Assembly: GCA_965235115.1 (NCBI GenBank)
Contig: OZ249437.1
Span: forward strand, 6,944,001 to 7,008,000
Direction: 5' to 3'
Length of the DNA stretch: 64,000 nt
Source: Laetmonice hystrix
Lineage: Eukaryota
Below, piece after piece: positions 1-64,000 of this stretch. A program made the position numbers and the translations under genes. The notes beneath the pieces are model-generated. The model was not told the origin of the DNA. It did no database searches and saw nothing but the letters and a program-made list of their open reading frames with translations. Each line of letters opens with the position of its first letter. Position 1 is the first letter of the stretch.

Positions 1-130
1 ATTGATCCGTATGATTCCAGTCGGGTGCCATACAATTTTCTCTTTCTGGACATTCTGAATGTGAGCGGAGTTACGCATGATGCCCGTGCACAGCATACCC
101 TATATCCTCAAAAGTAACTCACTCACTCAT
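1..130 (+). mobile_element. SINE 3' portion with (ACTC)n tail, cut by the window edge; same family as 36640-36850
   Basis: gattccagtcgggtgccatacaattttct...gagcggagttacgcatgatgcccgtgcac aligns with gattccaatagggtgctatccaatgttct...gaacggagtttcacctgatgctcgggcac at about 36713-36793. Tail actcactcactc. Confidence 0.7.
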
Positions 131-3100
131 TCTGTCATGGCCGGAACTTACTGTAATTACTGTACCCCAATAAAACTGTCAGTCAGTTTTACCGTTTTGT
201 ACAGAGCTTGGAGCTTGCAATATTAAACACCAAGATTGTTTCGGAGTTTCGGTTATCTGTTACAACCGTAGAACTATATTTGTGAATTCAAAGAGAAAGT
301 TGATTGACATTAATATAAACTATGCAGTGTATGCCTGACAACAATCTAACACTGAGAGTAACATTAGTAGTGAAACACTGATGAGTATTGGTTTGTACTT
401 TCGGTTCCTGAAATACTTATAATATATTCGACACTTTCTGGAAGTGTAAAATATGTAGTCAGAAACTGAAATGTAACGTAAAGTTATACCTTAGAGACAA
501 GGAAAATAGTGAGAATGAAAATAACTTCGTCTTGCACTGATGTAACGTGTAACGAGCGTAAAATATTAAAACATTACGATCGCATTTTTCTCTCCATGGT
601 GTTGCAGATACTGTGAGGACATTGTTTTGTTAGGTGCAGATATGCCAAATCAGTCTAGTTACAAAACTATTACAAAAAAGGTATCTTCATGCCCATAAAT
701 CCATGTATGCTGTATTCTTTAACTGAGCACATGAACAATGGGCCTACAGTTATTATGTAAATTTATAGTCTCATATTAATAGGAGTTCTCACATTATAAC
801 CTTAGAGAATATTATACTAGTCGTATACGTCTACTTCCGGGAGAGTATTGCCAATCTAATTCGTATAGGTAATCGAAGCCACTCGTGGTGCTTCGTTGTC
901 GTCAACAGAGCCATATACACAATGCTAACAGTTGAACATATACTCTCCAATTAGAAAGCAAGTCTCTCAGTAGTCGCTCTTGTGTCGGGGAAATGTCACG
1001 TATATTTACCTTCTTTGAACACGGCTATATCACGCAACGTCGTGGCTGGTATACGGCTAGTCATGAAAAGAAACGTGTTGTGACTTCAGAGGCCGTAGCG
1101 CTCTGCTGACGTCCTTGGCGACGGAGATCGCCACGGGGATGACACCCCCTTGGCTTTCACTCTTTCTTCTGTGACCTTCAACCGTGGGTGTACGACAGGA
1201 AAACGTGGGATGGCATTACCTACGTTTGTTCTAGTGGCAGGTCATCTCACTAAGGTTTTAATAGAGCTGATCACGATGACAACAGAGATGACGGGGATAT
1301 CCTTGTCCAGCGATGGCTGCGTGAGGTATCTGGCACTCCACCGTGTATAGACACGGTCAGATGGGCAACCACGCCATCGGGAAAGAAAAAAGAAAGGGCA
1401 CACACGAGATAGCATCAGAAGGAGTCTCCCCGACGTGACTACAGCTTTGTGTACTGTTTATAAGGCTTATCTCTTCCTTGCTATACATCTTGTGTTCTTC
1501 CGCGGTTACTTAGTGTTTCTATCTCCCGATACATTCTCTTCCGGATTCGAATGATGCAACAGCAATGTTTTATAGAGCCAGCCATGCCACTTACTGTGTT
1601 GAAATTAGCGACAGCACAGATGTACAGAGAGGGGTACGTTTTTTGACTTAATTCGATTAACATCCGATTTCGTTTGCCTTCGACTTCCTGCTGAGGACAG
1701 CAATGACTTTGATCTGTTAGTCCTATCTTGCAGCTTGTCGTTCTACCCGGCGGTTTAGGATTTCAAATAAGATATCGCATTTGGCAAAGCATCAGAAATA
1801 ACCCTCCTGGCAACCAAGGAAAAAAATATTGATTTGTCATCATAGTTACGACGCACTTCCAAAAGATGTCGCCAAATGGGATTTTCCGGTAAGGCTTGCC
1901 TCATAGGGCCAACTACCACTAAGGCATTACCTTCAAAAGAATATGCGAGGAAGTGTACTGGGAAAGAAATATGGCACAAGCAACACATCTCTGCGTGTCA
2001 AACATAGAGCCTCGTTTATATTATACACAAGTACGACGCCTTTGAAAACAAACTGTCACGTTCACTTAATACTCTTATTTAACAGATTAGAATAATTAGC
2101 CGTTCTTCCCCTAAAGTACACTGGAATTTATATGCCCCAATTGTGGCCTTCCATATAAACGGGCACGCCCGGGCTCCGGACGAGAGATGAAAGTGATGAT
2201 GCCGTCTCCGTTTGGGGGTGGGGGTGGGGGGGGGGGGGTGCCGTGAGGCAGATGTACCTCTTCAACTGGCCCGGGGCGACATCCCAGCCTCACATGTGGC
2301 GTGCATCAGCTTCATCAGTGATGCACACCCTCCTGTCCTGATGACCGATACCGTCATCGCCCTTTAAGAGCGCGCGGCTTATCGACTCTTAAGGCACACT
2401 GCGGATATATGGTGCTTGGAAAGCAGCTGTCAAACTGCGGAGGCGTCCTGAAATTCATGGCGCGCACTATGCAATCTTGATTTGTATAGATGTCTTACGT
2501 TAGTCGGAGGGCAAGGGGTCCGTCTGGAGGCTTTCAAAGGAGCTTTTTCTCCTTCAGATTGTCCGGAAAGATTCATGACAAATGACAACACAGCGGAGGG
2601 GGTGGGATGAGCTCATTTGGAATGAGAAATCCACTGAAGTTCTGTACATGGTATTGTTATTTGAATTGACAGCGCCTTTTAAAAGACACAACTGGTGTTA
2701 TAGTTGTTTTAATGACGAACAAACAAAATACATCACACTCTTTTCCAAAGTGCAGGCATGCTAATGATTGGCATTTTGTCGTTGGGTGATCATTGCAATA
2801 TGTCTACGTGTGTCATCTGATTCATCCAGGCGTGGTCCATTTAGGACATCACGCCTGGTACTCTCACCGGAATAATCGTAGCGGCGACTCGGCAAGAATG
2901 TCGCCACGTCATAGACAGGCGGCAATCGTAATTAAATGTAACAATTCATGACGACCGACTGCCTCATGCTCGTGGTGCTGCAGACAGATTAGACACTAAT
3001 AATGCATCCGGGTCAAAGGTTGTTCCCGTATTTGCCCGCGCTTCGCGTTAGAAAGCGTGGCCTGGGTCGGCACGGATTAAATAAACGACGTGAATATTAA

Positions 3101-6100
3101 CTGTAGCAGATAAACTGATTCTGGCGAACGCTGCGTCGTCACGTACTCGGCCCTCGGGGGCCGAAACGATGCGACCAGAAATCTTATCGAGTTGTCAACA
3201 ATCCTGCCGAACGGATATTGTCGGCGCTTGGTAAATACTACGTGTTACTCTTTTATTATTTTCTTCTTCAAATTTAATTTTATATTATTTCGTGTTTGTG
3301 TGTTTCTTTATTTCTCGCGAATGGACACAGTCGCCTTAAGAAGAGAAATAAAACTCGCTGAGAAGTGATTCACTAAGAGACAGACAGAGCTCATTAAGAT
3401 TACGGGGAAGGATGCGAGCCTTCTTAACATTTAGAAAGAGAGAGAGAAAAAATCCATTTTGGAATTTCATACGTGAAGGGCCATGCTGCTGATGTGGTGC
3501 ACTATTGAAGAACAATTTCTGTAGGCGAGGCCGGTTATTTTCAGCAAGAATTGCGGACGGTACCGTGGCCGTTTTAAGAGCAATCGATGTTAGACGTTAT
3601 TAATTAAAAGTCTACGGTTAAAGTGGCGCAGGTTTGTCGAGGTAGAAGTGGGCCTTGCGGCTGTAGGATTTTACGGTACGCAATCTTAGAAGCGAAACAT
3701 TTCAGTAATGCGTGTACGATGCAGGTGTATCTTGTGTATCAAATCAAAACCGGGAATCCGGCATTAGAAACTCAATTAAGCGAAGAAAAACCTCCCATGG
3801 AGTCGTGTTCTTCACTAGTGTTAGGCACGATATGGATGTTACAAAAGGGAAAGCCCGTATTTTCAACGAAGCACACATCTGTCTAATTAAAATGGATGTC
3901 GATACCTCTTAATCGATAAATTCTCGGCCCACAAAACAGTCTCCAACGGTGCTCTCAGTTTCATATTGTTTCCTTGCTAGCAGTATCAAGTGACATGTAT
4001 GTCTCTTCATTAATGAAAGAGGTGGGTATAATTAGTTACCACCAACTGTTAGATTTTAACAAGATTACATCGTCCGGGGATGTTGCAAAACAGTTTATTC
4101 CGTGTCAATATGAGCACATCAATATGATATATGCGAAAACGGAATCGTGATACAAGGAATCGTTGATTTGCACTTTCCTCCTCCTTTTTTACCGAATCCA
4201 AAAGAATCCAATATAATTACCTTTTCAAATTTGTCTCATCATTAGAAAAAGCTGGGTCTGTATATTTCTACATTATTAGTTGGAAAGGTCAACCTGGATG
4301 CATGACAGGAACGGATATAATCGAAAGCCAACTATTATCTAATTAAGAAAATATATTTTCGTTATCAAACTGTTGTTTCTATTTCAGGGAGGCGAGTGTG
4401 TCTATACATAAAGATAGCGGTCATAATGTGTCATCATGTCATAATGCCACATTCCGAAGCGAGACATGGTGTTGGTGAGTCAGGAAGAAGGTGGTGTTAA
4501 TTGTGTGATTAAGTAGGCGGACCTGTGGCTGTCACTCCGGGCAGGTAACGTGTTGATATGACCACGCTCTCGAGCTCGAAGGTAATCAACATTTTGACTC
4601 CATAGATTAAACTGCGTCCTTTCATCGAGTCATTTATGGAACCTTTGCGACTCCTCCACCAAAGTGGCCAGCAGTGGCATAATACCTTATATTAAGACGG
4701 TCGACTGTGTGAAAAACTTGAATACTTGATGAGAGTTAATGGCTACCTTTCATACAGGAAAATAAACAATAATTATTCCGAACTCTTGGAAACGTTAATC
4801 GCCTGGAGGCTGACACGTCATTTGGGCGAAGAAACAGCTAGATTGTGGTGTCAGTTGAATAATGAAATCGAAGTACTCCTGAAGGATTTCCAAAAGTATT
4901 AAAGGACTACAATCTGGTATTGAACTATTTATCATTCACACGGCCTTTATCCAAACATTGCAGATGACCTGCCAAAGCCAATCTTTGGACACATTGCAAC
5001 TTTCGGCGCCATGACTATAGCGCCCTATGAACTGATAATAATTAGCGAAACGCTTCAGTAAGAGGGAGAAGCTTTCATCTTTGACTGGGTAAAATTGTTT
5101 GCCATTTGTTTCCAAACCTGCCGTCATACGCAAGATATTTCTTTTCTAGAAACTTAGGCGACCAGTTGCATACTTTGGCATTTTTAAGATGTGTGATTTG
5201 AAGACTCCCAAAGGTTGGATTCAGACTTGAAGAAACCTTTTACTCCTATCCTGATCTCAAGATTGATTATTGAGGTTGACAACGTTAAAATAGTGAAATC
5301 CCCGTGCGTGTCCTCAGAAAATTCTAGATTAAAAAAGGACCTACAATTTAAGTGTACGAAAATCAAATGTATCAATGCATGCATCAAGTGAAAATCGTGA
5401 CATTAGAGAGTTTGCATTCAACAGACACCAACATTTAATCAATATTCAAGAAATCTAAAATTAGCTAAATAGTTGAGAAAGTGTGCAAGCAGGCATTCTG
5501 TATTATGTATGTATGATCTCTGTATGTATGGGCAGGAGTGGCCGCGTAAAGTCCTATTGACGTTACAAAGCGATGTTGAATAAGCACTCACCACGTTCAA
5601 AAGTACCGAGGGAACCTTGAGTTAAGTCTCATTAAAAATGATCCGCTGGTCGCGAACTCCATGGGGTCTATCGACTACAGGAGATCAAACGTGTTATAAC
5701 CTTTGTTTAAAAATTCATATTTTAAACTAACAAAGTTGGGATGTTGTCGATAATATTGACTTCAAGTTAAGCTCATCGATAAATCTGTGCATTATTTTAG
5801 TAAGATTTCATCGTTTGGTGAGCTACGCTTCGACCATGATCCTGGATATTCATGGATAAAACGTGCCTGCAATCTATGTACGTGCGTGTGACGTTAATAC
5901 ATTCAATCAGTGTCCGGTTTATCTATGGTCCGAGTTATTAAAGTATATTACACTGATATTTGAGGACGTAACGTTTCAAAGAGAAACAAAATACGATTGC
6001 GTGTATTGTGTAGTGCTTAGGGGATCTTTCTCTCCACGCTTCCCTCGCTTTGAGCCTTTTACAGGTTACCGTGTGGAGCTATGCATCGTTATGATAAAAT

Positions 6101-6727
6101 TACTATTGCATGCCCAGGGCTTGCTGCCCTTGTTTCAACGACCATGTGTCATTCTTAGTGCAGCCATTCATGATATAGCGAGCATGTGTCACCTCCCTCA
6201 GCCAACAAATCTATAGGTGTATGGATTCTGAGACATTCAGATCATCTTGATTGTGCTGCCACGTAACAGACAGGTAACATTTCTTTCTGGTGTTGTGTGT
6301 GTGAAGCCACCCCCATTTGTTCCTTGAGAAATAGGTTAAGACCTATTCAAGAGGTGGCAAATTGGTTAAATGTAATTACAAGGCAATTAAAGCCTTGGGG
6401 TGAAATATTGTCCGACACTTTTAAGTCATCAACCATAAAACATGTTTCTTTCGTTTATTTTTTTCTCCCTCTTATTTTTATATTTATTTTGCGTAGCGTC
6501 TCCACCTTTTTCCTTTTCTTTTCACCGTATTGCTTGAAAAATACTCCCCAGGCAGACAACTGACGAGATGCTCAGATGTTTTTAGGAAACCTAGGTAGAA
6601 AGAGCGAATTGCTTCCTGCATTTACTTTTATGTTTTTGTCACTTCATTGAACTGTCCACCTCAGTCGAATTACGTTAAATGTCCCAACCGCTCATCACAG
6701 CACTCCACTGGTGCCAATCTAAAGTCA

Positions 6728-6808
6728 GTCTGTGTCTGTCTGTCTGCCCCCCTCTCTCTCTCTCGGTCTCTCTCTCTCTCTCTGTCTCTCTGTCTCTCTC
6801 TCTCTCTC
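6728..6808. repeat. (CT)n/(CTGT)n microsatellite
   Basis: Direct inspection. Confidence 0.95.
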
Positions 6809-9800
6809 GTACTTCTTACAGTCTATTTTTATCCATTTGTTACCCCTTATTGCCAACTGTCTGCATGTTCATGTCCACCCCCTATCTCCTTAACACTGGT
6901 CCAACTCGGAACCCTTCCCTAATTACCCCTTCTTTTCCCACCCTCTCCCATATCGTCGTTTTTCATAAAAGGTATCTGCCCCGAGGGAGATATGCTATGA
7001 TATCTGGCCTGATCTGATCATTGCGCATCTTGAATAATACATTTTACCGTTCGTCCTCAGAGGGACTGTGTGAACTAGTGCAGGTGACACGATGCTAGCA
7101 GCGAAAAGACCCTGGGGTCAGTCAGTGTATTAATATGGAAACATCAAACGGCCACGTGTTTGAACATGGGCACAGCAACGAATGGACGTGTGCGGCACCC
7201 CTGCTGCTTGCACGGACACCGTTATTACCGTTCTTTCCCTCTTTTTTCCTTCATGGGGTCAAAGTGTTCCCTCTTTTTTCCTCCATGGGGTTAAAGTGTG
7301 GCACCTTTAATATGACGAAATACATACCGTGTGTTTACATGGATGGCTCTCGGTGTGTAGGCTTGTCTAGGGTGGTGTACATGTGTACATGCATGCATTG
7401 TGACATTTTGATATGAAAATAATAACAAAGGTATTATTATTTATTTTTGAAAAACAAATTTGACGGCCTATATGCTGGTGGGCACTTCAAAGGGTTTCTC
7501 GGTTTCAATGCCCATGCAGAAACACAGGCATCACAGAACCTAGTTTTTATTCTTTTTATCATATACATGAAACGTACAAACATATCAAAGGAAGAAAACA
7601 GCTGGCTATACAACGACCCCCAGACCAGCTCCTTAGTATGGGAATGGTGCCACTCAGCCATTTCTATTCAGTTTCTGTATTACCTATCGATTATCGTTGA
7701 CGGATGCGATATCAACGCACAGTGATTACAGCGCCGCGTGCCAAAACGCATCTTGGTCGGAATGGGCGACAGAGATTGCGAACGTCTTACGATAATCCCG
7801 CCCTCTATCGGCAAGTCACGGAAAATCATGCAATAAGAATGAGAGGGTCGAGAGAGGCCCCATACGAACTTCATAAATTTGGTGCTGTACAAAAAGGTAA
7901 TCCTTGGCGCGCACGGTCAGCGGACACCTCATTAGGGCGTCTATTATGTCGGGTCGAAAGACGATCTAGGGCAAAGAAAACGTCGGGACCATAGGGTCTC
8001 CATAGCGATCCCTGGCAACGCGTAGGAAAATGAATCCTAGCTTAGGCAAACAGTACCCCCGCCCTCTCTTCCCGAAACTCGGCTCAGGCGATCATTTCTC
8101 AGGGGAACTGCGCTCATCACGTTTATAACCAATGGACACACACGTGCGACTGTTCGTGCGGCTTGGGATATATTGGACCCGTCACTCAGCGCTGTCTGAA
8201 ATCAAAACAGTAAAAATATTTGCAGTTGCGCGAAGTTGATCGAGTTAGGACAGCGCCAACCCCACGGCCCGGTGAAAGAGACTGTGACCAAATTTCCGGA
8301 CTCGTGTTTCCGTGTCGTTTCGAGACGCCAGCGTGGCCCCAGTGTCGGTGATACTGTTGACGTGCCTGCCAAACCTTGGCATCGGCCAATCTGGCGGAAC
8401 TGTTTGACTATATAACACTGCCCATTGCCAACGTCACACCGCCTAATTCTGACGGAATAATTCATCGCACTTGCCCATTCAACCTGCCGGTCGCGCAGAC
8501 GTCGCCGAGCCTGTTCAGTAACGCTAACCAAATCACCACCCCTCCCACACCCCACCCCACCCACACCGCCCTTTCTTTCCTCCACCTCAACCAGTCGACA
8601 GGTCTTTATTAAGAGATGTACAGTTTATATATAGAGTGACCTAGCCTATACGCCATTCAATGCACGATGTTTGTCCATCAAAACACGTCTTTTATGTTGC
8701 CAATATCGCCAGCTGGAGGGGGTTTCTTTGAAGGGAGCGACGATGAAGGCCTTGGGCGAGGTCAATGTTATTTGCATGCCTGCCGTATGCAAGTTTGGCT
8801 GGGAGCTGTTACCACGAGTGTCGTTTGCCTTCCTTTCATGGCTGTATCGCCGGGTAGGATTTAATATGTCATAATAGGAACTAATAACTCACTACCGGTA
8901 CACCCACCCATCCACCCACCCACCGCTTACAACCATCACGTGGTGTCTCTAGTCCAACCGTCTGAGAGTAGCGCTCACACTCACACCCAGCACGTGGACC
9001 CGCATCCTGTCAGACGTCGCTGCACGCACTGAGCACGGTTCACTGTTTGCCCCCCTAGCGATAACCCACAGAACCCAGTTTGAACTTCGCAATGACACAT
9101 TAGGTCGGGATTACCAAACCATCTGCGCATAGAACTACTTTCTTCCGACGTCTACCAAAGCACCACACTGTACGCTTACTCACGCGGCCTGTGCAGATAT
9201 CAATCTAGTTCAAACGCCCTCTACCGTGCACTTTGGATATTACTCTTCATCCTTGCTGAAAACTGCCCGATCTCTTGGCATCGTCCAGGGCGTCGTCACT
9301 CGCAGGTATGTTAGCATTTCTTTTTATCACTGGTGAGAACAAACAGAAGCGAGACGTAGCAATCGGCAGTTCATGCCAAGGCTATCGCTATAAGACGGAC
9401 AGTCCGTGGTATTATTGGGGGAAGGGTTGTAACGCCGCGGCCGCACTCATCTCCTCCGTCAGCACCCGGTCATGATGAATTGGGCCGGAAATAGATATTT
9501 TAATGTCTTTCTTGCCCAAATTGGATTCTTTATGTAAATTAGTCGGCAATGTTTCTCCGTGCGCAAACTTGACAACGTTTCTTATATTTGTTTGCGACTG
9601 TTAACTACCTAGAAAACCGTATGGAAGTCTTAGAAGGTAATGGCACTGCTTCCGCAACATTCCAGAACAACTAGTTGGCGCCGGCGCCGCAGTATCTTTC
9701 GAAAAAATCCATTTAGAGAACAATTTTTACAAGCAAACAAAAACAAGGGAGCAAACTTATGAACACACTTTCAGGTAAGTAGTATGAATAAAGTGTCTAA

Positions 9801-11928
9801 CATTCTGAGGAAGTCGATCTCGGAAGGTTGGGGGATGCGTGTATTTACAACCTTTGTATCACACCGTGTATTGCCATGAGAATTCACTTTGCCCTAGCAT
9901 GAACAAACTTGGAGGAGTATGTGTATAACCTACCCTCGATACGCGTCATTGAGATAAAGAAAGGGGTTCCATGACGCGGAATTGTCAGGTTAATGATATC
10001 AGAGGCACTCCATCCGGATCAGTTGTCACTAAATAAGAAATGAAGAGTTACATGTCTGACTGCTGACAGCAACACGACAAAGATCCTTTGTGCTGGAACC
10101 CCACTGATATGAAGGTGAGTTATCAATGGGGGACAAGGCAAGAAAGACAAAAACATAGCATCACCATTCCGGTAGGGAGTGCCATAGTCAGATATCTCAA
10201 ACGGCATATTCCCGGTTCGACTCAGGTGGCAAAGGAGGAATTGACTTTTCATTACGAGATAGGTGGGCATGGGCATCAAGATGGACTGCTGTCTATCAGA
10301 ACCAAGGCGTAATCCTGCAGGCTTAGTGTCGCCACTGGTGCCCCCAGACACTGACACTGTCGCCCCCCCCCCCTCCCCTCACCCAGGATTTACCCACTGG
10401 TCGATCTCACCCTAACCCGTAACGACCAGTCATCTATAACCAGCACCTTATTTCCCATTATGTGTTGCATGATGGGAACTAGAAGGAGGTTTATGGTGCA
10501 GTGAAAGTATTAATGTCTGCCGAAATCAAGTCGCTGATCGACTAATTCATTTGAAGGGATGTCTGATTGAGTAAACCATTCTTGTCAGATTATACCATAT
10601 CCACAGGGAAATCCACTTATCACTCATTTAGAAGAACTAAATCCAAGTAACTGTAGGCGAATTGACTTCGGCAAGGAGTGCCTTGTGTGCAAAATATAAT
10701 AAAACTGTCCGAAGTTACCCCAGAGACGTTAGTTTAGGAGACCCTAGGTACGACACAAGTAATCGGATAAGATGGTTTGCATACAATAAATTAAAATAAC
10801 TTTAGATTGCGTAAGGAAACAGCGGCGTAATTTATTTTTCCTTTTTAACTCTTTATTTCCCAACAATGGGGAAAAGGGGCAACAATGAAAGAAAAAGGAA
10901 ACAACATAATAGTTATTTATAGTGTTATATCTTTTTATTTAGTAATTATGTTAGGTATTAATTAATTAATTATTTATTTATTTGTTTAAAGTTCATATTA
11001 TTCTGTGCGCTGCACCGTTATCAGGGGTCGGACCTTGTTATCGCATGAGCAAACCCGTGGCACATAAAAATCCTGTCTTTTCTAATGTCAGTCAACAGTA
11101 ATAAAAAGGGGCGAAACTTCAACAAGGACACTTATCATATTAGGCGCCTTGAAACGAACGGCATTTCATAGTGTTTTGCCCCCTTTTTAAAGATAAATTC
11201 TTTTTGCCCCAGCTTTTAATATTTGACATGACTTCTAATACCCTCCAATTGGTCAGCCAGAGTTTATGCTAAAACCCGTAACCCGGGCTTTCCATTGAAA
11301 GCATGCGTATACACCCCGTTCAAACTCCATGTCTTCCTAATAGCGCAGTAAATTTTCAAGATACCTGCTGTCAAAGGATATAAAAGTTTGCCGTCATGCA
11401 CCTGTCACTATGCACGACACTATGTCACTATGTCATAAAGCATACCGGTAATGATGGCCCTCTGTCTATCAAGGGAACAATGCATGTCCGCTTAATACGG
11501 ATCTGTGACTTTTATACGTTATCCATGAAATACAACTTCTTTATAAACATCACAATCATCCTCAAACTGAGGAAACCCTTATTGTATACTAACTTAACGA
11601 CGAAACTATCGAAATTAACCGACCTCTATACAAGAAAGTCAATACAAGTGGGTTTGATTTAAACCGAGGTGGAATCATGACTGGCCAAATCAAACAGAGA
11701 GGATTCTACCTGGTGACCGAGATTCGGTTTCAAACGGAGATCAGGACACATTCACTGCAAGTTGTGTCGGGTATCGTCAAAGGAAGTTGGAACCATGATA
11801 TAATGACAACATTCTGTGACTACATCCCTTATGGATCACATGACACCATCAGGCAGTCACCAACCTTTGACATCATGACACACATTCACAATGGTGCACG
11901 TCATCGTAATACGTCATTCAACCCAGGA

Positions 11929-12775
11929 TAGTGTGTGGTATTCGGTCAAACCCAACCAGTCTGGCAGAGTGTGGTACTCGGTAAAACCCAACCAGTCTGG
12001 CAGAGTGTGGTACTCTGTAAAACCCAACCAGTCTGGCAGAGTGTGGTACTCGGTAAAACCCAACCAGTCTGGCAGAGTGTGGTACTCGGTCAAACCCAAC
12101 CAGTCTGGCAGAGTGTGGTACTCGTTAAAACCCAACCAGTCTGGCAGAGTGTGGTACTCGGTAAAACCCAACCAGTCTGGCAGAGTGTGGTACTCGGTAA
12201 AACCCAACCGGCAGTGTGTGGTACTCGGTAAAACCCAACCAGTCTGGCGGAGTGTGGTACTCGGTAAAACCCAACCGGCAGAGTGTGGCACTCGGTAAAA
12301 CCCAACCAGTCTGGCGGAGTGTGGTACTCGGTAAAACCCAACCAGTCTGGCAGAGTGTGGTACTCGGTAAAACCCAACCAGTCTGGCAGAGTGTGGCACT
12401 CGGTAAAACCCAACCAGTCTGGCAGAGTGTGGTACTCGGTAAAACCCAACCGGCAGAGTGTGGCACTCGGTAAAACCCAACCAGTCTGGCAGAGTGTGGC
12501 ACTCGGTAAAACCCAACCAGTCTGGCAGAGTGTGGTACTCGGTAAAACCCAACCGGCAGAGTGTGGCACTCGGTAAAACCCAACCAGTCTGGCAGAGTGT
12601 GGCACTCGGTAAAACCCAACCAGTCTGGCAGAGTGTGGCACTCGGTAAAACCCAACCAGTCTGGCAGAGTGTGGTACTCGTTAAAACCCAACCAGTCTGG
12701 CAGAGTGTGGTACTCGGTAAAACCCAACCAGTCTGGCAGAGTGTGGTACTCGTTAAAACCCAACCAGTCTGGCAG
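11929..12775. repeat. Minisatellite, 36-bp unit (cggtaaaacccaaccagtctggcagagtgtggtact) with four 29-bp deletion variants, about 24 copies
   Basis: Direct inspection. Explains the cluster of repetitive ORFs. Confidence 0.98.
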
Positions 12776-15700
12776 ACAACCGATTTGTTGTTGGTGAAAG
12801 GCCTTCCCTTGGATCCGACAGAGGCCCCTTGCTGCTGACGGATCCCACGAGATGGTCGCCAACTTTCCTCGAGCACACTGTACACAGGGGTAGGAAAACA
12901 AAGGTGGCGGAAATGTGACAGGCGGGTTATGAACAGAGAGGATAGAAGAAATAACACTAAATGCGAATGAAACGGAAAATGAAGAATTCATTCAATCGAA
13001 CAACTCAAGATGCCATAGATGATAATATGGAGACAGACCGATAAAGACAAGTGTCAACTATTTTCTGGAACTCGTATGGAAATAGAAGGAAGTAGGGCTA
13101 CATAATGTATGAACAAGGTACATGGAGTATGTGATCTGACTTTGTAAAACTTGACCATTCATGTTTGCTGCGTGTAACGGTTCAAGCGGCATGTTCTGGT
13201 TTTTCTCTAATGATTTGGGTTCCATAAATCAGCACCAATACTATTAATGAGCCCATGTCTGACAACGTAATACGGAAATACCTTTATGGGACACGGGACC
13301 TTAGTTTCTTATTTGGTTCACTCATTAAAACGGAAACATTACATAGAATAAACTTAAATAAACTTAACATAGAAATATATTACAGGTTTATTTACATCCC
13401 ATGAACTCTGCACGCTGATTGTCACACGGTAGGACTTTCAACCCCGGATCAACCCCATAGTGCAGCTTTATATTGAGAATCACGTTTCAGTATTCCGTTA
13501 CCGTTACCAGTAACCAAATAATACTACACGCTGCCATCAAGCGGGGTTCTCTAAGGCAAACGGTACTGAATTGTATGGGAAAGTGGGACAGGGGATCGTA
13601 GAGGGTTTAGCAAACGTAAAAGGATTAAGGTAAATCCTCCAGTAACACAATGCCATGCCCCAGCGGGCTTCCTCTGTCGTTACATCACACGCTTTCCACA
13701 GAGAGGTCTTAGTGTCACTCTTAAAATGGAACAATAATAGTGGCGGTTACACAAGCCTGAAAAGGTACGCAGATGTCGGCGATTAACTTCAACGTACGAA
13801 TTCAGTTCATTCATATGGTTTCCGTAGTACGTTTCCGAAAATCATGAACAAGAAAATGTCAGCCATGATAGCTTAAAGATTTCCTTCAAATTACCAGCTT
13901 TCAGTTGAAAGCTCCGTGCATGTGTCAGAACGGAGGTGTTCCTCAAGCTTCCGTTCGTTAAGGTTCAATATTGTGACTCCATTGTTTGGGAATTCTGTAC
14001 AAAAGAACATTATTAAACACCCATCACATCCCCTCACCGGAACAGGGGGAGCAGCGCAGATGTGCGCATGCCTGCTGACCTCTTTTTTGTTCTTTGCTGC
14101 GTCAGCAGAGAATGTTGATTGGGCACGCGATAGCTGTGACCGATATAAGAACAGCGAGAGGTTATCGAATACAAAAACGAAACTCTATATATCAGATACA
14201 ATAAACGGGAATGAGGCTGTGCGACTGAACTCCTATAAAAACAGATGCTGTGATTGGTTCTTTGCCCGTTTGGACAGAAAAGGATATTGTGCGCTTAATC
14301 TTTTGACACCTTTTTAAAATATACGTCAGATCCGTTCAAAAAGCACCTAAAATGCAATGCTTTAAAAAACTTCTCTCTGCATACTAACTATCAGGTAACC
14401 TTTAACACTTTGGTAACCAGAAAAGAGGAAATGGCTGAAATACACCATAACACAGACCAGAATAGTAACATATACAAAATAATGCTGACGACCCTGGTCA
14501 GAAGACCTTTTTCTTAGTTTCATACCTCTATAAGTACGTACTACGTTAATTTCTGTCAGAAAAAAACCTTATAATATAACATTATCAGTTCCATCGAGAT
14601 TTAGATAGAGGAAAATGACGTGACCGATATAAGAAGAAAATTATGTTATAGGTCAATGATGCTATGTAACTGTTCTTTAGGTAGTGTGAATTTTTAGTCA
14701 TGGTCCCTGAAGCACTGGATTACAACAAAAATAAATCACTCGTTGTCTTCGAATATCAGATATAATGAAACGTCTAAAAGGCGCCACGACGAGAGAATTT
14801 ATAGACGGCGTGCCACAGGCCTTGATTTATGGTCCCATCTTGTAAAGAATCTATACAGATCCTTGTATTAATTTTTCTTAAAGAAGAAAAAATAATCGCA
14901 GAAGTCTCATATAGAATGGCACAATTCTAATTACGGCCCAGTCAGTAATATCATGAACGGAAAGAAGAAGTACATCATGTGAAGACAATTACATGTCAGC
15001 AAAGCCCTGGATGCCGTTCGAGATCTATTCAGTCTTGTATATCGTCAGATATATTTATAGACGTGTACACCGCGCTGCAGTATCGTAGTCTATAGACATA
15101 CTTGTCTCGCGCAGTATTTGTGACCACATAATCACATGGTTCAAGGTTCGTTGTGTCAAACACACAGTACCGTTGACGAGTACACGAACAAGACATCAAA
15201 ACATAAGAAACCTTTAAAGCTGCAAGCTCTGCGGTCGGACTCCGCGACCAAGAACCTTGCACTCTCCTTTGTTCACCGTTTGTAGACGTTAGAGAAGAAT
15301 GTATGGGTGAGAATACCATATGAACGAGAGGACCCCTTGACGATCATCGAATACAGGAAGGGGTCCATCGATTTGTCACTGACCTCCAACACTCGGCAAA
15401 TGGACCATACGACTAGAACCCGGCCTAGACGTGGTCGGCCAACTCTCGCGAGACTGCCGATAGGGACGAGGGTGAGGAGTAGACACATCCTGCTGAATAC
15501 GAGATACTGGATAAGGAGTGTTTAACAACACCATTGCTACCGCTGCCTTCGATTGGGATCTCCACACAAGGCGTTCCTAGTCCATACCGTCCGAGGTACT
15601 GCTGGCATGGCTCCGCCGTCAACCCAGATCATGTTGTATTGAAATCCCAATGCAGATTACGGTGTCCTGTGACAATGTTACAATGCGTATTGTTTTTCAT

Positions 15701-15844
15701 GTTTTAGGTTTTCTTTGGAAATGTAGTACTCGGTGGCAAAGAACCCGCATGGTTTAAAAAAAGACAACGACCAAGAAGAAGCGGTAATGTAAGGCTGTAA
15801 GTGCATCGCCTTAGACTTAAGTACGTGTCAAAGGCTGCAGGATT

Positions 15845-16485
15845 ACAGGGCACAGAATGTACATAATGGGTGCAGGGTAACAGGGCACAGAATGTACATA
15901 ATGGGTGCAGGGTAACAGGGCACAGAATGTACATAATGAGTGCAGGGTAACAGGACACAGAATGTACATAATGGGTGCAGGGTAACAGGGCACAGAATGT
16001 ACATAATGGGTGCAGGGTAACAGGGCACAGAATGTACATAATGGGTGCAGGGTAACAGGACACAGAATGTACATAATTGGTGCAGGGTAACAGGGCACAG
16101 AATGTATACATAATAGGTGCAGGGTAACAGGGCACAGAATGTATACATAATGGGTGCAGGGTAACAGGGCACAGAATGTACATAATGGGTGCAGGGTAAC
16201 AGGGCACAGAATGTACATAATGGGTGCAGGGTAACAGGACACAGAATGTACATAATGGGTGCAGGGTAACAGGACACAGAATGTACATAATGGGTGCAGG
16301 GTAACAGGGCACAGAATGTACATAATGGGTGCAGGGTAACAGGGCACAGAATGTACATAATGGGTGCAGGGTAACAGGACACAGAATGTACATAATGGGT
16401 GCAGGGTAACAGGGCACAGAATGTACATAATGGGTGCAGGGTAACAGGGCACAGAATGTACATAATGGGTGCAGGGTAACAGGAT
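15845..16485. repeat. Minisatellite, 35-bp unit (gggtgcagggtaacagggcacagaatgtacataat), about 18 copies
   Basis: Direct inspection. Confidence 0.98.
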
Positions 16486-17551
16486 CGAACACATTAGAGA
16501 TGGTAGATGGGGGTCGATATTCTCAACAGTTTTCATCTTATCCATGGTAAAGCCCATGACAATCGGATAAACAGTGAGTAAGGTAAGTACACATACACAT
16601 AAAATATTTTCCCCAGCGAAACCCACAAACCACAAACAGGGCCCCAACCTGTCCGAGCTCTGTAAACTATGACGACTCCTTATTCTGGCAAACCGCCAGA
16701 AAACACCGAAAGTCCCTAAGTCGACGCATAAACATGATTAATTAATTGTTTCAATTAACCTTCCTCTTTGTAACTGTTAAATATGTACCTATAAAGTCAA
16801 CATGATTGATCACTTTTCCTATGTGTTTATGGTTAAGCGCTCACCTAAAGAGTCATAAACCCCTTACGTTCACTATCCATCCCAGAGAACTAATCCTCCA
16901 AATGTAATAAGCGCATTACTGTCAACTAACTCCCAAGATATTTACGTCGTGGTATGATCTATTTCCGGTACTTTGGCTTGGTTCACTGGGACACCTGTTT
17001 GTTGAAATTAACACCCAGATAATTACAAGATGCTCGTCCATAAGACTAATGTGAACCGGGTGAAGGTCATAAATAACAACGCCACGCCTACGATCCGCTG
17101 ACTGTATGTCGGTAACGAGATAGTGTTGAAGCGCAATCTGATCCGTTTAGGCCGCGTCCTCGTATGAACTGATGTGGTTTGTCACTCACTGAACCATCAA
17201 TCTCGACATGGCTGCCATCACGTTCCCTACAGCTAAAACCGTTTCATGAAACCCCTAACAGATCGTAACGGAAAATCCAGGAGAAATTTGGGTGCGTATT
17301 CGGCTTGTAGGGCATGTGTTCCAACAGATCCAACAAAACAATGATACATGATATTTATATTTCATAGTCTTTAGGTAACATGTGATTGAAATGTTCATTA
17401 CCTCACTGGGATCTAAGGCATGCGGTTAGTATTATGGGTGTGTCTGTATTGGTGTATGTAAATATGACCTTTCTTATGTAGGTTATTAAATATATCGTAT
17501 TAAGGAAAAGGGACGGCCGTTCATATAAGAATATTATCTCTCCATCTGGCT

Positions 17552-17553
<2 letters not shown>

Positions 17554-17605
<52 letters not shown>

Positions 17606-17646
17606 CTCTCCCCTTCTCTCGCTCTTTATCTCTCTCTATCTCTCTT
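17554..17646. repeat. (CT)n microsatellite
   Basis: Direct inspection. Confidence 0.97.
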
Positions 17647-19040
17647 TCCGACGGACAAGAGCATCATCAAGATGTTAAGTCTTTAGTGCAGTCTCTTGTG
17701 GTTCTCCTGGTTCGCAGGTTATGCAGTCTGCTGAGCCTCAGAGATACGTTCAGATGAGATCAGTAGTAGTCAATGTTTGAGACTGTCAGGCTCTGTTAAA
17801 TGTTATATCCTGTGACTTGATATTCCACACGTCTGTCCTGTCATTTGACAAGCATGACAATCAGTTCAGCCATTCCAATGCCTTCCCACAGAAGGTTTAC
17901 CTTTGATTTTGATTTTTACCCCTTTTTGACCCTCCTATTTATTCACTATGGTTTCACATAATGGGCTAATTGAATTTAGGTCCCTCTACATGGGTATGAC
18001 AAGCAATCTAGCCAAACGTTTACATGCAAACGTTCAAGGTATACTTGCTTGAATGAACATACGTATTACTGATGTTGTTAATGCCTACCAAGCTGTAGTT
18101 TATCACTAAACTGAGTAATGCTATTCCTTGATTAAATTGACTGGCTCTCCTTTCCAAGGTGCAATGCTCCTAAAAACATGGATGGTCGGATAATAAATAA
18201 ATGCATGATGGCCGCGCAGCCTTTTACAACAATTAGTTGGAAGGCAACGTACAAGACAGTCGTTGAAATGAACGCGAATAATCTCTATGCATTTGGACAC
18301 CTTATTACGAAGCTTGCTATCTATAATACATTGTTGGCATTAAGGCGTTTGAATGATGTGTTCCTGTGGAAAGGCACACAACTACAGATAGAGATGTACT
18401 GCTTCAGATCAAAAAATCATTGTTTCTATTGTTTGTTTTGACAGGAAGTACATTATATTTGAAGTTTTTAAAACTACTTTCCATCCCAGGACGACTGTTC
18501 ATACTGAAGCGCATACTACATGTAGCCTTATCTTTATCTCCGTGTTTACTCTGTACACCGATGCCAGCTACACTAAAACATGATTAATAGTTCTTATTAA
18601 GTAGCTGGTAGAAATGTGGCGTTCTGCAGGATCTAATGTTAAAGGGACGGACTCCTTTGACAAGTGAGCGGGTGTTTTTTGTGGGTAACATTATATGTCT
18701 CTCAACGAAGTAGAATCGAAGGAATCGTTCATTGGAAAACTCTCGTGTGTTTATTATCCACTGACGTGGCACTGGCAGTATCTCTCACCAATCACTTGGC
18801 GTCAGCCATGTACATAGTATGCATGCTTTAACAGAGGATGTATTAAGTACCTGCACCTTTCACGGCAGTAAAAGTTCATATACAGCTTAAATAACACCGT
18901 GGTGAAAGTAATAATGTTTTGTTATAAACTTTGGTACAACGCGTTTAAGTAACTGAAATATCAAGGCGTACTTGGTAGCATTGAGCCTTAAACTTATCTG
19001 AACATTGACCTACAAGAATTGATCTACTCTCAACCTTTTT

Positions 19041-19410
19041 CAGCCTGACCCTTATCCCCATTTCTACATACTACTCACAGGGACTTTCAGCCTGACCCTT
19101 ATTCCCATTTCTACAGTCATACTACTCACAGGGACTTTCAGCCTTACCCTTATCCCCATTTCTACATACTACTCACAGGGACTTTCAGCCTGACCCTTAT
19201 CCCCATTTCTACATACTACGCGCAGGGACTTTCAGCCTGACCCTTATTCCAATTTCTACATACTACTCACAGGGACTTTCAGCCTGACCCTTATTCCCAT
19301 TTCTACATACTACTCACAGGGACTTTCAGTCTGACCCTTATCCCCATTTTTACATACTACTCGCAGGAACTTTCGGCCTGACTCTTATCCCCATTTTTAC
19401 ATACTACTTG
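19041..19410 (+). repeat. Minisatellite, 47-bp unit (cagcctgacccttatccccatttctacatactactcacagggacttt), 8 copies
   Basis: Direct inspection. Two more degenerate copies at about 19991-20080. Confidence 0.97.
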
Positions 19411-20334
19411 AAGGGTCATCCATGTCAATGATATAGAGGAGAGATGAATTTTTCTCACTGGACTTACGATTTGTTAGGTGCTTACTTTTCGCCTAACGTC
19501 ACGTTGCCTTCCTCAGAGCCTTGGATACCCCAGGTTTTCCGCCATGTCTTTCGGCGGGATTGCCACAGCAGCTATGAGGAAGGCAACGTGACGTAAAAGT
19601 AGGCGAGCCGATTCAGCATCACCTGTACATCGTTTCCCCAGTAGTCGCCTCAATGTGTACAGACGATTCGTGAGCCGACAAGAGGCGGGTGATTCACTGA
19701 CCATCATCTGTTGCGGCTATGCTTTTACTGACCCTTACAATTATTGGTTCCACGAGCGATTTTAGTAACCACTCGATGGCTTCAGAGTTGTGCAAAGTGG
19801 GTCAACTGGAGTGGTTCCCATATTGGGCGTGCAAAGTGAAAACAGAAGCATGGCAGGTAGGACACTGAAAGCAACCTCACACGCGGCAAAACATGTTGAT
19901 AAACGCGCGCAGAAGTCCGGTTCATCATCACCTAATGGACAGGGAATGAGGCATAATAAAGGCCGTCAACGGCATCGGTCGCCTGAAAACAGGGAGTTTC
20001 AGCCTGATCCTTATCCCTATTTTTACATACTACTTGTAGGGACTTTCAGTCTTCTTATCTCCATTTCTACATAGCTACTTACAAAAACTTTGTGCGTTTG
20101 CATAGTATATAACGTAGCACATACATTAACACACATTCGTCCTGCTGCACTTAACCTGATTTTTTAGTTTTTATTTTAAGTTGTGACATACACTTTGAAG
20201 ATTAAGTTAAGAGTATTGTTACGATGGCATTGATAACGTTGTCTGACTTTTGACCTAGATTTACTTCTTTACGCTGCACTGCATGGACAGTGTGGAAATG
20301 ACATGTAGTATGTAGAAGTTTGACGGTTTCAGGA

Positions 20335-20800
20335 AGTCGTATGTAGAAATGGGGATAAGGGTCAGGCTAACCGGTTCGGTAAGTAGTATGTAGAAATGAG
20401 GGTCGGTGTCAGGCTAACCGGTTCGGCAAGTAGTATGTAGAAATGAGGGTCAGTGTCAGGCTAACCGGTTCGGCAAGTAGTATGTAGAAATGGGGATAAG
20501 GGTCAGGCTAACTGGTTCGGTAAGTAGTATGTAGAAATGAGGGTCAGTGTCAGGCTAACCGGTTCGGTAAGTAGTATGTAGAAATGAGGGTCAGTGTCAG
20601 GCTAACCGGTTCGGTAAGTAGTATGTAGAAATGGGGATAAGGGTCAGGCTAACCGGTTCGGTAAGTAGTATGTAGAAATGAGGGTCAGTGTCAGGCTAAA
20701 CGGTTCGGTAAGTAGTATGTAGAAATGAGGGTCGGTGTCAGGCTAACCGGTTCGGCAAGTAGTATATGTAGAAATGAGGATAAGTGTTAGGTTAGCCGGT
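20335..20800 (-). repeat. Minisatellite, 47-bp unit, inverted relative of the 19041 array, about 10 copies with an ABB higher-order pattern
   Basis: The reverse complement shares the 34-bp core agcctgacccttatccccatttctacatactact with the left array. Confidence 0.97.
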
Positions 20801-20930
20801 TCCCAATAGAATGCAGATATAATATGTCTGGATTCTATTACAGTGACCATAAGTAGGCATTATAGGCACAGGCTTTGTTCATTGTTAATGGTCAGTTTCT
20901 ACTGTCCACAGATAACACAGAAAGTCTTAA

Positions 20931-21048
20931 AGGGGTACAATTGGAAGAATCACACTTCCAAACGGGTTTTGAATCTTTTTTGAGGCATTTTATAGTTTAA
21001 TGCAAAACATAAAAAATAGCATAAAAAATGTCGAAAAATTATGCCCCT
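20931..21048. mobile_element. 118-bp MITE with TTAA target-site duplication and AG termini (Kolobok-like)
   Basis: TTAA|AGGGGTACAATT ... AATTATGCCCCT|TTAA; TIR identity 10/12. Confidence 0.6.
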
Positions 21049-22819
21049 TTAATAACCTCCTCGGTCCGTTTCCGGGTAGAAGATGATTACATGAATTCTG
21101 ACTTAATATGTAAGCCTGTGGCTTGATGTTCCAGCGTGTGTGAGTGTGTGGGTGGGTCTTGTGTAACTGTTCACATCACATGCCCGTCGGTCTAATGTCC
21201 CTGTAAGCCGCAAATTAAGTCCTTCGGAACAGCTAATTTATCACCGACGCTTTGATAGTGAAGCCATCAGACAGGTGGCGAGTCGGTGGTACGTACTTTT
21301 CATCGTGAACAGAAGCTTTCTCTCCGCCACCGTGATAAACATTTACCTAGTTCTGACATGCCCATTCAAGCCGAATCAGACGGGTCCGTGGTTGTAAAGA
21401 GAATATGATCAGCCAAGACGAATACTCATTCATTAATTCTCTTCATTCTGTCGATCTGTAATACTTTGTGATAGGACTCATTTCATTGTTAATCCTATAG
21501 GAACGGTTGGATGAGTCGTTAAGACTGAAAAAGTACCTCGTTCGATTTCTAAATCTTTATGTTAAAGAGGTACCAAATTATCCAAAGCCTTCTTGCTGGA
21601 ACTTAATCCAATGTCTGTAATCCAGCATAATAGATGGGTTAGGTGTATTCTGACCTTACACCAAGGGGAATCTAATGGGCAATAATAATTGTTGTGACAT
21701 TTGTTGTGCAGCTCATAAATTATTATTGTATGGTATATCACACGCGAGAATATAATTATTCTCACCTAGCTCATATAGAACCAAAATGATTATAATCACC
21801 ACAATGAAAAGGATGCACCTCCTTTTCATTTATTATTGCACCAGAATATTCTACATTTAAGGAATAATATATAATATTTTACACATTACGGTTAGATCAA
21901 TGTATACGATGTACAAAAACAAAAAGGTGCTTGAAATACGTATTTTCTAGTTGTTATATTATGATGTCAAAGCTGCCAAAATACGGTTATATAACACTAA
22001 ACATGAAAGTAGTGTCTACCTATAATTGGTAATACTGGATCCGTCAAATTGTGGTCAAGGTCATAGGAATGTCAAGGTTATACAAATATCATAGCAGGTC
22101 ACACCCATGACAGATGAAATATAACAAATAATGAGTGTGCAGCAGGAAATTTATCATACAGACACAGCCCAATATGGTAAAACGATTATTTTCATCACCC
22201 AAAATTACTTCCTAACACTTTTACATAGTATAAATCAAATCAGGTTGTCCTATAGCCAGCCTATAATATTACAACGCAGCCTCCCCCCCCCCCCCAGGTT
22301 ATTTTCACACCTCAAGTGAATTCACTGACGGCCTTTCTTACGGACAGACCCCTAATTTAATCACCTTCACCGTAACAAGATTTCGGCAACTTCTTACAAC
22401 TAAAGGAATAAATCCATTCACAGTCCAAAGCAAAAATACTCCCCTGTTACTTTGGGTTTCGGCGAAAATGCAACGTAATAACCCCACTGAGGGCAGTATT
22501 CTACGAGTCTCCCTGTACGCACCCAAACAGTAAATGCCGTACGAAATCACATAACACGCCTAAAATCCAGGCTTCTCCTGGGAGGTCATTGCAAGTGAAC
22601 ATTATGGGACAGAAATATGAGCAGCACATGTCTGCAGCCGTAGTTCTGCGCTAGGGGAGGCGTCATTCTGAGGTAACCTTTCCATCCATCTCAACAAGAC
22701 TCCTCACTCCCCTTCTCTGGCAAACCAACCCTTGGCTGGCGCGTAGGCAAAGAGGGTAAGCCGTCAAAATATCCAAGGTCGGACATTGCTTTGTGTAAGG
22801 TCATGACGACTGTTGTAGT

Positions 22820-24570
22820 TTGCGTATTGACACATTGACCTCTGATCATCTAATCGATACATCAATGTCATTCGGTGGGACATCCGGGGGCTTGTCAGTA
22901 GCCGGTCTATATCGGCAGGCAGGTAATTTGTACGCGGGGTGGAGTCTACCGTGGGAGACGGTGGAGGTTACAATCACACACAAGGCGACACTCCTAGAGC
23001 ACATGCTCATTGCCAACGTTTCGATAGTCTCATCAAAACCGTATTTGTCAGTTGGCTCTCGGCACCTGCGGCACAGCATGGCGGCAAAACAGCTTCGCTG
23101 GCTCTCGCCGCTCGCGAGAAACTGCGATACACGACACCGGCTTAGAATATCAAAGTCGGTGGACGCTGAAGTACGCGCCTACTATAAGACAATCTTCAAA
23201 TCCCTACAGCAGTAAAATACACCCAGCTAAGCGGGCAGACCGGCAAAGTTATTCCCACATCGCTGATGAGAGGAGGGAATTCACAGTCAGGAATACCTGG
23301 TTTCTCCACAAAATATCAGGTTTTTGAGGAGATACGCAGGGCTAACCCCACGCAATAATCTCTCCACCGAAAAAAAGGTCACTGGTTTGATCCAAATAAC
23401 CCCCGTCCCTCCCCGGACAAAATTATGATAGAGTGTGCATAAAGAACGACGCCTGCCCAGTCTGTGCAGTTTAATGGAATTGACACAGGTGACCTCGCGC
23501 CTACCTGTATAGGCCCGAACTGTGCACTGAAACACCTCTTTGTCAATACCCCATCAAAAACCCCCACCATCCTGACTCCTTTGTGGGGCCCATATTTCAG
23601 CTTGCCGTCGCGCACGTGCGCCGTTATAACCCCAACAGCAGAACGTAAGAACCACAATCGACCCTTTGATTTTAAGATTCGCTACCCTTTTCCTTGAACC
23701 AGAGCGTTTCGATTAGCTGCCCTTTTTTTAGCAGAGAGTCGAGACAAAGAAGCCCCGTCGCCACCTCCTCAGTAATGTCGCAGATTACGCCCAGTATTAC
23801 CGTCGCGGGCAGACGTTTATATGACTTGCGTGTCACAGTAAAAGCAGCAAACGCGCCGGTCCGTCGCAAGCGCGATATTTTGCCAACAGGTCACCTTCCC
23901 CCCGTACGGAACCAATGTAAATGGTTTCCTTTCTCGACGCACCACATAAAACAACGCATGTAGGGGCGAATTCGACCTGACAGATAGGCTTCAGCGAGGC
24001 GCTCCCGTCAGACCGCAGACTCAGGCAGACCTTGCTAGCTAGTCTACGCCGGCTGCAGTAGCAGTAGCAGCCACATGGTCGGGTTCCAATGACTGCCAAG
24101 GAAATTCCGGCCGATCCTAATCAATTGAGTTCTGTACCCGTGCGCTATCCGTTCATTCACAGATGCTGCGGATCATCGTAGGCACCGGGCGGCGTTACAA
24201 GCAGAGCGGCGACCGAGGTGAAGATCTCAGGCGGCGGCGGCGCACCTTGGGTTGACCAAGTATCGTCGGTGCTTCACTACAACTACAAACACGCACACAC
24301 AGAGCGTGGTGACGACAGGACGCACGTTGAAAGGGGAGTTCGCCACTGGTATACAGGCCTCTTCGCCCGGCGCTTGTGCAACTGTTGGATTACTCTTTAA
24401 CAAGCAAGCTTCGTTCGCAATCGTCTGTCAGATGTGCTGGTTGATCGTGGTCGCCATCGTCAACTCGGTGGTAGCGTATTCCACCGGTACCAAGGAAACC
24501 CGGCAGTTAGGTGAGTACCAGCACCTGTTACCTGTTCTCTTCCTCCGGGAGACTCAGTTACCTTAGCGTC
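22820..24570 (+). promoter_or_regulatory. CpG-rich segment spanning the putative 5' UTR and first coding exon
   Basis: Visibly GC/CpG-rich against AT-rich flanks and contains the exon 1 candidate. No TSS can be assigned from sequence. Confidence 0.35.
24432..24510 (+). CDS. Putative first coding exon, signal peptide MCWLIVVAIVNSVVAYSTGTKETRQL
   Basis: First in-frame ATG after an in-frame TGA (24219-24221). Hydrophobic core ending in V-V-A. Strong donor TTAG|GTGAGT at 24510/24511, phase 1, matching exon 2. Lies in a CpG-rich segment. Confidence 0.6.
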
Positions 24571-27500
24571 CTTAGTGCAACACGCTATACATAGTCAAAG
24601 TGCATGGGTCCAGCCTTTCCTGGCTCTTGTTCTGGGTACGTCTCTTAGCAATGGTATCGAGGCCTTGAAGAGCTGGTTATGCGTTTAAAATGAAATATCC
24701 TTGGCATGTTCTGTAAAAGGTAAATTTTCAATTGCAAGATATATTTTCCTTAAACAGGACGAGATTAGATTTATTGTTTTGTCATATGAAGTCGTTATGA
24801 TGTGATTAGTTTTGGATGTAATAAAAATCATTATCATCAGTACGATCATATCATACTTAAAATATAATCTTCGAAATGAATCCATTCAAAGAAAAATATT
24901 CCATACAATATTTCACGGTTGTACTTGGAAAAGTGAAACTTATTTATGTATTCNNNNNNNNNNNNNNNNNNNNNNNNNNNNNNNNNNNNNNNNNNNNNNN
25001 NNNNNNNNNNNNNNNNNNNNNNNNNNNNNNNNNNNNNNNNNNNNNNNNNNNNNNNNNNNNNNNNNNNNNNNNNNNNNNNNNNNNNNNNNNNNNNNNNNNN
25101 NNNNNNNNNNNNNNNNNNNNNNNNNNNNNNNNNNNNNATCTCAACTGTTTAGTGCGGCTTATCATTCATTACATGTGCATTATTAATTCCAGATGTTTTT
25201 TTTCAAATTAATTTCCTTGTACATGTATAACCATGTCGGCTTACATTCTATATATGTGTATGTTATTTCGAGAACAGAGCTGGTCATACTAAACTTCACC
25301 AGTTATTAATCTTACTTATTTCTTCTCGGATACAATACTTAGTTTGCCATTGGAATTATGAGTGATATCCTGAGAAGGTCACATCCTCCACCTCCACATA
25401 GTTTGTCCCTATTGAAAATACCACTCACTAATTTGTATTCAGACCATACAGATCTATAACGCATCACTGCTGTCAATCATCTAAACTGTGTATAACAAGC
25501 AGGAAACTCCACGGAACCTCAACAGTGCTGTCTATACACGGAATATCTTGTGATACAGACCTCGTACAATATGCATAGCCGTCATGTCTAGCTGCATGTG
25601 CGTTTGTATAGGCATCCTGGCGCGTGACCCCCAAGTTATTTTAGAACGTGTGTTACCTCAAAGTCTAAGTCGTTACCCATCAAGAGCCTCCTGTTTCAAA
25701 CGGGAATCCTGAAAGGGCCCAAGGGCTGGTTCAGCTTTGGGCTCTCCATTTCGCTGGAACAGCAGCTAATATATTCCCAGTATGGGAGAGGAGCACTGAG
25801 GTAGCATGGATGCGTTCCATTCTAACACGTCTTTAACACGATAAGAGATAGCGTAAGGTGCAGATGGTCCTTGATGGCTGGGTGCTGTGAGCTGTTCGGC
25901 TAGGGGAGGGGGTGGTTGGAGGGGCAAGGTACATCATCAGTTTTCCACGGGTTAGAGCCTCCCTACCAACGTTAGTAAGGAACCACCGCATTTCCTAATC
26001 CATCAGACCATTTTCCGGTCGACGAGCTACGATAAGCTGTACGAGTATTCAGTTCAGTATAATTTATTACAAAGTATGACCTAATTATCTGGGGCTTTTG
26101 TCGCGCAGGATTCAAGGATCAAATCATCAGGGACTTCAAAGAGAGGAAGGGGATCCTGCCTGAGAAAACAGCGGAGGCTTTGTGAATGACGGCATATTAT
26201 CTTTTTGTTTCTTTTTAGGCGTCATCTGAAGGTGTATCGTGTAGCTCTAGGTAATCTGGCGTAGAACTACAAATGTGCCCATGCATTTTGTGTTTTAATA
26301 AATCTCTTTCATCACGGCAAACTTCCACAAACAAATGACACCGAGCGTGTGTCGACTCATTATTGAAGTCAATATTTGGTGAACGTGTCACGGATAGAGT
26401 TTTCTAGGGGCCATTTCCTAATGAAAATTATTCTTACGCAATCTCTTAAAAACACACAAAGAATAACTTTAATGTAAACGATTTTAACAGCATATGTGCA
26501 AAATTTCAAAAGTAAACGCCGCGATAATGAGCCTACATCTGTGTCCATATATTGATTGAAGATATTATCAATTCCAGTAGAGTGAGTTGCACTTCACACA
26601 CTTTCTGATTACTTGAAATGGGACTCTATTGAGTTGTTCAGCGGGACGAACTAATACCAGTTGATACGTTATTTTAGAGTTTCAGGTGTTACGTTGAATC
26701 AGCTGGTATAACCTGGTAACCAACAGAAAGCTGTACACATGGTGTTCCTTCTGTATGTATTCAGTTAATTCATATAAATTTGGGGATAATCCGCTATACC
26801 AGAATGTATACCACGTTTAAGATTTGCCTACACGTTTCAATACAGCGCGTGGGTTCAGGCAACGCTGTAACGCAAGACAGATTACGAGAAAGCAGAATTC
26901 AAATCGAAAACTCGGCGTAGTAGATTGGGGCCACATGTGGCTGTGACCCGAGGAACGTGACGATCATACACGGGCTCTTATCGATCTCCTTGCTGAGATA
27001 TGATCACACATGGCGGATATAGACACGTGCATTTAACCCCGCTGAACTGTTGTCTTTTCGCGAGCGTTCCGCTGTCAGGTTTGAAAAGTGTGCAATTCAC
27101 GTGGCGCCTTGTAACCACGTGAATGCGGGTTTGTGGTCATGGCCGCCTGCTGTCACCCAGCGTGTGGACAGAATGCTTTTGTTCGTTCTAAACGACAGGC
27201 ATGCATGTCAGGCTGAAACATTGCCCAGTGCGCTTGGAGGCAGGGTTACCATATCTATTGAGGGTTCAACGAAAACTCGATATCGGAGTATTATAATTAA
27301 TAATTTTATATTAATTATACTTTATTAATTTAAATTTATATTATATTAAATATAAATAGATTTTTCATAAAACCATACTCCAGGAAGGTTGTTGATATAT
27401 ATTGAAAACGCAAAAATGAATAAAAAATCTCAAATGTGACCTTGCAAAAGCAGTTAATCGATACAATTATTTCAATTAGCTGTATCCCTCAAAATACACT

Positions 27501-30500
27501 GGCAGTAAAATATTTCTGCCTTTATTAGATGGACCCTCGTCAACCGGCAACAGATCAGGGACATTCGAGTCCTTGTTATATCATTTCAGAACCTAATGCA
27601 TTCTGTTGTGGCTTGGAATGCCAGACACCTTGGCGTCAAATCACACCATTTAAAGATTGATTCCATCTATCCCTTGTGCCTTCAAACTGTTGAGCTGTGG
27701 TTGACATTTTCTTCTGTTTGCTTTGCGATTGAAAAGTCACTGAGTCCACTCGTTTATCATACAGACATGTACTGATATAGATAATGGACAATCGTCCCTG
27801 TGTATCAATGGACTATCGTCCCTGTGTATCAATGAACTGTCGTCCCTGCATATCAATGAACTATCGTCCCTGTGTGTCAATGAACTATCGTCCCTGCATA
27901 TCAATGAACTATCGTCCCTGTGTATCAATGAACTATCGTCCCTGCATATCAATGAACTATCGTCCCGTGTATCAATGAACTATCGTCCCGTGTATCAATG
28001 AACTATCGTCCCTGTGTGTCAATGAACTATCGTCCCTGCATATCAATGAACTATCGTCCCGTGTATCAATGAACTATCGTCCCTGCATATCAATGAACTA
28101 TCGTCCCTGTGTATCAATGAACTATCGTCCCTGTGTATCAATGAACTATCGTCCCTGTGTATCAATGAACTATCGTCCCTGTGTATCAATGGACTCTCGT
28201 ACCTGTGTATCAATAGACTATCGTCCCTGTGTATCAATGGACTATCGTACCTGTGTATCAATGAACTGTCGTCCCTGTGTATCAATAGACTATCGTCCCT
28301 GTGTATCAATGAACTATCCTCCCTGTGTATCAATGAACTATCGTCCCTGTGTATCAATAGATTATCGCCCCTGTGTATCAATGAACTATCGTCCCTGTGT
28401 ATCAATGGACTATCGTCCCTGTGTATCAATGGACTATAGTACCTGTGTATCAATGAACTGTCGTCCCTGTGTATCAATGGACTATCGTGTATCAAGTTTG
28501 ATACATGTGAAATGTGATAAATTGGTCCAGACAGACATTTATTTTAACAGTAAGGTGAGTTATGGTCTGAGGAGATATTCGGGGGGAGGGGGTAAGGGAG
28601 GAGGGTGATGAGGAAGGGTGGAGGAGAAGATTGAGCGGGGGTAGTACACTTGGGCAAGGCTATACTGTGGACGTATTCCTACAAAAAGAGGGTTGAGTGT
28701 GCCTTATGATGTTCACTACCGTGGCCTCGGCGTGAGGCCTTACAGATCTATGGGCAAGGCGGGGCGGGATCCTTGTCATTCTGACCTCCGGGGTCACGCT
28801 GCTCTTGGCAAAGTGCACCGTGGAGGATCGGATTTGACCCTGCAGACCCAAAGCTTTGACCCGATTCCTCACAAGTAAAATGGCCAAAGGCCTACAGCGA
28901 GTTGGCCCGCCCACGGGGGTCGATTACATGTCACGGCACGGGTTGGACGTATCGCCATGTTGGTCCTCAGGTATGGGTGCGGGGAGGGGCGTCAAACTCG
29001 CGCGGACTGGGGGGGGGGGTGGTTGGGGGGTGGGGGGGGGGTGGTTGGGGGGTGGGGGGGGGCTGCGAATCCGCCAGATGGGCTGCTGGCACTGGACTGC
29101 ATTAATGACCAGATTCCTACTGGTATATCGCGTCGACGTGTATCTGTGAAATACAAAATGTGTTTCGTAAACCAGGCCTGTAGCCAAAAATATCAGCCTT
29201 GTCAGTTTTCAGCCAAGGGCAAAGGAATCCCTGGCTACGCTCCACTTTCCCCTAGGAGAGCTTTTTAGCCCCCAGCCCAATTAGGCGGCAGCTTCTAATA
29301 TGACCTCCGTCTGTATGTCCGTCCATATACGTACGTCCGGCCGTCCCTCCGTACGTCCGTATACCTCCCCACGTACGTCCTTAGACAGCGAGTGTAGGGG
29401 TCAAATTGCATGAAACGTTACGTTATTACCAGGGATGGTCTGAGGATGATGCGCGTCATATAGTTTTCCCGTATCTTTCAAAATGGCCACAGGGCGGCCA
29501 TCTTGTACATATAAACACATTTCACTCAAAGAAAAACATTTGGATTTCTTTCAAAATTTTAAACAGTTTATTTTCGGTTCAGACGCAATATGGCGACATG
29601 GCGGCCATATTTGTTATTTGACCCCCATAGTAAAATGGTTAGGATAATGCAGTAGTTACTATTATTGACAGCTAGGAAGTTATATATGATCTTTCACTTG
29701 GCGCCATTTTCCATGACCTTGAGTGACCTTGAAAGAGCAAACAAGGTCACACATATTTCCAATGGTCTGTATCTCCAAAACATTTAGGGGGTTGGGGGGG
29801 GGGGGGGGTTCTGCATGTTTGGTTTGAAGCTTTCAAGCCGAAAAAAGACCTTTCCCTCCGGATCCGCCACTGGACTATATCAAAAATACAAAATACAAAA
29901 TTAATAGTTCCTATACCCACGGATAATAATATTAGTTCATGTCCATGCGGTTGGCAATTGTCACTCCGACTCCGTCTTATTCTCAAAAATATATTGTTTT
30001 AGATATTATTATTCATCCTGGTAACTTTCATTTCCCATTCGGACTTACTTTCTATGTTCTGTGTCTCGTAAAATCCTTGACCCACCGGAGAGTACAAGGC
30101 AGTACTGCATTTATTGGTATACCATGAATCAATGCCGACATTGAGATATCGGCCGTCCTGGCGGCCGTCTCGGGGAAGTCTTACTTCCAGCGTTGATCGC
30201 CCAAGGTCCCGTATACCATTCAATCTAGGTACTTTCCATGCACGTCGCTCGGCCCCAGGTATCCCCACCCCCCTAAACACCGGGGATCATTTAGAAATCT
30301 CCGCCACTCCTCTTACATTCACCGATATGAACGGCTCAACGTCATTCAACAGATATGGTACCCCTTGATATACTCTACTCAACATGCATGCTTAGACTTC
30401 AGTAATGTTGAACAACTTTCCTACGTACAGGCGTATTATACCAAGTACAATGTCCGAAATTCTAGTAGGCTATATAAAGTCACAGTTGAGCCCAGTCCTA

Positions 30501-33500
30501 TCCTTGGCATTTCAGGTGGGCATCCGCGACGTTAAGCAGTATCAAACATCAGTCTGAATGAGTAATGGCCGTACAATAACAATCGGATCTTTTCTTCTGC
30601 AGAACAAAATAGAGTAGAAGAATGATTCTCGGAAACCTTGCCTGCAGAAGTCTAAAAATACCCAAAAGTATACCGTACTAATACAAAATAGAGATATATA
30701 AAATCAACAGTAAAAGTATGCAGTTGAATTTACAATTCCGTATGAACTTGATATATGTTTATGTTCTGAATCAAAAGCAGACACTCAGAATCATTTTTAA
30801 AAAGAACTGTTCTGTCTGAAATCATGCCGATTGAGCACGTGAGCAGATTCCTTTGTGACATCGTCTTCTCCCGCAAGTAAACCTGCTGTATTGTTATTTT
30901 CATCGTAAAAAATATATTGTAGTGGGCACATTCTCCCGCACTGCGAACTGCTTGTGCTCGCGGAAGTAAAAAGTGTAGAAAGGGAAGATAGACTTTCTGC
31001 CTTTACCCCCCTCCCCTTCTTCTTCCAAGAGGCATTTGTTTGAGAACGCACGTAGCTCTTGATGGTATCCCTATATTTAATTTCATTATTTAAGGTGGAA
31101 GGAACTTTCATGCCAGCGCACAACTATACAAACAAGCACGTCACATAAATATTCGTAGCCTTCTGAAATTCCTCCTGCTGGAGGACTCCTTCGGGGAATT
31201 AGCAAAGCAGCATGACTCGGAGTGTACTTTGAGGACTAAGGAAGCTTGTACCGAAAGCAATGACACGCGAGCCATGCCTTAGTGTTTGCAGATCATGAAA
31301 GATTTATCCGCAATGGAACCTAATTCAGATATACGGCCAGGCAATGAGGGTGAACTCCCAAAGTTCGTGAACTAATTTCATACGGAGTGAACGCTAACGT
31401 TGACGTGACGTCGTAACGTCACAATTGGCGGCGAATTATCGTATTTTGTTATCATTCCTTCCAATGTACGCCGGCTTCCTTCAAACAACGTTATTGGTTT
31501 GTTACCGTGATACATGTTGAGGGCCTGTGTCAGGATAACTCAAAGTTACGACAGCCAACATGAAAAGGCTTAATGCCATTAATGTTTCTATGTCGTTGAG
31601 ATTCGTCTTCGTTATGTTATGGCAGCATGTTACGGTGGGCACGATCCAGATGAAAACGACCGTTTGGATACTCGTGACCTAATTTAATACAGATTAAACA
31701 ATGGTTTGAATTAACCTGAACATGGGATCGATTTTAAACGCAGGTGAGGGAAAACAGAAAAACAAAAAGCGCGTTGCTAGTGTCACACTTCGCACAATTT
31801 TGTTTATGGCTCATCGAACGTAAACGAGGGTTGTTCGTCAAACCTTAATGGTTAGGGAGCTTAAAATTTGATGAAGAATGCTAGTTTCTTTTTCTTTTAT
31901 TAATGTAGGAAAGTGACTGCATAGGAAACAGGCAATAATGCCTGTCAGGTAATCAGACCCTTACCTGCACATTGTACAAGTTTTGTTGTTGATGACATGA
32001 CTCAAGATCAAGAAGACAGGGGGCCTAAGACGTCATAAGGATATGATCGTTCTTTTCTTAGGGGTGTAATTTGTAAATGGTTGAAGATCGAACCATAGTT
32101 CCTATTAAACACTGATAGGAAGTCATATATGCTCTTTCATTATACACCATTACTTCTCTGACGTCATCAGGAGATGATCTATATTCAGAGGGCTATAACT
32201 TGTAAATGGTTGAACTTAGGGTCATAATTACTACTGAACACTAATAGGAAGTCATATAATTATATGCTCTTCTGTTTGGCACCATTACTTATTAGGTCAC
32301 GTGACCTATGACGTCATCAGGAGATTATCTATATATTCTCAGGGCTATAACTTGTGAATGGTAGCCTTTAACCTTTAACATAGATAAATGAAACATTATT
32401 AAATCAGATCTCCCAAATAGTTTCTTGTTCTTCTCCTCCGCAAAAGGTTAGAGGGCCTGGGTCTTCAATGATTCTGAAATAAGGAAGGGGCAGTGTCCCC
32501 GCCGCCACCAATATCATAACGCTTTCAGCATGGTACACGTTTTACCAGCTGGTGAAAAATCTGGCTATTTGAACACCTTACCCTGATAGTGATGGTGGCG
32601 GTTGGTGCATGGTTTCAAGTCATGCCGGTAACGGTTGGACATCTCCAGAACACCTTACCCTGATAGTGATGGTGGGTTGGTGGTTTCAAGTCATGCCGGT
32701 AACGGTTGGGTATCTTCAGAACACCTTACCCTGACAGTGATGGTGGGTTGGTGGTTTCAAGTCATGCCGGTAACGGTTGGACATCTCCAGAACACCTTAC
32801 CCTGATAGTGATGGTGGGTTGGTGGTGTCAAGTCATGCCGGTAACGGTTGGGTATCTTCAGAACACCTTACCCTGATAGTGATGGTGGGTTGGTGGTTTC
32901 AAGTCATGCCGGTAACGGTTGGGTATCTTCAGAACACCTTACCCTGATAGTGATGGTGGGTTGGTGGTGTCAAGTCATGCCGGTAACGGTTGGGTATCTT
33001 CAGAACACCTTACCCTGATAGTGATGGTGGGTTGGTGGTTTCAAGTCATGCCGGTAACGGTTGGGTATCTTCAGAACACCTTACCCTGATAGTGATGATG
33101 GGTTGGTGGTTTCAAGTCATGCCGGTAACGGTTGGGTATCTTCAGAACACCTTACCCTGATAGTGATGATGGGTTGGTGGTTTCAAGTCATGCCGGTAAC
33201 GGTTGGGTATCTCCAGAACACCTTACCCTGATAGTGATGGTGGGTTGGTGGTTTCAAGTCATGCCGGTAACGGTTGGGTATCTCCAGAACACCTTACCCT
33301 GATAGTGATGGTGGGTTGGTGGTTTCAAGTCATGCCGGTAACGGTTCGACATCTTCAGGATGCGAACAAATCCCCTGTTTTTGTCATTTTTCTGTCTGTT
33401 GACGCTGAGACGATATACACGAGAAAAAAATCGGCACACTAGGAGCAATGAACACTTGTGTAGACATCCGTTTCTAGTTTAACAATTTGTAAGTAAAACA

Positions 33501-36500
33501 CGCTGCATACCGGTCTCCACCGCCATGCACGTCCGGTTTCATTTAGCAAAAGTCGTTAGATACATTTTTTTAACTCATGCAAAGCTGTTGCGGCGTCATT
33601 TTATGGCATACTGCCTATGGTTAAAGATACCAGTTACACGTAAGCTGAACCTAATCTTGCGCAATGTATGAATATTTTCTAGAATGAATTATTTACGGTG
33701 TGCGTCGAAAGATGCGATGTCTAATTTTCCGCTCATTATCTCCCAAGCCTCACAACATTTCCATCGTCTCTCTCTGATTGAATATTCGCAGTCCCAGTGG
33801 GAAGTAGTGTAAAACCTAATGTGGTGATCAGTGTTCTTTCTTTGTTACCCATGTGTCGAATTCCTTCTTTAAGTAACTTATGGGATAAAGATATCTGACA
33901 CATATCCTTATAATTAAAAAAAACAGGATAATCAGGTTGGAACTATTTGAAGAGATCTGCTTATGTCATGTACTGCCTAATATACTCTCTGACATGCCCC
34001 GGGGGTCCACCAGACGCCATTTTTGTTCATTTCCCATGGCTGCCAGCATTCCGTGGGTTTAAATCAAACCATTCACAGACACCGTAACTCACTAGAGGCT
34101 TTCCGTTTGAGTGGTATGATAATTTTCAGAGAATCAGTATTAAGACCTACATATTACATTCTTGTTTCCACAATCAACTTTTGATGCGTCACGTCAGTTC
34201 AGACACGCACATCTGAGGCTTGACTCTTAAACCATCTTTCTTCTTTGGAAGTCCCACGAGTATATAGGAGCCATTAGTAGACACTGGCCATGAAAGAATG
34301 GAAGTCCTAGGTGGGGATTATAAAACTGGTTTTTAAAATATCAAACTTCTTGAACATGTCAGTTCTCACATCGCTAAACCGCTATACTGGCATGCGCTGT
34401 TCTCAGCTCGCTATTAGCAAAGTTAGCAGTTAATTGGCTTCCCGATTCGATAAGTGGCTTCATTGTAGTTTCACTTACATCGTAATTGGGACTCATCGGA
34501 GGCTCTGTCGCGGTTCACCAAACGTCGATGCCATGATGAATTTGGGAACTGTTGCACTCGATAACTCGAGGAGAGATCATTTATCTCGACGGAAAGCCAA
34601 CTTTAACCTCTGTCAGACACCAAATCGGCATCCTTAAGAACTCCTGATCCCTCAGATGAACCCCTATCTACCTCCAATAGTTGTCATTCCAAGTGCCGAC
34701 ATTAAAAAGGATATCACAGCGAAGCATCGTTGGCCTTCTTGTAAAGCTTTTGATCGCCCTTTTTACATCGAGACCAAGATCTGTCTTGTGGCAAAGGCAA
34801 TGTTTGAAGGATCTTCTGTGCTCTGGCTTGACGGCAAGGAAAATCAGGCAATAATCAATGCGTTCATCTTAATGCTGCAGACTCCAACTCTTTGCTGCCA
34901 CCACAGGTTCTCTCTGCCACCACAGGCTCTCTCTGCCACCACAGGCTCTCTCTGCCACCACAGGCTCTCCCTGCCACCACAAGCTCTCTCTGCCACCACA
35001 GGTTCTCTCTGCCACCACAGGCTCTCTCTGTCACCACAGGTTCTCTCTGCCACCACAGGCTCTCTCTGCCACCACAGGCTCTCTCTGCCACCACAGGCTC
35101 TCTCTGCCACCACAGGCTCTCTCTGCCACCACAGGTTCTCCCTGCCACCACAGGTTCTCTCTGCCACCACAGGTTCTCTCTGCCACCACAGGTTCTCTCT
35201 GTCACCACAGGTTCTCTCTGCCACCACAGGTTCTCTCTGCCACCACAGGCTCTATCTGCCACCACAGGCTCTCTCTGCCACCACAGGCTCTCTCTGTCAC
35301 CACAGGCTCTCCCTGCCACCACAGGTTCTCTCTGCCACCACAGGTTCTCTCTGCCACCACAGGCTCTCTCTGCCACCACAGGCTCTCCCTGCCACCACAG
35401 GTTCTCTCTGCCACCACAGGTTCTCTCTGCCACCACAGGTTCTCTCTGCCACCACAGGCTCTCTCTGCCACCACAGGCTCTCTCTGCCACCACAGGCTCT
35501 CTCTGCCACCACAGGCTCTCCCTGCCACCACAGGCTCTCTCTGCCACCACAGGCTCTCTCTGCCACAACAGGCTCTCTCTGCCACCACAGGCTCTCTCTG
35601 CCACCACAGGCTCTCTCTGTCACCATGCATGGACCTTGAAACACACTCTACAGCACAATGGTTCGTGTTAATCTCATTAAACGATGCGAACCAGGGTATG
35701 TGCCATCTTAATTTGGTTTCTTTCTGGAATTGCCATCTGAATGGAGTTTCCAAATTATTGGGCATTGTCCCAATTGGAGTAACAAGAAATCATCACCTAC
35801 AAATCAAAGAATAAAAAAATCTAAATGATCATTATTGTGTTCATTACCCTGACTATCATGTTCACCACCATCTCCTTGTTGTTTGACCGCACTGGTTGGA
35901 ATCCTCCCCTGCCCAGTGGCGCTGGCTGAGTTATCAAAGGTCGGGTGTCTAAAGCTCTGCCTATGCAGTGTTCCACGTACAAGAACTTGCCATTTATCGA
36001 CAAGAGGGTCTTCTCCTGTAGCATCTTATCATCACTGGTTCGCTGGTTCTACTCTGTATCGTTTTGGTTGTTTGCTTGTTGTTTTCTCCATGTTATTGAC
36101 ACTTAGTTTATGAAGTTCTTAAATCTTTGTTCAGGTTTTCTTTCCCGTGTATAGGTAGCACCTACTTCCGGCCGCGGGAGGGGGAGGGCGTTCTTAACAT
36201 TGAGCATCCACGAACGGGTCCCTTCAGTTATAACAGTATGATTATAAATGTTAGAAATATACTTGACTATTATGACTGTGACTCTTCAATGTTGGTTTCG
36301 GAACTAAGTGGTCGAGTGTCTAATTACAGAATTATCTACGTGACACAGAATGACTTAAATCCGATTCGTACCAGTTTTCTCGCTGACCTTCCCCAGTGCT
36401 CCACAACTGCGTTATCAAAGGCTTTGCTATATCTGGCCGTTTCTGTGTCACTGCGTGTATAAAGGAACCATTGCCATTTTTCGAAAAGAGCAGGGGATTG

Positions 36501-39500
36501 CCTCCCGGTGGCAGATTTCTTTCTCGCGTCATCCTAATATTCACCCCCAGGACTCTGGGATACAATAGCTCCCTTGACTGAATTAAACCCAAATCAAAAT
36601 CAAATTCACTCACTCACTCCCCCACTCACTCATTACGAAGGTGGCGTTGGTCCAGTTAGAATGGACGTTCACACCTCATGCTATGGGGGCAGTAATTCTG
36701 GGGCGAGGATTCGATTCCAATAGGGTGCTATCCAATGTTCTTGTTCCTGACATGCTGAAAGCGAACGGAGTTTCACCTGATGCTCGGGCACTGTGCCACA
36801 ATGGAGATAGACTCCTAGCTATCCTAAAAAATCCCTCTCTCAACATGAAGAGTAGGACAGCAGTGCCTTTCGTCAAAAGCTATGTAAGCATAGAGACCGT
36901 GTGCGAGATGAGAAGACACATACATACATGCTTGTACAGACAATGTACTTTTTGTACGGGATCAGTATATAGCTGTCTGTGTGAGACCTCGGTGTGATAC
37001 AACGTCCTCGAAATAACGTTCTCGCGTGTGCCCCCGCGGCCTGCTCCCTATCGTTGGATAAAGTATCCATAGACTTGCCTTCAGTCAAAGACACGCTAGG
37101 CCGATTGTCTTTCCAAGTCGCATGAGAGGCACGGGCGTAATTGCACGGCATCTAGTTTGAGCCGCTGTATCCACCTCAGGATCGAGATCTCAGCACAGTT
37201 TGAGACCACACTGAATGTGGACTAGGCAGGGCCCCGCCCTAGGTCGACGTCATGGCGCGTGGTTCACGAAGCTAATAACTTATATGAGCTCAAAGAATGC
37301 GTATTGTTGTGGTCATTAGCCAAGGATCAAGACATGTTCATTTTAACATGATTGACAGGAGTGGACTGGTGCAGATTAGTGTGGTCCCAACCTGAGCTGT
37401 ATGATATAACAGGCAAGATCCCTACACAAGTGAGCCTGCATATAGTTTGATCCTTCATTGTCCAGCAAAGGGAGCATTGTCTTATAACTGGATGCCTAGC
37501 ACTGCGCATGGCTACGATCTGCGGGGGTTTCAGTGGTGACCTTTTATCTGCAAACAATGCCAGAGGACACAGGCATCTATGCAAACACAGCCACTTTCAC
37601 GGAATGATATGTAAATACAGTCTTGTCATCGCTTACTGTTCTGTGTCACCGATCCATCCTATGTGTTCTTAGTGTAACTACAGTGTCTCACAAACTGCGG
37701 CATGTTTTGGCTAACATGTCACACAGAAGAGCGGACTGCAGAGTGTAATTTCCACACTTCATGTGGAACAAATATATACAAATCCACTTAACATTGATTT
37801 CTCTGTGGGCGAGCAATAAGGAGAAAAGAGATCCATTTGACTTGTCATTACTTACCTGCACCCTCTTCCTGCGCTAATTAAGCCAGCCCAAGGAATGCGA
37901 CGCCTCAAGGCAATGAAACGAAAGAGGGGCCAAGTTGTTAATAAAAAGGCTATGATGACCGTGGCACGGGCACTTTGCATCAACGATGACGTTCTGCTGT
38001 TGTGGGGGGAGGGGGCGGTAACAGTTTCAATCAAGGAGGTGGCTCGGGCACCAAGCCGAGAGTGCGCACCCTTTGAAGCAAGCGGGAATAAAGAATCACA
38101 GTCGTTTCTCTGGCTCGACATTCACAGCGAGCAGGTGTAGTCTCATCAAAGACAATATTATGTACCTACCTCCACGGTGCCATTCTCGCCGCCACACGAA
38201 TGACAGAGAAAGCGACAAGACCATGTTGGCAAACTGGCAGCGAGAGCAAAGGGAATGCTGATCACTTGCCAGCTTCAAGTTCTTTTATGTCATGCTATGG
38301 ATCCCGGCGAATCATCTCGAAATCATGCGCTTCATTGCCGGTGGTAGTTTCTGCCTCGCTTGTTGACCAATAGACTGATGGTATCCTTGACACAGGAGGA
38401 CCGTGACATGGGTCAACCGTGCTCAGTTATTTCAACAGAAAAGAGTATCGTGACCCGCCTGATTTCAGATGTGATTCTGTCAAATGATTAGACAGTTAAA
38501 CGTTAAAAGTCTTGGATTGGTAAGCGCATTGGACAATGATTTATCAGGTTAGGGAGATGAGATCCGCCCTTGTTGGGTATTTAAAGGATTACCCTCATTG
38601 CGTGGTTGCGTGACGAAGCCTATGTATACTCGGGACCGGTTATTTGCGTTTGCTCTCACAACCTTGAGATATCACTCGTCGCCGCTGTCTGTACTGACCC
38701 CAACCACTCCGAATTGTCTTTTCCGTCATACACCACCTTTCAGAGTGTGAGATCTGATTTGCGAGTTTCATATCGATTGATCAACCTACGCCAGCGAAGG
38801 TTGTTGGTTCTGAGCGTTTGAAGCCACACGGCTCGTAACGCGTTCTTATGCGATTATTCATTATCGCTGACCTAGTCGGTCGATATAACCTGATGCACCG
38901 TCAGGCTTGGGTGGTCAAGCAAAAGAAGTAATTCCCGAATGTCAGATCAAAAGGCGTTGCTGTTACCTCATTTGGAGGCCGGCGACGTCTGCTCCTCAGT
39001 GGCTAGACTGTTTCGACCGGCAGGAGTTGGTGGATTGCCATCGACAAAGTCAAGATCTGACTCGGGACGGTACGTGATCGGCCATGCCGTACGATTCCAA
39101 GATAGGGTTTTGTCGTTTGTTTTATACATTATAACACGCCGCCCATACACGGCGCTCTCTAGGGTATGTGACTCACGTGAATTGCCGTTGATTAACGTTC
39201 TCAGAGCCATGCATCCGACAGGAATGCAGAGTGAGCAATTGCAATCATACCCCTCATATGGATATTATGTACAGGGTGTCGCAAAATAATCATTTCTCAT
39301 TAATACAAAAGGATATTTGATTTTTTTAGACACTCAGTAAATTGGTTATTATACAGCGTTCCTATTTATATACATGTAAACCCTCACACCTAAGCTAAGA
39401 AAAAAGGTTACTGTCATATAGCACACAATTAGTTATTATGCAGTGAAAAAGTAGCTGCATAAAGAAATCAAGGAAAATAAACAGAGCTAATTGTCTCAAC

Positions 39501-42500
39501 ATAACAAGCAGATTATTGTAGCCATATACTGTCTATGTGTGATAAAGCAGGGGGGAAACTGTCAGATTGCAGTCAACAGTAAAGCAATCTGCAAAGCTTT
39601 TGATATTGATAGGACATAAAATAATAAGACATAATGTAAATACAATGATGTCGCACAAGGCTAACAGTTATAGACATGCCCAGCCCGCGGTTTTTTAACG
39701 TCGCCAAGCTTGTCAGCAAGTTTGATTTATTGCTTATATCGTTGACATGGGAAGAAGGACATAAGAAGATATTATAAAATGTCCCAATCTCCTATAAGCA
39801 TGTGTGAATTAATTTATAATAAATGTATCTGCATAGTATGCAAACATTCTGATAGGCAAGAGCTACTTAAAATGATCAAGAAATTGTGTTTTTTTTTCTA
39901 AGGTAAAGATGAATGCCCGTCATGCATAATGTCTTTGTGTCTAAAAGTAACTCTCATTCTGTGATCCAACCCTTTTGAGGATGAAATATTTTCTTCTCAG
40001 AATTGCTTTGATGTTTATTACCTTCCTTCCATAGGTTGGCATTCATGCATATTTCCCTCAATTTTATCATTATTTCACAAATGTTTCTTTATTCCTCAAA
40101 TTTGATAAATCCTCTGTCGTATGAATGTCCCAGCGACAATGTAGGTCCCCTCTTAGCTTCCTTCATTACACAGCTAATATTCTGAAAATCGTGTTCATAA
40201 CGGATCACCTCAATTAGAAAGAACAAAGGGGAAATTCCTTAGGTTCAGACCAGCTAAATGACACGACCGTAAGTAAAAGAAGAGAGAAATCGTACTCTTC
40301 AGATGAAAAATAAAAGATAAATTGTGATAGAAATGAAGAAACTCTCTTCATCTGAAATATTTAGTAGCTTTTTCAATTTAGGTAGTCGACTCAAAATGTT
40401 GGTACGAGTGGCTGAGTTCTACCTCCGAGGTTGCCGGCGAGAGATTATTTTCGTTAGAAAAGAATTCCCGGAAGGTTTCAGTGTGTTTGATTCGGTAAAG
40501 TAGCCGTATCAGGGCCAATGTCGGCCGTGGTGTCAATACCCGGTCGTCTCAACCAATCAGGTCTTTCCGTTACATCATGAATACTCTGACCGTACCTGAA
40601 GAGAAAATCATCTTGTACCCCTTACCGTTATCGAGGACAACATGAATGTGGCGCAATGCTGTCTGATCAAATGTGCTTCAAAATATTAGCTCTCCTGGAA
40701 GATGGTGGAGGTGACTGGAGTAGCTGGAGAAACGAAAGCCTTTAAGACGAGAAGCCCCGTTGTCACCAGAAAGAAGCCGAGACAACTACACGAGGTGCTG
40801 CGGCACCCCATACATGGAGACTTTCCTACGAGTTGGATGGGAAGAGGGTTGATCTTAAACTTTTAAACCTTTTTGTTTTTAAGGTTTAATCTTATAGCAT
40901 CCCTTGGGACCCAGCCAATTGTTATCATTTGTAAGTGTGTTCCCGTTAAGATTCCTCCCCTAACCGTTACAGATTGTAACTTTGTTGTCAGTTTGAAGAT
41001 GGTCAGCCTGGCTGACAGAGTGTAAATAAATACATTGACTGCAGAGAAGGTATTTTAGAGAGATGCGATAAGTACCATGGCAAAGTGATTATATCAAGGA
41101 GTTATACCTCACAAATAATCTAGGGCCACATCATTTAGACTAGTATCGGAAACCGGAGTACCCGAAAAACCTACTTGCTGCACTCGCACGTTTACGTAGG
41201 GCCCGAAAGGGGGTTGCACCTGAAAGGGGAAAGGTCCTGTGACCATCAGTCAAACGCGTTGACGACTACATATAGAGGTAATATATATTTCAATGCCTAT
41301 CTTGTTCCTTTAGATCGATCTCGATACGTTTCTTTCTTTACCACACCAGACGCCTGTCCTAAATGAATGCTCATTCGAACATTGCGCAGTACTCGTTAAG
41401 TTACATTCCTGCTCGCTCGTTTGACTTGCGTGGCCGCACAGCCCAGCAAGAAGTTCCGTCAGAGATATTACTCATTAAAGTCTGATGTCTCAGGCAATTT
41501 GAACAAAGGAGACGTACATTTTTAAAGGAAGCGTTGAATAAGGCGTTGTCACCGCTCAGATGGTAGGCACAAAGTGTGGATTATTGCTCGTACTGAGCAC
41601 GTTACTCGGTGGGGGTGGTGCAGGGGGGGATCTCGGGTTGGGGGCATACGAGGGTATTGCCCTCCATGGAGCCAAGCCGGATGAAGTAAGATTTTACTTT
41701 GTCCCTCTAATACCCCAAACCAGATTAGGAGGTTGTACGCGAGTTCAGCTCCAAGACCACACGGCGTATGGTCGTAGAATGAACTAACCGATTCGGATGC
41801 GTCAACTATTGACAGTGATGGATATATCAAACACCTTATTATCGACTGAAGTGTAGTGAGGCGGAATGTTGAGCTATACGTTCTCAATACGTAACTGCAG
41901 CTCCTGTCGCACATCTGTTGTTCAATGGACACCGCCCTCCCCCACCTGCAGCCCGCCCTCCCCCACCTGCAGCCCGCCGCCCCCGCCAGAGATGCCCTGT
42001 TGGGGGGGGGGGGGGGGGCAGGTCCGTTGGGGGGATGACCCGTGCAGATAATCGGATGTGGCGGCAAGGCCCGAGGTGGTGCCCCATTCCGCCATCACAA
42101 AGCTGTGTGGCGTATAAAATCACTCTCAGCGCATGAATCACGCCGCCCGCACTGTCTTCCGCCGTGCCATTCACGCAGCCTTTCAGCCTCGCCGTGTCAA
42201 GCCAGACGTCCCACACATGTGGAATGACGAGGCTAAAGGCCCGCTAAAGGCCTGCTAATTCCCTAAGTGTTCGGCCTTCCAAGACCGCTACTGGTATGAA
42301 GAAGCGTTTTACTGACTGCTGATGCTGACACCTAGCTATTACATGAGAAACGGACCACATGCGAGTCGCTCTGACAGTTGCGCCTTCAGAAAAGGACAGC
42401 GATGTAGACATGTTAAACGGGCCGCGTGCCTTTTCTAACGATTTACATCTGGCATAATTGTGTCTTCCTTTATCGTCCCCCCCCCCCCCCTCCCAGCCGA

Positions 42501-45500
42501 CGGTCTGTCGAAACCGCCCACACCAACGAGAGTCGTTCTTCCCATGGAAAGGTACGATGGCCCCTTGTCACGATTCCATGTTGACGGGTTCCTTTGATGG
42601 CTGGAGGATTCGCCATCTCTTGTCAGGCGGACGGTTCCTCAGTGTCAATGGTGGTAACGCGTTGTGTTCTGCCATAATCTCCAGTGCCAGCCACATGCGG
42701 TGTGCCACGCCTGGACAGCCAGTCGGGCTGGCAGGAGCGCAGACCGGTTTGGGGAATACTACTCGACCGAGTCGGCCCATGTCGGCGCGACTCGTCTCCC
42801 AAGGTAGTCATTTGTTGGAGCCCACCAACTCACTGTTTCACTGGATTAAGGTCCGGAATCACGCCCCCACGTCGGCAGCTCCGCCCCAACCCTCCTCACT
42901 GACCTCGGGAGTTGGCGTAGGGTTATCTGGTGTAAGACTCCACGTCAGAACACACGCTATCCCTCAGCGTAAATTGGCACCGAGAGTACACTGTATCGAT
43001 CGTTCGTCGTGTGCATGGGCGACGGCATCGAGCACGTGCAAGCTATAACTACGTAACAATTCCTTTAACTACAAAACACCTGATACGTTGACTGATAAGA
43101 GACGTATTCTAAAAGGGAGGAAGGAGGGCTAGAACTACCCCCCCCCCTAACAATTGCGTAGATATACACAGGTATATATCTTATAGTTCACCCCTTTAGG
43201 CATCGACTGCAGCTGCCTGCTAACTCGGCAAGTCTTGATCGTGTTAAGCGAATTTCCGCCCGATAAGTAGTTCTAGTGAATTTACAGAATTCTATAAGGA
43301 AATCATCGGGCGAAATAATGACTCCCCGCCCGCGTATTAAAGGCCAGCGATTTTGATGGACGGGGAACTGCAGTTGTTCATTATATTCTATATTGATGAT
43401 ATTCAGATGAGTCGGACCTATTCGCGCCTATTCTGTACTTTATAGCCTGACCTTTCCCAGCCGGGTGCGGTTATAGGCGGAGAGGGGTAATCGACAGATA
43501 GTTCCTCGTGAGAAGATGGCTTATAAGCCTTAGTCCATACATCGCTTATAATATGCCTTCTGAACAGCCCGTTGCGCCGGGCATTGTGTCGACTTTAATT
43601 ATCTCCCACAAAGGGTGATTACAAATTAAACATTAATGTTCATGTTTTATTGGTGTAATTAAACGGGGTAGACGGAAGGTGCTCGTTTGATTCGGCCGAG
43701 ATCTGGGCTGGCGTTAGCTCTGACACTTCATAATAGCCCGGAGCGTGTGGCTACGATTTGGTTTAATCTAGTCAAATTTCAGCAGATGTTCTGCGCAGGC
43801 GTTGGGCTGAGAGTTGTACAGAGCCCTTTCCAACCGGTACTCTCATTTAGTCGTCGACGAACCTTCCTTTTTTGGCAATTTGGAACCATCAGCTGCTGGT
43901 TTCTGAGACAAAGCTATCAGGTGTGTGCCAAATGGGAATTATATCTCGTACGGCATTGCGTCTGAAATTGGTAACTGATTTTGTGCGAATCAATTAATGC
44001 TTTGATTATTTTGAAGTAAATGGATCAGTGTAACTTTGGTTTTGCATTATTGAGTTGTATTTTCTGTGCGGGCACGCTGGCGTATCTTAAGATGGATTGT
44101 TGTTTAAATGGCACCTGGAGATGCACCTCCTGGCTGGATGCGGAGAGGGGAGGGCACAGGAAGCAAGTCTCGCCTTCTGAAAGAGTAGTGCGTGTCGACC
44201 TACGGTAACCAGTCAGGCGACTGAAGATTCTACCTCAAAGGGTACACTATATGCTAGCTGGAGAATGGGCTACAGGCACTGACAGCACAAGAAGGCAGAT
44301 TACTGGCGGCCGCGGCTAACTGCGTCAGTAAATGTCCCAATGCTTACGTGACGCTCTGCTGGGTTTCCTTCCGACAAATTGACTTTGCTCCTATTGAGGA
44401 TGACGGCCAGTTTGTGTGCCCTAAAACATTATCATCAATCTTTAAGAAGTGAGATGACTGGCAAACACCTGTTACTTGTAAATAATTCAGCCGCCCCGAC
44501 TCCTTGATAGCCCTGCTCAGACTTGGCCCCTTCTTTTGCATGCAACATGAACCGGGCCTTTGGCAGCGGAGACAAAGGGATAAGAGCCAGCAACGACAAC
44601 ATTCAGGCCGATCATGTTCTCCCTCACAACGTCCAAACTTTATACCAACAGATCTAAACATAACTCGGAGGACTAGCTTTCAGCAGGTAACTTACACTCG
44701 GCACACTCAAACTCTAAATTGCGTGTTTATGAGACTTCGGGACGGATGAGAGGTGCAAAGTTCCATGAGTAACTCGTCCACAGTACACTACCATCCCCTG
44801 GTGCCTACGCCTCCCACTGAAAGGCACGAAACAAAAGGTGTCTGTAACAATGCAGCATAGAACCGCAAGTACCATATAGCATGACGTGAATTGTTCACTG
44901 GGGGTGGAATGGGGATAGGGTGGGAGTGGGGTGGGGGCGGGGGTCGCTCTTTCTGACCTTTGGTTTTAATGCACAGGTATAGTTTTCCTGGAGAGCCAAG
45001 AGCATTACCTGTTTGTTGCACCGTCGCATTTTCAATTCAGAATACTTGTCTACGACATGTACCTGTTAAATAGTACGCGTGATTGTCAGCATCCCATTAA
45101 AATTATTAGAAGCGAGTGTTTTTGGGGTGTTTTAACTTTTAAAAAATCACCCACTGGTGAGAGTCATGTCATGGCATGGGGTGCTTACTGATTAACGGTG
45201 TTTATTCACCAAACTAAGCACTGCTTGCTCTTGGATTGATGGCCGAGCCATCCAGCATTAGTCATCCGGCTATGTACTATAACGACTCCACCCATGTCTA
45301 TTTACATTTCATCAAGCCAAAGTGTCATCTCGCGGGTTGCTACCTTTGCCAATAAGTATGCGTGTTTTTAATTAAAGCAGCCGGTTCAATGCAGGATTCG
45401 GCTGTAGATAGAAGCGTTGGTTGGCAAGACTAGTTTTAAAACGACCTCTCGCACGTCAGGATGCATAAAACATGACGGAAGAATCGGTTTCAAAAATCAA

Positions 45501-48500
45501 TTCGAGTGTTCTCGATGAGAAGTTTGACTCGGTCATTTCGTACGGTATAAACGGTAATGTATGTAGTCTTTACTCAATACTAGCTAGGACTAATAAACAT
45601 TTAACGCATTAAAATGCGAGAAAGTGGGTAGGTTGTATAACAGTTCACAAGTATGCGTCTAAGCAGCGATAATCATTCTTTGTTTTCTTTCTTTCCTTTC
45701 TTGGTTCTTTTTTTAGGAAGGATGGCAGAAATGTAAAAGAAAATGAGCCATAGTCAGACGTGATAATACCTTAGGTACTATGCCTTCCCCAGTAATACAT
45801 GATTGGTGAGCACGTCCGATAGTGCATAGTCACGTGATATCACACTAGATAACGCTTTACCGCCTCACGGGTCGTCTCCATCTAATATCAACAACAATAC
45901 CCATAAACATCGGCTTTCTTCGTTAATCTTTAAGTCCTCTCCCACTCAGTATTACCGTACCCTTCAACAAAAACACTGCCGCTATTTCTCTCAAACCAGC
46001 CCCTCTAAGCAACCGAATGAATGGACACATGTAAATTGTTTTATGTTTTAGTAGACCCCATGGATGGTTATTGCCTTCCCGTAGTGCCTTAAATGACAAC
46101 CAATACCGATGTTATGAAAGTTGATTCCTGTGCTGTGATGAATTGTCTTGGTGCATGCGACCATGTCATGTGCAGGCTGTCATCGGAGACCAGCACAAAG
46201 CATTGCGTTCACATTCATAAATCCTTTCTAAAACTGGGCATAAGTACCTGCTTTGAGCATAGGGTCTGTCTGCACTTTTCCAATTGTATATTCCTCTAAA
46301 AGTATCTCCATTTACCGTTAAGCGGACGTCAAACGCCAAAGAGGAACACTTACGTGTGGTAGAGACCCGGCGTTTGGTCGGATATAACCTGTTGGCAGAT
46401 GGCAAGAGGAACCGAACGCTTTCATGCTCGGCGATCTTGTTTCCGTTGCCATTCATGTTAATCTAACATGTGCATGCACGAATTGACTAATGGCACTGGG
46501 TAATGACACTATAGAAGAACTGGGCGCAATGCGGGGCTGCTGTTGTATCGGTTTTAAAGAGGTAAGTAGTGGCATGAATTATTACAACAGTCCTGTTGAC
46601 CAGGTTCACGCGATAGTTCACATTATTGCGAGGTATTGTCGCCTCTGACCTTGCAAAGTCTAGCTAACCTTGAAACGATCCATTAATGGGTCCAATAATA
46701 AAACAGAATGTCTAAGAAGCAGCTTGTATGAGTGTGGCTATGGTGGCATTCATATATTGGAATAGCTCTAGACATGGACAATACAGAACCTTTTATGACT
46801 TGACAGTTTTGTCCGAATTATTGATGATGAAGGTCATCGCGGAGAACATTTTAGGCCCGACTCCATCGAGTTGTAATTATCAGACCGTTATGAATATCTG
46901 TCCCTTCCAGCGCACTATATTTGGTAACGTAGATTGTTCTTACCGAATCATCTCCTTGCTGCTTGTATATTTGGTAACATAGATTGTTCTTACCGAATCA
47001 TCGCCTTGCTGCTTGTATATTTGGTAACGTAGATTGTTCTTACCGAATCATCTCCTTGCTGCCAGAGTCTGTAATATACATTATACCCCCCCCCCCCCCC
47101 CAAATATATGTCTATAATAGTGTAAAGCTTATCTTCCCTACATACTAAAGTTGAACCTTCGTGTTTGTCCATTGCCCGTGATTTGTCCGCTGAAACTCAG
47201 TAAATTGACAATTATAATACTGGGCATGTTTGAGTATTCAGGACGTGCCGTTTTGTTCACGTTGTAAAAATTAGTGAGTGCTCGAAGCAATAATCTTCGA
47301 ACCAGTGCAGTTTTGACTTTGACCGTACAGCTTGTTAGTATTTGCACTAATATAGGAACCCGCTGTATGTAATGTAACAGTCGCATCAGACGGGAATGAC
47401 GCCCCTTTTGTTTAGAAATAAGCGAGACGGACATGGGTTGAACAGGAAACAAAATGTTTTGATGGGGATTCCGCCTTGATCCAGCGGATGGGCAGAGTGA
47501 ATGATTGGTTGGTTTACGCCCTGTCTGTACCGTCTATCATCCGCCGAGGTTGTAGACTGTGCAGTACAACCGTGGAGGCGGAGGTCCAGGAGGCAAGCAA
47601 ATTAGGAGTCCAACAATTCAGGATACTGTATTAGGTCTAGAAAATAAGACAAAATGGTATAAATTAGACCTAAGGAGTATTCTGACATCTTGACCATATA
47701 CCCACCCCAGGAGGGTATAAATACAACCAAACGGTCTTGGTTGAGTCCTCAACATCTGTCGACACGAAGTAAACGGACGTACCACTTCCACTCCGATTCC
47801 TCCGTCTTTGTATTTTGTGAAAACATATTCCATCTCAGCGTATTTGGCAGCATTGGCTGGGGGTTCCGAGCTATAGGTCTTGATGAGGATAAGGTGAAAA
47901 AGAAACCTGCCACCGGGAGGCAATCCCTACTCTTTTCTAAAAAAAGGCAAGGGTGCTTTTATATACCCAGTCGCACAGCCAAGTGAAAATAGATCGCCAA
48001 CTTGAGGCAGTTCCCGCGTAATCTCCCCCCCCCCCTAACCTTAACCACTTTTTGGCTTTGCCCCTTATTAAACAACAGGGAAGAAAATATATACTGTACC
48101 GGTTACGTCACAGAAACAAATACCTGATCCAGCACAAATTAACCCCTACTTTCAGACATAATTGTATACCCTTTAAACTACTTCTTCATTCAATTGCAGA
48201 CCTGCCTGTCGCGCTGTCGTTCAATGTTTTAATAATAGCGTATCAATATTATGTTATTTGATTTCATTGACAGATTTAGCCGGGGAAACCAAGGAGTATT
48301 GCCACCTGGAATCGTTCAATGCCACATGTGCGGATGGGCACGTTTTACTGATGCAGTATGCTCGGTACGGCAGGATGAAGCTCGGTCGGTGCCTCACCAC
48401 CAGTTATTATGTTGGATGTTATGCCGATATTCTCCGGTTTGCCGACGCCAAATGTTCTGGACGACAAAGTTGTCTCATAAGGGTCCTCGATCCAGATTTA

Positions 48501-51500
48501 GTGACGTTTCAACCCTGCAGAAAGGATCTCATGGCATACCTGGAAGCGAGTTATACGTGTGTACCAGGTAGGTCTATATTTCAGCGTGTACACAATGATA
48601 CATATTAGCTTCAATACGTTGCTCTGAGCGATTTCCTCATACATATATAAGATGTACAGACTATTAAGCGGTTCCCAAAACAAGTGATATTGGGTGCTGT
48701 TATTACTTTACGTTAAGTCTTTATTATTACATCAGTTCGTCATAATTGTGCAATATGTTCTGGACTTGAAGCTAAGTGATCGTTGCAGCGATCTATGAGG
48801 AAAAAATATAATTAAATTTGGATCGCATTTAAGATTAGATTGCTCCTCGGTACGTAATAGTCTTTGGTTACTCTGAGCTACAGGTGAATCATAGAAGTGT
48901 TACCCTCATATTTCCTACGTAGGTTTTGATACCATGTGAAATATATTCATCAGGTTTCTGATGTTGGTGTGAGTGTTTCCGATGATAACGATGATTGCAG
49001 CATATTTTGCGTAATAGTTGTTCTAACAAAAAATAAAACTATCGATAATAGTCAAGTGCACTGTTGCAAGGAGAGACTATTAACAGTTTAATGGTTGTCA
49101 TTCCAACACATCAGGATAGGCAATTCTCAACAGTCTTTTGTTACATAATATTATATTTGAATTGACTAGCAAAAAATAGTATGGAAGTAACGTTTCGACA
49201 TCGTCGACAGACTGTGTTTGTAAATTGTCCTTTCAAAGTCCTCGAAAATATTGGAATAGTTTGAGGTCGGGTGTCGTCTGTTATCTGATGTTTAGAGTGA
49301 AAGTCAGAATCCTCCAGAATGAACAATGTGTTCCCAGGAGAGAGACACACAGCCAGTGGGAGACAAACATAGTGATAAATAGACCATGGTTTTCCTGCGG
49401 GGTCTCAGCCTCAGTTCTTCCCTAACGCCTGATTAGTAGGGGTGTCCGTATCTTCCTGGCACAATGGCTCTCTCTCAATGTTTTCTGCTTTCATTGACTT
49501 TGAGAACGATTGGTAAACGAAGATGTTTGAAAATACATCACAAGTATTAAGGACCAAAAAAGAAATTTTAGCTAACAGTTATTAGTATAATTTCCTTTGC
49601 CTAATCTAAATTGTTCTCTCAAACAGTGTGCGTTAATAATCCTTGAAGTTCATAATAAGATCAGAGTTTGTCAATATTCTTCGTTAACGATTTTATCGTT
49701 ACCGGTTTATTGGTTCCATCGACGGTTGGCCTACTCTCACTGTTATAACTGAACCTGTAGCGATATTGACTGAAGGAGTTAAAGGGTCGTAGATGTGGGT
49801 AACGTCCCATTAAAGATATAGATTTCCTAAGCAAGGCTGCCATAAAGAAACAAACAAACGCCATCCGTTTAAAAAAGACCTAATATGTTTTGGTCGAACT
49901 TTTAAGGGATGAGAAATCTTTCCCTCTGTGCAGCGGAACACAAGCAGTTTGGAACTGATTATCATTATCAACTGAAGACAGTGCAATGCTTGGGAAAGAT
50001 CCATCTATTAATCTCCACCTGAAGGGAAGGAGGCGGCATCGGCCAGCAGGATTCATAGTTACCATGACAGATAGATCCATTCTTGCACTAAACAAAAAAC
50101 AAGTGTTTAGTAAAATCAATTGGGTCTATTAGGTGATCTAATCAACCGCAACGCAGCATTCTGCCATGCAATGATCCCGGCGCATCATTTGGATGAGCAA
50201 TCGGTCATTGTTTCCAGAAATAACATCAACTTCAGAGAGCGAATGATGGCTCTGTTGTTGGTGGAGCTTGGTGCCACATTTAGCCGGTGCTTGTATAGCA
50301 AACATGCCCTGCCCAATACGCACAATATGCGAAGCAATATTGAGAGTGTTTTGTGCCAACCATGCAATGGTGTATACCTGAAGCAGAATACGGCAAATCA
50401 AATAGACTAACCTGATTGTGTTAGCCTTCTTGGGTCTGTAGCGATGAAATCAAAAATAGATTGTTAGGTTCCATTTCAAAATGAAAAATGTGTCCGTTCT
50501 GCGTTCTCTGAGAATGAATGAATGAGGATATCGAGGACGGACATCGTGTACCGTGGTACCGTGTATGATATTACTCATTACATGGCTCCAAAAAACGATG
50601 TGTCACTCTTCAGATTTCAGGTAAGAAGTCGGATATCATCAGAGGACACGCATCAAACAAAGCTCACGGATCTTCTCTTACTAGTTGACATCGACAGGCG
50701 TGTATTGTAACTTGGCAGAGAACGGAATACACCGTCAGTGTTAGAAAGTCGCTGGCCAAAAACAAACATGTTTCCTTCGAGACATCTCCAACACTTTCAT
50801 GTGGAAGGATAAAATGACATCTTTCAGTAACCTCAGCCGGATGACTTGTTCAGCTTTGATGATCTCCAAATTATATTTGACCACGGCAGGAACTTTCTCC
50901 GAAACATGTCACAGAAACCCTCCACAGAAGGTCATTTTATGTATCAGAGTTTTTCGCTTTCAACCACGATCTCAGAACATTTTCATTAATGCTCAAGGAG
51001 TAATTTCGCAATGGGAAGAATAGAAAGAGGATGTTATACCTGCCAATATTTCCATTCTTTGGTGGCGAAATGTAACCATTACATATCATTGCTGTTCTTA
51101 CATATCAGTGTGAACAGGTGTAGAAGTCTAATTCAGGAATTCTATCCAATGGCGTATTCCGGAAATCGTAAAGAGGTGGACCATCGGGCCAGAATTCTTA
51201 ATGACCAGTATGAGCAGTTAGTGCTAACGTAATAAGGTAGATGTTTATACAGGGTGTCTCAGAAAAAAAGAAATCATAAAATATCATCATTTTGTGAGAA
51301 AATGATACCCGTTAGATATATGTTACCAAGTGTATCTGATAGACAGTTATAACGGGCGATGTACCGAAAATCAGTGCATGAGAGGCGCTTGGAACAAAGA
51401 GAGAAGACGAAATAAATGTTAGATAATCCATTTGATTCATCATTTGACAAGTTTGATATGGTTGGTGCAGACAAAGGGTGACTATAATTAAGTATCCAAC

Positions 51501-54500
51501 ACTCGGATGGCATTGGATAGAGAAGGTTTGGGCCTATCAGAAACACTTGGTAACTTATATCTAGTTAGTATCACTTCCTCGAGAAATGATGATATTTCCG
51601 GATTTCGTTTTATTTCTGAGACGTCCTGTATAGGTCGCGACTAAAGAGACCACACCTGCAGCGCCCTCTGTAGTCAGTAATGGCGTCCACACCCTATAAT
51701 CTTACATACCCCAGTACTTCCCACCTCTTAAATACGCTTGTTTCGTCGAGCCTCATCATGGCAATCACCTATTGGATTTGAAACAGCATTCCGTCCATCG
51801 TGTGTATTTACATAAAGACTAGATTGACCAAGTTAGATCAAGGAGATGCGTGAACTACTGTGCTGTCTCGCATGAAATGATATTCTTTTGTTTATTCTGA
51901 ACGTCCAGGTTTTTTTTGCACTATATGAGTTATTAATGCGTGGTGGAGCTGACATAGCTTTAGATCTATTCCCATCTGTAGGTGGGATAGTGATAATATA
52001 TCAGTCATTCGATGGAAGAAAAAGAGTTTATCAATATTCCTATCGAAAATGCCAACTTGTTCTGGTAATACTAGTACCTAAATACTTATCTGTCAGGGTC
52101 TCACTGTCTCCGATACCGACAGTTGTCAGGCGCCTGTCGTAATAAATTGTTCTTCACATGTGCTAGGGTGTGACCATTTCCAGTCTGTTTGGAATTATTG
52201 TCGGCTGTTTATAGTACATTGTACTCTTATAAGTTCTAGTCAAATTCCAGTCTCCATTTTCAAATTAAAAACAACCATGAAATGTATCCATGACAACGTT
52301 AAAAACGACATATCACTGTGTGACCATCTGCTTGTATATATTTCCGGTTAAAGTGCTCCTATATATTCCCAGTCTCTATTTACAAATTAAAGGCAGCCGT
52401 TAAATGTATCCATGACGACGGTAAAAAAAAGTCCAATCATAGAATTCATGTTTATGAATATGATGGTGTACACAGTTAGTCTGTGACTCACCGCAAAGGT
52501 GACTAAGATCTAAGATCTTAAGATTTTAGGAACCAGACCCTGGATTGCCTACAATGCTCACCAGATCAGTCGAGCCTCAGATGCTCGTCAGGGACGTGTT
52601 GAAAGGCACAACTTCAGCTTGAATTTAAAATGGTTTTATTCTTTGAACTATATGCAGCTGCTCGTAGAAAGCTGCTCGCAGAAAGCCCTGGCACCAGCGT
52701 AATGAGATGGTGGTTGTATTTTTGTGTGTCTGAACACATTGTACAGTTACAGTTCCTTTAAACAACGTGTCTCTTGTTTCAGTGGAGACGAGTCGAGGGG
52801 AGACGTGTCCAAGTCGGGGTCACTACGACATCAGCGAGTCATCTGGTTACTTGTCCCTCGGGCCAAGAGAGCTGACAATCGGCACGTCATCATGCCCCTG
52901 GTACATTCACATCCAACCAGGCCAAAGATTGGTGTGGACTCTTTACGACTTCAACGACATAGGCTATAAAAATCAACTCAAAAGCAACACTCCGAAGTGT
53001 CCTTACTCGTTCAAGTTCCTGGAGGGTGACGCTGAGGTGGATGTCCCCGTGTGTACAGGTCGACAACGGGAGAGTGAAATATATACTACACGTAAACATC
53101 ACGTCAAAGTTTACATGCTCAGCCAAACACCGGGACGCAACCCGGCAACATTCCTTCTTAATTTCCGAGGTGAGTAAGAGATAGAGGAGAATTTTATCCT
53201 GTCCCTAACCGGTAGAATACATCTTATTGTATCCGGTACCGGGGTGGTAAGCCTGAAGGCAGGAGCCGTCCATCTCTGGTTAGTCTATGCCTTGGTCTAG
53301 GCCCTGTTCCGACACGGTAGCACATTTACCGCATTTTTCACTATAGTTCCCTTGGAGCGGGTCTGTTTGAAAAAAAGTATATTAAAAGGGAAATAGTCTG
53401 CTCCTCTTGATAAAATGCACCTTGAATTCATTCTGTTCAATACTTTTACACTTGTTCTTCCTACTTTATAAATACGGGTAGTTACCCTGACTATAGACCC
53501 CGGGTGGACACCCCCTTGCATTATGTACTCAGCTTTCCGTTCTTTCTTTTCGTACCCCCATTCTCGTCAGTGCTCTCTGGTTCGACCCTAAGGTGGCCAA
53601 GGACTGGGGTTGCTGCTCCTGCCTGTTGTCCTTGGGTTTCCACACCCAGTCACTGCACCAGCCCCCTCCCCCCCCCCCCACCCTCAATTAACGGTTCCGT
53701 TAGGGTCTCTGTAATAAGGACTTGCGTTAGGCTCTTACACTACGGCAACAACCAGCGTCATATCGAGAAGGTTAGACAGAAATACCAGGAGAAACCGGAG
53801 TAACCGGTAAAAACTTCCGACCTGCAGCAGGTAAATGAAACCCACCTCACACAGAGGGATTTGATGCACCAAAGGTGAGAACCTCTAACATTACAAGCTG
53901 AGCCATTGCGCCCCTAGCCCAATGCAATGTGTCACATTCTGTCTATGTGCTAAGTGCCACATGGTAAAGGATCCTTGCCACTTAATTATGGATCAGCGTG
54001 TCCTTGTGAACGGGTTTCATCCATTCCGACATCATGAGAAGATGGACTGAGACCGTTGAAATGGTCATCTGATCGCCATGGTGGTTGGATCCCCATAAAG
54101 TGTAACACATCTCAAGCGTAGATCACTGATCATCAATGATTTACGACCTATGGGTGGTTCGAGCGTCAGACATCCCATGGAATACCTCTGGCACCACCCC
54201 ACCCCCACCACCACCGCCACCACCACCACCGCCACCACCACCACCCACACTACCCCTACACCCACCTGAGATGCAAATCTTAAGCAAGACTTTAATCCCC
54301 GATCTTAAAAACAGGGCGGGGGTGGTTTATGATAAATTTGGCACAAAGCAACTAATCTTTCAATCAAAAAGGCGTATTTAATATCAAGACCCGGGTTCCT
54401 GGTGGAGCTTGAGCCGAGATTTATACTGCTCAAGCTAACGAGCTGTGAGCTTGAAGCACTTACGGATTGTGAGCTTGAGCAGTAAATGTCCATACAAGCT

Positions 54501-57500
54501 CCTCCAAGACAGCCCGCCCAGGAGTTACATTCAGTCGGTGAAGCAATCTACAATATACTAGCACCTAGATATATCTACGTTTTTTTCCTGTCCATGCGAC
54601 TAAACATCTTGAACAGATACACTCCCATCCATTAGAAACAAGTGATAGTGGTAGTTGTTGATGGCACGTTTCTATCTCACTACATCCCAGATCATTGTCA
54701 TACGGTACAATAAGTAGATTTATTCAATGTTTTCCTAAACATAATGACCTAAGAAGGTGACACAATGTTTAGCCGTCACTCTAAAAATCGAACTCAAGAA
54801 TTCCATTAATTTAGTAAATGGCAAGAAAATCAGACTGACGTTTTGAAATACAATCCATTCAGACCATTTAAGTAAAACCCAAGTGATATATAGGCGTCGC
54901 GTCGATTACATATTGATTATATTATTTCAGTGCAGTTGTGCAAACTCTATACAATGACAAGTGTCACCTGTACAGAGTGCACCATGAAGAAGAATATCTG
55001 TTTTTAATCACTATGATTAAAAGTGCGCCGACTTGTCTGGATATTCTGCCTGTAAAACACCGTTTTTATTTTTAAACTATTGTCAGAACTCTTTTTCAAA
55101 GCTTCGTATATTTGCTTTATCAAAGGCCGGCCGTGTCACGATATGTCTATGTGGAGGTGCACGTCATGCAAGCACCCCCTCAATTTGCACAATTTTTTTT
55201 GGGTGCGCCCACAGCCCCCTCCCAATTTGCAGCCTACGACGTTGGTTATTTCCAGCACCCCCCTGGGTCCAGTTATTGGGTACGCCACTGACCCAATGGA
55301 TTTCACCAACTGAGTTACCTTGTTCTCGCCCTGAAATAGCTGAAATACTGCTGACTGGGCGTTAAACACCAACTACTCACTCACTCACTCACTCACTCCC
55401 CCAAAGCTTCATTCTACACTTGCATCATCGACGGACGCCTCACCCGTGATGTCTTGGAGGCGGCGACTCTCGGGGCAAGGAGACGCTATGCCCTGGGTGA
55501 CTGAAACCGAGGAGGCGCTATGCCCTGGGTGACTGAAACCGAGGAGGCGTTATGCCCTGGGTGACTGAAACCTGTGGCCTTGGGCCCGCCTCTAACCCGA
55601 TTGTTAAGTATTGTTAGCAAATATCCCCCCCCCCCCGTCCTCCCACTCAACCTTCCCCCTCCCGCACCCTGGCACTGTAGGTCCGCCCCTGTTTGCAAGG
55701 GAACAAAGGCCTTTCTTTGAAACCATATCTCCTCCACAGCGCGTGTTGTGGTGTCCTGGTCGGTGTTGAGTACTACACATATATCCAGTAGAGGGGGTGG
55801 GGGAGGGTTTGCTGAGCTGACGAGCACGCAATTTGCATTGTCTCTGTCCTATCCTTCACGATGCTGGCTGTGGCCTTGTGGCGGATTTCCCCCCGTCGTC
55901 GTAGATACACAGGTGCGCGCATGTGTCGGTCGGTTTTACGGTGGCATTCGAATCAAGGCTGGTCTCCTTCCCATCAAAACACCCCACATTGCCGCCGACG
56001 TCAGCCCCAGACCAGCCAGTGGCAACACAACCCGGCGTGCAGCTTCCCGACAGTCGATAGTTGCGCACCAAAGCACATGGTGGCTTTCTGGCTCCACCGG
56101 GACTCGCTTGGCCCAGCCCTTCAAAGCTTTGTGGAGAAACAGAGGACTTGAGAGACGATGGGAGGAGATGGGGGTGCATGGCAAATCGGGTTTGAGAGGA
56201 GGGGGTTTGTCAGGGTTCAGACCGTTACGAACTGCGTGTATCGAACGCTATCAAATACATGACTATAACTCAACACGTGTAAGTACTACAAGTGTTTCCC
56301 TAACGAATTACAACTTAATGTGTGCAGTAAGATCGACAATAGGCTTATATAACGGCACCTTGAATTGCAAGTATATACTTGAAGATATACAACGCAAGAG
56401 CAAACTGTGCCTGCATGCGTCCATGCGGGGTGGAGTCGCAAACCATTCGTATAACATGTGACAGGTCGGTTACAAGGTCGTGATGACTGAGTGACACGGG
56501 CAGTCAATGTCACAGCTATTGACTGATAGTTTGTGGGTTTCTTACTCCCACTCGCTTGTGACGTCCCACGGCCGTCAATAACGTTCGCTCCTTTTCGAGG
56601 TGAACTGGCTCCGTAAAAGATCATAAGATCTACCCTTTCACTACAGGGATCGGGTTGTGAACAAAATCTGCGGTATTGGTTTTCATCAGATCATGTTTTT
56701 ATCTTCATTGACTTGAAACCTCATCCATCTTACATGAACTGCACGGTAAACAGCCAAGCCGTATTAGCACCTAAACGGTACCTAATCTATACAAGGTCAT
56801 GAACTGAATAAACCGCGATCATTAAAAAAGACATTCGAGAGGGCGAAGATAAACTTGAAAGCCATGCATACACAGATATCTCTTCATCTGTATTTGCAAC
56901 TGTCATTCTCACAATGTACTTTTAGTAAGAGCACGCCACAATGTCGACTGAGGAATGAATCGAAGATCTAATGTTTCTTCCTCCGTAAAGATTATACGTA
57001 GTTGTCAATATCTTCCATGTCTTACAACGATGTTCCTTCTTTCTAAATTGTATTACCTCTCGCTCAGTCGGAAAGTGGAAGCAAAGACAATGACAGATCG
57101 CTCGTGGCTCCACGTAATGTGTGCAGCAGACGTTGTCTTTGATGGCGCCCCCAGCCCCTCTCTTCCTTCCCCGCTGATGCTTGTTGTTACACAAACCGTG
57201 TAAGCACCCTAATGTGCCCACGTATCAACGTATCGACCTTCGTTGTTAATCTGCTACCTTTTTCATCCTTTGGCCCTTATCTATGGCACTTAAGGATATA
57301 CTACTTACAGATATATGATTCGGTTTGTATCTTTCAAGGGACATTGTTGATGTTTCCTGTGATGAGAGAGACGAGAAAGGGTTTTTTTTCTAAGACTTGT
57401 ATTTGTTGCTGTTTCAGCCGTAGGATGCCCTGACTTTCTACCCGTGGCCGATGCTTGGATCCGCCGCAGTGAAAGTACAGCAGTAGTTGTCTGTAACAGT

Positions 57501-60500
57501 ACACGAGAGACTTGGCACTTCGTTTGTAGAGACAACTACTGGGTAGGGGAGCTTAGGAACTGCACTCAGGGTAAGTATCAAGAAGATGCACACATGAATC
57601 CATTAAAAGCAAAGTCTATATACACATACATGGTATCTGTGTAACTATAAGAGATTTGTGTGTGCAGCTGCTAAGTTGAAAGGAATAGACATATCGCTGT
57701 CGTTGTTTTTAAGCAGTATGTTCCCTCAAGCCAGACTGGAATCGATACCTACTTAGGTCTCAGTTTATATCTGTTCTGGCATTGCGCCTCTTCGTGTGGG
57801 ATTTCAAAAAGGATTACATGTAGGCTTCTCGTTATATTGAACCATGGCTACCTTAGGCATACACCCGGCGATATGGACCTGGTCGTCATAAAAATCATTT
57901 AGCCTGCAGATTTTCTCTGAAGCAGGGTGCGCAGTTAAGTGTTATTTTTTTCATGCTTACAGACCACAGTCTGTACTATTCCCCATTTTAGTCGTTCATT
58001 AACATTTCTGGCAATCGTTTCCACCAGAGGAGACCTGCGACAACAGCCAAGGGACATGTTGTGCAGTTATCAAGGATGTTAATAATATATTATTAGTACA
58101 CAGCCTGTATTGTTATCAGCGCATGTCATCAAGCCACGGTCGTCACCCCACCCCACCAATACCCACCCCACCCCCGCCTCCAGCCGGTACACGCCGTCAC
58201 TACACGCGGTGTCTGACAGATCAAAGATCAAACATCAATACACCTGCAGTCCGCAATAATACACAGAGACTAAATTTTAACCTGAGTTGAACTGATCTAT
58301 TATACAGCCGCTTTGGAAGACGATCAATTATTTAGAAAAAAAAGGGTCACGCCATATACTTGGATCTCTATCCATGGAGTCGTGCACGGAACCGTTGTCA
58401 ATGTCCACAATACTGGGAGAGGGGGGAGGGTCGTGGTTTCGATAGGGTGATGGGAATATGATCTCAGGAGATCACCGGGAGGAGCACTAGCGGGGTGTGC
58501 ATAGATTGCACAACCATTGTGTCCCGTCTATTGATTCCCAAGGTCGAGTCCATCTGGCAGAAGAGATAACATTATTACATTCACGATTTTATTGGGTTCC
58601 TCACGATTCTGTTGGCCCCTCCTGACGACCCAAATGAAAGAAAACTGTAATGCACTGACATAGCGCGTGTACAAATCGGCAGCATTGTGACCATCTGTCG
58701 GGTAAAAGTATTAGCGCGATGAAGAGTCCACCCTAACTCATTAATACACAAAACGATCTAACGAATCGCATTGACCAAACTCCATTCAGGAGAATGAACC
58801 TGCCCGCTTGGAACGAATTTTAGCAGTCTGTATTCTATTTAATTCATAAAAATGTCATCAAAGCGTTCGCATTACGTGTAAAAGGGTGTGTAGCGTAGGA
58901 AATCGCTTGCATCCAAGTACATCGGCAGTGGTATTCTTTGTATTTTTACAGTGTATCTCTTGTATTTTTTACAGTGCCTAAAGCGGACGTGATAACAGCG
59001 GCCGGAGGTATTCGATACACTTTACACTATGGTGAGCATGAGTAGGCCTGCTGTCCGGCACCAGTTTTACTTTGCGTTTAAATGTAATAGATTTCCATCA
59101 GTTTGCACGCCATTGGAGTGTTCATTGCCATTCAGTATAGAGGCGATTCAAAGTACCGTACTTTAAACCTAGAACGCATCGATATGGTTAAATTGTTTTT
59201 TAGCTTGCAAGTTGTGTAGTTAGAGAAAACAACTTGGCAGTGCATGACTTGTCTTTGGTGTGAAAGGACAGTTTTTAAAAATATAGCTCCTATAGACAGA
59301 AACACTTTTTTTAATATCGACTATTGGTAGATTTGATTACTTGCGATGAATACACCTTTAAATTACATTCTTCATCTAACACAATGCTTTATTAACGTCG
59401 GTGCCTGAGAGAATGTACTATCCTCACCGCGCTTCCCTACATTGCTGTTGAACACTTCCATGCCCACGTTTCCCGTTTGAAGTTGGTTAAAGCCTATTTA
59501 ACATGGATGGTGAATCGCAGTAATACCATTTGCCTTGATTCATTATGCCTGAGGAATTGCGACCGGTCAGTCTGTTTGGATGTATAACTCAAACTCACGC
59601 CGAATGTTCCAAGCATCAGCCGGGCTGTATGGGAAGATCTAAAGATCAAAGAATACTTATCGCAATCTCGCTTTGGCGCCCAACCAAAGCTTCGCGCTGC
59701 GTTGCGCTGCACTTAAGATTCACCCGAAGATCAAACGTATGGAAGAATATCCCCCCTTCTGGGGACGAAGACTAAGGGTGAATCATTAAACAACCACTTT
59801 GAGACATTTGCCATTTAATTTGTTGATTGGCCTTTTGCTAATCATATAGAACGCTGCGGCCTAAAAGGTTCCTTAGGACAATTTTCTCTACTTCCAGCTA
59901 CATACACGAACGAATTTTACTTGTTTTATTTTTCTTCGTTCTTCCCATATAGCGTGTTAATGTCGTATCTTAGGATATAGAATTACGTCGCTGGATTTAT
60001 TTTAATTTGAATAATTTGCTAAAGGCATATTTCTAGATATAATGGTTTCAATTAGATTGCCTGGAATTCGATGCATGCTCATCTGTATAATTTTAATTAG
60101 ACCCATCGAGAACGGGATCTATATAAGTCGTTTGGATGTACATGATGTGTGTCTGTCTGTGTGTCTAAAACAGTGAAGTGATCATGTTTACAGGTATCCT
60201 ACTGGCAGTGGCCCTGGGCCTCGTTCTGGGAATATTCTTCGGTGCCATACTTCTCGTGTGCATGTTCATCCACAGAGTTCGGTAAGCATGACGTGCCGGT
60301 TGCCAGAGGTTAGCAATCAAAGCGATATATTTTATGTCGTTTTCCTTCATACGGTTCCACGCATAGATCTACCAACACATGGCATACTAAGATATTTGTG
60401 GACACACAAGTGTCTGTTTCACTCCTTACGCTCTGTTCGAAATTTACCAGCCATTACGTTATGATGTCTCGTTGTTTGAATGACAAATATTCTTCATTCT

Positions 60501-61993
60501 GATCAGTGGAACTCTTCTCTATGCGAGGAGAAGATAGTGTAAATGACGTGCTAGAAAAACGTCGCTCATTAAAATGATTGCAGTGAATAGATCTATTAAA
60601 AAACACGTTGTGTGGAGAAATCTTCAATTACTTCCCTGACTGGTCGTGACCAGGTAGTCGGCAGAGTTTGTGTATATAATGAGGCAGCGCCATGCATGTC
60701 AATAACTATACAAGTGTGGCCATGGCTCTTCATGCTCCTCATTTATTTACTGTCATCATTTCTCCTGGCGATTCGTTTTGGAATACATGTAATTGGAGAT
60801 GTATATAGATTTGAAGTCTGGCAGATCTTGCAACATGCGAACATGCGAATTCTCATCTCCTTAAAACGACATCATTCTTGTATAGTCGTATTTCTTTTAC
60901 CTCAGATATAGGTATATACATCTGACAAGACTAAATAGCATGTTTCATTCTAAATGTTGTGCGAAATTTAATAATTATGAATAATTATTCGTGTTCGTTG
61001 GAAAACTCTGGAAGTGTATTTGGAGAGTGCGTGTTGTCTGAACGTGAATCCTTTGATCCGATGATATACCTCACTATTTCAGAAAAGAAAATGTCTGTAA
61101 GAAACATCCATTTATAAAAACGAGATGAAAGAGATAGGGCCACAATAGACACAGCAATCTACGTCATTCCTCTGGCACAAACAACATACATTTTATACAT
61201 ATATCCGATCAATTAGCTTGACTACCTACCTATAGTGCCGATTACGGCACGATATCGAACAGCGGTCGTGTAGAGGGCGAGGGGGGGCGCAAGTCATAAT
61301 AAATCTTAAATATCACACAAGTAGGTGTTCCGAATTCTGCCTACATAATAAATCTGATATATGTCGGTCTATTTAATGTGTATCAGGAAGCGGCATCGGA
61401 AGCGCCTGCGCCGCACGGACAGGGACCTTCTGCAGGGTGAATCGCTCGAAGACAAAGAGGCTGTGTCCATCCCCCTCCGCCACGGGGATCACTTTGATAG
61501 CAGCACGGGCGGCTACATGACGGACGACCCCAACAACGTCTGCAACCATACCATGCACTTCCAATTCCCTACAGAAGACTTGCCTTCCAACATCGAGGAC
61601 GGCCCGGATATCATTTACGCGTCACGCATGAACATCCGGTGTCAGAACAACTGTGTCGCCTGCCAAGGCCCCCAGGTTCTCGGTGTTTCGGGACTCGGGA
61701 TGGGAAGCCACCGCAGGAACCACGAGACAGTTTTAGCTAATACTACGACCCGGGTTGGTCAGGAGAATATATACGGTACGCGTAACGCACCTGCCAATAT
61801 CTACGGTACGAGAAACGCACCCGATAATATATATGGCACTCGGCGAAGCCAAGAGAATTTGCTGAATGGCGCGCCCACAAATAGGACTCTTTCTTCCAAT
61901 CAAACGAAGTCCAAGGACAATATCCAAGACCCAGGGAAGCGTATGCTGTACTCGACAGAAGGAATCGATCGGCAAGTAGTGACTACACTCTAG
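24432..61993 (+). CDS. Spliced gene for a 554-aa type I transmembrane receptor-like protein (SP - SUEL lectin-like - CUB-like - sushi-like - TM - Tyr-repeat/PDZ-motif tail); join(24432..24510,48274..48567,52783..53169,57418..57570,58975..59031,60194..60281,61387..61993)
   Basis: Exons were located manually and all introns are GT-AG. Intron phases run 1,1,1,1,1,2, and the joined frame is open over 1665 nt. Domain order is coherent. Exons 2-7 are well supported; attachment of exon 1 is less certain. Confidence 0.8.
24954..25137. other. Assembly gap (184 N)
   Basis: Run of N within intron 1. Confidence 1.
27795..28490. repeat. Minisatellite, 24-bp unit (tatcaatgaactatcgtccctgtg), about 29 copies
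   Basis: Direct inspection. Confidence 0.98.
29262..29750 (+). mobile_element. Non-autonomous Helentron-associated (HINE/DINE-1-like) element fragment
   Basis: TTTTTAGC start, then a (GTCC/GTAC)-type microsatellite, the palindrome atggccacagggcggccat, and tgaccttgagtgaccttga motifs. This layout is typical of HINEs. Confidence 0.6.
32060..32365 (+). repeat. About two diverged 130-150 bp tandem units resembling HINE internal repeats
   Basis: Repeated ttgtaaatggttgaa...ataggaagtcatata...caccattactt...tgacgtcatcaggaga...agggctataac. Confidence 0.65.
32571..33358. repeat. Minisatellite, 71-bp unit, 11 copies
   Basis: Unit acaccttaccctgatagtgatggtgggttggtggtttcaagtcatgccggtaacggttgggtatcttcaga; period checked at 32651/32722. 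Confidence 0.98.
34895..35625. repeat. Minisatellite, 19-bp unit (ccaccacagg[c/t]tctctctg), about 38 copies
   Basis: Direct inspection. Explains the 127-327 aa ORFs here. Confidence 0.98.
35885..36015 (+). mobile_element. Degenerate Deu/Nin-like SINE core
   Basis: cccagtg...gttatcaaaggtc...aagaacttgccatttatcgacaagag parallels 36392-36490. Confidence 0.5.
36300..36633 (+). mobile_element. tRNA-derived SINE with Deu/Nin-like central domain and (ACTC)n tail
   Basis: A-box-like gtggtcgagtgtct. Core taaaggaaccattgccattttcgaaaagagcaggggattgcctcccggtgg resembles the Deu-domain consensus as I recall it. Tail tcactcactcactc. Confidence 0.7.
36640..36850 (+). mobile_element. tRNA-derived SINE (family shared with 1-130)
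   Basis: A-box-like ggtggcgttggtccagttag, B-box ggattcgattcc (36707-36718), body similar to 1-130. Confidence 0.7.
39272..39337. mobile_element. 66-bp Tc1/mariner-type mini-MITE, probable relative of 51250-51628
   Basis: TA|CAGGGTGTCGCAAAATAATC ... GATTTTTTTAGACACTCAG|TA. Confidence 0.5.
41148..41280 (-). mobile_element. Degenerate tRNA-derived SINE (V-domain-like core)
   Basis: ggaaaccggagtacccgaaaaacc is the reverse complement of the conserved GGTTTTC..GGGTACTCCGGTTTCC SINE motif. Degenerate tRNA head adjacent. Confidence 0.55.
46916..47062. repeat. 50-bp tandem repeat, 3 copies
   Basis: tatatttggtaacgtagattgttcttaccgaatcatctccttgctgcttg at 46916, 46966 and 47016. Confidence 0.97.
47885..47985 (-). 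mobile_element. Deu/Nin-like SINE core on the minus strand
   Basis: aagaaacctgccaccgggaggcaatccctactcttttc is nearly the reverse complement of 36480-36525. Confidence 0.7.
48274..48567 (+). CDS. Exon 2: SUEL / galactose-binding-lectin-like domain
   Basis: Acceptor ttcattgacag|ATTTAG and donor CCAG|gtaggt; 294 nt, phase 1-1. Eight Cys plus the hallmark motifs ARYGRM, CSGRQSC, PC and YLEASYTC. N-glycosylation sequon NAT. Confidence 0.92.
51250..51628. mobile_element. 379-bp Tc1/mariner-type MITE with TA target-site duplication
   Basis: TA|CAGGGTGTCTCAGAAAAAAAGAAATC ... GATTTCGTTTTATTTCTGAGACGTCCTG|TA; about 27-bp TIRs, no transposase. Confidence 0.8.
52247..52430. repeat. Diverged tandem duplication, about 120-bp period
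   Basis: ccagtctc...caaattaaa...aaatgtatccatgac..cg.taaaaa occurs twice. Confidence 0.75.
52783..53169 (+). CDS. Exon 3: CUB-like domain
   Basis: Acceptor ctcttgtttcag|TGG and donor CGAG|gtgagt; 387 nt, phase 1-1. Motifs SGYL, CPWYIHIQPGQRLVWTLYDF and FLLNF, four Cys. Confidence 0.9.
53710..53914 (-). mobile_element. tRNA-derived SINE (V-domain-like core)
   Basis: Minus strand reads ggggcgcaatggctcagcttgtaa (A box), gcatcaaatccc (B-box-like), then ttttaccggttactccggtttctcc. Confidence 0.7.
53935..54060 (+). mobile_element. Degenerate Deu/Nin-like SINE core
   Basis: ctgtctatgtg...taaaggatccttgccactt...cgggtttc. Confidence 0.45.
54192..54260. repeat. (CCA)n/(CCG) trinucleotide tract
   Basis: Direct inspection. 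Confidence 0.9.
54393..54515. mobile_element. About 120-bp palindromic MITE-like element
   Basis: Outer arms gggttcctggtggagcttg / caagctcctccaagacagccc. Inner arms ttta(ta)ctgctcaagct / agcttgagcagtaaa. Confidence 0.5.
55330..55397 (+). mobile_element. SINE 3' end with (ACTC)n tail
   Basis: ctgaaatagctgaaatactgctgactgggcgttaaacaccaactactcactcactc; a Nin-like fragment lies upstream at about 55115-55150. Confidence 0.6.
55484..55572. repeat. 32-bp tandem repeat, about 3 copies
   Basis: cgctatgccctgggtgactgaaaccgaggagg at 55484, 55516 and 55548. Confidence 0.95.
57418..57570 (+). CDS. Exon 4: short four-Cys sushi/CCP-like domain (AVGCPDFLPVADAWIRRSESTAVVVCNSTRETWHFVCRDNYWVGELRNCTQG)
   Basis: Acceptor ttgctgtttcag|CCG and donor CAGG|gtaagt; 153 nt, phase 1-1. 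Pattern C..C..C..W..C, sequons NST and NCT. Confidence 0.88.
58975..59031 (+). CDS. Exon 5: 57-nt stalk exon (VPKADVITAAGGIRYTLHYG)
   Basis: Acceptor tgtattttttacag|TGC and donor CTATG|gtgagc; phase 1-1, open frame joining exon 4 to the TM exon. Confidence 0.75.
60194..60281 (+). CDS. Exon 6: transmembrane helix (GILLAVALGLVLGIFFGAILLVCMFIHRVR)
   Basis: Acceptor atgtttacag|GTA and donor TTCG|gtaagc; 88 nt, phase 1-2. About 25 hydrophobic residues followed by basic residues. Not shown in the ORF track in this frame. Confidence 0.88.
61387..61993 (+). CDS. Exon 7: cytoplasmic tail to stop codon
   Basis: Acceptor gtgtatcag|GAAG, phase 2, joining to give the polybasic stop-transfer RKRHRKRLRR. 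Frame is that of ORF 61361..61993. Contains 3x NIYGTR and ends QVVTTL-stop. Confidence 0.88.
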
Positions 61994-62204
61994 TTCATGG
62001 TCACCCGGATGTATACCGAAGGTTTGCACCACTATGTCGTCCATTATGCTACATATTGTGATTTCGTTCATTATTAAATCGGAGGATTTTCTTTTCAATC
62101 GGCCCTTCACAGACCCGTGAACAAAACATGCCATGGACAGACTTATGAGTGCTTTAAAAGACGACCGGTTGATCACGTACCAATCCTCCTGTTATTATTG
62201 CAGC

Positions 62205-62580
62205 TGTGATTGGTGCAACAGACCAAATGATGATTGGTACCGTAAAAGTAATTGGACCAAGGGATCAATTGATGATTGGTTTCAGAATAGTTGTTGTACC
62301 AAGATAGCGTGATGATTGATCCCGTAAACATAACTGGACCATGGGGCCAATATTATTGACGATTGGGCTCATATTGATCTAAGATACCAATGAGTGATCA
62401 GTTACAACCAAGTGACCAATCGATGGCTGGTCTTGTACAAGTTTTTGGCCCAAGAGACCAACCGATGTGTGTACAGATTATTGGACAAAGACATCAATTG
62501 AGGATTGGTCTCGTGCAACTTATTGGACCATAGGCCAACTGATGATTGGTCCTGTTCAAGAGATTGACTGATGATCCCGT
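62205..62580. repeat. Degenerate 40-45 bp tandem repeat rich in ATTGG/CCAAT, downstream of the stop codon
   Basis: Recurring ttattggaccaaggga(t/c)caattgatgattggtc-like units. Confidence 0.65.
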
Positions 62581-62648
62581 TTCAGAGAACCTCAGGTGCT
62601 GGGGGACGGGATGCGCCGAATGTAGTGTCCTGCCTTATGGATCTTTAA

Positions 62649-63496
62649 AGGGGCCGACCACTTAACTTCAATTAGGGGGAGAGACGAAATTTGTGGAACA
62701 TTTTTTTGACTTTCATTCTGTGTGCTAGAACCACTGACAGGTCGATCTTCTTCGAGCCTGTTATTTCAAAAGATATACAAAGAAAGTAATGAAATCGAAA
62801 TACATATGTTCAGTCCAAAGTTATAGTCGATGTCTTGTATGCCAACCATTTAAATTTAGCTTGACAAAACGGACAGCAGTACAGCAAAACGACGTAACAA
62901 ATATTGCTCATTTTCGAACGCGTCTGAGATCATATTGATGTGAGCCCAGAGTTTGAGTTTCGCTAAAAATCTTTTAGATTTGTTTCAGTTACCACGCCGA
63001 CAATGACATTAGAGCTCGATCAATCAGGTGCCAGGAGCCTCTACTGATATTCATGCATTTCCCTCATTATTGAAACGTAAAAGACAATGTCCATTTAGGA
63101 AAGTCCACATTACAAGTTTTGTCATAATCTATTAATTCTAAGATTTGAGAATTGCGCAGAAACAAAATAACACATTTTGCATGCAGTCGGAAGGATGGAA
63201 ATAATTCTAAATTCTAATAGTCAGAAGTAGGACAGGCAGAAAATAATCTTATTGAACAATTCTAGTAAAAAAAACAAATTTCTTATTTTTGCTTGACACC
63301 TGTTTTTAATGTCCTTTATTCTTTAGGGGTCTTCTGCATCTCGGCATCTATCCAATGGCACCTAGGAGCCGAATTATTATTTTTCATTCATGGAACAAAC
63401 CTTGCCAGATTATTTTTTATTCAAGAAATCGGATCCGGAAATTTGTTTCATTAAATCTTCCTCCCTCCCCCCATTAAAGTTAACTTGTCGGCCCCT
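62649..63496. mobile_element. 848-bp non-autonomous DNA transposon with about 35-bp TIRs (Kolobok-like, tentative)
   Basis: Left TTAA|AGGGGCCGACCACTTAACTTCAATTAGGGGGAG; right end reverse-complements to AGGGGCCGACAAGTTAACTTTAATGGGGGGAG. The right flank is not a clean TTAA. AT-rich interior with no ORF. Confidence 0.65.
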
Positions 63497-64000
63497 AATC
63501 TTTAATGGGAGTAGTACCTCACTGTGACGTAATGTATTAAGTATACCGCTATTATACTATACATATCGCTGTCTATAAATGTCGTTCTTTTATACATATA
63601 TTGTATATACATGTGTATATACAAAGATTATAATGTACCTGTATATATTATTTCGGTAGTAAACCAGGAATGCGATGTGTTAGCTATATGATTCATGGGA
63701 AAAATATTATCGGGAGATACGATAGAATATACAAACGATTATATTGCCAAAGTTCAGGTTTGTATTGAGTAGGGGCATACATGTTACATTGAGTTGGGTT
63801 TCGGTCACACATCGTTTAGAGACTGTTATAAATGAGTGTTACAAGACATCATGTCAAAACTGTTCTATTCTACTTAATTTGGAGCTTCAGTCTGGGCAAT
63901 ACGATGATACACATTGCATTCGGAGTGATACACATACATACACACCCACAGATACAATTGTCGCATCTGTCTAGATGATAAACGTATGTATATATAGGGC

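Follow-up and report, generated by a model that had tools for sequence, protein, structure and literature searches.

Receptors built from related modules

SUEL, CUB, and CCP domains are well-known extracellular modules, and phase 1-1 exons are typical of exon shuffling. A CUB domain followed directly by a CCP module occurs in SEZ6, SEZ6L, and CSMD and in MASP, C1r, and C1s, and SEZ6 is in addition a single-pass protein. Other single-pass proteins with CUB ectodomains include NETO1/2 (NETO1 has a C-terminal PDZ ligand), SOL-1, and LEV-10. The SUEL/RBL fold is found on the latrophilins (ADGRL1-3 and LAT-1) and, in a membrane-distal position, on the single-pass type I protein EVA-1/EVA1C (C21orf63), an SLT-1/Slit co-receptor. 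The sugar-contact residues of EVA-1/EVA1C are substituted, as they are in the protein described below, suggesting a protein ligand (PMC2430599).

We analyzed a 64,000-nucleotide stretch of the Laetmonice hystrix genome (contig OZ249437.1, positions 6,944,001 to 7,008,000; here called the window, whose coordinates are used throughout). It contains a gene for a predicted single-pass type I membrane protein with a membrane-distal SUEL domain, a CUB domain that leads directly into a CCP-like module, and a long cytoplasmic tail. The predicted protein differs from each of the systems above. EVA-1 lacks CUB and CCP modules and contains two SUEL domains, versus one in the window protein; the two have no sequence similarity outside the SUEL fold, and a Pfam search (E ≤ 1) found no EVA1/FAM176-type domain in the window protein's tail. 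The olfactomedin, HormR, GAIN, and 7TM domains of latrophilins are absent, and there is one transmembrane (TM) helix with no further exons. Compared with SEZ6, CSMD, and MASP, the window protein has one CUB domain and one shortened CCP module (50 residues), an added N-terminal SUEL domain, neither a protease domain nor a repeated CUB-sushi array, and an unrelated tail; its modules nevertheless find their best structural matches in this set (i.e., CUB2 of MASP and C1r and a CCP module of MASP or C1s). NETO1/2, SOL-1, and LEV-10 combine LDLa with at least two CUB domains and lack SUEL and CCP domains, and their sequence kinship with the window protein is that of the CUB fold only.

The gene encodes an ordinary mosaic receptor of an uncharacterized annelid family. 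The SUEL-CUB-CCP combination as a membrane receptor is undescribed in the literature that we searched; searches for the architecture or for the accession numbers of its relatives returned nothing relevant, and no paper in these searches names the accession numbers. As a whole, the locus is best explained as encoding a cell-surface recognition receptor with a protein-binding ectodomain and a signaling tail, a reading to which we assign a probability of roughly 55%.

Gene structure

The original prediction had joined seven phase-compatible exons at 24432-61993 (plus strand) into a 554-residue protein. Our independently rebuilt model gives exactly the same count (1,665 nt, i.e., 554 amino acids and a stop codon), in the order signal peptide, SUEL domain, CUB domain, short CCP/sushi module, 19-residue stalk, TM helix, and 201-residue tail. 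The predicted architecture was also correct, with the SUEL domain recognized by Pfam and PDB sequence matches and the CUB and CCP modules by predicted fold. The features of the locus are as follows.

22525-24166, no strand: conserved noncoding blocks upstream of exon 1 (22525-22692, 22759-22872, 23023-23052, and 24117-24166), collinear with L023:3023-4885
24432-24510, plus strand: exon 1, start codon and predicted signal peptide (MCWLIVVAIVNSVVAYSTGTKETRQL); 79 nt, ends in phase 1, donor AG|GTGAGT
24954-25137, no strand: assembly gap of 184 N inside intron 1, noncoding, with AT-rich flanks
48274-48567, plus strand: exon 2, SUEL/RBL lectin-type domain (Pfam PF02140); 294 nt, phase 1-1, 8 Cys
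52783-53169, plus strand: exon 3, CUB domain (family profile, AF2 model, and Foldseek); 387 nt, phase 1-1, 4 Cys
57418-57570, plus strand: exon 4, CCP/sushi-like module of 50 residues (predicted structure); 153 nt, phase 1-1, 4 Cys and a conserved Trp
58975-59031, plus strand: exon 5, 19-residue stalk (VPKADVITAAGGIRYTLHY), conserved between species; 57 nt, phase 1-1
60194-60281, plus strand: exon 6, predicted TM helix (ILLAVALGLVLGIFFGAILLVCMFI) with GxxxGxxxG, followed by HRVR; 88 nt, phase 1-2
61387-61993, plus strand: exon 7, predicted 201-residue cytoplasmic tail and stop codon (four-species alignment; same acceptor in a third species)

All six introns are bounded by GT and AG. The donors are strong (GTGAGT, GTAGGT, GTGAGT, GTAAGT, GTGAGC, and GTAAGC, in order), the acceptors are CAG preceded by pyrimidine-rich sequence, and the intron phases are 1, 1, 1, 1, 1, and 2. 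The splice junctions are defined by comparative evidence only; the three sequencing runs that we found are genomic DNA from one sample and continuous over the introns, with no joints (57300-62300). Residues 30-362 of the spliced model are collinear with annotated proteins of the siboglinids Ridgeia and Lamellibrachia (E value, 1e-78), and the model also matches uninterrupted open reading frames (P0016 and P0153) on contigs of 3.2-3.6 kb that resemble mRNA. Another annelid assembly contains an orthologue with the same seven exons in the same phases, likewise of 554 residues (exon lengths of 82/294/387/153/57/88/604 nt, versus 79/294/387/153/57/88/607 nt in the window). Judged from these comparisons, the locus is an intact, evolutionarily conserved seven-exon gene for a putative 554-residue type I membrane protein.

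Two alternative exon assignments near the TM helix were rejected. An open reading frame at 60600-60911 (WPWLFMLLIYLL...) is a hydrophobic decoy: its donor (ACT|GTCATC) is poor, and the orthologue does not conserve the frame. An exon 6 acceptor at 60179 was discarded in favor of 60194, at the equivalent of which both the conservation and the acceptor of the orthologue start.

SUEL domain

Exon 2 matches Pfam PF02140 narrowly (33.8 bits against a cutoff of 31.4) and over nearly its whole length (79 of 80 model positions). Its best PDB sequence match is an L-rhamnose-binding lectin (5h4s; 2.7e-13, phmmer), followed by latrophilin Lec domains (E values of 1e-4 to 1e-3). The domain, 82% identical to that of the orthologue, contains a YGR motif (ARYGR) and 8 Cys, the number in the framework that the RBL domain requires (PMC2430599).

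In the RBL domain of latrophilin-1, a Glu after the first core Cys and a Lys in loop 2 ("KYL") are indispensable for rhamnose and galactose binding, and any substitution at these sites abolished binding (PMC2430599). The corresponding residues are His and Ala both in the window gene and in its orthologue; among the 13 family members checked, the loop 2 Lys is absent from all and the Glu is present in 2. The original prediction had left a choice between glycan and protein recognition, of which the glycan option now appears doubtful. Membership in the SUEL fold stands, lectin activity is not expected from these sequences, and the domain is unlikely to bind sugar in the usual manner. With the canonical Glu and Lys missing, a protein ligand would be more likely than rhamnose or galactose.

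A missing canonical sugar site is compatible with glycan binding in another mode.

CUB and CCP modules

Exon 3 alone has no match to the Pfam CUB model (PF00431) at an E value of ≤1, and its relatives reach or nearly reach the cutoff (e.g., P0082, 23.3 bits, and P0099, 19.4 bits; cutoff, 21.4). A profile built from the family's CUB exons matches only CUB domains among PDB sequences, with cubilin as the best match (6e-12) and NETO2 at an E value of 0.01. The AF2 model of exon 3 has a pLDDT of 86.8, and its top 28 Foldseek matches are all CUB domains (TM scores of 0.5-0.6; MASP-1 CUB2, E value of 1e-4 and TM score of 0.56). The 4 Cys lie at conserved columns, as in a two-disulfide CUB domain. 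Exon 3 is thus assigned to the CUB beta-sandwich fold on the basis of its predicted structure. It is the most divergent ectodomain module among both paralogues and orthologues, with 66% identity to the orthologue.

Inspection of the CUB consensus by eye suggested that it may lack the usual "YD" and "SD" positions of the Ca2+-binding acidic triad of the C1r/C1s/MASP/cubilin type.

Sequence searches with exon 4 were negative: the exon alone matched neither Pfam Sushi (PF00084) at an E value of ≤1 nor any PDB sequence, and the family CCP profile gave a single full-length alignment to PDB sequences, with a CSMD1 sushi domain (E value, 0.73). The AF2 model of the exon has a pLDDT of 88.8, and in an exhaustive structural search (48,161 chains) about 42 of the best 50 matches were CCP modules, with modest Z scores (4-5.4), all 50 residues aligned, and a root mean square deviation of 2.1-2.5 Å. 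The CCP pattern G-C-P..P...C..T...W.L.C....W.G....C is kept in 19 sequences, and the module is 90% identical to that of the orthologue. It is approximately 10 residues shorter than a usual CCP module. With four Cys as in the 1-3, 2-4 framework, a Trp before Cys4, and a predicted CCP fold, exon 4 may fairly be labeled CCP-like.

Stalk, TM helix, and cytoplasmic tail

Exon 5 surfaced as a conserved block in the interval between exons 4 and 6; in both species, the block is an open frame flanked by AG/GT sites. It shares 80% identity with its counterpart, and with it the total reaches 554 residues. Exon 6 is 90% identical to that of the orthologue, with the same acceptor and donor, and the glycine zipper of its TM helix (GxxxGxxxG) recurs in 9 of 13 family members. 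The predicted topology agrees with the distribution of residues on the two sides of this helix: the ectodomain contains 16 Cys (8 + 4 + 4) and sequons (NAT, NST, and NCT) that are kept in the orthologue, and a polybasic stretch directly follows the helix.

The tail contains, in addition to the polybasic juxtamembrane stretch, DRDLL, a SIPLRHGDHFDS block, C-x-H-x2-H, C-x3-C-x2-C, three NIYGTR repeats, and the C terminus QVVTTL. The Cys/His-rich block and the QVVTTL end are invariant in an alignment of four species, the NIYxTR repeats vary from two to five copies, and the exon 7 acceptor is at the same position in a third species. Searches of the tail against Pfam (E ≤ 1), PDB sequences, and the ESM Atlas gave no match, and no paralogous tail was found in this genome. 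The tail is specific to the orthologue group of the window gene. The original prediction of Tyr/PDZ-type motifs is borne out by the four-species alignment, with its conserved tyrosine repeats and class I-type PDZ ligand end, and these motifs would fit phosphotyrosine and PDZ signaling. The PDZ ligand and the metal-binding site are candidates from pattern matches.

The Y-G-T-R tyrosine motif is not known to match any SH2, PTB, ITIM, or ITAM consensus. A tail match elsewhere in the genome (contig C18) was spurious, being part of a satellite-like tandem repeat.

Orthologues and gene family

Across exons 2 to 6, the window gene and its orthologue differ with a pN of 0.145 and a pS of 0.80 (i.e., synonymous sites are saturated), which is indicative of strong purifying selection. 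One-to-one orthologues, which share the tail, were found in at least three other assemblies and only among those of ENA and Logan. The Laetmonice genome itself contains at least 49 loci with a SUEL exon followed by a CUB exon, clustered on three contigs, and all 49 CUB exons in the genome are preceded by a SUEL exon. In five paralogous loci, the SUEL-CUB-CCP exon order and exon limits are the same, each exon being phase 1-1. The paralogues are old (25-38% identity between CUB domains). Long open frames in two of the paralogous loci (L011 and L012) were rejected as tandem or low-complexity repeats.

Annotated annelid relatives include proteins of Ridgeia piscesae (NP493_62g04007), Lamellibrachia satsuma (KAI0209181), Capitella teleta (ELT96967 and ELU10385), and Paralvinella palmiformis (KAK2147095 and KAK2149906). 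They share the signal peptide-SUEL-CUB-CCP-stalk-TM architecture, the Cys pattern, and the noncanonical SUEL loop 2 of the window protein, with 30-41% identity over residues 30-362 (E values of 1e-38 to 1e-79), and their tails are unrelated to the window tail beyond the basic stop-transfer stretch. Full-length annelid relatives have 475-625 residues and one TM helix in the same SUEL, CUB, CCP, and TM order, and hydrophobic PDZ-type C termini are common across the family. So far, members of the family are known only from annelids, in word-indexed protein searches that return few matches and are silent on the range beyond annelids. All named relatives are annelid proteins annotated as "hypothetical" or "SUEL-type lectin domain-containing," and none is characterized.

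The gene had been called an orphan, which is wrong if the word means a gene without relatives; its placement in an uncharacterized invertebrate receptor family was right. From these comparisons, it is one old paralogue of a predicted family of approximately 50 SUEL-CUB-CCP single-pass receptors. This combination has been kept in distantly related annelids as an old family that has one-to-one orthologues as well as conserved noncoding elements upstream, and to our knowledge functional studies of annelid cell-surface receptors are almost entirely lacking. Should the family turn out to be a recognition or signaling system, it would represent a lineage-specific receptor repertoire and another case of RBL domains reused for nonsugar ligands. 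For the window gene, the practical yield is an annotation with good support, together with motifs that can be tested.

Proposed function and alternative explanations

We propose that the window protein acts as a cell-surface recognition receptor. Its SUEL-CUB-CCP ectodomain would most likely bind a protein ligand or partner, not rhamnose or galactose, as has been argued for EVA-1 and the latrophilin RBL domain. The CUB domain, because of its divergence among paralogues and orthologues, probably sets specificity. The GxxxGxxxG helix would probably drive dimerization or membrane association with a partner, and the orthologue-specific tail would probably relay a signal through phosphorylation of its two to five NIYxTR tyrosine repeats. 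The conserved Cys/His-rich block may bind metal, and the C-terminal T-T-L is consistent with a class I PDZ ligand. The original prediction named immunity, allorecognition, and axon guidance as possible roles. A conserved function in development or in neurons would fit better than a fast-evolving immune role, given the old paralogues, the strong purifying selection, and the conserved upstream noncoding blocks.

Alternatively, the protein could be a glycan-sensing receptor for immunity or symbiont recognition, in which the SUEL domain binds microbial or self glycans as a true lectin and the approximately 50 genes form an expanded pattern-recognition repertoire. SUEL lectins are among the candidate pattern-recognition proteins of an annelid (PMC5117596). 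The confirmed SUEL fold (with a real L-rhamnose-binding lectin as its best PDB sequence match), the large and tandemly clustered family, and the complement-type character of CUB and CCP modules are all consistent with such a role. We consider it unlikely, however, since the window gene and its orthologue have His and Ala in place of the Glu and Lys needed for rhamnose or galactose (with the Lys absent from 13 of 13 members) and since old paralogues with CUB domains only 25-38% identical and one-to-one orthologues under strong purifying selection, with conserved upstream blocks, are unlike fast-turnover immune families.

The protein may instead be an auxiliary or cis-acting subunit of a channel or receptor, comparable to NETO1/2, SOL-1, LEV-10, and SEZ6, whose ectodomain and TM helix join a multipass partner and whose PDZ ligand anchors the complex at synapses. 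Such a subunit would account for a CUB-CCP unit adjoining the membrane, an unusually conserved TM helix (90% identity to the orthologue; GxxxGxxxG in 9 of 13 members), and the frequent hydrophobic PDZ-type C termini in the family. The ESM Atlas neighbors of a relative's ectodomain point in the same direction, being SEZ6L, CSMD, and MASP clusters, but at a weak score (0.81) within the range that shuffled proteins often reach. The LDLa and second CUB domain of NETO and LEV-10 are missing, and the length of the tail and its repeated tyrosine motifs point to autonomous signaling; we regard this role as decidedly improbable.

A more specific version of the preferred reading, that of a recognition receptor with a signaling tail, is speculative and finds little favor with us. 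It holds that an invariant tail block of approximately 70 residues with four Cys and four His (RHGDH, C-x-H-x2-H, and C-x3-C-x2-C; a candidate metal-binding site), followed by the variable NIYxTR phosphotyrosine array and the PDZ ligand, could form an undescribed cytoplasmic signaling module. The approximately 50 old paralogues, with a shared ectodomain and glycine-zipper TM helix and tails of their own, would then constitute an annelid-specific recognition code (e.g., in neuronal wiring) in which the SUEL domain serves for protein and not for sugar.

5' end of the gene and integrity of the locus

The remaining alternatives concern the gene model. The 5' end could be partly wrong, with exon 1 foreign to the gene or an extra exon hidden in or near the assembly gap, giving a different N terminus. 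Exon 1 is separated from exon 2 by 23.8 kb that include the 184-N gap, the sequencing runs found are genomic DNA with no RNA reads, and the amino acid identity of exon 1 to that of the orthologue is only 18%. Low sequence identity is usual among signal peptides. The gap is the sole N run, 443 nt 3' of the exon 1 donor and 23.1 kb 5' of exon 2. No coding frame crosses it, and the continuity of the frame is therefore not at stake; what depends on the gap is the linkage of exon 1 to exons 2 to 7. This linkage is supported by the orthologous locus, where the same upstream blocks are followed by a phase 1 signal peptide exon and, 12.8 kb further on, by the SUEL exon, both on a single contig with no gap. 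The signal peptide exon (L023:5431-5512) is 82 nt long, has an ATG and a hydrophobic sequence, occupies the syntenic position, and ends in ..ENTQLQ (..KETRQL in the window). Exon 1 itself combines an ATG and a hydrophobic core with a donor (AG|GTGAGT) whose phase is the one needed by exon 2. No further conserved exon was found in the gap-free intron 1 of the orthologue, and in the annotated relatives an N-terminal signal peptide precedes the SUEL domain by a few residues. An error of this kind is accordingly very unlikely.

Still less credible is a pseudogene, i.e., a silent or decaying copy inside a large tandem family: stop codons interrupt a few of the family's exons at other places in the genome, and the runs found for the window gene are DNA with no RNA support, but its seven exons are all open and their splice sites intact, the orthologue is equally long (554 residues), pN is far below pS, and the tail motifs are invariant across four species.

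The blocks upstream of exon 1 are 68-90% identical to L023:3023-4885 despite the saturation of synonymous sites, and they contain stop codons and nontriplet indels in all frames. They are probably promoter or regulatory elements of the window gene.

Gene model and comparative support

The window spans positions 6944001-7008000 of contig C2 in a eukaryotic genome of 35 contigs and 627 Mb. Starting from the ORF list of the window, we picked out four coding pieces, namely, a SUEL-type piece (48.2-48.6 kb), a CUB-looking piece (52.7-53.2 kb), a four-cysteine piece (57.4-57.6 kb), and a long open tail piece that stops at 61993. Enumeration of splice sites with phase bookkeeping, together with comparison with the orthologous locus of another annelid (ENA assembly ERZ25767047; L020 to L023), gave seven exons:

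Exons of the receptor gene (window coordinates)
E1, 24432-24510, + strand: start codon and signal peptide
E2, 48274-48567, + strand: SUEL domain
E3, 52783-53169, + strand: CUB domain
E4, 57418-57570, + strand: CCP-like module
E5, 58975-59031, + strand: stalk
E6, 60194-60281, + strand: transmembrane (TM) helix
E7, 61387-61993, + strand: cytoplasmic tail and stop

These exons sum to 1665 nt, i.e., 554 amino acids (aa) plus a stop, which is exactly the length originally predicted. All six introns are GT..AG with good consensus. E2 to E5 hold a single module each and are symmetric (phase 1-1), the classic layout of shuffled extracellular modules. The hydrophobic open frame at 60600-60911 (VWPWLFMLLIYLLSSFLLAI), between E6 and E7, was rejected as a TM exon; it would need a poor donor, is not conserved in the orthologue, and is a decoy for gene modelling. 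A search for sequencing runs gave no RNA run with this gene; it gave three DNA runs, all from a single sample that was probably used for the assembly, and these span exons and introns alike, with no joints.

ERZ25767047 contains all seven exons, with identical phases and nearly identical lengths, and nucleotide similarity begins and ends at the predicted exon borders. The amino acid identities are 18% (signal peptide), 82% (SUEL), 66% (CUB), 90% (CCP), 80% (stalk), 90% (TM), and 56% (tail). Residues 30 to 362 of the spliced protein align with annotated proteins of Ridgeia (41%) and Lamellibrachia (40%) at an E value of about 1e-78, unbroken at the exon junctions. Two further relatives, P0016 and P0153, also align; their contigs look like mRNAs, since each is an uninterrupted ORF on a 3.2- to 3.6-kb contig. 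The E7 acceptor is identical in a third species.

The sole N run in the window (24954-25137) lies inside intron 1 in AT-rich surroundings, 443 nt past the E1 donor and 23.1 kb ahead of E2. No reading frame crosses it, and the "ORFs" listed there are runs of X. On the gap-free contig of the orthologue, conserved noncoding blocks (L023:3023-4885) are followed by an ATG exon of 82 nt (hydrophobic leader MMLLHLLILHTSYLLSGSFGQENTQLQ; donor AAG|GTAAGA, phase 1), which lies 12.8 kb upstream of the SUEL exon; comparison with the window revealed no further conserved block between the two. Joined straight to its own E2, this leader exon likewise yields a 554-aa protein. Because it follows the same noncoding blocks as E1, indirect evidence favors the predicted linkage of E1 to E2-E7 across the gap, and a model that is wrong at its 5' end appears improbable. 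Over E2 to E6, the proportion of synonymous differences from the orthologue is 0.80 (saturated) versus 0.145 for nonsynonymous differences, which, judged by substitution pattern, means long-standing purifying selection on precisely these frames; that the gene is a pseudogene is very improbable. Orthologue exons and phases, selection, border-matched similarity, and collinear relatives make up a strong comparative test of the seven-exon model and confirm the predicted gene.

Ectodomain modules and topology

The gene encodes a type I membrane protein belonging to the SUEL-CUB-CCP family, and the exon model, the Pfam SUEL match, and the CUB and CCP fold matches bear out the predicted order of signal peptide, SUEL, CUB, CCP-like module, TM helix, and tail. 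The SUEL domain passes Pfam PF02140 narrowly (33.8 bits; cutoff, 31.4) and carries a YGR motif and eight cysteines; its best sequence matches among solved structures are the L-rhamnose-binding lectin 5h4s (2.7e-13) and then latrophilin Lec domains. E3 alone misses the Pfam CUB threshold, which its relatives reach. A family profile of 60 sequences matched only CUB domains in PDB, with cubilin first (6e-12), followed by PCPE-1, enteropeptidase, ADGRG6, MASP, NETO2, TSG-6, and C1r. The top Foldseek matches of the CUB AF2 model (pLDDT 86.8) were all CUB domains (MASP-1 CUB2; E value, 1e-4; TM score, 0.56).

The E4 module has no match in Pfam or among PDB sequences, and its pattern GCP..P...C...W.L.C...W.G...C is kept across 19 sequences. 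With its AF2 model (pLDDT 88.8), CCP modules filled nearly all top rows in Foldseek and in a VIA search that covered 48,161 chains exhaustively, including CD55, SPICE, MASP-2, C1s, E-selectin, IL-15Ra, CD46, factor H, and GABA-B R1a. All 50 of 50 residues aligned at 2.1-2.5 Å with Z scores of 4-5.4, which are modest, as expected at such a small module size. Since the modeled module is about 10 residues short of a standard CCP, "CCP-like" seems a fair label. The 16 ectodomain cysteines (8 + 4 + 4), three N-glycosylation sequons common to the gene and its orthologue, and a ten-residue basic run after the TM helix fit a type I orientation.

An annelid receptor family

The receptor had been regarded as an orphan, which does not hold: this genome contains at least 49 matches to the CUB exon and at least 60 to the SUEL exon, and relatives occur in other annelids. 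Every CUB match has a SUEL exon upstream on the same strand, 0.4-19 kb away, and the CCP exon was present in 5 of 5 sampled loci with identical order and limits. The loci are clustered on contigs C2, C12, and C30, and the receptor gene belongs to the largest cluster (17 SUEL exons; C2, 6.10-7.28 Mb). By sequence divergence, the paralogues are old: they share 41-58% identity in SUEL exons and only 25-38% in CUB exons, where the orthologue from the other annelid reaches 82% and 66%, respectively. In searches not exhaustive for eukaryotic proteomes, all named relatives outside this genome were annelid (Lamellibrachia, Ridgeia, Paralvinella, and Capitella). They are labeled hypothetical, "SUEL-type lectin domain-containing," or "CUB domain-containing," and literature searches turned up no publication about either the family or these accessions, in line with the prediction of an uncharacterized receptor family.

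Ligand, signaling, and role

Rhamnose/galactose binding by the latrophilin-1 RBL domain requires the Glu that follows the first core Cys, as well as a Lys in loop 2, and conservative substitutions at these residues suffice to abolish it (Vakonakis et al.; PMC2430599). EVA-1 and other receptor-borne RBLs often lack them, and those authors proposed noncarbohydrate ligands (PMC2430599). The receptor gene and its orthologue each have His and Ala instead of these two residues; among 13 family members, none has the Lys and 2 have the Glu. The SUEL domain would probably not bind sugar in the canonical manner, and, because of these replacements, a protein is a better guess than a sugar for the ligand or partner. 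Of the original interpretation, the architecture and the uncharacterized family stand, and orphan status and glycan recognition are not supported. The CUB domain varies most among the ectodomain modules and is the likeliest determinant of specificity. The TM helix, 90% conserved, contains GxxxGxxxG (found in 9 of 13 family members), and both features suggest helix-to-helix association.

We found no paralogue of the tail in this genome and no match to it in Pfam, PDB, or Atlas. A candidate match on contig C18 (G000:C18:25726834-25729947) was rejected as chance, being a satellite-like 30-nt tandem array with a 625-aa open frame, (LTVGSTGQDV)n. In a four-species alignment, the invariant tail blocks are KRHRKRxRRxDRDLL; SIPLRHGDHFDS..GY; C-x-H-x2-H; GPDIIY; RC-x3-C-x2-C-QGPQVLGV; two to five copies of NIYxTR; and the C terminus QVVTTL, which fits a putative class I PDZ ligand (S/T-x-hydrophobic). 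The eight tail Cys/His residues may bind metal. The NIYxTR region (61766-61855) has three copies here, five in the relative P0177, and two each in P0178 and P0179, and the blocks flanking it are invariant despite this variation, which looks like repeat expansion/contraction within a coding tail; the variable tyrosine repeats resemble a putative docking array. P0082 (Paralvinella) and P0103 (Capitella), family members from different annelids, have the tail motifs GEY.HIW..+.PIPVATP.VP and TF.TFKP in common, so that other paralogue groups, too, keep conserved group-specific tails.

Old paralogues, one-to-one orthology, and conserved upstream noncoding blocks lean weakly toward a conserved developmental or neuronal role over a fast-evolving immune one, and an immune lectin receptor is unlikely. 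An auxiliary subunit of the NETO or SEZ6 type is also rather unlikely. MASP/C1r/C1s and SEZ6/CSMD have the CUB-CCP unit in common with the receptor gene, which lacks both a protease domain and a repeated array. EVA-1/EVA1C is similarly single-pass, with a receptor-borne RBL whose sugar site is degenerate, but EVA-1 has a pair of SUEL domains and an EVA1 domain, neither of which is present here. Only the Lec fold is in common with latrophilin, all other regions of which are absent. The SUEL-CUB-CCP-TM combination is in GenBank, but unnamed, and we found no description of it in the searchable literature; the receptor is built from known modules.

Noncoding elements and repeats

Four conserved noncoding blocks upstream of E1 are collinear with L023:3023-4885:

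Conserved noncoding blocks
22525-22692
22759-22872
23023-23052
24117-24166

Synonymous sites are saturated between the two annelid genomes compared, yet these blocks keep 68-90% identity. They contain stops and nontriplet indels in all frames and are probably cis-regulatory elements just 5' of E1. In the E4-E5 intron, a 66-nt block (58516-58581) that includes CATCTGGC.GAAGAGATAACATTATTA is 82% identical to L021:14231-14293; it was rejected as an exon (stops in every frame) and may be an intronic regulatory element or small RNA. No convincing gene was seen in the 24 kb upstream of the receptor gene in the window. Intron 1 contains four tandem arrays (matches, 90-96%), which account for the lengthy repeat-type "ORFs" listed there:

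Tandem arrays in intron 1
27783-28488: 24 bp x 29.5
32571-33358: 71 bp x 11
34895-35625: 19 bp x 38.5
46916-47062: 50 bp x 2.9

More long tandem arrays, with repetitive ORFs on both strands, lie upstream of the gene at 11891-12991 and 15704-16647.
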